Positions 1 to 64,000 are shown, counted from the stretch's first letter. The stretch: 64,000 nucleotides of DNA from Octopus vulgaris (GCA_951406725.2 OX597817.1:42594001-42658000); one strand, 5' to 3'. The notes: generated by a model from the letters alone, not told the origin. Translations and numbers: made by a program.

Positions 1-240
1 AACACACCAGCATCAATTGTCAAGCAATGTTGAGGAGACAAACACAGACACACAAACACATACACACACATACATATATATATATATACGACGGGCTTCT
101 TTCAGTTTCCGTCTACCAAATCCACTCACAAGGCATTGGTCGGGCCGAGGCTATAGTAGAAGACACTTGCCCAAGGTGCCACGCAGTGGGACTGAACCCA
201 GAACCATGTAGTTGGTAAGCAAACTACTCACCACACAGCA
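1..240 (-). mobile_element. tRNA-headed CORE-type SINE (family A), partial
   Basis: Reverse complement of A/B-box head (gtggtgagtagtttg...gggttcagtccc), ccttgggcaagtgtctt core and central (TA)n; about 20 copies in window. Confidence 0.85.
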
Positions 241-836
241 ACCCCTGTCTACTTTGGCATGCTACCTATGGCTGGATGCCCATCCTAATGCCAGGTACTT
301 CAAAGAATGTTCTGGGTGCTCTATTTATGTAACACCAGCACTAGTGAAGTCACCAAGAAACACACAAATCAAAACCCCTCGACTGAGATGGAGTGCCGTA
401 TTGAGGGAGGTGGCTTTATTCCAGGTGGTGAGAGGTTAAAGTATGATAGGACAGGAACAGGTGTTTTGCTGTAGGGAAGATACATGGCTACCCCAGTTGG
501 AAAAGAAAGAGGGAAAGAGGGAGAGAGGAGAGAGAGAATATAGTGATGAAAATGTGTGTGGGCATATATATATATATATATATATATATGTTTATATGTG
601 AATTCGTGTGTTGAAACAGGGTATTGTTGTATTTGGGGATGGTCATGCTGCCAGTTTAGCCAATAAAAACAGGGGGTACTGATAATGCAGGCACATTCCC
701 ACACACACACACTTACTAAGCATAGACACACACAGGGATATGCGCATGCACAAATAAAGACATATACAACAGGAATACAAAATAGCAGGTTATTAGGAAG
801 GAGAGACACACAAAAAAGAAAGAAGAAAGCAAAGGA

Positions 837-876
837 CCACTGATGAGGTCACAGAAGTGTGACGAAAGGACTCTGG
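837..876 (+). ncRNA. Minimal type I hammerhead ribozyme motif
   Basis: CCA-CTGATGA-G-GTCACA(gaag)TGTGAC-GAAA-GGAC-TC-TGG: stem I CCA/TGG, intact core boxes, perfect 6-bp stem II, minimal stem III, CUC cleavage triplet. Confidence 0.8.
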
Positions 877-939
877 CTGAAATACAATTAATATGAAATA
901 AAGCAAGCGAACACCAAATTAGACAATTCACTGTTACAC

Positions 940-1106
940 TCACATACACACACACACACACTCATGCACACACACACACATTCATGCACACACACTCACA
1001 CACACACACACACACTCATGCACACACACACACACACTCATGCACACACACACACACACTCATGCACACACATACACACACACACACAAACTCATGTACA
1101 CACACA
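940..1106. repeat. (CA)n compound microsatellite with ctcatg interruptions
   Basis: Direct reading. Confidence 0.95.
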
Positions 1107-1166
1107 GAGGGCACACCTACAAGGGGTACAATCATATATATAACTGTACCTACCGCTTATAATATA

Positions 1167-2300
1167 CACAGATATGAAGGAAGTAAATAGACACCTTTAG
1201 TCTTTGAAATTTCTGATCTAAGCCTCTTAATGTTTTCAGCGGTGTAGAATTTATAATGTAATTATTCTTTTTCATTCCAGGTGCCATTATATTGAACATT
1301 TGTGAAGAGTAACCATGCCACACACAAAAATTCAGCAGAACTGTCAGATTTTCAAAGACATCATATTGTTGGACAATCTGAAGTTGGTCATAGCCAGCGA
1401 AAAATTGACAAAAATCTTCAAATTCCTCTTGCTACTGTTAACAGAGTTATAGTGCAATTCAAAAGCCAAGGAAAAGAATCAACAGATTCTCGTCCCAGCC
1501 AACCTGTGCCTTCGTAAAGGAAGCTTTGCTGTTTGAAGAGAATTGTGGAAAACAAACCCCATTCAAAGGCTTCTGACATTGCAAAACAACTAGAAGTTAA
1601 TCCAAGAGCATGTGTTACATATCTGCATAAGCTTGGGTATTATGGACAAGCAGCTAGAAGAAAACCTCTCCTTCAACCAATTAATATCATGAAAAGAAAG
1701 AAATGGGCTAAAGAGATATCAGAAAAATCCAGTTCATTTTGGAATATAGTGATTTTCTCAGATGAATCCAGATTTGCATTATTTTCAGACAGTGGACGTG
1801 TTTGGGTCTAGAGGTTTCTCAACCAAGAATTTGATTTGAAACGACCCCAACCAACTGTGAAACATGGCAGTATCTCTATAATGGTATGGGGAGCTGTGAC
1901 CAGCAATGGTCGTTCTGAGCTGATCAAACGTGTTGGAACCATAAACTCTGAAAAATACATTGAAATACTTAAGCAATGACTACTTCCAATGTATTTACAT
2001 GATAACATAATGAAAAATGAGCTTTTATTCATGGAAGATGGGGCTCCATGCCACATAGCAAAAAGGAATCAACAATGGTTGACTGAAAATGGGATCAAAA
2101 AGCTTCCTTGGCCAAGCCAATCTCCTGTCACGAACCCCATTGAAAATCTTTGTAGCATACTACATAGAGCTATATGAAAAACTCAACAGAAACCTAGATC
2201 TAAAGAAGAATTGTTTCGATTGCTGCGGGAAAAGTAGGCAGAAATTCCACAAGAGATAATCACAAAGCTCATCAGTTCAATGCCAAAAAGAGTTGCCAGC
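1167..2300 (+). pseudogene. Decayed Tc1-family (DD34E) transposase
   Basis: ORF pieces 1302-2177 give a paired-like HTH N-terminus ([12 protein letters not shown]), ARRKPLL, FSDESRF, FMEDGAPCH, WPSQSPVTNPIENL and LISSMPKRV; frameshifts and stops; 3' end lost in (GAT)n. Confidence 0.93.
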
Positions 2301-2595
2301 GATATTGATGGAGATGGTGATGATGATGATGATGATGACGACAATGACAAAGAAAATGATGAAGATGATGAAGATGATGATGATTATGATGATGATTATG
2401 ATGATGATGTCAACAACAATGACGACGACAATGATGATAATGATGACGATGGTGATGATGATGATAACAACGATGCCGACGATGACAATGATGATGATGA
2501 TGACGATGACAATGACAAAGAAAATGATGCCGATGATGAAGATGATGATGATTATGATGATGATGTCAACAACAATGACGACGACGACAATGATG

Positions 2596-2627
<32 letters not shown>

Positions 2628-2672
2628 AACAACGATGCCGACGATGACAACAATGATGATGATGATGACAAT
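2301..2672. repeat. (GAT/GAC/AAC)n compound repeat with an internal ~175-bp higher-order duplication
   Basis: gacaatgacaaagaaaatgatg...gtcaacaacaatgacg...aacgatgccgacgatgac occurs twice. Confidence 0.9.
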
Positions 2673-2725
2673 GTACCTACCAGAATCAGTGATGAACCTT
2701 AGTGTAACATCAACATCTAGGACAG

Positions 2726-2844
2726 TGCTGCTGCTGCTTCTGCTGCTACTTCTGCTTCTGCTGCTACTTCTGCTTCTGCTGCTACTTCTGCTTCTGCTGC
2801 TACTTCTGCTTCTGCTGCTACTTCTGCTTCTGCTTCTGCTGACT

Positions 2845-2875
<31 letters not shown>
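2726..2875. repeat. 18-bp tandem repeat (ctgctgctacttctgctt)n
   Basis: Direct reading. Confidence 0.95.
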
Positions 2876-2877
<2 letters not shown>

Positions 2878-3106
2878 ATTCAAATGCAAAAGCAAAAGTC
2901 CTAGACTTTGTCTCCTAAAAATCTGATTGACAAAGTTTCCTCTTACACTCCTACAGAAGAGTCTCTTTAAACAGTTGTAAATTCATGTCTCCCCCATGTT
3001 TGCTTTTCCACCAATTCCAGTTATTGACACTGCAAAGTGGAAAATCTGCTGTTTTGATATTTGAATACTCTGTCTGTGCAACAAATTTCAGCACCTTATA
3101 TTCTAT

Positions 3107-3259
3107 ACCATCATCACCACCACCACCACCACCACCACCATCATCATCGACATCATTGCCGCTGCCGCCTCCGCCACCACCATCACCATCATCTTGATCA
3201 TCATCCTGATCATCATCAACATTATCACTGCCACAACCACCATCACCGTCAACATTATC

Positions 3260-3291
<32 letters not shown>

Positions 3292-3720
3292 CATCATCAA
3301 CACCATCATCATCATCAACATCATCACCACTGCAACCACCACCACCACCTTCATCACCATCACCACTTTCATCACCATCCCCACCACCACCATCACCGGC
3401 ACCACCGGCACCACCACCACTACTTTCATCACCACCACCATCACCACCACCTCCATCTCTATCATCTTCACCACCACCACCACCACTATCACCATCACCA
3501 TCACCATCATCATCAGTATCATCACCACTCCCAACACCAGTATCATCATCATCATAATCATCAGCAGCAACAGTAGCTTTGTCGTCATCACCACTATCAG
3601 CAGCAGCATCGACATTATCATCATCATCATCACCACTATCATGACCACCACCACAACCACCACCACCAGTATCAGCATCATCATCATCATCATCATCATC
3701 ATATTCACCACCACCATCGT
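3107..3720. repeat. (CAT/CAC)n degenerate trinucleotide tract
   Basis: Direct reading. Confidence 0.95.
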
Positions 3721-4288
3721 TTTTTAATGTCTATTTCCACTATGATAGTACATAAAGTTTACGGATGCATATGTCTGCGTGTATATGCGTGCATGCACGT
3801 TTATACGTGCACGTGTGTGTGTGTGCACGCAAACGTATTTATACATGTGTGTGTCTGTGTGTCTGTGTGTGTGTGTGTGTGTGTGTGTCTGTGTATGTAC
3901 ATGTGTGTGTGTGAAAGAGGGAGAGAGAGAGAAAGAGAGGCGGGGTGAAGATGTGCATGTCAGTGTGTTTAACTGTTAGATTATTAATACAAGAGAATTA
4001 AAAATATGCTTTTACCGAAAACTCATGAAATCTAAGTTTGTTCCCCACATCAAATATCTTGCAATGCTTTTCGGTACTGCAGTGACATGACTCAGTAATA
4101 AGTCCTTTGATGTTGGCAGAAATCAAGATCTCTATAGCAACCTTCGTGGATACATGGAATCAATTTAAAGTTTAATTTAATTACAATCACACTGTACAGT
4201 AACATATTTGTACAGTACACATCTAAAGACTAACATATTTTCACAAGTCTTTAATCAACCAGTATAAAATCAGCTATAAGTCCCAACA

Positions 4289-4802
4289 TCTCTCTGTCTC
4301 TCTCTATTTCTCTCTTTTCCCTTCTCTCTCCTCTCTCTCTTTCTCTTCTCTCTCTCTTCCCCTCTCTCCCTCTTTATCTATCTGTCTTTTTCTCTCTCTC
4401 TATTTCTCTTTTTCTCTCTCTCTCTCTCTTTCCCTCTCTCACCTGCTCTCTCTTTCTCTGTTTCTCTCTTTTTCCCCCACTCTCTCTCTCTTCCCTCTAT
4501 ATATTTCTCTCTTCTCCCTTTCTATGTCTCTCTTTTCCCCTCTCTCCCCCTCTCTCCCCTCTCTGTCTCTTCCCTTCTCTCTCCCTTCCCCTCTTTTTCC
4601 TTCTCTCTGTATCTCTCTCTCTTCACCCTCTCTCTCCCCCTCTCTCTGTCTCTTCCCTTCTCCCTCTCTCTCCCTCTCTCTCCCTCTCTCTCCCTCTCTC
4701 TCCCTCTCTCTTCCCCCTCTCTCTGTCTCTCTATCTCTTCCCCCTCTCTCTGTCTCTCTCTCTTCCCCCTCTCTGTCTCTCTCCTTCCCCTCTCTCTCTC
4801 TC
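4289..4802. repeat. (CT)n-rich polypyrimidine tract
   Basis: About 510 nt almost entirely C/T on the + strand. Confidence 0.95.
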
Positions 4803-4809
4803 GTCTGAT

Positions 4810-5112
4810 AACTAAACTGGAACCCCATCGGTTACGATGACGAGGGTTCCAGTTGATCCGATCAACAGAACAGCCTGCTCCTGAAATTTAATGGGCAAGT
4901 GGCTGAGCACTCCACAGACACATCTACCATTAATGTAGTTATCAGGGAGACTAAGAATATGTCAAAGCTGGCCCTTTGAATTACAGCTGAGTGGACTGGA
5001 GCAAGGTGGAATGAAGTGTCTTGCTCAAGGGCTCAATGTGTCACCAGGAACTGAACTCAAGACCTTATGATTGTGAACTGAATGCTCTAAACACTAAGCT
5101 ACATACCTTCAC
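4810..5112 (-). mobile_element. tRNA-headed CORE-type SINE (distinct family)
   Basis: Minus strand gives an A box (gtagcttagtgttt), B box (gagttcagttcc), ccttgagcaagacactt core and a 3' hairpin aactggaaccc...gggttccagtt. Confidence 0.7.
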
Positions 5113-5244
5113 CAACTGATAACTATTTTCGTGGGAGCTCAAGCTAATGAGGGAGCTTCAAGGTGGTTGCCCGAATAGCAGTCAAATCCACTCCTAACCC
5201 CACCCTACCTTCATGACAAAAGAATTCTTTTATTCTTCTTATTC

Positions 5245-5434
5245 TTTAACGTCCGCTTTCCATGCTAGCATGGGTTGGACGGTTCAACTGGGGTCTGGGG
5301 AGCCCGAAGGCTGCACCAGGCCAGTCAGATCTGTAGAAACACTGCCAGATCTGACTGGCCTGGTGCAGCCTTCGGGCTCCCCAGACCCCAGTTGAACCGT
5401 CCAACCCATGCTAGCATGGAAAGCGGACGTTAAA
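5245..5434. repeat. Perfect foldback of the 3' end of the (GAT)n-tailed RTE-related SINE
   Basis: 89-bp arms 5245-5333 and 5346-5434 are exact reverse complements; 12-nt loop. Confidence 0.95.
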
Positions 5435-5450
5435 TGATGATGATGATGAT

Positions 5451-5682
5451 TATTTATTTATATTATTTACAATTGATGGATATTTGTCCTCATCTTGTTT
5501 GTTGTTAACACGTTTTGGCTGATATACCCTCCAGCCTTCATCAGATGTCTTGATGAAATTTCGAACCTGTGTTCTCATTCCTAAGATATTTTTCAATGTT
5601 GTTGTTATTATTATTATTATTATTATTATTCAGGTCACTGCCTGAAATCGAATTCAGAATCTTGGGGATGATGATGATGATG

Positions 5683-5764
<82 letters not shown>

Positions 5765-5904
5765 TACCTTAGGAATGAGAACCCAGGTCCAAAATTTCCC
5801 CCCAGACACCTGATAAAAGCTGGAGGGTATATCAGCCACAAAGTTGTGTTAACAACAAACAAGATAAGGACAAATATCTGTCAAATGTAAACAATGTAAA
5901 TAAT
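5451..5904. mobile_element. Inverted pair of (TAA)n-associated elements with degenerate hammerheads; left copy has a tRNA T-arm-like piece
   Basis: Arms ~5451-5594 and ~5761-5904 are reverse complements. Hammerhead acac-CTGATGA-A-GGCTG..CAGCC-(G>A)AAAC-GTT-gtgt at 5507-5548(-) and 5806-5849(+); B-box-like ctgaattcgatttcag at 5631-5667(-). Confidence 0.75.
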
Positions 5905-5944
5905 GTACATAATTTCTCATCTCTTAAATATAGAACTGTATTAC

Positions 5945-6148
5945 TTATTCTTTTACTTATTTCAGTCATTTGACTGTGGCCATGCTACAGCGCCACCTTT
6001 AGTCGAACAAACTGAGCCCAGAACTCATTCTTTGTAAGCCTAATACTTATTCTATCGGTGTCTTTTGCCAAACCACTAAGTTACGGGGACGTAAACACAC
6101 CAACAACAGTTGTCAAGCAATGGTAGGGGGACAAATACGGACACACAA

Positions 6149-6191
<43 letters not shown>

Positions 6192-6352
6192 ACGGGCTTC
6201 TTTCAGTTTCCATCTACCAAATCTATTCACAAGGCTTTGGTCATCCCAAGGCTATATAGTAGAAGACACTTGCCCAATGTGCCACACAGTAGGACTGAAC
6301 CTGGAACCATGTGGTTGAGAAGCAAGCTTCTTAGCACACAGCCATGCCTGCA
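5945..6352 (-). mobile_element. SINE family A (CORE-type), full length
   Basis: Matches other copies from head to tail. Confidence 0.9.
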
Positions 6353-6607
6353 CCTAAAAATAATTGGTAAAAATATGGTACATGTTACTAGGCCATACTC
6401 AATCATGAATGACTGTTGATTGTACAACACTCTAAGCTGACTGAATTAACAAAAGGCTCCTTAATGAGACTTGATTTAACTAATTAAAACTAATATTAAC
6501 CCTTTAGCATTTAAACCGGCTATATCTGGCCAAAATATTATTCCTTTTTTATGTTTAAACTGACCAGATCTGGCCACCTAAACCAAATATTATTCTAAAA
6601 ATTAACA

Positions 6608-6820
6608 AGGCGGTGAGCTGGCAGAATCGTTAGCATACCGGGTGAAATGCTTAGCAGTATTTCATCTGCCGTTATGTTCTGAGTTTAGATTCCACCAGGA
6701 TCAACTTTACCTTTCATCCTTTCAGGGTTGAAGAAATAAGTACCAGTTACACACTGGGATCAATGTAATCAACTTGTCCCACAAAAAAAATCTTCAAGGC
6801 CTTGTGCCTAGAGTAGAAAT
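6608..6820 (+). mobile_element. tRNA-headed Nin/Deu-domain SINE (family B)
   Basis: ggcggtgagctggcagaatcgttagc head followed by cctttcatcctttcagggttga..aataagtaccag domain. Confidence 0.85.
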
Positions 6821-6989
6821 ATTTATTCTAAAAATTAACAGTTACGTCATCAAAATCTCGTGGTTACAAGATCATGCATGACTAATTTAAAACAATGAGA
6901 ATAAATAAGCATTATTTTTCACAGAATAATCTGATTGCTAAAGGGTTAATCACAACTGTCATCAAACTCTAATTGTAATTGCCTGCTAT

Positions 6990-7307
6990 TTTATTTATTA
7001 TTTATGCGCCCTTTTCAAGCCTAGCAGGTTCATGGGCCCAGTTTCCCGGTTTCTATGATGCATGTGTTTCCCCCCAGCTGGATGGGATGCTGGTCCATCG
7101 CAACATTACTCAAGAAACAGAAAGAAAGAGTGAGAGAAAGCTGGGACGAAAGAGTACAACAGGGGTCGCCACCACCCCCTGCCAGAGCCTCGTGGAGCTT
7201 TAGGTGTTTTCGCTCCATAAACACACACAATACCTGGTCTAGGAATTGAAACCGTGATCCTCCAACTGTGAGTCCACTGCTCTAACCACTGGGCCAATGC
7301 ACCTCCA
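6990..7307 (-). mobile_element. tRNA-headed V-domain-like SINE (family C)
   Basis: Minus strand head ggaggtgcattggcccagtggttagagc and body similar to copies at 14001, 42547 and 55855. Confidence 0.8.
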
Positions 7308-7461
7308 CAATTGCATGCTAGTGGTATGAATTTTTTGCAGAATATTTTAAAATTAAAAAGTAATATTTTTTTATGCAAAAAAATTGTGGCTGTTTAACCA
7401 GGCATTGCTGCAGGCTGGACCTGGCCCATGAGAAGTATGTTTGGTACCCCTGTTATATATA

Positions 7462-7682
7462 CTCTTCACTCTTTTATTTGTTTCAGTCATTTGACTGTGG
7501 CCATGCTGGAGCACCACTTTTAGTCAAGCAAATCAACCCCAGGACTTATTCTTTGTAAGCCTAGTACTTATACTATCGGTCTCTCTTGCCGAACTGCTAA
7601 GTTACGGGGACATAAACACACCATCATCGGTTGTCAAGCAATGTTGGGGGACAAACACACACACACAAACATATACACACAC

Positions 7683-7749
<67 letters not shown>

Positions 7750-7916
7750 CATATATGCAACGGGCTTCTTTCAGTTTCCGTCTACCAAATCCACTCACAA
7801 GGCTTTGGTTGGCCCACAGCTAAAGTAGAAGACACTTGCCCAAGGTGCCATGCAGTGGGACTGAACCCAGAACCATGTAGTTGGTAAGCAAGCTACTTAC
7901 CATACAGCCACTCCTA
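7462..7916 (-). mobile_element. SINE family A, full length
   Basis: Similarity to other copies. Confidence 0.9.
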
Positions 7917-8459
7917 TATATATTAAAATAAAAAGAACTAAATAATTTTTAAAATGTTAATTTTAATAAACATATCCCAGTACTCTAATTTGAATGTGTT
8001 AATTAATAATCATACTTAACACCAACGTTAATACATTAATTAATAATGAATAATTATTTATTAACATGTACAACAGCTCAATTAAATGCTAAACGATGAT
8101 TGGTTAATAACAAAGGAAATGTTTCTATATTGACTTCATCTTATAAAATCATTCATTGTTAAAATAACTTGAGTTCATGATTCAGAACATGTGAACCCCA
8201 GAGAAATTCTATGTCTGACACTGAGGCATGGCTGTGTGGTTAAGAAGCTCACTTTGTGACCATGTGGTTATAGGTTCAGTCCCACTATGCAGTACCTCAG
8301 GCAGGTGTCTTCTACTGTTGCACCAGGCCAACCAATGGTGAAACTCATGACTATAAGGGTAACTGAAATTTTTATTCACTCAAATGTCTTGCTCATGTAC
8401 AAACAACATGCTTTAATGTAAGAATGTTTTCTCGTGATTTTGGGGGCTTTGACTGCCAT

Positions 8460-8615
8460 TTTTAGCATGTAAGAAATTCACATGGTGGTTTTCTCTCCAT
8501 GTATATTTCATACACTATTATGTCTAAAAATATTTGTGTCTTCTGACTCTTATTATGCATGCTAACCACAGGTATAAATTGTTTAATAGTTCTTACCCTT
8601 GTATTTATAAAGTTG
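8460..8615 (+). mobile_element. 3' fragment of the pLTR-like family also at 17747-18050, ending in (TA)n
   Basis: tttagcatgtaag..ggtggttttc..ttatgcatg..ggtataaattg..ttacccttgtattt is the reverse complement of 17747-17885. Confidence 0.6.
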
Positions 8616-8872
8616 TATATATATATATACATACACACACACACACATATATATACACATACACACACACACACACACATGCGACGACAGGCTTCTTTCA
8701 GTTTCTGTCTATCAAATCTACTCACAAGGCTTTGATCGGCCCGAAGCTATAGTGGAAGACACTTACCCAAGGTGCCACACAGTGGGACTGAACCCGGAAC
8801 CATGTGGTTGGTAAGCAAGCTACTTACCACATAGCCATACAAATACATACATGTATATATATATATATATAA

Positions 8873-8924
<52 letters not shown>

Positions 8925-8984
8925 GTGTGTATATATATGTGTGTGTGTGTGTGGGTGTGTGTGTGTGTGTATATTTCAATATGT

Positions 8985-9185
8985 GACTGCATGTGTATCG
9001 TTGGCGATTTTCTTCCTCCGTCTTCCCTTTTTGGGACTTTTTCTATATTTCTGATGAAGAGCTCCACTTGAAACATGAAATCCTCTTCCTTTTCTTTCCT
9101 TACTTAAGCATCCAATAACACTGTACTTGTTCCACGTCCTCACATTGTTGTTTTTTCTTGTTTGTTCATGTTTGGATTAACTATA
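8985..9185 (+). mobile_element. pLTR-like element with degenerate hammerhead at 9048-9080
   Basis: TTT-CTGATGA-A-GAGC(tcc)ACTT-GAAA-CATG-AAA, explained mainly by CpG decay; ends in (TA)n; downstream sequence resembles the 45511-45845 family. Confidence 0.65.
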
Positions 9186-9254
9186 AATATATATATATAT
9201 ATATATATATGTATAAGGATATATATATGTATATATATTTAACTTTATAAATAC

Positions 9255-9880
9255 AAATCTGCTTTCCATGCTGGCATGGATTGGACAGTTTGACTGAGGA
9301 CTGGTAAGCCAGAAGGCTGCACCAGGTTCAATCTGATCTTGCAAAGTTTCTACAGCTTAATGCCCTTCCTAACGCCAACCACTCTGAGAGTGTAGTGGGC
9401 GCTTTTATGCACCACCGGCACGAGGGTCGGTCAGGCAGTTCTGGCAACGACCATGCTCAAAAGGTGTTTTTTACGTGCTACCTGCATGGGAGCCAATCCG
9501 GCAGCAGACCATGGTTGAATGTTGTTTTACACATGCCACCAGCACATGTGCTGATAAAGCAACGCTGGCTGCAATCAAGCTCGAATGGTGCTTTTTACAT
9601 GCCACCAGCACGGGAGCCAGTCCGTGGCCTTTGTATTGATCACATTCGGATGTGTTTTTAACATTCCACTGACACAAGTGCCAATCAGGTGGTACTGTCA
9701 TCGGCCATGTCAGCAATTTTGATTTCACTTGCTTCAATAGGTCTTCACAAGCAAAGTTTATTGTCTAATGAATGAGTGGTGTTCATAAGTAGGCTGGTTA
9801 CACCCACTAGGATAGGCCACGGGCTATGGACTCACTTGGCTTGTCGGGTCTTCTCAAGCACAGCATATCTCCAAAGGTCT
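9255..9880 (-). mobile_element. RTE-related (GAT)n-tailed SINE-like repeat (family D) with tandem ~65-bp internal modules
   Basis: tggttggcgttaggaagggcat motif and repeated tggcacgtaaaaagcacc modules. Confidence 0.8.
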
Positions 9881-11097
9881 CGGTGTGCATGTGACTTAAT
9901 ATTTATGTTGTGTTTGTTTCTCCACCACTACAACTGGTGTTGGTTTGTTTACATCTCTATAACTCAGTGGTTCAGCAAAAGAGACCAATAGAATATGTAC
10001 CAGACTTTGAAAAAAAAAACACATACTGAAGTTGATTTCTTCAACTAAACTCTTCAAGGTTGTGCCCCAGTGTGGCCACATTCCATTGACTGGAACAAAT
10101 AAAATGGTAGATATGCAAGAACCTCGATGGATTGCTTTTTTGTTTGTTTTACGGGGGGGGGGGGTAGATTTTTATTTTTTTGTTGTTTTTTTTTATTTTT
10201 TTGTTTTTGTGTTTGTTTTGTTTTTGTTTTTGCTTTTTTGTTGTTGTTGTTTTCATAAATCTCCACAGAATAAAAGCATTCTCAAAAATTACATTCAGAG
10301 ATTTTGTTCAAACAAATGTTTCTCTAGCGCTGTCCCATTATGGTTGTAGCTTCAGTGGCTGGAAGCAATAAAAGATTTAAGACGAAGAATAATAAAACGA
10401 CATATGTATCTTATTTTGATATCTAGTTATATTACCGCTGTATATTTAGACTGTGTTTATAACTTTAAATTATTTGTATATGTTAACATAATCTCCTTGT
10501 GTAGATAAAATAAGCTTAAATGGAGACAACAGCTGGAACTGTCTGCATTCAATAGTTGAGTCATGCTAAAGAGATATGCAAAAAAAAAACAACACAATCA
10601 GCTTTTTATATCTAAATAACATTAAATAGATCTTTTCAAAGTTGTCGTTCATCTTCACTTACATACGCAATACTTGCCCATTCATTGAACTTCTTATATA
10701 ACATTGATTTCTAGTTTTGGCTCGAGGCCACATATTTTCCAGGAAGGGATATAGTCAATCAGATCAGACCAGTACTAAATTAGGATATAAGCTACATGGG
10801 TTTCATTTTAGGGCCTTACAATCTATAGGAGCCCTCAAAATAATTAAAAGATGTGTGTATTTTGTTTTGGGGGAGAGGGTTGAGATTTTCTTGGTTTCTT
10901 TTTCCGAACACGGGACCTCCAAGCTTGCAGTTTCAAGTAGTTTAGGCCATCATCAATTCTAAATCTGGCTCTGAATCAAAACCACTGTTTCACTGCTACT
11001 AATATATCTGATTTGCTTAGTTATTTTACATCACAACTGGAGACCAATAATGTCATCTGTTTTCAGTTTTTAACGGTTTAGTTACTAATTCACACCA

Positions 11098-11330
11098 TTT
11101 CTTATTTCTTATTTCTTTATTGCTCACAAGGGGCTAAACATAGAGGGGACAAACAAGGACAGACAAAGGAATTAAGTCGATTACATCGACCCCGGTGCGT
11201 AACTGGTACTTAATTTATCGACCCCGAAAGGATGAAATGCAAAGTTGACCTTGGTGGAATTTGAACTCATAACGTAACGGCAGACGAAATACCAGTAAGC
11301 ATTTTGTCTGGTGTGCTAAGGATTCTGCTG
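11098..11330 (-). mobile_element. SINE family B (Nin/Deu)
   Basis: ctggtacttaatttatcgaccccgaaaggatgaaa. Confidence 0.9.
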
Positions 11331-11509
11331 GAAGCAAGAATCACAAGAGAGTATCTTGTAATTCAGTACAGAACAAAGATTGCAAGAGATTTTGTTTGGA
11401 TTATTTTAAAGAGTACAACAGTAATGTTTACATCCTGTACTGATATACAGCAGCAAAGGCTGAACACACACACACACACATAAATACATATGTAAAAGCA
11501 CACACATAC

Positions 11510-11864
11510 ATCATCATTCATCATCGTCATCATCATCGTTTAACGTCCGCTTTCCATGCTAGCATGGGTTGGATGATTTGACTGAGGGCTGGTGAACCAG
11601 ATGGCTGCACCAGGCTCCAATCTTGATCTGGCAGAGTTTCTACAGCTGGATGCCCTTCCTAACGCCAACCACTCCGAGAGTGTAGTGGGTGCCACCGACA
11701 TGGGGCCTGTCAGGCAGTACTGGCAACAACCTCGCTCGAATCTTTTTACACATGCCATTGGCACAGGTGCCAGTAAGGCGACACTGGTAATGATCACACT
11801 CAAATGATGCGTTTTACATGCCACCGAAATGGAAGCCAGTTAGCCACTCTGGCAACGATCACGA
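11510..11864 (-). mobile_element. SINE-like family D
   Basis: (CAT)n tail followed by tttaacgtccgctttccatgctagc. Confidence 0.85.
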
Positions 11865-11933
11865 CATATGCATGAGAATATATACATAAAACAAAAATCT
11901 GCACATACATACATACATACATACATACATACA

Positions 11934-11969
<36 letters not shown>

Positions 11970-12260
11970 TACATACAAAAATACCGTTGTTGATGATGAA
12001 ATTCCAATGAAGGAACCTTGAATCTAGGTTAGAAACCAGTTCTTTCTCTATTGGCAAGAAATCTTGAAATAAACTGAATAATGACATACATGCATACATA
12101 CATACATACATACATACAAACATACACACACACAGACGTACATACACACACACACACACATACATACATACATACATACATACATACATACATACATACA
12201 TACATACATACATACATACATACATACATACATACATACATACATACATACATACATACA
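11865..12260 (+). mobile_element. 3' end of a (CATA)n-associated R4/Dong-like element
   Basis: atatgcatgagaatatatacataa..aatctgcac-(TACA)n-105-bp module-(TACA)n, same order as 23950-24220. Confidence 0.75.
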
Positions 12261-12933
12261 AAATGGGGGGCTCCAAGATAGCCTTGGCTATGCTGGGTAA
12301 TATAAACTAAAGAACAGTATATGACTGGCTTCCACAAAGTTTTCATCAACCAAATTCTAATCCCAAATTATTGTAAACAGACTCAGTAGACAGCTTTTCA
12401 TTTGTTGCCTGTACATACAATCTTCCATAGGCACCCAGTCCTGAATTCTTCTCTATATAATGCATTCAAAACCCACCTATATAATTGGTATAAAGTTGCT
12501 CTCCAGCATAACCCAAACTCTGGACCCTTAACAAGCAATCTCCTTGGTAGACAGCAATGGCTGAAGTTTGATGTCACCCTGTGCTCTGCAGTAGGATCAG
12601 AAAGTAACATGTTTAGAAGTGGAATTAAAATCCAACCATCTGGAATGTAAAAGTACACAAGTACAGACCATGAATCCTCATATCTGACTTTGCCCTCTTT
12701 CTACCATCCCCCCACCTTCTTGTAATAATACTGAATCCATTTTGTTGAAGCAGTTAGTTTTAGAACTGGACATATGCTCTCCACTCCCTCCCACTACTAG
12801 CCCTAACCCACCTATGGTTGGAGTTTGTTATTTGTTCAGTTAGGCAAACTCTAGCAGGCAATTATGTGCTTTGTTCAAAGGCCCAACACAGCAGCTCTAG
12901 TACTACAGTGCAAAGGTTTGAAATTATATTCTA

Positions 12934-13500
12934 TTGGGTTGTCTGGAAAGTTTGTGCCGATTTTTAAAGGAAAGAAAAAGGTCAATAAATACTTGCCATT
13001 ACATTTTTAATCAACCAAATATGAACCATTTTGTTGCCCAATGCATCTCCATCTTTCCTTTAACTTGAAAATACCCCCTTCCCAAAAATGAGGTGGTTTC
13101 ATAGCAAAGAATTCATCAAGGTATCTTTTTACATCATCCAAGGAATTGGAATTTTTACCATGAAAACTATTCTGCAGAGACCTGAATAAGTGGAAATCGG
13201 AAGGAGCAATATCTGGTGAATATGGAGGGTGGGGTAACACATCCCAGCCGAGCTGCAGCAATTTTTGTCTGGTTCCCAAAGCATCAAGTGCTGAAAATGA
13301 ACTTTCTTATCTTCCATTTTAAAGGGTTACAGAATCAACACAGGTTATAGGAACATAAACCTTCTTCCACGAAAAGATAGCTTAAACTATGCTCTAAATG
13401 GAGGTATAATCAAATCCTATTTTATGGACTCAACCATTTTTCTAAAATAAGTCAAAAGGTAAGCTGCTATAAATCGGCACAAACTTTCCGGACAACCCAA
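12934..13500 (-). mobile_element. Internally deleted mariner (DD34D) element
   Basis: ~30-bp TIRs ttgggttgtc(t/c)ggaaagtttgtgccgattt, TA on both sides; N-terminus MEDKKVHF fused to C-terminal WDVLPHPPYSPDIAPSDFHLF. Confidence 0.95.
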
Positions 13501-13505
13501 TAGAT

Positions 13506-13845
13506 CTGTGGCTCTGAACTAGAATCCATATGACCCCTGAGGATCCATATAAGGTTTTGAGTAGTCCATGCAAGCAAAATAGCAAATTGGGGATGCACAG
13601 TAGTATATTAAGGGTTTGTAAAAAAATTTTGATCTAGATGTATTTATTGTAAGAAACAGATAAATTTCTTTCTCTGATGTTTTACATAGTTCAACCTATA
13701 CAAGTTAATGTGTGAAAAATAAAAAAATGGAATTTTGAAAGAGGTATCTATAAAACTAACTTTTAAACATTTAATGTTATGAGGGTCCACCAGAATGAAG
13801 TGGTAATCAAAGGGGTCCATGGATAAGAAATTGTTGAGAGCCATC
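13506..13845. mobile_element. Degraded hAT-type MITE related to 46524-47170
   Basis: gtggctctgaac...ggggtccat...gttgagagccat ends and shared internal ggggtcc motifs. Confidence 0.55.
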
Positions 13846-14000
13846 CTTCAAGATGAGTGATAGTCTAGCTTCTTAATCTAACAGCTGTTGTACATAATAA
13901 AAATGTATTTGATCAAAGTTGACCTTGGGCTAAACAGCAATAATGAATCTGCAGATAAGAATCAAATCAGATATTTATTGCTTACTACATCAACATTCAA

Positions 14001-14345
14001 TGGAGGCACATGGCCTAATGGTTAGAGCAGCGGACTCACGGTTGAGGGATCGCGGGTTCAAATCTTAGACTGGATGATATGTGTGTTTATGAGCGAAACA
14101 CCTAAATTCCATGCGGCTCCGGCAGAAGGTAATGGTGAACTTCTGCTGACTCTTTCACCACAACTTTCTCTCACTCTTTCCTCCTGCATCTTGCAACTCA
14201 ACTACGACAGGCCGGCGACCTGTCTAGGTGGAGAACCTATACACCAAGGAAACCGGGAAACCGGCCCTATGAGCCAGGCATGGCTCGTAAAGGAACAAAC
14301 ATATAACAAACAAAACATCAACATGCTACCACTTACACCACAGAA
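14001..14345 (+). mobile_element. SINE family C (V-domain-like)
   Basis: tggcctaatggttagagc A box, gggttcaaatc B box, cgacaggccggcgacctgtctagg domain. Confidence 0.85.
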
Positions 14346-15404
14346 GGGGTTACTCTACATCCTGCATAATATTCAGTTTCCACATCCTCCCTAGATACTG
14401 AGTTTAATTTTAGATAATCCTTTTGAGTCTCAGGAGAGCTAACTACAAGTTAGTCTTCAACTTTTATACTTTCAAATATTTTCAATCAAGCTCTTCTCTC
14501 CTAGTTCCAAACCTTTCCCGCAGCTATTTGCTAGTCATCTAAATACAATTTTTCCATAAGCACTAGGTCCTGAATTCTTATCTAGGTAAGACCTTTAAAG
14601 CCTACCCATAAAGCCCACCCATGAAATTATTTACGAATATGCCCCAACCTCTGGACCTCAGATAAGCTCCCCACTTCATATTTTCTACTGCTACTATAGT
14701 GGCCTCTGTTCATCAGAAGTGGCCAATCCCTGCATCCTGGTCCTCTTGATACATTCATCCCCTCTTCCTGGATCACCTATATTGTGTCCATACACTCTAC
14801 CAGGCTTCTGAGGGTGTGATTTGAGAGAATTTGGCTGCTTTTCCTAGCTGGGCTAACGATCATATAGAGGCTTGCTTGTAATGTTAAAGAATAGCAAATA
14901 ACTCATGTGTTGTTCTTTCAAATTGATCTTCCCAATATCTTTGTTAGAAGCTTTACTGGATCAACTAATTTGAAACGAAGCTATTTATTGTTCTTATGCA
15001 ATTCTTATTGAATATTTCTCTCTAAGCATATATTATCTACATGACTGGCTCTTTTCTTTTAAAAATAGAATTTTTATCTTATCTTAACTTCAGTTCAACC
15101 ACTAAGACGTTGTTTATAGTTGTGTAACATCATGTTAGCTTTTAGCTATCAGACCTATGGTGAAAGATGCTCCAATCATTTGGATGTTTGGTACTACATT
15201 TTTCCAATATATCCTTCTTTATTGAAGATGGTGGGATGTCATGAGAAAATAGTGAGATGTCATGGGTTCCATTGCTTACAGAAGCGAACAACTAGGAGGC
15301 TTCCTCCTTAATTCTCATACAATGAGGTTCACTTTCTCTTTTGTATTATCTACATGCATTAGTCAGAAGCCCCTTTTAATTACTTTCAGCACCAGTAATA
15401 TACT

Positions 15405-15615
15405 GGTTTCAAATTTTGGCCCAAGGCCAGCAATTTTAGGGAAGGGGTAAGTCAATTAAATCGACCCTGGTGTTCAACTAGGAATCTTTTTTATCGACCA
15501 TGAAAAGATGAAGAGCAAAAATGCCCTCAGCGGAATTTGAACTCAGGACATAAAGACAGACGAAATACTGCTAAGAACTTTTCCCCGAGTGCTAACGGTT
15601 CTGCCATATGTCCGC
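15405..15615 (-). mobile_element. SINE family B, diverged
   Basis: cggaatttgaactcag motif and Nin-like segment. Confidence 0.75.
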
Positions 15616-17179
15616 TTTATACCAGTAATATAGAGTAGTTGATCGGATGAAGTATGTCATCACTCTTTATTAAAAAAAAAAAAATGTAGGTTTGCCGATG
15701 AAAGAAAGTCTTGGCATGATTTAAAGACGATACGCCTCACCAAAGTCGTTAGTGTTAAAAGGTAAGCAATTTAGTACTGTATTACCGGAGTAACCTCCCT
15801 TGAAAGTTTCATATTATATACCATTTTAAGACGACACGTGAATTAAATTGTTCTGATGCTTCCGAAACGAATCTTCAGTATATTCTCCAACGTCAAGAAA
15901 AAAAAAATATGAAGATGGATATTGTTGTAAGATACAGAAAGATATTTATTTAATGCTGTCTGAGAAAGAAACATTTCACAGTCAGTGCTTAAGAAGTTTT
16001 CATCAAAGATTTAAGAAAACCGAAAAAAATATCTGATTTTCGATTTCCACTGATAAGTGAGAATGTCTCAGTTATCAGAGAAAAATCAATATTCCACTAA
16101 CAATGATATTCACAAAATCCATTCTGTCTTTCTTACACGTTTCACTTCTTATCTTAATCCTCTTGTGACACATTTAAAACCTTCTTTATTCACCTTATAA
16201 CATTAAAATATCCTACAAGTTCTATCGGAAGCTTCTCAAAGAAATCTGAATTAAACATAAAAATATTCTTTTTTGTTGGATATGTAGTATCATATTTATT
16301 TTAATGTTATTATTTTTTTATTATTTTTTTATTATTTTTTTAATGAAATTCATTAAAAGGTCACTATACATTTTCATTTGTTACATTAATATATCTAATT
16401 ACGTTTTCACAATAACTATATTTATATTTTCCATACATTTAATAAAATTTTCTTTAATACAGCTTTATAGATTTCATTTAATATTGTGTTTCTTTCAAAG
16501 CTGAAAAGGTTTCTTTTCCCAGGATTCTGGAATCATCATTGAAGCTTCTGACTTCAAGGGGTCTCAGCCCATTCTGCTACAAGTTATTGGCTGTGTTTAG
16601 AAATTACAGGATCAAGAAATAAATAGATGGAACTGGTTCAATCAAAAATAAAACTGTTATTGACACAGTTTGTTGGTGGTTTATACCAAGCTACATCACT
16701 TTATACAAAGCATTAAAGGAGCCAAAAGGGGACAGTATATGTGATTGGTCAACTTGTAAGAAATAGTAGCCAAATTTCCCTCAAATTATACATTAGCAAA
16801 TTAGAGGAAGATAGTCACTTTAGATAATATAGACTGGGATATACTGTCTTAATGAGGGATTGGATGATCATAACTGGAATTAAAGATTTGGAGCTGAATG
16901 ATAGCAAAAGTATTTGAAAATACCATTACCAACCACATGGTCCCAGGTGGCACCTTGAGCAAGTGTCTTCTACTATAACCACAGGCCAACCAAAGCCTTG
17001 TGAGTGTTTGTGTACCCCCACTACAATTGCTTGACAACCAATGTTGGTATGTTTACATCCCTGTAACTTAGCAGTTTGGTAAATACAACAAATAAACAGC
17101 AGGGCTAAACATAGCAGTTAACTAATAATAAATATAATAGGTAATAAAAAAATATAAACAATTTACCTGAATTATTCAT

Positions 17180-17540
17180 TTATTCTTTTATTGGTTTCAG
17201 TCATTTTACTGCAGCCATGCTGGAGCACCGCCTTTAATCAAACAAATTGACCCCAGGACTTAGTTTTTGTAAGCCTAGTACTTATTCTATCAGTCACTTT
17301 TGCCGAACCGCTAAGTTACAGGGACATAAACACACCAATATCGGTTATCAAGCGATGGATGGTGGGAACAAAAATATACACACAAATACATTATGTATAT
17401 ATGTCTACCAAATCCACTCACAAGGCTTTGGTCGGCCTGAGGTTATAGAAGAAGACAATTGCCCAAGGTGCCATGCAGTGGGACTGAACCTGCTACTTAC
17501 CACACCAAGCTACTTACCACACAGCCACTCCTGTGCCTAT
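17180..17540 (-). mobile_element. SINE family A
   Basis: Similarity to other copies. Confidence 0.85.
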
Positions 17541-17711
17541 GAAAAGAATTTTGAATCAAAGCCTATTACAAACCATTGTCTTATTACCTTCTTACTTGCT
17601 GATCTACATATCTATCTATTTACCAATCTAACCACCTTTTTATGGATGGTTACCTATCTGTCTATTCCCCCTTCTCTCTCCTCTCTCTCTCTCTATCTCT
17701 ATCTATCTCTC

Positions 17712-17749
<38 letters not shown>

Positions 17750-17988
17750 TATTGAGGGTAAAAATTATTATTGAAAAATAACAATTTATACCAGTGGCCA
17801 ACATGCATAAAAAAAAGTCCAAGGACTGCAAATTATATTCAAATATAAGAGGAAAACCACCAAGTGGTTTCCTTACGTGCTGAAAGTAGATACCAAATCA
17901 TCTAAACACGAAAAGTGCATTCTCATTTAATGGCGTGTTCAATATACTTGTGCAAGACACTATCAAAATATATAAAAGGGCCAGTCAG

Positions 17989-18050
17989 TTCCATACTTCG
18001 AAGTTTCACCATTAATTAATTACACAATTATCCATGGATCTTCAGTGAAA
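17989..18050 (-). ncRNA. Type I hammerhead ribozyme motif in a pLTR-like element (17747-18050) abutting (TA)n
   Basis: Minus strand reads TTTCA-CTGAAGA-T-CCAT..ATGG-T-GAAA-CTTCGAAG-TA-TGGAA: intact core, 10-nt palindromic stem III ACTTCGAAGT, GUA cleavage site. Confidence 0.85.
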
Positions 18051-18535
18051 TCATTGGACACTAAACTCTGCTTGCGAAGACCTGCTGAGGCAAGTGAAAT
18101 CAAAATCAAATTCGATGACTGGCGTCTGTGCTAGTGGAACAGTATGAGCACCATCTGAGCATGATTGTTGCCAGAGCAACAAACTGGCTTCCATGCTGGT
18201 GGTATGTAAAAAGCACCATCCAAATGCGATCATTACCAGCATTGCCTTACTGGCACTTGTGCCGGTGGCATGTGACAAAACATTCGAGCAAGGTCATTGC
18301 CAATGCTGCTGGACTGGCTCCTGTACAGGTGGAATGTAAAAAACACCATTTGAGCGTGGCCATTGCCAGTACCACCTGACTACACCCACTACACTTTTGG
18401 AGTGGCTGGCGTTAGGAAAGGCATCCAGCTGTAGAAACTCTGCCATATCAGATTGGAGCCTGGTGCAGCCATCTGGTTCACCAGACCTCAGTCAAATCGT
18501 CTAACCCATGCTAGCATGGAAAGCAGATGTTAAAC

Positions 18536-18568
<33 letters not shown>

Positions 18569-18876
18569 ATATATATATATATATATATATTCGTGTTCGT
18601 TGCCAGCCTCGCCTGGCCCTCGTGCCGGTGGCACATAAAAAACACCATCCGTTCGTGGCCGTTTGCCAGCTCTGGCTGGCACCAGTGCGGGTGGCACGTA
18701 AAAAGCACCCACTACACTCACGGAGTGGTTGGCGTTAGGAAGGGCATCCAGCCGTAGAAACACTGCCAGATTTGACTGGGCCTGATGAAGCCTTCTGGCT
18801 TCACAGACCCCAGCAGAACCGTCCAACCCATGCTAGCATGGAAAACGGACGCTAAATGATGATGATGATGATGATG
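18051..18876 (+). mobile_element. Two tandem family D elements with ~65-bp internal modules
   Basis: Each ends in ccaacccatgctagcatggaaa..(GAT)n. Confidence 0.85.
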
Positions 18877-18879
18877 ATT

Positions 18880-19090
18880 CTCTTTTACTCTCTTTTACTT
18901 GTTTCAGTCATTCGACTGCGGCCATGCTGGAGCACCACCTTTAGTCGAGCAACTCAACTCCAGGACTTATTCTTTGTAAGCCCAGTACTTATTCAATCGG
19001 TCTCTTTTGCCGAACCGCTAAGTGACGGGGATGTAAACACACCAGCATCGGTTGTCAAGCAATGCTAGGGGGACAAACACAGACACACAA

Positions 19091-19121
<31 letters not shown>

Positions 19122-19293
19122 CATATATACGACAGGCTTCTTTCAGTTTCCGTCTACCAAATCCACTCACAAGGCATTGGTCGGCCCGGGGCTATAGCAG
19201 AAGACACTTGCCCAAGGTGCCACGCAGTGGGACTGAACCCAGAACCATGTGGTTGGTTAGCAAGCTACTTACCACACAGCCACTCCTGCGCCT
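18880..19293 (-). mobile_element. SINE family A, full length
   Basis: Similarity to other copies. Confidence 0.9.
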
Positions 19294-19889
19294 ATATGTA
19301 TATATATATATATATATACCTATCTGTCTGTTCATCTACTACCTACCTGCCTGCTTTATGTCTATCTATCTGTCGGTCTATCTGGCTGACTTCCTGTCTG
19401 TTTGCCTGTCTCTTTATCCATCTATCTATCTTTCTGTCTCTCTGACTATCTTTCTATCTGTCTATCTGTATCTGTCTACCTATCTTTCAACCAGTGTGTG
19501 TATATGCATGCGTGTGCGTGTGTGTGTATCTACCTATCTATTTATGTATCTGTCTATCTATTTGCCCCCTACCTGCCTTCCTACATGCCTGTCTGCCTGC
19601 CTATCTATTTACCTCCCTACCCACCTATCTAAACCTGTCTAACTATCCAAACCAACAACAAGCAGTGCAGTACATGGCTATTCAACCTGCTAGTAATAGT
19701 AACCAAATCTCTTTCATGTCACATTCACAAATCTTAAATATGGAATGTTACTTTGGGCATTTTAGTCTCTGATAAACAAGCAGATGAGATGGCTATGGCT
19801 GGGACACCTTCGATCATAGACCTGCTCAGTTAGTGTTGATCTGAGACAAAACAAACCACAATTTACCTACCTATCTGCATGTTTTTACA

Positions 19890-20122
19890 TCTTATTTCTT
19901 TATTGCCCACAAGGGGCTAAACATAGAGAGGGCAAACAAGGACAGACAAAGGAATTGAGTCGATTATATCGACTCCAGTGTGCAAATGGTACTTAATTTA
20001 TCGACCCCGAAAGGATGAAAGGCAAAGTCGACCTCAGCGGAATTTGAACTCAGAACGTAATGGCAGACGAAATACCTCTAAGCATTTTGTCCAGCTCGCT
20101 AACGTTTCTGCCAGCTCGCCAC
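19890..20122 (-). mobile_element. SINE family B
   Basis: Nin/Deu domain plus tRNA head. Confidence 0.9.
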
Positions 20123-20523
20123 TTGTTTTTACATCTACCAAATCCAACCATGTGAACCCTAAGTGTCAGTCACATTTCCCTTCTATAGTACATTGTTATA
20201 TAACTCCCCCCTCTCCCTCCCCGCCTCTCTGTCTCTCTTCTTTCTTCTCTGTGTAAAACTCAGCTTGAATACCACCACATCATCAAAAACTATTAGCATA
20301 AACAAAAGTAAAAGCTGATAAATGCATTGAATCAAGCTTGGTAGACTCAAATAAAGCCTTATGAGTGAAATTTGTCAGGGACAAACTCTTAGGATGTTGT
20401 TGGATGTGTGGGGTGGGGGTGTATCAGAGGGGCTGAACAAAAATAGGTTCGGTATAGATTTTCATAACAGTTATGTCCCTTGACACCATGATTAGTTTGT
20501 CTTTTGGGATCTCTTCAGTTTAG

Positions 20524-21078
20524 CTCACAGATTTTTAATTATTTTTTTTTTTTAACTAAACAGTTTGAAACTTTATATACTGGTGTAATTTCTCACACTG
20601 AACACGGTTTACTTTCAACATTTTTGACAAAATTTCATATCTTCGAAGTTATTTCATGTTAAAGTTGTGGTATTTGGGTAATTTTAACCAATCAGTGATG
20701 TGTATTCAGCTGAAGAAACCTACTGCTGTTTGCGATAGTAATTGAAGAGCAACAACTTCCGGGTCATCTTTACTAAATGTATTTTTCAAACACACCAAAT
20801 AATCCACGTGTAGTTGAAAAATATATTTATTAGACATGACCCAGAAGATGTTGCTCTTTGATTACTATCACAAACAGCAGTAGGTTTGTTCAGCTGAATA
20901 CATGTCATTGATTGGTTAAAATTACCCAAATACAACAACTTTAACTCGAAATAACTTCTAAAATACAAAATTTTGTCAAAAATATTGAAAGTAAACTATG
21001 TTCAGCATGAGAAATTACACCAGTATATGAAGTTTCAAACTGTTTAGTTAAAAAATAATAATTTTAAAAATCTGTGAG
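20524..21078. mobile_element. Foldback MITE with ~265-bp imperfect inverted arms
   Basis: ctcacagattttt...tttttcaa / ttgaaaaa...aaaatctgtgag with a short central spacer. Confidence 0.85.
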
Positions 21079-21409
21079 ATCCATCTTTTGTCTTTTATGA
21101 AAAACAACACAAGACAAAACACTGATTCAACATAATCAACTTAAACCTTTGAAGGTGGTGGCCCAGTGTGATTGCAGTCCAATGGCTAAAATCAGTAAAA
21201 GAAGTGAAAGGAGGAGGCAACAGCAAAAAGTGTGCTGCAGTCATAAATAGTGAAATATGAGGTTTGAGAGTGATAGGAGACTCAGAGTTACCCTGCTTTA
21301 TATGTGTGTGGGTGAAGTGGTGGGTGAAGTGGTGGGTGAAAGAGGGGGAGGTAGATGGTGAGTAAAGCCGCAAGGTAACTTTCAAGAAGGTGAACTGTAA
21401 AGATTCTTT

Positions 21410-21576
21410 GGCGTCAGAGTGGCTGTGTGGTAAGTAGCTTGCTTACGAACCACATGGTTCTGGGTTCAGACCCACTGCGTGGCACCTTGGGCAAGTGTCT
21501 TCTACTATTGCATCAGGCCAACCAAAACCTTGTGAGAGGATTTGGTAGACGGAAACTGAAAAAGAAGCCTGTTGTA

Positions 21577-21661
<85 letters not shown>

Positions 21662-21890
21662 GTGTGTATATGCTTGTGTGTCTGTGTTTGTCGCCCCAAC
21701 ATCACTTGACAACCGATGCTGGTGTGTTTACATCCCCATAACTTAGCGGTTCGGCAAAAGAGACCGATAGAATAAGTACTAGGCTTACAAAGAATAAGTC
21801 CTGGGGTTGATTTGCTCGACTAAAGGCGGTGCTCAAACATGACCGCAGTCAAATGACTGAAACAAGTAAAAGAGTAAAAGAGAGAGAGAG
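21410..21890 (+). mobile_element. SINE family A, full length
   Basis: Head, CORE, (TA)n and (AAAGAGT)n tail. Confidence 0.9.
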
Positions 21891-22349
21891 AATATAAAAG
21901 TATCAGAAAAGGAGGGTAAAGGTTGCAAGGGTGTGTGTTGAGTGGGGAGTGATGAATGGAAACAGGGATGGAAGTGATCAGAGGTAAATAGGAGAAAAAT
22001 GTAATCTACATAAGTTAGGGTGATGGATGGTAAATAAGAGTCAATGGTAAGAATGAGAGATGGGTGTCAAGAGAAAGTGGTTCAAGCAGTAGCATGGTTA
22101 GAGTGTGTGCCACTTGGGGTGGCCCTTCTGTTTGCCACCCCAGGACCCCACAAAAAACACATATTGCCTACAGCAATAGCCTACAACAGGATGAAAAGTT
22201 CCACCCCTTTAAAAGTGCCACCCCTACTCTACCACCCAGCTGCACTAGTGGTTCAAGGAAGAGTACCTAACAACTGACAGTACAGAAAGGGTAATGATTA
22301 TGCAGTAATCGGGTTTTGCTTTCATTAATTACTGTGACAGATTACAGTA

Positions 22350-22775
22350 CTCTCTTTACTCTTTACTCTTTTACTTGTTTTAGTCATTTGACTGTAGCCA
22401 TGCTCGAGCACTGCCTTTAGTCAAGCAAATCGGCCCCAGGACTTATTCTTTGTAAACTTAGTACTTATTCTATTGGTCTCTTTTGCTGAACTGCCAAGTT
22501 ACAGGGACGTAAACACACCAGCATCGGTTGTCAAGCAATTTTGGGGGGACAAACACAGACACACAAACATATACATGCACACATACATATATATATATAT
22601 ATACATATATATGATGGGATTCTTTCAGTTTCTGACTACCAAATCCACTCACAAGGCTTTGGTTGGCCCAATGCTATAGTACAAGATACTTGCCCAAGGT
22701 GCCATGCAGTGGGACTGAACCCGGGACCATATGGTTTGTAAGCAAGCTACTTACCACACAGCCACTCCTATGCCT
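22350..22775 (-). mobile_element. SINE family A
   Basis: Similarity to other copies. Confidence 0.9.
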
Positions 22776-23104
22776 GTATAGAAGAGTGATGAAGGGATGA
22801 TGGATAGAAGAGTCATGAAGGGATGATGGATAGAGATATAAGAGAGGAAGATGTAGACTTGATAGGAACATATTGGGTGAGGGATCTAGTTGAGTGCATA
22901 CATTTGTGTCTAGCCTCCATCACAACCACCATTTTTAACATCAGTTCCATCATGCTTGCACAGGTTGGTAGTTCTTTTCCAGCACAGCAAATCACCAATT
23001 GTCATGTTCTTTTGACATTCCCTCTGTGAGGTTCTCTTTTGTCATACCCTCTGTGAGGTTCATCATCCTAAGATCAGACTTCACCATTTCATCTCACATC
23101 ATCT

Positions 23105-23415
23105 TGGTGGCACATAAAAAGCATCATCCAAACATGGCCAATGCCAGTGTCCCCTAACTGGCTCTTGTACTGATGGCATGTAAAAAGCACTATTTGAACG
23201 TGATTGATGCCAGGTCTGCCTGACTGGCTCATGTACCAGTGGAACGTAAAAAGCACCCACTACACTCTCGGAGTGGTTGATGTTAGGAAGGGCAGACTGA
23301 AGCCTTGGTGCAGCCGCTGGCTCTCCAAACCTCAGTCAAACCATCCAACCTATGCCAGCATGGAAAACAGGTGTTAAACGATAATGATGACGACAATGAC
23401 AATGATGATGATGAC
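23105..23415 (+). mobile_element. SINE-like family D
   Basis: Internal modules and (GAT)n tail. Confidence 0.8.
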
Positions 23416-23519
23416 ACACCCACATACATATATACATACATATACATACATATATACATACATATACATACATGTGTGTATTCATATACATTCATACATA
23501 CATGCACACATACATACAT

Positions 23520-24047
23520 ACAATAAAAAGGAGTACTGGCGGAATGTCCCAGTGAAGACCTCAATAAAATGTAAGCCCAAAAGACCTAATATAATAATTT
23601 AGGATTGAGAAGAGAAACTGTGCACAGTTGTGGAAATAAGCTGCCCAGTGGATGTTAACATAAAACTGAAGATAAGTGAAAAAGGGAACACCTATGATGA
23701 ACTATTGAGAAATCTGCAGTTACTCTATCCAGATTATAAGTTCAGGTTTATACCTGTAATTATTGAGGCCCTGGGATATGTAACATACTACCTATATACC
23801 AATCTTGAGAAATTAGGCTTCTCAAAACTAGAAAGGTGAAAGCTAATTTGAAGACTACAGATCCAATCCATCACTGGAACTGTAAAAATCTGTAAAACTT
23901 TCCAGAAGTTTTGCATCTAAATGTATATGAGCATATCTAGACATGCAACTATATGCATGAGAATATATACATAAAGCAAAAGAATACAAATCTGCACACA
24001 TACATACATGCATACATGCATACATACATACATGCATGCATACATAC

Positions 24048-24078
<31 letters not shown>

Positions 24079-24220
24079 CATACATACATACATACATACA
24101 TACATACAAAAATACCCTATTGTTGATGTTGTAATTTCAATGAAGGATCCTTGAATCTAGGTTAGAAACTAGCTCTTTCTCTATCGGTAAGAAATCTTGA
24201 AATAAAACTGAACAATGACA
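23520..24220 (+). mobile_element. 5'-truncated R4/Dong-clade non-LTR retrotransposon (restriction-like endonuclease C-terminus plus 3' UTR) in (CATA)n
   Basis: WRNVPVKT..KRPNIII*D*EEKLCTVVEISCPVDVNI..EK..YDEL..FIPVIIEALGYV matches the R4 RLE pattern; flanked by (TACA)n. Confidence 0.85.
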
Positions 24221-24324
24221 TATACACACATACACACACACACATACATACATACATACATAAATGCATGCATGCATGCATACATGCATACATACATACA
24301 TACATACATACATACATACATACA

Positions 24325-24355
<31 letters not shown>

Positions 24356-24461
24356 GAATGTATGTATGTCGCTTCTATTTTATAATAACTAAAACAATAG
24401 AAAGGACATACTTACATATACACTTGTGTTTTAGTAACTATATTGTGTATATGACTATATA

Positions 24462-24547
<86 letters not shown>

Positions 24548-24777
24548 CATATACAAATGAATGATCATATTTATTTGAAAAACAAGACCAGACCTGTAAG
24601 AAGTGACATCATGTTATTAATTAATTGTTTGTCTTAATAATTAATTGTTTATATGAATGTCATTCAGTGCAACATACATAACAATAAGTTATCTCCTCCA
24701 CCTCTGAAAAGAACCTCCTTTCTTTTCATCCCGGCAGTTTTAACTCTCTACATCCATTCCTTCATTTTTGCTGTCTT

Positions 24778-25165
24778 CTTTACTCTTTTACTTGTTTCAG
24801 TCATATGACTGTGGCCATGCTGGAGCACCGCCTTTAGTCGAACAAATCAAACCCCAGCACTTATTCTTTGTAAGCCTAGAACTTATTATATCGGTCCCTT
24901 TTGCCGAACTGCTAAGTTACAGGGATGTAAACACACCAGCATCGGTTGCCAAGCGATGTTGGGGGAACAAACACACACACACACACACATATATATATAC
25001 ATATATACAATGGGCTTCTTTCAGTTTCTGTCTACCAAATCCACTCACAAGGCTTTGGTCGGCCCGAGGCTATAGTCGAAGACACTTACCCAAGGTGCCA
25101 CACAGTGAGACTGAACCCGGAACCATGCGGTTCATAAGCAAGCTACTTACCACACAGCCACTCCT
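24778..25165 (-). mobile_element. SINE family A
   Basis: Similarity to other copies. Confidence 0.9.
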
Positions 25166-25319
25166 ACTCCTATTCATATTCATATTTTTATTTGTTTGCT
25201 TATGTATTTATTTATGTACATATGCATATCAAAGAAGCTTGAGAGGCGGTTGGATGGAACCTACACTCGCCTCCTTATGAGAGCTCAAAATCTCTTGTGG
25301 AAGAGTCATCCAACCAAAA

Positions 25320-25585
25320 TGCAAATATATGGGGAAACTACCACCTGTGTCATCTCTTGTGAAAGGTAGGAGAGTCCAGTTTGCTGGACATTGTTGTAGA
25401 GCTGAAAAAGAGGTAATTTCTACTCTTCTCCTCTGGAAGCCATCTGCTCACATTACCAGATGTAATCTCCAGGGATACAGGCATCCAGCAACAGGACCTC
25501 CATAATGCCATGATGGACCGTGAAGTCTGGCGTAGCATGGTAAATTCCATTGTCTCAACAACGGTCAAACAATGATGATGATGAT
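25320..25585 (+). mobile_element. 3' end of an RTE/RTEX-like LINE
   Basis: QFAGHCCRAEKEVISTLLLWKP-like translation, AMMDREVW, (GAT)n tail; second fragment at 55352-55427(-). Confidence 0.7.
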
Positions 25586-25609
25586 GCATATGAAGAAAGT
25601 GTTTCATGC

Positions 25610-25661
<52 letters not shown>

Positions 25662-25709
25662 AGTGAATTGAAGAAATGGAGTTGAACGAAGATTGAACAG
25701 AAATCGTTT

Positions 25710-25802
25710 TATTTCATTCTACACGTGTTTCGAAAGGCACAATTTACCAAATTCCGATTGAATAATGAGACCATATTGTGTCTTTCTCTTCAGGAAGAAA
25801 TA
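25710..25802 (-). ncRNA. Type I hammerhead ribozyme, mirror copy
   Basis: Exact reverse complement of 25953-26045. Confidence 0.92.
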
Positions 25803-25952
25803 GGAAATCCGTTGGAAAAAACAAAAACAGAACAGAGGCGGAGCAAAACAAATCGAACGAGGCTCCTAAGTTTGGCCATGGGCTCTTAGGAGCCTCGTTC
25901 GATTTGTTTTGCTCCGCCTCTGTTCTGTTTTTGTTTTTTCCAACGGATTTCC

Positions 25953-26045
25953 TATTTCTTCCTGAAGAGAAAGACACAATATGGTCTCATTATTCAATCG
26001 GAATTTGGTAAATTGTGCCTTTCGAAACACGTGTAGAATGAAATA
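25953..26045 (+). ncRNA. Type I hammerhead ribozyme, intact
   Basis: TATTTCTTC-CTGAAGA-GAAAGACACAAT..ATTGTGCCTTTC-GAAA-CACGTG-TA-GAATGAAATA: long stem I with one bulge, 12-bp stem II with one mismatch, palindromic stem III ACACGTGT, cleavage after 26035. Confidence 0.92.
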
Positions 26046-26271
26046 AAACGATTTCTGTTCAATCTTCGTTCAACTCCATTTCTTCAATTCACTAATAATA
26101 TTAAAATTCAATTATCCGCACCAACGCACGGTTGCAACACCATATGGTTGTACCTCCAACCGTGCTGTCTTCTGCTGTGATTTTTGCTACCAAGGTATCG
26201 GTTAAACTTTTGATTAATCTGCAACAAGATTATTCATCTTTCTATTTCACATAATATATATATATATATAT

Positions 26272-28454
26272 GCTACAAATGTGTCCCAGAGAGAAAGGCC
26301 ACTGTACACAAGAACAAAATCCCCAGAGAGAGGAAAATTTTAATGAGACGGCGTACGAAATTTTCAAATCGCCTAAACAAACAGATTGAAAGCAGTGAAA
26401 AGTCCCGCCTAAAAATAAAACTGTTGGAAATCGAAAAATGTCTGCAACTCTCCCATGAAAAAGAAAGAGCAGACAAAGAAGCCTGGGCTATAGAAAACAT
26501 AAAATCTAACCCCAGAGCTTTCTACAGGTATGCCAAAGAAACAGCTACAGTGCACTGTAGAATAGGGCCACTCCTCGAAAAGGATGGCACACTTACAGGA
26601 AAACCAATGAGGGTAAGTGAAATACTGAATGAGCAATTCAAGAGTGTTTTCACTCCACCCCTTGGGCATCTCCAAATCACCAATCCAACTGACTTTTTTA
26701 CCACTGCAGATATAAAATCAGAGGCGGCGACGATAGATTACATCGATATAAATGAAGACGATGTAACCAAGGCTATAGATGAAATGAAAACAGACTCAGC
26801 TACTGGCCCCGATGGATTCCCGGCAATCCTCCTAAAAGCATGTAAGAGAGTCCTAGCAAGACCACTGCAGTTCCTCTTTCAGAGCTTCCTTGCAGCTGGC
26901 AAACTTCCAGGAAAACTGAAGGAAGGTAAAATATGCCCCATTCATAAAGGAGGTAGCAGAGCGGAAGCCAAGAACTATAGACCTATCTCTCTGACCTCAC
27001 ACATCAGCAAGGTCATGGAACGAATAGTCAGAAGGAAGCTGATCACCTTCCTTGAAGAGAATGACTTGCTGCCCGACACCCAACATGGTTTCCGACCAGG
27101 GAGAAGCTGTTTAACTCAGCTCCTACAACACTATGACTGGGTGCTGAAACGGCTGCTCAACCACTCAAATGTGGAAGTGATATATCTCGACTTTGCAAAG
27201 GCCTTTGATAAAGTCGATCATAGAATGATATGTCACAAACTGCGTGATCTCAACATAGTTGGAAAACTGGGAGAATGGCTTCATGACTTTCTGAAGGATA
27301 GAAGTCAGGTGGTAGTAGCCAATGGGGCCACCTCCATTAACACACAAATAGTGAGCGGTGTTCCGCAGGGCACTGTTCTGGGACCACTACTGTTCATAAT
27401 GGCCCTCTCAGACATGCCCTCAGCCACGCAGAGAGCCACGATCACAAGTTATGCAGATGATACAAAAGTTTCACAGGCAATACAGAACCCTGAGGACACT
27501 AAACACCTGCAATGTGAGCTAGACGAAATATACAAGTGGGCTGAAAAGAATAGCATGCAGTTCAATGCTGGAAAGTTTCAAGCTTTATACTATCAGCATG
27601 CAAAACTGAATGCAATACCCAATGAATACACTGGACCCGGAGGGATTGCAATCCCAGAGGCACAATCAGTGCGTGACCTGGGTATTCACATGAGTGATGA
27701 CGCGACCTTTCATGTACATGTTGCTAAACTGACAATGAAATGTAGACGGCTGGATGGATGGATTCTTAGAACCTTTAGAACAAGAGAACAAGAAACCATG
27801 ATGGTCCTCTGGAAGACACTTGTCCTAAGCCACTTTGACTATTGCTCTCAGCTATGGTCACCATCCAGTGTCAAGTTGATCACAGAACTTGAGGCGATCC
27901 AACGAAGCTACACAAAGAAGATAGCCTCTATGCAGAATGTAAGCTACTGGGAAAGACTCAAGAGATTAAAATTATATTCCCTGGAGCGTAGGCGGGAAAG
28001 ATATGCCATAATATACATCTGGAAGATCCTGGAGGGAAGTGTCCTGAACTTTGGCATCGAGAGTTACGCAAATGCCAGAACTGGGCGCCACTGCGTGGTG
28101 CCTAGGACTCCAAACCTGCCATCAAGATGTAGGACAAGATACTGTGATAGCCTGGGCTTCCGAGGCCCACAGCTCTTCAATATCCTCCCGAAGAACCTGA
28201 GAGACCTGCATGGGGTGGATACAGATGTCTTTAAAATGAAGCTGGATCTCTTCCTGTCAGGTGTCCCAGATGAACCAACTTCACGGCAGGAGGGGCAGAT
28301 GAGGGCAGCTGCATCGAACTCTCTCATGCACCAAATAGCAGTTGCTAGAAAGCCTCCATGAAGTGAAACCAAGTAGCAACACCAAATGGCGGTGCCCCAG
28401 CATGGCCACAGCTCATAAGCTGAAACTAGAATCAATCAATCAATCAATCAATCA
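26272..28454 (+). mobile_element. Young 5'-truncated CR1-clade LINE
   Basis: Reading frame open from the 5' junction, short 3' UTR, (ATCA)n tail, (TA)n on both sides. Confidence 0.92.
26343..28361 (+). CDS. LINE ORF2 reverse transcriptase (672 aa, endonuclease truncated)
   Basis: GPDG, NYRPISLTS, QHGFRPGRSC, YLDFAKAFD, GVPQGTVLGP, YADDTK, SLERRR; no stops or frameshifts. Confidence 0.95.
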   Translation: MRRRTKFSNRLNKQIESSEKSRLKIKLLEIEKCLQLSHEKERADKEAWAIENIKSNPRAFYRYAKETATVHCRIGPLLEKDGTLTGKPMRVSEILNEQFKSVFTPPLGHLQITNPTDFFTTADIKSEAATIDYIDINEDDVTKAIDEMKTDSATGPDGFPAILLKACKRVLARPLQFLFQSFLAAGKLPGKLKEGKICPIHKGGSRAEAKNYRPISLTSHISKVMERIVRRKLITFLEENDLLPDTQHGFRPGRSCLTQLLQHYDWVLKRLLNHSNVEVIYLDFAKAFDKVDHRMICHKLRDLNIVGKLGEWLHDFLKDRSQVVVANGATSINTQIVSGVPQGTVLGPLLFIMALSDMPSATQRATITSYADDTKVSQAIQNPEDTKHLQCELDEIYKWAEKNSMQFNAGKFQALYYQHAKLNAIPNEYTGPGGIAIPEAQSVRDLGIHMSDDATFHVHVAKLTMKCRRLDGWILRTFRTREQETMMVLWKTLVLSHFDYCSQLWSPSSVKLITELEAIQRSYTKKIASMQNVSYWERLKRLKLYSLERRRERYAIIYIWKILEGSVLNFGIESYANARTGRHCVVPRTPNLPSRCRTRYCDSLGFRGPQLFNILPKNLRDLHGVDTDVFKMKLDLFLSGVPDEPTSRQEGQMRAAASNSLMHQIAVARKPP

Positions 28455-29659
28455 TATATATATATATATATAGGTATATTTACATGTGTAATTGTACATT
28501 TATTTATAAAGTATAAATATATTTGTATTTAAATCATCATCATCGTTTAGCGTCCGTTTTCCATGCTAGCATGGGTTGGACCATGTCATTTGTATTTTTA
28601 TAAGTGGGGTGCTGAAAAGTTCCTAGATTAATTAAGGTGGTGGTGGTGGTGGTGGTGGTGGTGGTGGTGATGATGATGATGATGAAGGACCGCTGTAATA
28701 AATGTGTGAAGCTGAGAGGGGAATATGTTGAATAAAATCATAATTAACTGATCTTCTTGTATTTTCTTCGACCATATTTACCTGGACACCTGAGTTTTTT
28801 TTTTTTTTTATATATTTGTATGTTTGCATCTGTTTGTTTCTATGTATTTATCTGAATTTTTTTTTAAAGCATGATAAATTTGTATGTAATAATATTTTGA
28901 TACTGAGATTAATTTGACAATGATGAATGAATCTAATGAAAAATAAAAGTAGCTTGTTGTCTAAGTTCATCACCTGTTTCATTGTTAATGGTCAAAAATG
29001 GGACACATCCGTTCCAAGAAAAGAAAGTGACAAAATGCAGTTGGAAAAATAAGATTAACACTGTGACCTAATTCTGAAAAGGAATGTAGTGCATGACTTG
29101 GCCATTTAACTAGACAGATTGTGTAATGGAAGTAAGACATAGAGAGGTGAAGAGAGGGAGGGGGTATGTAAGTGAAAATGAGTATCCTCTTCCATGGTTG
29201 GTTTTGGAGAAAGCAGCTGTCTGGTCATTGAGTGTTGCAGAATATTCATATTGACCAATCTAGTTTTCAAAAGACTTCTAATATTGAACTTAGCTTAATT
29301 CATTGCATGAATGCATCTCTCTTCTGTCCATGACTATGCTTGAACGACCATCTGCCTGTTGTTCGCTACTATTTTTACGAGCTTGATCAAAGCTTAATTG
29401 ATTTTCAATCAACAATTTTGGATTCACTAGAATTTTTGCTGACACCAGTCAAAGAATTTAATGTGTAGTTGTTGGACATCATTGATTAGATATTTTCATG
29501 ATGTCATCACACAAGAAGTGGTTGTGTGGTAAGTAGCTTGCTTATGAATTACATGGTCCTGGGTTCAGTCCCACTGTGTGGCACCATGGGCAAGTGTCTT
29601 CTACTATAGCCTCGGGCCAACCAAAGCCTTGTGAGTTTTATTAAATAGTGCAACGGATT

Positions 29660-30075
29660 ACTCTTTACTCTTTTACGCTTTTACTTCCTTCAGTCATTTG
29701 ACTGTGGCCATGCTGGAGCACCGCCTTTAGTTGAGCAAATAGACCCCAGGACTTATTCTTTTTTAAGCCTAGTACTTATTCTATTGGTCTCTTTTGCCGA
29801 ACCGCTAAGTTACAGGGACGTAAACATACCAGCATCAATTGTCAAGCGATGTTGGGGGGACAAACACAAACACATAAACACACACGCACACACACATGTA
29901 TATACATATATACGATGGGCTTCTTTCAGTTTCCATCTACCAAATCCACTCACAAGGCTTTGGTCAGCCCGAGGCTATAGTAGAAGACACTTGCCCAAGG
30001 TGCCACACTGTGGCACTGAACCTGGAACCATGTGGTTGGTAAGCAAGCTACTTACCACACAGCCACTCCTGCACC
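29660..30075 (-). mobile_element. SINE family A
   Basis: Similarity to other copies. Confidence 0.9.
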
Positions 30076-30349
30076 TTTGTTTTATTTTAAATTAATTGAC
30101 AGAAACAGAGCATCTCAAAAGAAATATGGTAACAAAAGAGTTAAGCAAAATCACATTCACAGTAAAATAGTAAACTTAGTCACAATTTATGTTCCTAACA
30201 CTAGCTTAATGATAACTAAGTTATTTTACTAAATTCTTTGTTTTATTTAAAATAACTGAAAGAAACACAGAGCATCTCAACAGAAACATGGTAATGAAAG
30301 TTTTAAACAGGTTATAGCTGGCCAAAATATCAGCTTCTTTTATGTTTAA

Positions 30350-30550
30350 ACTGCATCCTTCAAAACTTCCATGCTTCCTGAGATTCACCAACACTACACC
30401 TGATTTTCTCCCCTCCATACACACACAAGCATGTATCTGGCTCATACATTGTTCACTTTCCAGACATTTCTACATTACTGCATGTACTTTATATGCACTT
30501 TCTGACAAGTTGTGGTTCACCTGAGCACTGTATACAATAATTTCATTATA
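30350..30550 (+). mobile_element. 3' end of the second CR1-like LINE family
   Basis: Matches reverse complement of 43810-44010. Confidence 0.85.
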
Positions 30551-30729
30551 TATAAACCAGCTAGATTTGGCCTCTCACACCTATCTTACAATATCCTTCT
30601 AAAAATACAATCACATCATCAAAATCTTGAAGCTATCAGATAATGTATGATTAATTCAAAATAATGTAAATAAATAAGCATTACATTTGACAGATGAATC
30701 TGAATGTTAAAGGGTTAAACGCATTCTTT

Positions 30730-31115
30730 TATTCTTTTACTCTTTTACTTATTTGTTTCGGTCATCTTGATTGCGACCATGCTGGAGCACTGCCTTTAGT
30801 CAAACAAATCGACCCCAAGACTTATTCTTTGTGAGCCTAGTACTTATTCTATTGGGCTCTTTCACCAAACCGCTAAGTTAATGGGGGACATAAACACACC
30901 AATATTGGTTGTCAAGTAATGGTGGGGGGAGAAACAAAGACACCCAAATACACACACACGTATCTATATACACGACAGGCTTCTTTCAGTTTCTGTCTAC
31001 CAAATCCACTCACAAGTCTTTGGTCAGCCTGAGGTTATAGTAGAAGACACTTGCCCAAGTGTGCCATGCAGTGGGACTGAACCTAGAATCATGTGGTTGG
31101 TAAGCAAGCTACTTT
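30730..31115 (-). mobile_element. SINE family A
   Basis: Similarity to other copies. Confidence 0.85.
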
Positions 31116-31255
31116 TATTCATATAATTTGCCATAAGAGCATTACACAGATGTAGCTGCAGGCTGGACATTACATTAATGAGATGAAATGATAAACGAAA
31201 TTATGATATTAATGAGAGGAGCAAAAGATGCCCACCAATCTTCTGCTTCTCTAAA

Positions 31256-31675
31256 ACATCATTATCATCATCATTGTTTAACGTCCGTTTTTTGTGCTAG
31301 CATGGGTTGGAGAGTTCGACTGGGGTTTGAGAAGCCAGGAGTCTGCACCAGACTCCAGTCTGATCTGGCAGTGTTTCTACAGCTGGATGCCCTTCCTAAC
31401 GGCAACCACTCTGAGAGTGTAGTGAGTGCTTTTTATGTGCCACCGACACAGGTTCCAGGGGAGGCTGGCAGCAGCCACGATCAGTTGGTGCTGGCATCGG
31501 CCACATTCAGATGGTGCTTTTTACGTGCCACCGGCACTGGTATCACAACTACAATTTCCATTTGATATTTATTTTGATGTTGATGTACTTGACTCAATAT
31601 GTCTCCTCAAGCACAGCAGGTCATGTGCCACCAGCACAAAAGCCAATCAAGGCGGCGCTGGCATCGGCCACGTTT
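31256..31675 (-). mobile_element. SINE-like family D
   Basis: Similarity to other copies. Confidence 0.8.
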
Positions 31676-31985
31676 CTCTAAAACATTGGGGTTTTTTTCA
31701 AAACAAAAAACAAAACGAGGTATTAAACCTCTTACCTCAGTTCTACAATTACTGGACTTAATAGTTCATTACAAATTGAGGCGCTGAGCCTCTTACAGAC
31801 AATAAACAATACGAGGCACTAAGCCTCTTAATTATTTCCCACCCAGCCAGGCTCAGTGCCTCACTCAAGCACCTCAATGGTGCTAGGTCGGGGCTCTTCA
31901 GCATGAAACAAGCTACTTACCACACAGCCACTCCTGCGCCTATGATAAATATTTTCTCTCCTTACACCACTATCCCTTTGGTTTA

Positions 31986-32225
31986 AGGCGGTGAGCTGGG
32001 TAAGGTGGCGAGCTAGCAGAAACGTTAGCATGCTGGGCAAAATGCGTAGCCGTATTTCATCTGCTGTTACGTTCTGAGTTCAAATTCCGCCGAGGTCGAC
32101 TTTGCCTTTCATCCTTTCGGGGTCGATAAATTAAGTACCAGTTACGCACCAGAGTCGATATAATCGACTTAATCTGTTTGTTTGTCCTCTCTGTGTTTAG
32201 CTCCTTGTGGGTAGTAAAGAAATTG
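31986..32225 (+). mobile_element. SINE family B with duplicated 5' tip
   Basis: aaggcggtgagctgg followed by aaggtggcgagctagc, then the Nin domain. Confidence 0.9.
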
Positions 32226-32667
32226 GTTTACATCAAGCCTATATCATTGCTTTGCACCTCTTCTCTTCTTCCTTTCATATTTCCCACTTTGACTGACTTC
32301 CACTTCTCTGCACCAAACTGTTGTTATATCTAAGGATAATTTCATTTTACTTAGTACTGTTTTGAGAAGCCTGAACCAGTAAAAACTTTGAAGTAAACTG
32401 TCAGTATTATTGATAATAATTTATTGATAGTAAATCTTATTTTCATTCTACAATTCGTATTATGGCCTTAGTTCAGTGCATGTTCAGTGTTCTTAGGTAC
32501 GTAAACCTATACAGCAACCCATTACATATGTACCTGCACGTTTGTATGTGTGTGTGTATGTGTATACATGTATATGAGCATGTACGTGTATCTGTATGTT
32601 TGAGTGTGTGAATACACATGTATGTATGTATAGATGTACATATAAAGAGAGCTAGATAGATCTACAT

Positions 32668-32706
<39 letters not shown>

Positions 32707-32712
32707 CATACA

Positions 32713-32794
<82 letters not shown>

Positions 32795-32834
32795 ATTGTA
32801 TGTATGTATGTATGCATGTATGAATGTATGTATG

Positions 32835-32878
32835 TATGTATAAAGCCCACACACCTACACAGAATATATGTATACACA

Positions 32879-32968
<90 letters not shown>

Positions 32969-33006
32969 TAAAGCCCACACACCTACACAGAATATATGTA
33001 TACACA

Positions 33007-33057
<51 letters not shown>

Positions 33058-33175
33058 GTATGTATGTTTGTATGTATGTATGTATAAAGCCCACACACCT
33101 ACACAGAATATATGTATATACATACATACATACATATATATATACATATATATATAGCCCACACACCTACACAGA
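32835..33175. repeat. Compound minisatellite: 4 x agcccacacacctacacagaa separated by (CA)n/(TATG)n
   Basis: Units near 32841, 32969, 33085 and 33155. Confidence 0.9.
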
Positions 33176-33587
33176 AGATAGAAGGGAAAATCAGAATGCA
33201 AGGGAATCTAATTGTTGATGATGTAAAAGCACTCTCAACGCAGACACAGACACAGACACTCACACACACACACACACATACACACACACATACTGCATAT
33301 AGAGAGAGCAGCTTTACATCAAGACAGGTTCGTGCACAAACGGCTGAAACTCATTAGTGGAAATTTCCTGATTATCTCTTCAATGTCTTTTTATATCCAT
33401 CTACATCAGATGACAATCAGTTATCTGCCTATAGATTCTTCTTCTCCTAATGAAACAATGCATTATTTCTTTGATGGACAATAAAGAAATTAAAGAAACC
33501 ATTTCAATGAACGACGGCATGAATGAAATGAATGAAAGAAGTCGGAACTGTTCGCAACAACAGCTAAACAAAGAAATAAAATAAAAT

Positions 33588-33669
33588 ATGATCAACTTAT
33601 ATAAGAACACGCAAAAGTTAATCATGGGATGTTTTTGCTACTTCCTGTTGTTGCAAATACCAGTGACAT
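33588..33669 (+). CDS. Candidate first coding exon (signal-peptide-like MINLYKNTQKLIMGCFCYFLLLQIPVT)
   Basis: ATG in a repeat-free region, hydrophobic stretch, CAT|GTAAGA phase-1 donor compatible with the exon at 50641. Confidence 0.35.
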
Positions 33670-35370
33670 GTAAGAAAGCTGAGTGAATTCTTCATTGATA
33701 AAGTTTTTCCTTTCCCACTGTAGCTTCCATACAGTATTCCATTTGTTTCCTTGCTTCCAATCAGTTTGAAACAAAATATCATTTTCCAAATCTAATAAGA
33801 AACATGGCAGGTAATGCTGTTTTGTTTTGTTGTTTTGTATTTTTTTTCTTTTTCTATGTACTTTTATTTTTTTATATCTGACTCATAGAACTTATTATTT
33901 TTTTAAAGAACTCATCAATTCTAACACAATTAACTCTGAAGATTTTGATATAATATTTATTTTTTACATATCATTCTTATTTATTTATTAACTTAGTTGT
34001 GTCCAATTATTTTTCACTCCTAATTTTTACCTCAATTATGTGCTTGTTTGTAAAGTTATCACAATTAAAATTTCTCTTAAAGAAAATTTAACTGTTGTTT
34101 AATGAATTTTATATGAAATACTTTCAGTTCTTTAAAATATAAGCATCATATTCATTGTTCAAGACCTTATTCTTCTTTACATCATCATTTCTAACTTTAA
34201 AATTCTTCAAGTTTAATATCATATTTCATGATAATGATCAAAAACTGCATTAACCTAAATATTAAAATGATAAAATTTATTTCAGTGGATCATTTTTCAT
34301 GTGCAACATTTTCACTCAATAGTCAAGTGCTTATTTTGCATCATACATGAAACTTATCCAAACATTTTCAATTTATTGCCAACTCTTTTAAAAAGTATTT
34401 TTTTTAGTCCGCTTAAATACGTACACTGTCAACAGAAGTCATAACAAAATATCTGAACCTGTTACATATTTACATATAACATATTAACATTTTTTTTTTT
34501 TTTGAACGAAAAATAATTTAGTTTTTCAAGAAAAATATACAGACAAATAAAGAATAAATATGCAGTTTAAAAAGCTTCTTTGAAATTTCTCTTCTAAATA
34601 AAAGTTTCTTACTATTTTCATATCACTGATGAAAAAAGAACTATCATGGCTGCTAACTTTAAAAAAAATTTATAGTTATGTATAAAAAAATTGTTGATAT
34701 GTAAAATACAGTTGCTGTTTTAAATATAGCATATGTTTGAAAAAGTGATAATTTCATTTGATGGATGAATAGATCCAAGACGAAGTACAATATCTCTTAG
34801 ATCTTTACTATGAAGAGAGAGAAAAAATTTCTCTACAAAAGTAATTCAATACAATGATTTCTCTTATTTTCTTGTATTGATTTTGCATGAATACTTATCT
34901 TTTATTTTATTGGTTTTTATTGGCTTACTGTATGCAGACTACAAAGAAAAATAAGAAGGTAAAGGCCAAAGCTGTTTCATTTGGTATTTACAAGTTTTTG
35001 ACTTAGTGCAGTAAACAAATTGCCTAACCAAACTTTCTTCTTGTGAAATATATTCAGAATTATTTGATGAAATCCAAAAACTTTCTCACTATTCTTCCAA
35101 TACTGTTTTGTCAATTTCTTCATTCCATTCCAATAAATCTGGTGTGCCTAAGGATACTTCCCCACTATAGTAATCATTCTCCTTTTAGTTAGTTAACTTT
35201 CATGTAACACAACTAAATCCATTGAACCCGTTGTAGAAGTCACAAGTTTATTTATAATTTGAACAAAAAGTTATATGTAGCCCTATTTTCAGTTTCTCCT
35301 CCAATATGGCATCCAAATTTTTCATGAAAAGAATTCCTCCAGATGTTTCAACAGAAATTTGGTTATGTTT

Positions 35371-36690
35371 AATAATATTAAGTAGCTATGGCCCTCGTGC
35401 CGGTGGCATGTAAAAGCACCCACTACACTCTTGGAATCGTTAGCGTTAGGAAGAGCATCCAGTTGTAGAAATTCTGCCAGATCAGATTGAAGCCTGGTGC
35501 AGCCATCTGGTTCGCCAGTCCTCAGTCAAATCGTCCAACCCATGCTAGCATAAATAGTGCACGTATCACTCCATTTTCTTAACATCAAATTTAAGTAATT
35601 TCCTACGCATACTACTGTTTACTCTTCCCATTGCTCTTACAATATCACAAAGATCTTATCAAAGAAATCTGGTCCCTTTCCTAAAATCAATTGATATTTC
35701 ATCTCTTGTAAATCAGTAATAGGTACAGGTATGGCCGTGTAGTTAAGAATCTCAGTTTGCAATCGTGTGGTTTCAGGTTCTGTCCAACTGCATGACACCT
35801 TGAGCAAGTGTCTTCAACTATAGGCGCAGGATACCCAAAGCCTTGTGAGTGAATTTGGTGGATAGAAACATGCTACTGTTTACCCTTCCCATTGGGCTTA
35901 CAATATCACTCTCTCTTTCTCTTTTCTCTCTGTTACTTGTTTCAGTCATTTGACTGCAGCCATGCTGGAGCACTGCCTTTAGTCGAGCAAATCAACCCTA
36001 GGACTTATCCTTTGTAGGCCTAGTACTTATTCTATCAGTCTCTTTTGCCGAACTGCTAAGTTACAGGGACGTAAACACACCAGCATCAGTTGTCAAGCAA
36101 GGGGACAAACACAGATACACAAACACACACACATATGTATACATATACATATATACGATGGGCTTCATTCAGTTTCCGTCTACCAAATCCACTCACAATA
36201 ATATTAAGTAGCTATGGCCCTCGTGCCGGTGGCATGTAAAAGCACCCACTACACTCTTGGAATCGTTAGCGTTAGGAAGAGCATCCAGTTGTAGAAATTC
36301 TGCCAGATCAGATTGAAGCCTGGTGCAGCCATCTGGTTCGCCAGTCCTCAGTCAAATCGTCCAACCCATGCTAGCATAAATAGTGCACGTATCACTCCAT
36401 TTTCTTAACATCAAATTTAAGTAATTTCCTACGCATACTACTGTTTACTCTTCCCATTGCTCTTACAATATCACAAAGATCTTATCAAAGAAATCTGGTC
36501 CCTTTTCTAAAACCAACTGATATTTCATCTCTTATAAATCAGTAATATGCACAGGCATGGCCGTGTAGTTAAGAATCAAAGTTTGCAATCGTGTAGTTTC
36601 AGGTTCTGTCCCACTGCATGGCACCTTGGGCAAGTGTCTTCAACTATAGGCCCAGGCCAACCGAAGCCTAGTGAGTGAATTTGTTAGATG
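35371..36690. repeat. Local direct duplication (offset 826 bp) containing SINE pieces
   Basis: 35371-~35676 is identical to 36197-~36502, then a diverged continuation. Confidence 0.9.
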
Positions 36691-37609
36691 GAAGCTGTAT
36701 GGAAGCTTGCTGTGTGTGTGTGTGTGTGTGTGTGTGTACACGTGTATGTATATGTGTGTGTATTTGCACCCTCACTTCTTTACAACCAGTGTTGGTTTGT
36801 TTATGTCCTTGTAAATTAGAGGTTTGGCAAAAAAGATATTGATGGAATAAGTACCAAACTTTAAAAATATATCCTGGGGTTGATTATATTTTTCGACTAG
36901 ACCCTTCAAGGTAGTGCCCCAGCATGGCTGCAATCCAATGACCAAAGCAAATAAAAAATAAAAGCAAAAAAAATTACACCATGGGTATTATTTCATATTT
37001 GTGGTGGTGTTTTGTCTCGAATCCCCATCATCCCCCATTCCATTGCAAAGAAATCTATCAATTCTATAAGGAAGCACTCTCTTACTAGACTTTTGTTCTC
37101 TATCCAACATTTTGCTTGTGCAAAGGCAGAGGTATTGTTTTCAGTCATATTTGTTTCTTTGTTTGTTTGTCTGTGGACAAGATATCTCAAGAACCGTTGG
37201 ATGGATTCAGATGAAACTTTCAAGAATGTTTGGCCTCATGACTGGCATGAACTCTTAACCCTTTTACTCTTTTAGTTGTTTCAGTCATTTAACTGCGGCT
37301 ATGCTGGAGCACCGCATTTAGTCAAGCAAATCAACCCCAGGACTTATTCTTTGTAAGCCTAGTACTTATTCTATCGGTATCTTTTGCCAAACCACTAAGT
37401 TACGGGGATGTAAACACACCAGCATTGGTTGTCAAGCGATGTTGGGGGACAAACACAGACATACAAACATATACACACACACATACATATATATATATAT
37501 ACACTTTCTCCCCATTCATCACTCTTTTGTACCATCTTATATCTCTCCCCACCACTACACACTCAATAACACTATAAAAAGAGTCAAAATTCCTGCAAAA
37601 ACTTAGTTC

Positions 37610-37648
37610 AATTTGAAGACTCCACTAGAATGGACGAAAGTGCTAATA
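37610..37648 (+). ncRNA. Degenerate hammerhead in the 37501-37782 insert
   Basis: AAT-TTGAAGA-C-TCCA(ctagaa)TGGA-C-GAAA-GTGC-TA-AT: C3>T, stem III AGTGCT probably from AGCGCT. Confidence 0.6.
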
Positions 37649-37777
37649 TATGATATATGATATATGATGTATAAAAACATGTAACATACTAACAAATATC
37701 TGTAAATAGAAAACCATCCGAATTTCTGAATACCTCATTTCTTCTAATATAAAATACCTGTACATCATCTCAAAACC

Positions 37778-37814
<37 letters not shown>

Positions 37815-37818
<4 letters not shown>

Positions 37819-38124
37819 CAAAAGGGACATTAGCCATTTGAATGTGGCTAGGGACAGGGCAGGGCGGTGGGGGGTGTTACTGTTGCATTTAGCCCCAGGC
37901 GAACATCAACGTCACCAGAAAGGCTTGACACCATCACGGCGTCCTCTATCCCGGACGCCGTGATGGTGTCAAGCCTTTCTGGTGACGTTGATGTTCGCCT
38001 GGGGCTAAATGCAACAGTAACACCCCCCACTGCCCTGCCCTGTCCCTAGCCACATTCAAATGGCTAATGTCCCTTTTGTTATGGAGCAGTTACTGTCTAT
38101 ATCTCGTTTAGAGAATTATTATTG

Positions 38125-38125
<1 letters not shown>
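37815..38125. mobile_element. GC-rich foldback element in (TA)n, no hammerhead seen
   Basis: 130-bp arms 37815-37944 / 37953-38082 with one mismatch, 8-nt loop, 43-bp unpaired tail. Confidence 0.85.
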
Positions 38126-38165
<40 letters not shown>

Positions 38166-38500
38166 CATACGACAGGCCTCCTTCGGCCTCTGTCCACTAA
38201 ATCCACTCACAAGGCCTTGGTCGGCCATTCGGTACCAGACAGGGATTCTGGATTATTTTTCTTGTTTTTTTACTTAATTTTTGAGAATGGTCGGGTTTAT
38301 ATTTAGTATTCTCCTTTGTTAGAGCAGTTGAGTTTATTTCAGTTATTCTCATTCTAAAAATCATTTCTAGCTAATCGTTGTGAAGACATTGGTATTGCCT
38401 TGGTGGAGGTTTGCACTCTCTAAGTGATCTTGTTCATTCTGCTATCAGCATGATGTAATATGTTTGTTACCTTTTTAGAGCTAATATTTTTAACAAGAAT

Positions 38501-38710
38501 AAGGTGGTGAGCTGGCAGAATCGTTAGCACACCGAGCAAAAAGCTTAGCAACATTTTGTCTGTCTTTATGTTCTGAGTTCAAAATCCACCATGGGTGACT
38601 ATGCCTTACAACCAAGTTGGGGTCAATAAAATAACTGCCAGTTGAGCACTGCGATGATGTAATTGACTTACCCCTATCCTGCAAAATTTGCTAGCCTTAT
38701 ACCAAAATTT
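38501..38710 (+). mobile_element. SINE family B, diverged
   Basis: Head and Nin domain. Confidence 0.8.
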
Positions 38711-39757
38711 GAAGCTAATATTTTTAACAAGAATATATTCTCCTTTTGTAAATTAGTTTTCAAAATAATTAAGAATTATGAGAGGTTGAGTGAAATAAGT
38801 AACTTGAACTTTTCACACATTCAAATTCTATGTTACTTTTCATGTAATGCTGATATTTCAGTCCAAGACTTAAAATTTAAGTTCTAACCCTTTAAAAGAG
38901 CCTATTTTAAGTGGGCTGGTTTTGAGAGCATTAAAGCCATTTCCAATAAACTACAGATGTAGTTGTGTGAATAAGAAGCATGCTTCCCAACCATGAGATC
39001 TTGGGTTCAATCCCACTGCACAGCATCTTGAGCAAGTGCTTTCTACTATTATCCCAAGCTGACCAAAGCCTTGCAAGAGGATTTGGTAGACAGAAACTGA
39101 AAGAAACCCATTATCTATCTATCTATATATATATATATATATATATATTACAAGATAAGAAAATAGAGAGATAATTAATAAATCTATTTTCTTATCTTAA
39201 TTATCTCTCTATTTTCATATCTTATTGTAATAAATAAATATATATAAACCACGGTTTATATAGTTACCTTACAGTTATATATTAATTGTAAAGTTCAACA
39301 TTCTTTGTATAGGTAACTAACCAGCACTTTCATAGAACTTTGCTATCCCTTAATGAGGTTTGTAACCTTTATCTGAACTTCTTTATATATATATATATTA
39401 ATTCTTTATATATATATTAATTAACTGATACTGTTTTTGTACATTGGGTAAATGTGGTTTCTTTGTTGTAGTTCAATTAATGTTAGTGTTTAATCCTTCC
39501 TAGAGTTAAGATTGAATGATTGTGGGGATATCTAAGGTATGTTTGTTCCCAAACAACACTTATTTTAGTGCTGTTGATACTACCAGATTGAATGGTACTG
39601 CCCAAGTGTTGAAATCATAGTGATATCTGTGGGGCAGCTGATGATGGAGGTGTGTTGGATTGTTGGTATGGCTGTTATTGTATGTACGGAATAGTTTTTA
39701 AGACAGCCATTTGATATATACATATGTGTGTGCATATATATATATATATATACATAT

Positions 39758-40052
39758 ATATATTGTATAAAGGATCATGGGTAAGGCCAAAACAAGGCGA
39801 AGTAAATGCTAGGTAAATCACAAGAAAACGAATATGTGAATTAATGTAAACTTACCTTGTATTCAATATTCAACAATTTCTTGAAAATGGGGTCAAAACC
39901 CTGAAATATTGAATACAAGGTAAGTTTACATTAATTTACATATTTGTTTCGTTGTGATTTATCTTGCATTTACTTCACATTGTTTTGGCCTTACCCACGA
40001 TTCTTTATACAATATATTCTACACAATGCTTCAAAGTAATTATACCATTATA

Positions 40053-40056
<4 letters not shown>
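39758..40056 (+). mobile_element. Foldback pLTR-like element with degenerate hammerhead at 39878-39913
   Basis: 113-bp arms 39758-39870 / 39905-40017; TTC-TTGAAAA-T-GGGGT(caaa)ACCCT-GAAA-TATT-GAA; flanked by (TA)n. Confidence 0.7.
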
Positions 40057-40117
<61 letters not shown>

Positions 40118-40357
40118 TACACACACACATTCGTTTTTGTATTCGGTTTGCAAGATTCTTGACGTAAATTTGTGAGTTGGAACAAATCTTCTTGTATCTA
40201 GGGAGAGTCATTATGCCAATAATAATTAAAATAAAAACACACTGGTTCAATACCACTTCCTTACTTTACCAACTAACTATCTAATGGTTTATTTAATGTA
40301 TTGACTGAACAATCAGTCTGTTGTTAGTTTTTTCTGTCAGAATCCTTTTATTCACTA

Positions 40358-40752
40358 CTAGCAGTATCGCCCTGCATTTATCGGGTTTGTTTCGACCCTT
40401 TAGAATTGGAATTTTTGAAGAGTAAAAATTTTGCATTATGTAGCTTGTTATTCTCTTTAAGTGAACATTTTTCTGGTTGAAATACGAGGAAAAATGGCGA
40501 CACAGCAGTAAAAAAATCGTAAAAAATAAGGATTTTTATAGAAAAAAAGCACCTTTTTTATGTAAATAATTTTTGATGTTAATATGGTCCGATTTGAATT
40601 TTTTTCTTCTACAGAAGGAAGAGCAAGCCTTCTTCTATCATACTCTCAATTTTGGTCAACTTGCACCGCAGGGTCTCGGAGGAGATAGTGTTAGTTGAAG
40701 GCTACCAAACCTGCCATACACAGACAACTTCAGCTTTATGTATAGAGAGAGA
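40358..40752 (-). mobile_element. Non-autonomous Helitron
   Basis: 5' TC, 3' hairpin plus CTAG, inserted at A|T; second copy at 46660-47040. Confidence 0.9.
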
Positions 40753-41149
40753 TTTGTAATCTCATCAGTGACATACCCTCACCCTTCATATATATGTATA
40801 TGTATGTACGGTTGGGTGTACTTTTGTACCCTTGTCTAGACATCTTGTGATGGATGTAAACGAGTGTCATTATCATACAAGCAAGGATGTTCATCTATTG
40901 TCTTCCATGGAAAACATGAAAAACATATTACTTGATTGGGAACAGGTGAGAGATGGCAACGCGGAATGAAAATCTGCCACAATAAAATTTGCCTGACCTG
41001 CGCAAACATGGAAAGCCAGATATTAAATGATGATGATGATTATCATCATCATGATCATCATCATCATCATGACGACGACGACGGTGGTGGTGGTGGTGGT
41101 GAAGGTGGTGGTTGTGGTGGGGGTGGGGGTGATGCTTCCATATTCCAAG

Positions 41150-41405
41150 CATTGGTGACGGCGCCATGTAAAAAGTACTGATTGTGGTACCACACAAAAA
41201 GCACCGGTACTAATGCCAAATAAAAAGCACTAGCGATGGCGCCGTGTAAAAAGCACCCAGTACATTCTGTAAAGTATTTGGCATTAAGAAGGGCATCCAG
41301 CTGCAGAGACCATACAAAAACACACCATGGAACCTGGTGCAACTCCTGACCCTGTCAGCTCCATCAAACTATCCAGCATGGAAAACAGACATTAAATTAT
41401 GATGG

Positions 41406-41437
<32 letters not shown>

Positions 41438-41547
41438 GTGGTGGTGATGGTGATGGTGATGGTGGTGATGGTGACGATGGTGACGATGGTGATGATGGTG
41501 ATGATGGTGATGATGATGATGATGATGATGATGACGACGACGACGAC

Positions 41548-41580
<33 letters not shown>

Positions 41581-41650
41581 GGTGATGATGATGGTGACAA
41601 TGATGATGATGATGATGATGATGACAATGAGAACGACAATGATGACAACG
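41150..41650 (+). mobile_element. Degraded family D element with long (GAT/GGT)n tail
   Basis: gtaaaaagcacc modules and ggcattaagaagggcatccagctg. Confidence 0.75.
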
Positions 41651-42546
41651 GATATATCAGCAAAAAATGTACACAACAGTAAGAAAATAGCTATACTGGT
41701 GAATTCAAATAAAAATACACAATGCTGTATTTAGTCTGACTGAGTTCCACAAACTCTCCTTTGTAGTGAACCTCATCATCTGTCCATTGGTTTCACAAAA
41801 TATTGAATTTATTAGTTAAAGTACATAACAGAAGCAGTAGCTTTGTCTTTTAAGAAATATAAGGCCATATTCATAGGTGTAAAATATGTACTGAAATAAA
41901 AGCACACCTTGTTAAATTACCAAGCAGACAATGGCATTATTCAAATTCCCTTTAGAAATGATTATCAAATAGCTTTAATTACCACAAAATTTTAATATCC
42001 AGTAACAAAGTAACAACGGAATTTTCATAATGTTAGAGAAGTGTTACTCTTTTGCAACTTCTCTGTTCATCACCAGAACAGTATTAATAATTATTCAAAA
42101 TATAATGACTCAATTTTACAGTGATTGGTTCAGTAACGATCAAACATGCTTATGATGAAAAGGTGTTTCAATCATGGCTGTCTTGTCTTTTGATCAAACA
42201 GCATAACTAAAACTACATTATCCAAAGTGTTGTGCCCTACATTTTTTTAAAAGGGTGTGATTTGATGGAGATTTGACTACTAATTCTAGCATGTCAAATA
42301 ACCACCTAGAGGCGATTTCACTGTATTAAGGTGCATAATTTAAGAGAGTAGAATTTTTTATTTCTAAAATTCTAGAAGGTAATAATACAATGACAAATAA
42401 TATTGTGTAGCCTAAAAGTCATGAGTCACTGTGATGAACAGGTGTGGGGGATAGAAAAATTAATTAAGTTACAGTTTGATCAGGTCGAAAATATAAAATA
42501 ACTAATGTTCAGAAGAATTTTCTTTGAGACTTATAAGAATCTGTTG

Positions 42547-42845
42547 TGGAGGCACATGGCCTAGTGATTAGGGCAGCGGCCTCGCGGTCGAGGGATCGAG
42601 GGTTCGAATCTCAGACCAGGCGATGTGTGTGTTTACGAGCGAAACACCTAAGCTCCACACAGCTCCGGCAGAAGGTAATGCCAAACTTCTGCTGACTTTT
42701 TCGCCACAACTTTCTCTCACTCTTTCCTCCTGCATCTTGCAGCTCACCTGTGACGGACTGGCATCCCATCCAGGTGGGGAACCTATATGCCAAGGAGGCC
42801 GGGAAACTGGCCCTTATGAGCCAGGCATGGCTCAGGATGGAACAA
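42547..42845 (+). mobile_element. SINE family C (V-domain-like)
   Basis: A/B boxes and cctgtgacggactggcatcccatccagg. Confidence 0.88.
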
Positions 42846-43809
42846 TAAAAAGACAGGGGATGGCTCATAGTCTCATTTCCTATTGAAGTCAACTGATATG
42901 ACTTTTGTAGCCAAATTGGTGCACTGTTTCCTACAGAAGAGTGATCTGCAACCAAAATAATTGTCACAAGTGTGTTGAGGATTTCATCAAACGTTGCTAT
43001 GGTGGCTGTTAAGTTAGTAAATATAAATGTATTTCTTGGATCGTGTGAAGAAGTAACAACACTCATGAACAATTAACAGAAGATTTTATCATTGCAAGAA
43101 AAGGTTAAACTGTGTTGGACTTTTGCAAATAATAACAGCAATAATTACATCGAAGGAGAGAAGGAAAAAGCCATGCCATGTCAAATGAAGTCACTTATGA
43201 GATATTGTGTGAATTTTTAGTTTGTTCTGTCGAAGACCCTGGAAAGGGTCAGCATGAATATCCCCAGTAAGAGTGAAGGCACATCTCTCTCTCTTAGCTG
43301 CCTTCAATACCCTGCTTGGCAAGAGGATGAGTGAATGGACTGGCCATTCTCAATACTCTGCAAAAAGTTAAGGTGCCAAAAAGTGGCTTTCTATAATACA
43401 CAGAGAGAAGATTCTAGAAAATTGAATCATGCAATGGCTTGACACTGATCGGTTGCTTAATAGATTAATCACGTGAAATTGCTATGGTTTGATCGTGATG
43501 TCTGACCAGATACCTAGTGATTTGGTTTCAAATCGCCACTACACAACTGAAGAAAGCCACCAGGGAAATAGGCATGGCAGCAGGAACCAGCTCAAAGCGG
43601 TTGTAGTTGACAAGAAACGGCAGATGTAACCCTTCCATAGGCAAAGATTAATTCAGTCCTCACTGCCCAACTCAAGTAAAGTGTACAAGCTAAGAGGCGA
43701 AATTCTTGTAACCCTGGGTTACCTGTTGATGATACAGGAGGATTTCCAGCATTGTGATAGATTTCAGAATAAGAGCTTTCTACACCTCTGAGTAACTACT
43801 GCAGTTTAA

Positions 43810-44398
43810 ATATAATGAAATTATTGTATACAGTGCTCAAGTGCACCACAACTTGTCAAAAGTGCATATAAAGCATATGCAGTAATGTACAAATGTCTGG
43901 GAAATGAACTGTGTATGAGACAGATACATGCTTGTGTGTGTATGGAGGGGAGAAAATCAGGTGTAGTGTTGGCAAATCTCAGGAAGCATGGAACTTTTGA
44001 AGGATGCAGTGCTCCGACAACTAAAAACCGATGCCAGCAGTTTGTTCCATGCTTCAGCAACTCTTAGCATGAAAAAATGTTTCCGAAAGTCATGGGAGCT
44101 GTGTTGTTTTCTGACTTTGTAAACATGTCCACAGGTGTTAAACAGGTGGAGTTTGAAAAGGTGCTCAGAGTTATTGTTAGTAAGATGATTAATAATCTTA
44201 TGGGTGTCTGCCAAGTTAGCTGCCAGACGTTGGAGTTTCAATGTATCCATGCCTGATGGAGGGTATTCTCTTGGTTGCATGTCGCTGGGCGGTTTCCAGG
44301 CAATTAATATCCTGGGCAAGATAGGGATTCCAGACTGATAATACAAATTCTAGGTGAGGTCGCACCATAGCTATATAAAGACTCAGATAGATAGCCAA
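43810..44398 (-). mobile_element. CR1-like LINE 3' fragment, decayed
   Basis: LYIAMVRPHLEF..WNPY..QRHATK, FF.LRVAEAWNKL. Confidence 0.9.
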
Positions 44399-45108
44399 GC
44401 ATGTCCAATGATTATTTCATTTGTTCTTCAACTATTAGTTTCAAATTTTGGCACATTGACCCCAGTGCTCAACATGTACTTATTTTATCAACCCTGAAAA
44501 AATGAAAGATAAAGTCGACCCCTGCAGCATTTGAACTCAGAATGTATAGTCAGAAGAAATGCCACTAAACATTTTGTCCAATACCCACTATTCTTCATTT
44601 GTTGAAATTTGTGCATTTGGATATGTTAGCATATCATGAAGAAAAAAGAATATGTGGTTTTTATGGATTAACATTTCATCTGAAAAGAAAATAATATTGT
44701 TCTCTTTGTCAGACAGAAAGACAATCCCAAAAAGCTAGATTCTTCTTCGCTGCATGACATACAAATGTATTCAAAATCACGAGGTTCTCTGATTAATTTT
44801 TGTCAACACAAACGATTTACCAGTGTCGCTAGGTTTTTCTCTTTCCACTCTCTTATTCAATGTTCCGGATATCAAACTACAAGATCATATTAATGAAGAC
44901 AATACAACTTGTTTAAATATTAATGAGGTTATTTACAAGAAGAATCCTTAATTGATTTTATGATTATTGATGGCATTATGCCGTGTTTCATTAAAGCATT
45001 TTCCAAGATTCCAGTTGAGCTGGCAATGTATCAAAAGGTTTCACAGCTAACAATAAATAAGAATACCCTTAACCTTGGAAGTAACAATCAGATATTGAGC
45101 ACTTGTGT

Positions 45109-45142
<34 letters not shown>

Positions 45143-45510
45143 GTCTATGTCAACCTTGATTAAATTAATATGTCATCAAATATATTCTATCTCATATAGC
45201 TTTTCCTTTTATTTAAGACACTATATGGGATTTGGGGGAGATTTGGCAGCTATTTCTAGCAGGTCAAACAATCTTAAAGAGTTGTCCTCATAGGCTCATT
45301 GTATATTCAGTGTAACCAGAAGGTAGTAAAAAGATATGGTATGTTTAAATGTTAACCAGCAGCTCATTAAAATCTTAATTATGCAATGCACAGGTTGTAT
45401 GACTACAAATCAGATATGTCATATTGTATGACAACAGATAAATTGTAGGGTACACTGCAAGGTTACAGATAAATTGTATATCAGACCACTACATACATAT
45501 ATATATATAT

Positions 45511-45841
45511 AGGAAGAATTCACAAAAGAATCAAAAGACAAAGGACAGGTGGTGTAGACAACAAACAGATGTGTTAGTATAATGCTCAGGAAGTGAAAAA
45601 GTCTTTAATGTTTCGAGCCTACGCTCTTCCACAGAAAGGAACGCAGAAAGAAACAAGGAGAGCCACTACACACAATTTTTTCTCTCCTTGTTTCTCTCCT
45701 TGTTTTTTTTCTGTGTCCCTTTCTGTAGAAGAGCATAGGCTTGAAACGTAAAAGACTTTTTCTATTCCTGAGCGTTATACTAATACATCTGTTTGTTGTC
45801 TACACCACCTGTCTTCGTCTTTTGTTTTTTTCGTGAACTCT

Positions 45842-45845
<4 letters not shown>
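45511..45845. mobile_element. Foldback pLTR-like element with two variant hammerheads (45603-45638 -, 45719-45754 +)
   Basis: ~150-bp inverted arms in (TA)n; CTTT-CTGTRGA-A-GAGC(rtag)GCTY-GAAA-CRTW-AAAG. Confidence 0.75.
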
Positions 45846-45924
<79 letters not shown>

Positions 45925-46523
45925 TACAGGAAACCTTTTGAATATGCAAATAAAACTCCTATTCCATTATGCCAACCACAGTCTAATGATGCTGACTAGT
46001 GAACCAGTTTTTTGGGACTGCATCAAGCTGTGTCACCAGCACGGGTGCCAGTTGCATGACACCAGTGTCCGCCATGACAACAATTTCACTTGGCTTCATT
46101 GGTCTTCTTCTCTTTCTTCACATGGTCAGTTGTAGTGAAAAAATATATAATAAAAGAAGGAAAATGCACACAATTTATATAGTTTTACTATATTCTAAAG
46201 GACAGAATATTATGACAGTCAATCGCCAGGTCACTCATGAATGCTACTGGTACCATACAGTCTGGTACAATATGTTGCATGACTTGCTTATTGGTAGCTA
46301 AAGTAGATCCCTAACCAGACTTTCCTAGTGAGGAGAGTTGCTTAAAACCCTGCAAAACAAATAGCAATACCCGTTAAAAAAACATAGGAACCCTGCATAG
46401 AATCAATAACTACCTATCAATTGCATAGGGATGTAGAATTGTGTGCATTATGGTGAAGAAGCACACTGCAGGACCATATAAGAGTAATGGGCTCTTATTT
46501 CTTATAAGAACATCTGTCTAGGA

Positions 46524-47170
46524 CAATGGTTCTCAACCAAGTTCCATATGGATCTTGGGATCCACATAAGATTTTGTTATTTAAATTTATCTGCGATAAA
46601 TTGGATATACTTCTACAAAGCACAAAATATTTTAACAATTTTTTTAATACAATTCCTAATCTCTCTATATATAAAGCTGAAGTTGTCTGTGTATGGCAGG
46701 TTTGGTAGCCTTCAACTAATACTATCTCCTCCGTGACCCTGTGACGCAAGTTGACCAAAATTGAGAGTATGATAGAAGAAGGCTTGCTCTTCATTCCGTA
46801 GAAGAAAAAATTCAAATTGGACCAAAAATTATTAACATCAAAAAGGTGCTTTTTTTCTATGAAAATCCCTATTTTTTACGATTTTGTGACAGCTGTGTTG
46901 CCATTTTTCAGTGTATTTCAACCAGAAAAATGTTCACTTAAAGAGAATAACAAGCTATATAATGCAAAATTTTTACTTTTCAAAAATTCCAATTCTAAAG
47001 GGTCGAAACAAACCCGAGCAATGCCGGGCGATACTGCTAGTAATATTTAGTAATAAAAATTCAATAATAAAAATATAATAATTCTTTAAATATCGAATAG
47101 CTAAAAGAGCTCATCTGAGTAAAATAGGCATCATAGGGGTCTCTAGGTAAAAAATGGTTGAGAAACACTG
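46524..47170. mobile_element. hAT (Charlie/Buster-like) MITE
   Basis: TIRs caatggttctcaacc / ggttgagaaacactg and 8-bp TSD GTCTAGGA at 46516-46523 and 47171-47178. Confidence 0.9.
46660..47040 (+). mobile_element. Non-autonomous Helitron nested in the hAT MITE
   Basis: A|TC start, cccgagcaatgccggg hairpin, CTAG|T end. Confidence 0.92.
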
Positions 47171-47894
47171 GTCTAGGAGAAGGGTACTCTGATGTAAAAT
47201 CTGAGGATTGTTCAGCTTTTGGTTATCCTAGCAAATGCTGACCCACCAGAAGATAAGATGTTCAATCTGAAAACTGAATGAAGTTCTGTGAATGCTTCAC
47301 TCACTGTTATCAATTTCGTGCACATGAAGTCATTGGAAAACATCATACGGATCACTCACCTGTGGGAATGGAGAATCAAGGCACATACAAGATTGAACTG
47401 CTGTAAGTATGTAATTGCAAACATACACATAGACAGCTTGGAATATTGGTTGCTTCCTTTTCAAACTATGGTAATGGAAACATTTGGCAACACCTCAAGG
47501 GAATGAGCACTTTTTTTTATTTTCATTTTTATTTCCAAGGAGAGCACTGGTTACCTGTTAATCAAATAGGACCTAGTAAAGGTGACCTAAACAAAACTTG
47601 CCTAATTTTGAAACTGGTTACCTGCAACTGGTTGTTGTCCTATTTTGGTGTGTTTCCATGGTAACATTCAAGGCATTTACAATTTTCCAAGAAGTGGTCA
47701 TGTATGAATATAAGTTGACATCCACTGCGTATAATAAGCACAGATATGGGTGTGTAGTTAAGAAGCTTGTTTTCCAGCCTTGTGGTTTCAGGTTCAGTCC
47801 CACTGCATGGCACCTTAGTCAAATGTCTTCTACTATACAATGCTATTGAAGCCTTGTCAGTGGATTGGGTTGACAGAAACTAAAAGAAGTTTAA

Positions 47895-48130
47895 AGATGG
47901 CAAGTTGGCAGAAACATTAGCACGCTGGGCGAAATGCTTAGTGGTATTTCGTCTGCCACTACGTTCTGAATTCAAATTCCACCGCGGTTGACTTTTCATT
48001 TCATCCCTTTGGAGTCGATAAATTAAATAACTGTTACGCACTGGGGTCAATATAATCGACTTAATCTGTTTGTTTGTCCTTGTTTGTCCCCTCTGCATAT
48101 ATCCCCTTGTGGGCAGTAAAGAAATAAGAA
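47895..48130 (+). mobile_element. SINE family B
   Basis: Head and Nin domain. Confidence 0.88.
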
Positions 48131-48676
48131 ACTAAAAGCTTGTATGTGTTTGTATGTCTGTGTGTGTCTTCCTGTGTGTGTGTCTTCCTGTGTGTGTGTC
48201 TGTCTGTGTGGGGGTGGTGCATGCGTGCATGCATGCGTGTGTGATGGCATGTGAGCTCATGATTAGTTTGTTGGACTTAAGAAGATAACAAAGAACCCAG
48301 ATGATTGGTTCAGCATGGCAAAATGGGTGTTTAAATGTTTAATACATCATTTGTCTCTTGCATATTTTTGTCCCCATTTACTGTTCTATTCATTATCCTC
48401 TTATCTGCTACCCTTACTTTATCCTTTATACTAAGACACAAGTGTAACGGAGATGGCATTTAATCTGTCCATATTTAACCCTTCCATCATCATCCATTAC
48501 CACTATTCTTGTATTCTCTGTGACTGTCACCTCTGTATCTCTCTACCTCTTTTCCATTACAACACCACTGTGATGAAAAATGGCATCGAATCTGCTCTTA
48601 TTCAATACCCGCTACCATCACTCTCAAACACTAACCCTCATTCTCCCATCTCTGTGTAACTCTTAGTCAATATTAA

Positions 48677-49090
48677 CCTATTTCTTTACTGCCCACATGG
48701 GGCTAAACACAGAAGGAACAAACAAGGACAGACAAACAGATTAAGTCGATTATATCAACCCCAGTGCATACCTGGTACTTATTTAATTGACCCCAAAAGG
48801 ATGAAAGGCAAAGTCGACCTCGGAGGAATTTGAACTCAGAACGTAATGGCAGACAAAATACCTATTTCTTTACTACCCACAAGGGGCTGAACATAGAGTA
48901 GACAAACAAGGACAGACAAAGGGATTAAGTCGATTACATCAACCCCAGTGCTTAACTGGTACTTAATTTATCAACCCCGAAAGGATGAAAGGCAAAGTCG
49001 ACCACAGCGGAATTTGAACTCAGAACGTAATGGCAGATGAAATACCGCTAAACATTTCGCCCAGCATGCTAACGTTTCTGCCAGCTTGCC
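48677..49090 (-). mobile_element. SINE family B with a ~185-bp tandem duplication
   Basis: cctatttctttact...gaactcagaacgtaatggcaga..aatacc occurs twice head to tail. Confidence 0.88.
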
Positions 49091-49781
49091 CACTTACTGT
49101 CATTCACCTATCTCTGCTGCTATCCATCACTTGCACTCTCTTGCTTTGATACATCTTTATTGCTATACCATCATATACCCCATATTGTTTTCTATTCAAC
49201 TTCTTATTCAACCAACTACCAACAACCAGCATGTCACTATCTCTCTTCCACTCCACCTCTCCTGCCATTCTATCAATCTGTTTCCCCCCATAGTACATTA
49301 TATTATCTCCTTTTTCACCCCCTTGATCATCATTTCCTTTCTGCTCATACATCATTCCCCTTCTGTTCACAAGAGTATGAACAGATAGGGAATGAAGATT
49401 GCATAGAGTAAAGAGGACTTTTTAGTCTTACATTGAACAAGGCAACTTCTCTAATGCTGGTGTTACAAAGAAATTCACCCAGTACACAGTAATGGGGCTG
49501 GCAATTGAATGAAGACCATGCAATGTAGATAAGGCCTTTTAGTTTTGCCCTACATATAAAATCTTCTCTAGTGCAGTACCAAAATAAAATGTACTCAGTA
49601 TTCTCTGCTAAGTGGTTGATATCAGGAAAGGCACCCAGTCATAGAAATCATACCAAAAATGGAATAAAATACCAAGGTATGCTCCTCCAAATGAGAACTA
49701 AGTCAGTGATGAGCCATATAGCCCAAACCTGTATGGAAACTTAACATAAAACTAATGATGAGATTTATGATGTATATGAGA

Positions 49782-49813
<32 letters not shown>

Positions 49814-50251
49814 ATGCGTGTGTGTGTGTGTGTGTGTGTGTATACACATGTATATGCACCCATACATTCATATTACTTCACATATGTTAAATATATGAAG
49901 TAAAGATGTTGAGATGAGAGTGCAATAATGGGTAGTTATAGAGATATTGCTTCAGTAGTTTCAGCTTTGTTGTGTTGGAGACAGCAACATCATCACCCGA
50001 CAGCAACAATAACAACAAAGATGAATACAGGAACAATTCTGGACCATTTTATGTAACTCTGCTCTGCAACAAACATCATCTAATCTAATGGATAATTATT
50101 AATTTGCTTTCTTGTTTTCATTTACTTTTGCCAGTTTTGCTCCCAAAAGCACAAACCTACATACGCTCACACACATACACAAACACACATAAACACACAC
50201 AAACACACACATATTCTCTCTAACTCTTTCTTTCATGCAACTTCTCCCCCA

Positions 50252-50319
<68 letters not shown>

Positions 50320-50640
50320 GTTCTCTCTCACTCTCTCTCTCTCTTACTCACTCTCTTGTAGGAAGAAAGACAAAAAGGTTTCTTAGTGAAGTAGCAAACA
50401 TGGAAGACAAAACAAAAAGGAAAAGAATATCTGAACTACTCTAAATCATTAATCAATAGTCTTTTATTACCACTAAGGTTTCATTAACAATGAAGCAGGG
50501 ATGTGGGGGGAGAAATAATCATTCATTTAGTCAGTGCATGAACATAAAACAAATGATCTATTGAAGAAACAAAATGTCATTTGTTAATCATAAACATTGC
50601 CATTTAACTGCTGTCTTCTATGTTTTTCTTTTTATTTCAG

Positions 50641-50972
50641 ATAATCTCAAAGGAAAAGGGTTATTACTCTCTGCCACAGCAAGCATTGATATTGATGCTG
50701 CTGCGACTGCTGATGCCAATGATGAAGGACGAAAAAACAGAACTACAGAAGCTGCTAGGAAAAATGAGTCTGAACCTGTCATAGCTGCTGATCTGACAAG
50801 ATATGCAACGCCATTAGCACTGCTAAATGGCTATGGAAAAGAAATGTCAAGGCAGAAGGAAGCTTTGACTAAAAAACCTAATAGTGATGGAGTTATTATT
50901 GCAGCAGACCTTACGAAATACAATAACCCACTGGACAATGAGAAAATGGAAGAAATGACTCCATTGAAATAA
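50641..50972 (+). CDS. Terminal coding exon of an unidentified host gene
   Basis: Strong acceptor ttttctttttatttcag|, 109 non-repetitive codons to TAA in phase 1, internal peptide repeat VIAADLTRYATPL / IIAADLTKYNNPL. Confidence 0.7.
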
Positions 50973-51027
50973 ATGTCTGCTCATAGCTTTTATTTTTATA
51001 CAATAGCTTCAGTTAGTTAGAACAATT

Positions 51028-51079
<52 letters not shown>

Positions 51080-51157
51080 CATACTAATATTTATCAGATA
51101 CATATAAATACATATGTATGTACATATATATATTTATATGTGTATATGTGTGTATAG

Positions 51158-51199
<42 letters not shown>

Positions 51200-51528
51200 A
51201 GGTATATGTGTGTGTGTGCATATATATATGCGTGTAAGTGTGTGTGTATATATGTGTATATATGTGTGTATATATATGTGTATGTGTGTGCATATATATG
51301 TATATATGTGTGTGTATATATATATATATAAGGTTAGTAGAGTTAGATGTTGGAATAACCATCTAAGGGATATATTTATCCATTATACTACCAGTATAAC
51401 TACCTATGTTAACCCTGGGCATACATATGCAAGCATATCATGCTAATAGGATACGGGCAATGACAAAGATAAACATGAGTTTATCAGGAATCAAATTTAA
51501 ATTTGATTTCTCCATTTTCTGCTTAATT

Positions 51529-51572
<44 letters not shown>

Positions 51573-52030
51573 CACACACACACACATACATATGTATACA
51601 TATGTATACATATACACCAATACATGCACGCACAATTTTCTGTATGAATGTACGCACAAATATATACTTATAAACTTAAACTTGTTATATGTAATATACA
51701 TATTTTTATATGTGTGTGTATATATAATTTTATATATATATATATACTCACTCGCTCACACACATACATACATATATACATATATGCATGCATACATGCA
51801 TACATACATATATATATATGTACATACATACATACATACATATGTACGTACGTACGTACGTACGTACATACATACATAAACATTTACATACATGCATTGA
51901 CACACACAGATACACATTCAACCACATACACACTCACACACATGTGAGTGTATGAATGTATGTTTGTATATATACTTATAAACTTCAAATTGTTCTTGTT
52001 TTCATTTGCACTTTATACATGCATATATAC

Positions 52031-52104
<74 letters not shown>

Positions 52105-52147
52105 GTGTATATATATATATGTATGTATATATATATATATATACATA

Positions 52148-52244
<97 letters not shown>

Positions 52245-52609
52245 TCATCAATCACAGGAGAAAAGGTAATAAAAATTCAGTCTGTAACTTTCTGATTTAT
52301 ATAACAACATATTTAACACATTTACACATGATTTGTGAATCCATCATAAAGATATACACAGCAAGTCAAGCTTATAACAGATCGACCAATCAGAAGAAGA
52401 AGAAGAACAGAAAATACACAAGGATTTGTATCCAGTTGCTGTTTGGTATATTTAACTCTCTGCGAATCAGTCCACCAAGCTGTAGAAAGATATATAAGCA
52501 GATGAGTGTGTATTAAATAAGTTTTTAGTGATCAGCAAAACCACCTTAACCATTAAAACAAGAAGTAGATTTTGCTCATGCTAACTTCCTCCAAGTAACA
52601 ATACTTACA

Positions 52610-52885
52610 AGTATGTATGCATGTCATTGTTCAGTTTTATTTCAAGATTTCTTGCCAATAGAGAAAGAACTGGTTTCTAACCTAGATTCAAGGCTCCTTC
52701 ATTGGAATTTCAACATCAACAACAGGCTATTTTTTATGTATGTATGTATGTATGTATGTATGTCTGAAGCTGTGTTTGTATGTATGTATGCATGTATATT
52801 TATATGTATGTATGTATGCATGTATGTTTATATGTATGTATGTATGCATGTATGTTTATATGTATGTATGTATATACGTACGTAC

Positions 52886-52916
<31 letters not shown>

Positions 52917-52930
52917 TGTATGTATGTACG
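52610..52930 (-). mobile_element. Terminal module of the (CATA)n-associated R4/Dong-like element
   Basis: Reverse complement of 11978-12085 followed by (TATG)n. Confidence 0.75.
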
Positions 52931-53199
52931 TATTTTCTCTTCTCTTTTTAATTATTTAAATTCATCCTCTGAGGACGGAGCTGGTTTTTAATAAAGATAC
53001 AAAACTTCATCTTTGGAATGTAGGTAACGAAAACAGTGTCACAATTTAAACTTGAGAATGGTCTTGTATGTTTTTATTGTTCCACTTATAGATTGTATTT
53101 GTAATGAGTAAGTTAGTTGGTTGATGTCAGTAAATGTCAGTGAGGCATTTACTTGCATAACCAAGCACATCAATTATTGTTGGTATAAATTTAAATTTC

Positions 53200-53548
53200 T
53201 AAAGCACCATCCAAACGTGGTTGATGCCAGTGTCGCCTAACTGGCTCCCATGCTGGTGGTACATAAAAAGCACCCAATACACTCTCAGAGTGGTTGGCAT
53301 TAGGAAGGACGTCCAGCTGCAGAAACCTTGCTGGATTAGATTGGAGCCTGGTGCAGCCTTCTGGCTTGCCAATCCTCAGTCAAACCGTCAAACCCATGCC
53401 TGCATGGAAAACAGATGTTAAACAATGATGACGACGATGACGATGATGATGATGGTGATGATGATGATGATGATGATGATGACGTCGACGATGTTGACGA
53501 TGGTGACAATGATGACGACAATGATGATGATGGTAGTGGTGGTGGTGA

Positions 53549-53579
<31 letters not shown>

Positions 53580-53638
53580 GTTGACGATGGTGACGATGAT
53601 GACGACGATGATGATGATGGTTGTGGTGGTGGTGGTGG

Positions 53639-53676
<38 letters not shown>

Positions 53677-53725
53677 CCGATGACGATGACGGTGATGATG
53701 AAGATGATGATGATGATGATGATAT
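53200..53725 (+). mobile_element. SINE-like family D with expanded (GAT)n tail
   Basis: Similarity to other copies. Confidence 0.85.
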
Positions 53726-54099
53726 AAAAAACTGGAGGTTTCAGAGTAGCTGTCTATAGTTATCCTTTCTCCATGATTTCTTTAAACAACAATATTTATC
53801 CTGTTATGCCTACACTTGACAGATGCTTTGATGAGAATGTTCCACCATTGTTTTGTTTGTGTTGATGTTTATGTATGTATTCAATAACAGGGGATTCTCT
53901 ATATTTATTCCAAGATAGATTTTTTTTTTCCAGATAGCATTGTATGTTGTTTTTGTGATTACATCCTGTAGCATAGGGAGTTAGTACCTTAATGATATTT
54001 TTAGGCAGTTGCTAATCACACGTGGAATGTCTTCCACAGAAATATGACATAATTCTACATTTACAATTACATCTTGGAACTCCAAGGACTTCACTGTCT

Positions 54100-54180
<81 letters not shown>

Positions 54181-54264
54181 CTTTTCTCTCTCTATATATA
54201 TATAGTCAGTTGAAGATATAGTTCCTTTATAAAATCCAGAGATCAACTAGTGTTATCAATGATA

Positions 54265-54785
54265 TCATCATCATCACCATCATCATCGTTTAACTCTGCT
54301 TTCCATGCTGGCATGGGTTGGACGGTTTGACTGAGGACTGGTGAGCCAGAGGCTGCACCAGGCTCCAATCTGATCTGGCAAAGTTTCTACAGCTGGATAC
54401 CCTTCCTAATGCCAACCACTCCGAGAGTGCAGTGGCTGCTTTTTACGTGTCACTGGCACGAGGGCCAGTCAGGCAGTTCTAGCAACGACCACGCTCAAAA
54501 GGTGTTTTTATGTGCTACCTGGATGGGAGCCAGTGCAGCGGCACTGGCAACGACCACACTCAAATGTTTTTCATGTGCCACCAGCACATGTGCCAGTAAG
54601 GCGATGCTGGCAACAATGATGCTCGAATGCTACTTTTCACGTGTCACCAGCATGGGAGTCATCCATGTCCCTGGCAACGATCACACTCAGATATGCTCCT
54701 TTTAACATTCCCCTGGCACAAGTGCCAATCAGGCTGTACTGTCTTCGGCCATGTCAGTGATTTAGATTTGTTTCCACTTGCCTCA
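54265..54785 (-). mobile_element. SINE-like family D with ~6 tandem modules
   Basis: Similarity to 9255-9880. Confidence 0.85.
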
Positions 54786-54922
54786 ATACATTGGGGTAAG
54801 TCTCTCAATATATAGGGTTAAACAGTCTAATATACAATATGAACATTGAAAATAGTTTAATACAAATAAAATTTAAATGAACATATATTAATATAAAATC
54901 AAATACAATTTGTATAAGAGGT

Positions 54923-55036
54923 GCCTACACATGTTTCAATAAGGTCACTATGTAAACAGTGATTCAGAATATTCGAACCATGTTAATAGTCTTAGATGTA
55001 AAAAATGACAACAAAGTGTCCAGGTATCTTCAGGGC
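54923..55036 (-). ncRNA. Degenerate hammerhead with long stem II region
   Basis: Minus strand GCC-CTGAAGA-(~90 nt)-GAAA-CATGTG-TA-GGC; stem III ACATGTGT probably from ACACGTGT; stem II pairing is weak. Confidence 0.55.
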
Positions 55037-55154
55037 TATCTCATTCAAAAGGCTAATACTTACATATTTTTCCCACAGGAATATATAGATATAGATATAG
55101 TGGTGGGGGGAGCCATCTGATAAACCATAAGTCAGTTAAAAAAGCAGAGTGGGC

Positions 55155-55338
55155 ATATTAATCAAAGTGTACAGTATTATATATCCCTTATGGCTGGTCT
55201 TACCAATTGGTGTCGCACGAGGAGGTTCAACAGAGTATAATCAGGCTGTCACCTAACATTCCATTGAACCTGTAGTGTGAAACCAATTGGTAAGATCGGC
55301 CATAATGGATGTATAATACTGTACAATTTGATTAATAT
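55155..55338. mobile_element. Short foldback carrying the 3' half of a hammerhead
   Basis: ~75-bp inverted arms; GAAA-CCAATTGG-TA at 55279-55292; ends in (TA)n; no CUGA box seen. Confidence 0.6.
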
Positions 55339-55441
55339 ATATATATAATATGTCATCATCATTGTTCGACCGTGGTCGAGACAATGGAATTTACCATGCT
55401 TCGCCAGACTTCACGGTCCATCATGGCATATAATATGTATG

Positions 55442-55475
<34 letters not shown>

Positions 55476-55854
55476 TGTATGTATGTATGCAAACATGTAT
55501 ATGTATGTAGATATATATATAAAGTTAATCCAAACAAGAAAACAAAAATATATATATATTTATAGACCAACCCAAGCTAGAATGGAAAATGGATGTTGAT
55601 GATGACATACATACATACATACATACATACGTAACAGTTACAGAAAACTGAATAAATATATGATACCAAATAGAGATACACTAAGAGATAAAATGTAATA
55701 TTTAATAATCAATATAGACTTATTTAATTAACATCAAAGAGAAATATTATTTTTATATAACGAACAGCAACATTTACAAAGCAGTCTGCCAATATATATC
55801 AATTCCTTCGTCATAAGAAATACTATAAATTTTAGTACCAGTAATTATAGTTTG

Positions 55855-56140
55855 TGGAGGCACGTGGCCTAGTAGTTAGAGCAGTGAACTCACAGTCGAA
55901 GGATCGCAGGTTCAAATCTCAGACCGGGTGGTGTGTATGTTTATGAGCAAAACACCTAAGCTCCACTTGGCTCTGGCAGAAGGTAATGGTGAACTTCTGC
56001 TGATTCTTTCACCACAACTTTCTGTCACTCTTTCCTCCTGCATCTAGCAACTCACCTAGGGAGTCTGTATGCCAATGAAACTGGGAAACCAGGCCTTATC
56101 AGCCAGGTGTGGCTCAAGAAGGAACAAACAACAACAACAA
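55855..56140 (+). mobile_element. SINE family C
   Basis: Similarity to other copies and (AAC)n tail. Confidence 0.85.
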
Positions 56141-56287
56141 CAATTATTATTTATGTACAGAGAAATCTTTTCTGTAGTGAGAACTTTTAAGATTTAAGAT
56201 AAGAAATTCTTATAATTGTTAAATAAACAATGAAACAGAAGTGATGACCCAAAAACTACAATGTCATGAGTAACATGAAGCACATCA

Positions 56288-56608
56288 GGCAACAAGCAAG
56301 CAGAAACATTATCATGCTGGGCGAAATGCTTAGCAGTATTTCGTCTGTCTTTACATTCTGAGTTCAAATTCCACCAAGGTCGACTTTGCCTTTCATCCTT
56401 TCGGGGTCGATAAATTAAGTACCAGTTACGCACCGGGGTTGATGTGATCGACTTAATCCCTTTGTCTGTACTTGTTTGTCCCCTCTATGTTTAGCCCCTT
56501 GTGGGCAATAAAGAAATAAGGAACATTAGCACGCTCTACTGGGGTCGATCTAATCGACTGGCCCTCTCCCCAAAAATTTCAGGCCGTGTGCCTAGAGTAG
56601 AAAAGAAT
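56288..56608 (+). mobile_element. SINE family B plus a second truncated copy
   Basis: Nin domain. Confidence 0.85.
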
Positions 56609-56639
56609 ATGAAGCTCATCATTAACATATTAAATATAA

Positions 56640-57563
56640 ACTCTTTTTGTGGCATACATTAATGACATAGATGCCAATTTAAAGAATGCCACAGTATTGA
56701 AATATGCAGACGACATCAAGCTGTACCTTGAAATCAAGAGGACAGATCCTGATGTCTACAACTCTTTCCTGCAATCAGACCTAGACACAAAGCAGCAATG
56801 GATCACAGACTGGCAATCTGAAACTGGCTGTGGACAAGTGTACCACCATGCATTTTAGGAGAAAAAACCCTGCGTCCACATACTCCCTCCACAACACTGA
56901 TATCAAGAAATCCTCTTGCGAGCATGACCAAGGCATCACTGTCAGCAGTGATTTGTGTTGGACAAAGCATATCTCTAAAATTGTCAAGAAGGCCGAGGGT
57001 GTCTTGGCATCACTCAGCAAGACTTTTGTTAGCCGCTCTCCAGCCATCTATTTAAAACTGTATACAGCTATGGTATGACCACACTTGGAATTCGCATCAT
57101 CAGTTTGGAACCCCTATCTTGCTCAGAACATTGACCTCCTGGAATCTGTCCAGAGACGTGCAACCAAACGCATACCCTCCATCAGACACCTACCATATTC
57201 TGAGGGCCTTGTTTCCCTGGGCATGGATTCACTGAAGCTCCGGCGTCTGGCGATGGACTTGGTAAAGACCCACAAAGTTATCAACCACCTCACCAACAAC
57301 AACACTGGACACCTTTTTGATCTCCACGTGTCTAACACACGTGGACATGCCTACAAAGTCAGAAAACAACACAGCTCCCATGACTTTCGGAAACATTTTT
57401 TCACGCTCAGAGTTGCTGAAGCATGGAATAAACTGCCTGCGTCAGTTGTTGACTGCCATGACACTGCATCCTTTAAGGCCCTCATGCTTTCCGAAATCCG
57501 CCGAAACTACACCTGATTATATATACACTTTAGATGAGTTGTAGTGCACCTGAGCACTGTACA

Positions 57564-57625
<62 letters not shown>
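56640..57625 (+). mobile_element. 5'-truncated CR1-like LINE with (TAT)n tail
   Basis: YINDI..LKYADDIKLY, EFASSVWNPY..ESVQRRATK, FFTLRVAEAWNKLP; one frameshift and one stop. Confidence 0.93.
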
Positions 57626-57626
<1 letters not shown>

Positions 57627-58329
57627 CCGCTCTACTACAAATCTATACATATAATACATCAGAGCAGGCATAGCTGTGTGGTATGAAGCTTGCTTCCCAA
57701 CAACATGGTTTAGGTTTCAGTCCCACTGCATGGCATCTTGGACAAGTGTCTTCTACTATAGCCAAGTGGATTTTGGAAGATGAGATTATGAAATCCAGAG
57801 ATCAACTGGTGTTATCAATGATATATTAGAAGAATATATAGGGATAAACAGTCTAATATGCAATTATTACTATAAGAAATAGGAGAAAAAATATTGTGGA
57901 TATTTATTTTATTTGCATCACAATATGAACATTGAAAATAGTTTACTACAAATAAAATTTAAATGAACATACATTAACATAAAGAAAGAAGGCTGTCATG
58001 TGTGTGTGTGTGTCTTTGCATCAGTGTTTACATCCCCGTAACTTAGTGGTTTACCAAAAAGAGACTGACAGAGAAACCGTGCCAAAATAGACAATGGAGC
58101 CTGGTACAGCTCCCAGCCAGGTCAGCTCCTGTCAAACCGTTCAACACATGCAAGCATGGAAAATGGACAGTGATGATGATGGTGGTGGCGGTGGCGATGA
58201 TGATGACGACGACGATGACGACGAGTGTACACACACACACACACACACACAATAGGTTATTTTCAGTTTCCGTCTACCAAATCCACTCACAAGTCTTTGA
58301 TCAGCTCAAAGCTATAATGGAAGACACTT

Positions 58330-58481
58330 GGAGTGGTTGGTGTTAGGAAGGGCATCCAGCTGTAGAAACTCTGCCAGATCAGATTGGAGCCTGGTGCAGC
58401 CATCTGGCTCACCAATCCCCAGTCAAATCATCCAACCCATGCTAGCATAGAAAGCAGACGTTAAATGATGACAATGATGAT

Positions 58482-58482
<1 letters not shown>
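58330..58482 (+). mobile_element. Family D 3' fragment followed by (GATA)n
   Basis: Similarity to other copies. Confidence 0.85.
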
Positions 58483-58569
<87 letters not shown>

Positions 58570-59302
58570 TGTCTTTATACACACACACACATATATACAT
58601 GCACACATACTTTACATAAGCATACATATATGTGTGTACGTATGTAGGTATGTATAAAACCAATAAATAAATGTGTATATATGCATGTAAAGTGTAGTTA
58701 TATAAATAAACAACAAATAATGATATATATACATATATATATATATATGTATATATGTATATGAGAATATATATTCCTTTATTCTTTTATATGTTTCAGT
58801 CCAATGACTGTGGCCATGCTGGAGCACATATATACACACATACATATATGTATGTAAATACATGCACACATACAATTTCATTATATAATCTTATTGTTGC
58901 CGGCATTCATAGAGTGTTAATAAAATGTTGGTTATAGTATTCAGATATTGATGACCTTCCCTGACCTGCTGTAAAGGTATTGATTTTTTTTTATTTTATT
59001 TTCTCTCTACGAAACAATATTTCAATCAATACATCGCACCTAATTGTGAAGGAAGACACCTATGTTCCAGTTTAAACTAAGATGGCAAAAAGAAAATCTT
59101 TATAAGGTTTGCTAACTCTGCTAGAAATAGCAGCCAATTCACCCTCAAATACACTATCAATCTTGGAAGGAAGGGGTCAAAATGTACCAATGTATGAGAA
59201 ATGGATGGGATGATCATGTCTTTGCTCATAGTCTGCTCAGTCAAGACAGCCCTGGGGCTAAGCAACAACAAAAACAACAATTAAGGAAGCTGTTATCAAT
59301 AG

Positions 59303-59469
59303 ACGTAGGCATAGGAGTGGCTCTGTGGTAAGTAGCTTGCTTACCAACCACATGGTTCCGGATTCAGTCCCACTGTGTGGCACCTTGGGCAAGTGTTTTC
59401 TTCTATAGCCTCGTGCTGACCAAAGCCTCGTGAGTGGATTTGGTAGACAGAAACTGAAAGAAGCCCATC

Positions 59470-59550
<81 letters not shown>

Positions 59551-60775
59551 GCTATGTGGTGTCGGTTCTCCCTCTGTTTTCACTGTCTCTCTCTCTCTCT
59601 CGGTATATATCTCACCTTCACTCGCTTCCACAGGCTTAGCCAATACCGCAGGATGAAAAACATCAGCTAAGTTCCCGACCTGTTTCCTCTTTTCATTGTT
59701 TTTGCAAGCCTTATTATTATTGTATCCCCATATATTAGCGTTATCGTTGTCTTTCGTCTCAAATGCTAGCTGAAGCATAAAAACTTTCACTCACAAAAAC
59801 TTATTCACACCACCGCAAAGCATTTCATCTCAAATCCTGTCTGTCTTTCTATCTGCCGCCTAAAACCTCATTTTCTCCCAATGCGCGGTGCGCCCATCCT
59901 CCCACCCCCACCACCAATACCGGTGAACACCCCCACCACCAATACCAGTGAACACTGTTCTCACCATCTACACCGGATACTCCCTCCTCCTCCCCCACCA
60001 CCCCTTCCTACCCCTTCTCCTCATATGCTTTCACTGTGAAAAGACAAGCTACTAGCGTCACAGCTCTTCAACCGCCCACTGATCTTACGCTTCCTCCTGT
60101 TTTGAATCTGACACTGCCTCAATCCGACTATCTCCTTCCAGTCCCCTCCCCGCCTCGTAATTATCCTACGTTTTTATTTCTTACGAACCTGCACCAACCC
60201 TTCCTGCCATCGTTCCTCCTTACCCCCCCAACCTTCCCCACCCCCACCCATTCAAAGTACCCCGGATCCCTGTTGCCCCGTGCCGCGGGCACGTTAAAAG
60301 CTCGAACCGATCGTGACCGATGCCGGACCCCCGGCCCCTGTGCAGGTGGCACGTAAAAGCACCCACTCCACTCACGGAGTGGTTGGCGTTAGGAAGGGCA
60401 TCCAGCCGTAGAAACTCTGCCAGATCAGACTGGAGCCTGGAGCGGCCCCTGGCTTCCCAGACCCCGGTCGAACCGTCCAACCCGTGCTAGCGCGGAAAAC
60501 GGACGTTAAACGATGATGATGATGATGATGATATATATGTATGTATGTGTGTGTGTATATGTTTGCGTGTCTGTGTTTGTCCCCCCAACATTGCTTGACA
60601 ACCGATGCTGGTGTGTTTACGTCCCTGTAACTTAGCGGTTCGGCAAAAGAGACCGATAGAATAAGTACTAGGCTTACAAAGAATAAAACCTGGGGTCGAT
60701 TTGCTCGACTAAAGGCCGTGCTCCAGCATGGCCACAGTCAAATAACTGAAACAAGTAAGAGAGTAAGAGAGTAAG
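59303..60775 (+). mobile_element. SINE family A split by a ~1-kb insertion in its central (TA)n
   Basis: Head 59303-59470, tail 60531-60775; insert is unique 59549-60260 plus a CpG-rich family D copy 60265-60530. Confidence 0.85.
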
Positions 60776-60852
60776 ACATTCTCTCCTGCTCACAATTTCT
60801 CTCTATTTTTCTTCCTGCCTTTATTTCTCTCTTTCCACATATATATCATGAA

Positions 60853-60895
<43 letters not shown>

Positions 60896-61699
60896 CATCA
60901 ATCTTGATTCATACACCCTTACTTCCTCTTCCTCTATTCCTCATCAGTCCTGCTTTCTCCTTCCCTATATTCCATTTCATATGTTTTGTTTATTAACTCA
61001 TCCCCCTCTGATATGTTCTTCATCCTTCACCTCCTTCCTCATAATCCTAGCAATCCATCCAGGAGAATTGTAAACTGAATTAAATCACTTATAAGACTAG
61101 ATGAAGACCTCATAAGCTCTAATGAAGGCAAACCATCTAGGAGAGCAGATTAAATTACCTGCATAGGGTGGAGACTAGATTCTGTACACAATGATGAAGG
61201 CAACCTATCTTACAGAGCAGCAACTCTGAATAAAAATCAAGAGTGGAGAGGACACATTCTATACTGAAAAATGGTTAAGGACAAGAAAGGGATCAAGCCT
61301 GTAAAAAAATACCAAAATCATGTACTATTTCAACTCACTGATTGTCCCTAATTCAGTATGCCATAATAATAATAGAACCTAGTTCTATACACATGACTAA
61401 CACCCAATATGTCCTATAATGGGGTGGCTAGAGGGAAGCATCTGTGGACCATAATTAAGTGATTGCACATTCGTTTTCAAGTGCAAGTAAGATGCATCAA
61501 GCATTAGGCCTCCCATCAAGAGGGAGCCTCCTCTTATCCTATCATATAAAGATCCTCAGAGCTTTAACCATTAATGTGATTTGTCCCATTAATGTAATCT
61601 ACCTGCCATTGTGACACAGTGACAAGTATCAGGTGAGTGACAAGTATCACAATGACAAGATCAGGTGAGATTATAGACAGGCTTGAGCAGAGAAAATTA

Positions 61700-63220
61700 G
61701 ATGTGTGTTGTGTGCAAGAGATAAGATGGTGTAGTGTCTCCGTGAGACTCCTCACAAAGAACACCTGTACAAATTCTTGTGAATAGGTAGCAATGCTATT
61801 TTAGGGAGATGTGACATTCTAGTGACTGAAAAGTGGTAAGATAAGGTAACTGAAGTAACCAGAATATGTAACAGAGTAATAAAGCTTAGACTAGTTGCAA
61901 GAAAAGCAACCATGACTGTTGTCTCTGCCTATGCTCTACAATTGAGTCTGTCCAATTACTTGCTTCTCTAAGACTCTCCAGCATGCCACCTTGCAGACAG
62001 ATGATAATAACATCGTTATCTTGGATAGTGACTTCAACAGATATGTTGAAAGCATCATGAGGGCTACACTGGAGTCCATAGTTGTCATGGATATGTTTCT
62101 AGAAATTAAGAGAGATCAAGGTTTCTGATGTTTTGCAATCCCAATGAACTAAACATCTGCAACACAAATTTTAGGAAATCAACCAACCAACCTCTAGATC
62201 ACCTTCCAATTAGATGAACATGCAAGCCAGATAGATTTCGTTCAAACCAGAAATTAGGCTAGGCAACTGGCTGTATGTACCAAGACCTTGTTGAAAATTA
62301 TATTGTGCAGCATAGGCTGATGATTAGTGATTTCAGAATATGAGTTAAACAGACTGAGAGATAAAAAAACAACCTGGAAGGTGTGAAAGCTAAAAGGTTC
62401 TTCTGTTAAGTATATGATCAGAATGATTCTAAATGATATGCTATAATGAAGAAGGAGAGATGACAGAAACTATAGCTGAATTTGAAGGCGGCAAGCTGGC
62501 AGAAACATAAGCATGCCAGGCGAAATGCTTAGCGGTATTTCATCTGTCTTTACGTTCTGAGTTCAAATTCCGCCAAGGTCAACTTTACCTTTCATCCTTT
62601 TGGGGTTGATTAAATAAGTACCAGTTACGCACTGGGGTCGATCTAATCAACTTAATCCATTTGTCTGTCCTTGTTTGTCCCCTCTGTGTGTAGCCCCTTG
62701 TGGGCAGTAAAGAAATAAGAAACTATAACTGAATGTTTCTAAGTGATAGCTTGCTAAAAGCAATGGACCAGGTCTGTGGCTGGAGCAAGATATCAGCTAA
62801 ACAAAAGTAACATTGTGGGGAAAGACTACAGTGAATAGGGTAAAGACAAACTAAAAGAGAGGCTTGGAAAGAATGGAAGGAAATGATCAACAAAAAGGAA
62901 TACAGTGTTACTAGTAGAGAAGCTAGCTATATAGGGAATGTATTTAGCATGGGGGGAAGCTGAAAGGAGGAGGTTTGCTGGTGTTTGGAGCTAAGAGGAT
63001 CAGAGGTTTCAGATGTTCCAAATTGCAAGGTTGTATGTCAGGGTAAACTGAGATGTTGTTGGAGAAAATTGTGTCTGTGAAAATTGTGATAGTGGTAGCC
63101 TTTCCCATTAAAGATATGAAGTCAGGGAAAGATACTGATCCACCTGGTATAGTTGATGAGGCCTTAAAAACATCTAGTAAAATAGAGCTCAAGTTAGTTA
63201 TCAGTATAGTAAACCAAGTA

Positions 63221-63257
<37 letters not shown>

Positions 63258-63917
63258 AGTGTCATACACAATGACTGGCACAGCAGTATTATCAGCAGCT
63301 GTTACAGGGGCAAAGGAGATGCTCTAGATGAATCAATTACAAGAATATCAAACAGGTGGACCTAGTCATGAAAGCAACAGAAAGTGTTTTAGCAGAATTG
63401 ATTAGGAGAGAATTCACTGAGACATACTTCATGTTTGTCCCACTAATGCTCTAGCATGGCTGCAGTCAAATGACTGAAACAAGTAACAGAGTAAAAGAGA
63501 GAGAGGGTAACCAAAAGTAAACCTCCATACCTGAAAACCTTTTTCAGCATCTATTGAATCAAGACAGTACCATGATTTAAAATCTGGTAGTTGAAGAACA
63601 GCTGGTGAGATTTGTGCAAGTTGTGTACAGAGATGCAATCAGCAAAGGGAGAGTTGGAAATGAATTCAGTGAAGAATTTGGAGTGCTTGTTGGTATCCAC
63701 TAGGTCTCAGTTCTTAGCCTCCTCCTTTTTATATAAACCTCCAGACCATAACTGAGGAGTTTCAGACCAGCTCCTTATGGAAGTTCCTATATGCTGATAA
63801 CTTAGTGCTAATAGTTGAGACCATGGAAGATTTAGAGATAAAATTCCAGATGTAGAAAGAAAATTTAGAATAAAGAAGCCTGACAGAAAAATTAAGGAAG
63901 ACCAAGATTTAAGTAAA
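61700..63917 (+). mobile_element. Old RTE-clade LINE remnant (APE endonuclease plus RT)
   Basis: VVSAYA (61918), DFN, QIDF, VGIH*..SVL..LLF and LYAD motifs with many stops; interrupted by SINEs. Confidence 0.8.
62486..62720 (+). mobile_element. SINE family B nested in the RTE remnant
   Basis: Full head and Nin domain. Confidence 0.9.
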
Positions 63918-64000
63918 TCTTTATATATAAAAGTGAAGTTGTGTGTCTGTCTCCTACGATTTAGATTCCTAACTACTCCCACATTTTGCAGTGCAGTGTA
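63918..64000 (+). mobile_element. Helitron 5' end, cut by the window edge
   Basis: A|TCTTTATATATAAAAGTGAAGTTGT resembles the start at 46660. Confidence 0.7.

Follow-up and report, generated by a model that had tools for sequence, protein, structure and literature searches.

The hammerhead-shaped motifs scattered over the window, a 64,000-nt stretch of Octopus vulgaris DNA (GCA_951406725.2 OX597817.1:42594001-42658000), very probably mark 5'-truncated, partly inverted insertions of several families of Penelope-like elements (PLEs), whose 3' pseudo-LTR carries a hammerhead that is likely to cleave only as a dimer and was likely not needed for these insertions. An earlier note on this DNA had identified the motifs as type I, mostly minimal retroelement hammerheads, diverse in family and akin to those of Penelope pseudo-LTRs, and we reach the same identification. 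The note went on to propose a radiation of non-coding elements. We find instead that the loci are mostly the 3' ends of 5'-truncated coding PLEs, with a master element for family A and ORF remnants for families B, C, D, H and I.

Hammerhead loci in the window

All 13 stretches cited previously contain the motif described, on the strand given. The ten loci are all members of repeat families (A to J), with the following features.

598-670, minus strand: inverted tail piece of family D, abutting (AT)n at 564-597; boundaries approximate, set by eye
667-919, plus strand: 3' end of family D, a 5'-truncated PLE; hammerhead 837-876 with canonical boxes and a non-palindromic stem III
5456-5667, minus strand: inverted arm of family B; decayed minimal hammerhead 5507-5548, internal (AAT)n, fragment of an A/B-box-like head at 5614-5667
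5668-5920, plus strand: direct arm of family B, 3' end of a Penelope/Poseidon-type PLE; internal (AAT)n, damaged hammerhead 5806-5849
8973-9181, plus strand: short copy of family E between microsatellites; hammerhead 9048-9080, G17 subfamily, CpG-decayed
17750-18052, minus strand: copy of family G ending at (TA)n 17716-17747; hammerhead 17989-18050
25654-25870, minus strand: inverted arm of family A that ends at (TA)n; the hammerhead is intact, with its predicted cut at 25720
25885-26252, plus strand: direct arm of family A; intact hammerhead 25953-26045, predicted cut after 26035
37502-37782, plus strand: family H (Neptune-type PLE), 3' end stopping at (TA)n; hammerhead 37610-37648 is non-canonical (U3, C10.1-C11.1)
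39758-40041, fold-back of family F: hammerhead 39878-39913 (plus), U3-A8 core covariation
45504-45843, fold-back of family C between (TA)n tracts: hammerheads 45603-45638 (minus) and 45719-45754 (plus)
54834-55083, minus strand: family I (Hydra-type PLE), 3' end; hammerhead 54923-55036 with a long stem II, from the U10.1-U11.1 subfamily
55155-55345, fold-back of family J: hammerhead 3' half only, 55279-55292 (plus)
57882-57978, minus strand: tail-only fragment of family I without hammerhead, absent from the earlier list

Five fold-backs exist, as had been described, and family D has its inverted tail piece in addition; another fold-back, at 20524-21078, is without a hammerhead. Nine of the loci led to families of 337-3,860 first-look candidates each, and two further copies of half motif J turned up among 40 candidates scored.

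We looked for the type I boxes CUGANGA (or UUGANAA), GAAA and UH, together with stems I and II. A strict descriptor matched the window three times (840 plus, 25720 minus, 25962 plus), against a mean of 0.16 and a maximum of two in 100 local dinucleotide shuffles. By itself, the CUGANGA box was not enriched (36 against 33.9). Of the 12 full motifs, three satisfy the descriptor, the rest being decayed copies or members of families with non-canonical cores. The comparison with shuffled sequence that had been suggested as a check was carried to a genome sample of 49 evenly spaced 10-kb pieces (490 kb), where a minimal-hammerhead descriptor found 10 matches against 1.25 in shuffled sequence (12 shuffles), an eight-fold excess. 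Six matches had a palindromic stem III, against 0.08 in shuffled sequence, although the descriptor does not demand a palindrome; stem pairing, being a requirement of the descriptor, is no independent evidence of structure. Judged by sequence, the window motifs are real hammerhead-ribozyme sequences, mostly in decayed copies.

The hammerhead matches formed 16 clusters, and a G10.1-C11.1 pair is present in nine of 10 family representatives. Canonical boxes with both stems form the majority in A (75/76 arms), D (17/26), F (12/18), B (41/80) and I (12/21), and are rare in C (1/55; A6U) and in the window's E subfamily (4/31; G17). In the hammerheads of G and H, stem II has a mismatch at its base. 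Stem III is often palindromic, as previously stated, with D non-palindromic and I only wobble-palindromic. By eye, no compensatory stem changes stood out within family alignments, MFE folding of single motifs gave nothing informative, and an Rfam scan of the window returned no hammerhead among the best 150 of 240 matches. The density of one locus per 6 kb given before applies to the window; the genome sample holds about 26 loci in 490 kb, or about one per 19 kb, a lower bound for which six of the 21 probes were taken from the sample itself.

Coding elements behind the families

No autonomous Penelope ORF lies within the window, as had been noted. Linked Penelope RT/GIY-YIG ORFs, suggested as something to look for, were found upstream of longer copies in six families. 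On sequence evidence, these six are continuous with PLE RT/GIY-YIG genes of Hydra (A and I), Poseidon (B) and Neptune type (C, H and D), clades being assigned by published diagnostic motifs and not by an RT tree.

Family A is young, with intact frames. An intact Hydra-type PLE elsewhere in the genome has a pseudo-LTR that shares 98.7% identity with the direct arm in the window; the 904-aa master ORF of this PLE comprises RT and a C-terminal endonuclease and is followed by the same hammerhead. Ten of 150 endonuclease matches scored lie in open frames of 899-908 aa, and a tandem array repeats with a 3,624-bp period at 99.9% identity, with one hammerhead per unit. The ORF matched no Pfam family and a PDB sequence search gave nothing useful; its RT/GIY-YIG identity comes from motifs and 107 homologues. 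Contigs of four sequencing runs, presumed to be RNA, covered 29-30 of 30 A-element bins and are informative on neither ends nor transcription.

An assignment of A to Neptune was dropped in favour of Hydra. With the Hydra clade as described in the text of Craig et al. 2021 (PMC8557442), A and I share a C-terminal endonuclease without CCHH (the GIY-YIG motif of A has one Cys inside), a DKT motif (in A and 66/66 homologues), CxxC before a conserved E (in A and 62/66 homologues) and a canonical hammerhead; A also shares insertion at (TA)n. Unlike that clade, A lacks the CxCX5C linker (47/66 homologues, or 57/66 with a spacer of 4-6, against 0/36 A endonuclease copies) and the CxH motif, has RWL in place of RWK, and forms a 3.6-kb unit whose 904-aa ORF includes a long low-complexity insert, Hydra elements being generally <3 kb. 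Family A lacks the Cys linker proposed for (TA)n targeting, yet it sits at microsatellites, a combination that we have not found in print. Young, intact and linker-less, A offers a direct test of the linker's role in TA targeting. For family I, one locus (L231) contains an ORF remnant and a 1.3-kb UTR between inverted hammerheads.

Four H loci have in common 1.5-3 kb with matches to RVT_1 (E 1.5e-8) and GIY-YIG (E 1.8e-4), and four D loci about 1 kb with a match to GIY-YIG (E 0.008), endonuclease only. The master evidence for C is a locus (L293) whose ORF matches RVT_1 (E 2.5e-7) and, weakly, GIY-YIG (E 0.02); five of 30 longer copies extend into this ORF. The ORFs beside C in L229 and beside H in L230 are neighbouring insertions and were rejected as masters. 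Translations of decayed copies, read by eye, give C, H and D a CX2-5CxxC-type linker and a CCHH endonuclease, and longer D copies have a GIY-YIG domain with a CX4CxxC linker and the CCHH cysteines. As presented in the text of PMC8557442, the Neptune clade shares the CX4CxxC linker and, within the GIY-YIG motif, the CCHH cysteines, and C and H likewise end at (TA)n. What sets these families apart from the Neptune elements there is the A6U core of C and, in H, U3 together with either G8 or A8 and a C-C mismatch at the stem II base. D may belong to Neptune or to Nematis.

Seven longer B copies have in common 0.5-1.2 kb upstream that correspond to RT, thumb and a CCHH-type endonuclease without the Zn-finger linker (translations of L336 and L337); short B coding pieces found no Pfam support. 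This domain layout is that given for the Poseidon element PAc of Anolis (Frangieh et al. 2024, PMC11167929). Unlike that of PAc, the 3' UTR of B contains (AAT)n and an A/B-box-like segment.

Family F is tentatively linked to a PLE ORF through one copy, by eye, neither Pfam nor BLAST supporting the link; its inverted arm in the window (39758-39870) is without the ribozyme's 5' half. Among the loci examined, we found no master ORF for E (a Hydra-type ORF beside E in L228 is not a link, as an (AT)n tract intervenes), no ORF for G, and neither a master nor a linked ORF for J, whose hammerhead lost its 5' half at the inversion junction. The G hammerhead combines a U10.1-U11.1 mismatch with a palindromic stem III, and elsewhere in the genome G forms tandem copies of ~430-500 bp. 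Both these tandems and the U-U base of stem II resemble axolotl HHR_Amex2 as described in PMC7229834.

Insertion, cleavage and alternative readings

Pseudo-LTRs, partial tandems, 5' inversions and a one-sided tail were all observed, with hot spots of truncation and inversion upstream of the ribozyme. PLEs are known for fold-backs, for one-sided tails and for insertion at (TA)n. The loci often sit at (TA)n, as had been seen; A, C, E, F and H have (TA)n flanks. Against a null of 8.3%, a microsatellite directly follows the 3' end in 73 of 88 arms of A, 29 of 60 of C, 8 of 28 of D, 18 of 33 of E, 24 of 41 of F and 10 of 19 of H. The association claimed for the motifs does not extend to B (1 of 91 arms), whose (TAA)n tract is internal to the element. 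The counts for G (2/16) and I (0/22) are uninterpretable, since the references stopped short of the true 3' ends. The direct arm of A has a one-sided tail of ~150 nt beyond the hammerhead, ending at (TA)n, and the modal 3' ends of the family lie at +230 (44/88 arms) and +66 (22/88) from the cut. The 5' ends are sharp in C and in E (27/32 between -107 and -96), so many of these copies may stem from short non-coding templates.

Published PLE biochemistry suggests a route to such loci. The RT/GIY-YIG protein would nick AT-rich DNA, and reverse transcription would begin internally, at either of two points downstream of the hammerhead (in A, +66 or +230 from the cut), leaving the one-sided tail. 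The RT would copy across the uncleaved hammerhead and then stop early or fold back, often near a small hairpin, the fold-back giving head-to-head arms. Inserted copies would decay neutrally, and new insertions landing in TA tracts beside older ones would make the families pile up. The internal initiation described for PAc in PMC11167929 matches the two fixed 3' ends and uncleaved templates here; unlike PAc, with its tail of 30-40 nt, A has a tail of ~165 nt, upstream of the ATG.

We could detect no genomic footprint of the ribozyme processing proposed earlier. Only two of 337 arms in a biased set start at the predicted cut, and among 30 B copies chosen without this bias, by sequence downstream of the cut, 29 extend across it and one starts exactly there; the unbiased test covers family B only. 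These hammerheads are likely to cut RNA only as pairs or dimers on tandem transcripts. Those in a fold-back lie on opposite strands and so cannot be mutual dimer partners in one transcript.

The short B copies, and these only, could be SINE-like: a captured tRNA-like promoter within the 3' UTR would drive Pol III transcription, and the Poseidon enzyme would copy the transcripts. We regard this as a possibility, though not the favoured one. Upstream of the (AAT)n tract there are, by eye, what we take to be A-box-like and B-box-like motifs with tRNA-like spacing. In keeping with such a promoter, 15 of 30 head-reaching arms start 2-14 nt upstream of the A box, five of them at exactly -14, and three of the 30 reach further upstream; in the unbiased set, the start lies between -14 and +7 in nine of the 13 copies that have the head. 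Short B copies thus often begin at the Pol III-like A box, which we have not found in print. However, the head matches no Rfam tRNA, relaxed ARAGORN returned only noise, and the head sits within the 3' UTR of a coding PLE; a reading of B as a plain SINE was dropped. Moreover, a small hairpin occupies the same spot, and given that truncations in A likewise cluster near a hairpin, RT stalling would suffice and Pol III would be unneeded.

Somewhat unlikely is that the fold is kept as a protein-binding or folding signal, the variant cores (A6U, G17, U-U or C-C at 10.1-11.1) being catalytically dead. Both C hammerheads in the window, at the 3' end of a Neptune-type PLE, have an A6U core, and at position 6 the family has U in at least 14,068 exact copies and a different base in 470. 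That C reached such numbers with U6 speaks for a dead core, as do reports of unimpaired in vitro insertion by cleavage mutants (PMC11167929), of slow cleavage after A6 changes (PMC3088659) and of minimal hammerheads impaired by G17 (PMC3884650). On the other hand, the rest of the C core hardly changes from one subfamily to the next, in contrast to the variable neutral positions 7 and 17, a pattern expected of catalytic constraint, E is mostly canonical (G17 in 13 of the first 100 copies listed), and the axolotl hammerhead with a U-U stem II base is described as weakly active (PMC7229834). The A6U core of C is a feature that we have not found in print: a search for A6U or CUGUNGA hammerheads gave no relevant paper among those listed, and the minimal type I hammerheads compared here from PMC4209133 differ from C in this respect, although the supplements of that paper (including its alignments) and of PMC8557442, or the Terminon paper (Arkhipova 2017), might hold one. 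A more speculative proposal, which we consider unlikely, is that C is a still-catalytic U6 hammerhead selected through subfamily waves; together with the linker-less TA targeting of A and a Pol III-headed, Poseidon-mobilised SINE in B, it would form a natural experiment in which PLE ribozymes are tuned slow so that uncleaved pseudo-LTR RNA serves as template.

The reading of the earlier note, an independent radiation of non-coding, ribozyme-processed retrozymes that are circularised and copied in trans, is improbable. It would account for the ORF-less G tandems, the tandems of two to three units in some C copies and the lack of a master for E, G and J, and retrozymes have been reported to derive from PLE pseudo-LTRs (bioRxiv 10.64898/2026.07.22.740005), so that the two classes grade into each other. 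Metazoan non-LTR retrozymes, as described there and in PMC7229834, also have type I hammerheads in short repeats; unlike these, the loci in the window occur singly or inverted and are for the most part continuous with coding PLEs. Six of the 10 families are continuous with PLE ORFs, no window locus is tandem, and copies span both sides of the cut instead of forming cut-to-cut units. Non-coding head-to-tail hammerhead units occur in part of G and some C elsewhere, and neither in the window loci nor in A, B, D, H and I. Finally, chance look-alikes within AT-rich repeats, which the unenriched CUGANGA box and the nine of 12 motifs failing the strict descriptor might suggest, are already refuted by the excess in the genome sample, especially of palindromic matches, and the conserved G10.1-C11.1 pair; in A, B, D and F, moreover, the majority sequence is an intact hammerhead.

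Relation to known elements

Truncated PLE insertions with a 3' hammerhead fit what has been described before, the pairing of hammerheads with PLEs being already known from other animals. According to the text of Cervera and De la Pena 2014 (PMC4209133), minimal type I hammerheads of PLE pseudo-LTRs have the same extra nucleotide after A9, the same G10.1-C11.1 and a palindromic 15.2-16.2; metazoan PLEs there also have thousands of solo or opposite-strand copies 100-700 bp apart and many families per genome, and a U3-A8 variant is reported, as in family F. The O. vulgaris repeat annotation contains 31 recently active PLE families, its main text being silent on ribozymes (PMC13282606), and our search for hammerheads in the octopus and cephalopod literature gave as relevant finds only PMC8557442 and a squid genome paper. 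What we describe seems to be a known association in a genome where it was undescribed.

Extrapolated from the 490-kb sample, a density of at least one locus per 19 kb implies some 150,000 remnants in order of magnitude. If catalytic, family C would extend the range of natural hammerhead cores; standard descriptors overlook it. The finding bears on the role of the hammerhead in PLEs and on the basis of their microsatellite targeting.

Hammerhead families in the window and across the genome

Every hammerhead-shaped stretch cited in an earlier note on this DNA was found in the window sequence. The motifs belong to ten repeat families, A to J, whose single copies (arms) are often halves of inverted fold-backs.

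25.7/25.95 kb, family A
5.5/5.8 kb, family B
45.6/45.7 kb, family C
837, family D
9048, family E
39.9 kb, family F
18.0 kb, family G
37.6 kb, family H
55.0 kb, family I
55279, family J

The window has 38% GC, no N and many microsatellites. A strict descriptor gave three matches in the window, compared with 0.16 in 100 local shuffles. Most window copies are decayed, and only D and the two A arms satisfy this descriptor. A minimal-hammerhead descriptor applied to 49 evenly placed 10-kb samples of the genome returned ten matches, six of them palindromic, whereas 12 shuffles gave 1.25 and 0.08, respectively. In 1.64 Mb of collected loci, 79 unique descriptor matches fell into 16 clusters. G10.1-C11.1, which the descriptor does not require, is present in nine of ten representatives (of clusters that have at least two members or are palindromic). 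A search of the genome (2.8 Gb, 227 contigs) yielded 337-3,860 first-look candidates per family for nine families. The hammerhead motifs described in the earlier note are real, as is their family diversity. Exact-pattern counts were 1,785 arms for A, 14,068 for C and 3,606 for E, with reversed controls at 0. About ten more hammerhead families, absent from the window, occur at L253, L256, L259, L269, L279, L283, L099, L144, L153, L217 and L229; stem III is long and palindromic in several of these, and they include two further cases of U3-A8.

The proposed frequency of roughly one locus per 6 kb describes the window (ten loci in 64 kb) but not the 490-kb genome sample, which contains ~26 loci (22 merged clusters, four of these uniting two families). 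The resulting density, one locus in 19 kb, is a lower bound, as six of the ten window families are missing from the sample and many rare families thus went unprobed.

Hammerhead cores

Canonical boxes were present in 75 of 76 arms of A, 17/26 of D, 12/18 of F, 12/21 of I, 41/80 of B, 5/12 of G, 7/18 of H, 4/31 of E and 1/55 of C, in arm sets biased toward the window subfamilies. The F core is U3-A8, an already published variant. Position 6 of the C core carries U in 14,068 exact matches, compared with 470 in which the base differs; position 7 is variable (T 45, C 23, A 22 and G 10 in the first 100 matches listed), position 17 is A or U, and the remaining core positions are nearly fixed. This is how a constrained hammerhead would vary, although a few subfamily founders could also yield the pattern by chance. 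G17 is in the minority in E (13 of the first 100 matches listed). G and I mostly have U10.1-U11.1, in common with an axolotl ribozyme described as weakly active in PMC7229834. A natural A6C variant is slow, according to PMC3088659. We found no A6U hammerhead in the literature searched, though one may already have been described, for example in the supplementary data of PMC4209133 or PMC8557442 or in the Terminon study.

Linkage to Penelope-like elements

A copies are 99-100% identical, carry (TA)n at their ends and a one-sided tail, and are often paired with an inverted truncated copy. Two longer copies extend into an endonuclease frame, and a genome search with this frame gave 150 scored matches, including 10 frames of 899-908 amino acids. 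At locus L222, a 904-residue reverse transcriptase (RT)-endonuclease ORF is followed by the same hammerhead, with 98.7% identity to the window A copy. A tandem array of A with a 3,624-bp unit (99.9% identity) is located at L224-L225. Within the L222 element, a contig from run X2, which we guess to be RNA, skips 1,901 nt (4321 to 6223) with GT..AG ends; given 27 letters on the short side, a splice and a genomic deletion are both possible. Directly after the A tail in the window begins a 715-residue open frame (26214-28361, forward strand; RVT_1 E 5e-31), whose motifs we take to resemble a CR1/L2-type LINE rather than a Penelope-like element (PLE).

By the motif diagnostics in PMC8557442, A is classed as Hydra-like, since it has DKT and CxxC before E and lacks CCHH. 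RWK and CxH are also absent. The CxCX5C linker was found in none of the 36 A copies examined and in 47 of 66 homologues.

Family I is joined to a decayed Hydra-type ORF at L231. Followed upstream, B passes through an internal (AAT)n tract and an A/B-box-like segment and leads into a Poseidon-type RT with endonuclease. Upstream, H and C reach Neptune-type ORFs that match RVT_1 and GIY-YIG, and D reaches an endonuclease whose linker has the form CX4CxxC. One F copy has a possible endonuclease end, for which Pfam and BLAST gave no support. No linked ORF was found for E, G and J in the loci examined; G forms tandems of about 430-500 bp. C or related copies lie inside TA tracts that end other PLE copies (L229, L031, L109, L218), and such insertions make families pile up and create false ORF links.

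The earlier note saw no autonomous Penelope ORF, and indeed the window contains no PLE ORF; remnants are found 8-10 kb to its left. These are inverted and Hydra-type (L033:150-1817), with a small J piece ~500 nt downstream.

Insertion ends and a possible mechanism

Microsatellite flanks occur in A, C, E, F and H; only 1 of 91 B arms has them. The 3' ends of A are fixed downstream of the ribozyme, at +230 from the predicted cut in 44 of 88 arms and at +66 in 22. The 5' ends of arms lie upstream of the predicted cut. Among 337 truncated arms, a collection in which longer copies are over-represented, only 2 begin no more than 2 nt from the cut. Of 30 B copies picked by downstream sequence alone, 29 cross the cut and one begins exactly there. 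Based on PMC11167929, RT initiation at two internal sites would generate the tail, the main template would be uncleaved RNA, and the ribozyme would act with the help of protein and would not be required for insertion in vitro. The palindromic stem III may support a dimeric fold on tandem transcripts, for instance from the A array, as suggested by PMC4209133; the arms of a fold-back are oppositely oriented and cannot form such a dimer within one RNA.

Truncation and inversion points of A cluster at -171 to -151, next to a small hairpin, a cluster that is partly selected because the search required sequence up to -151. Its position suggests fold-back priming. Of the 30 B arms that contain the head, 15 begin 2-14 nt before the A-box-like motif, which fits both Pol III initiation and hairpin stalling.

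The window contains other fold-backs. That at 37815-38082 (97%) adjoins the (TA)n tract at the end of H and shares a one-sided tail with a copy at L127; it is probably a further PLE-like 3' end that was truncated before reaching a ribozyme. The 87% fold-back at 20524-21078 has no hammerhead, is related to pieces at eight places in the 490-kb sample and is probably a MITE. A short repeat that is very common forms a 95% fold-back at 5245-5434, immediately next to the B insertion.

The radiation of non-coding elements proposed in the earlier note is mostly not borne out, with A, B, C, D, H and I all joined to PLE ORFs. Rather than a new class, these loci represent the pseudo-LTR hammerhead already known from PLEs, left behind as debris from at least three clades. 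Variants that merit bench tests are the A6U core, Hydra family A, which targets TA although it lacks the linker, and a possible Pol III-headed derivative of B; some of these may already be described.
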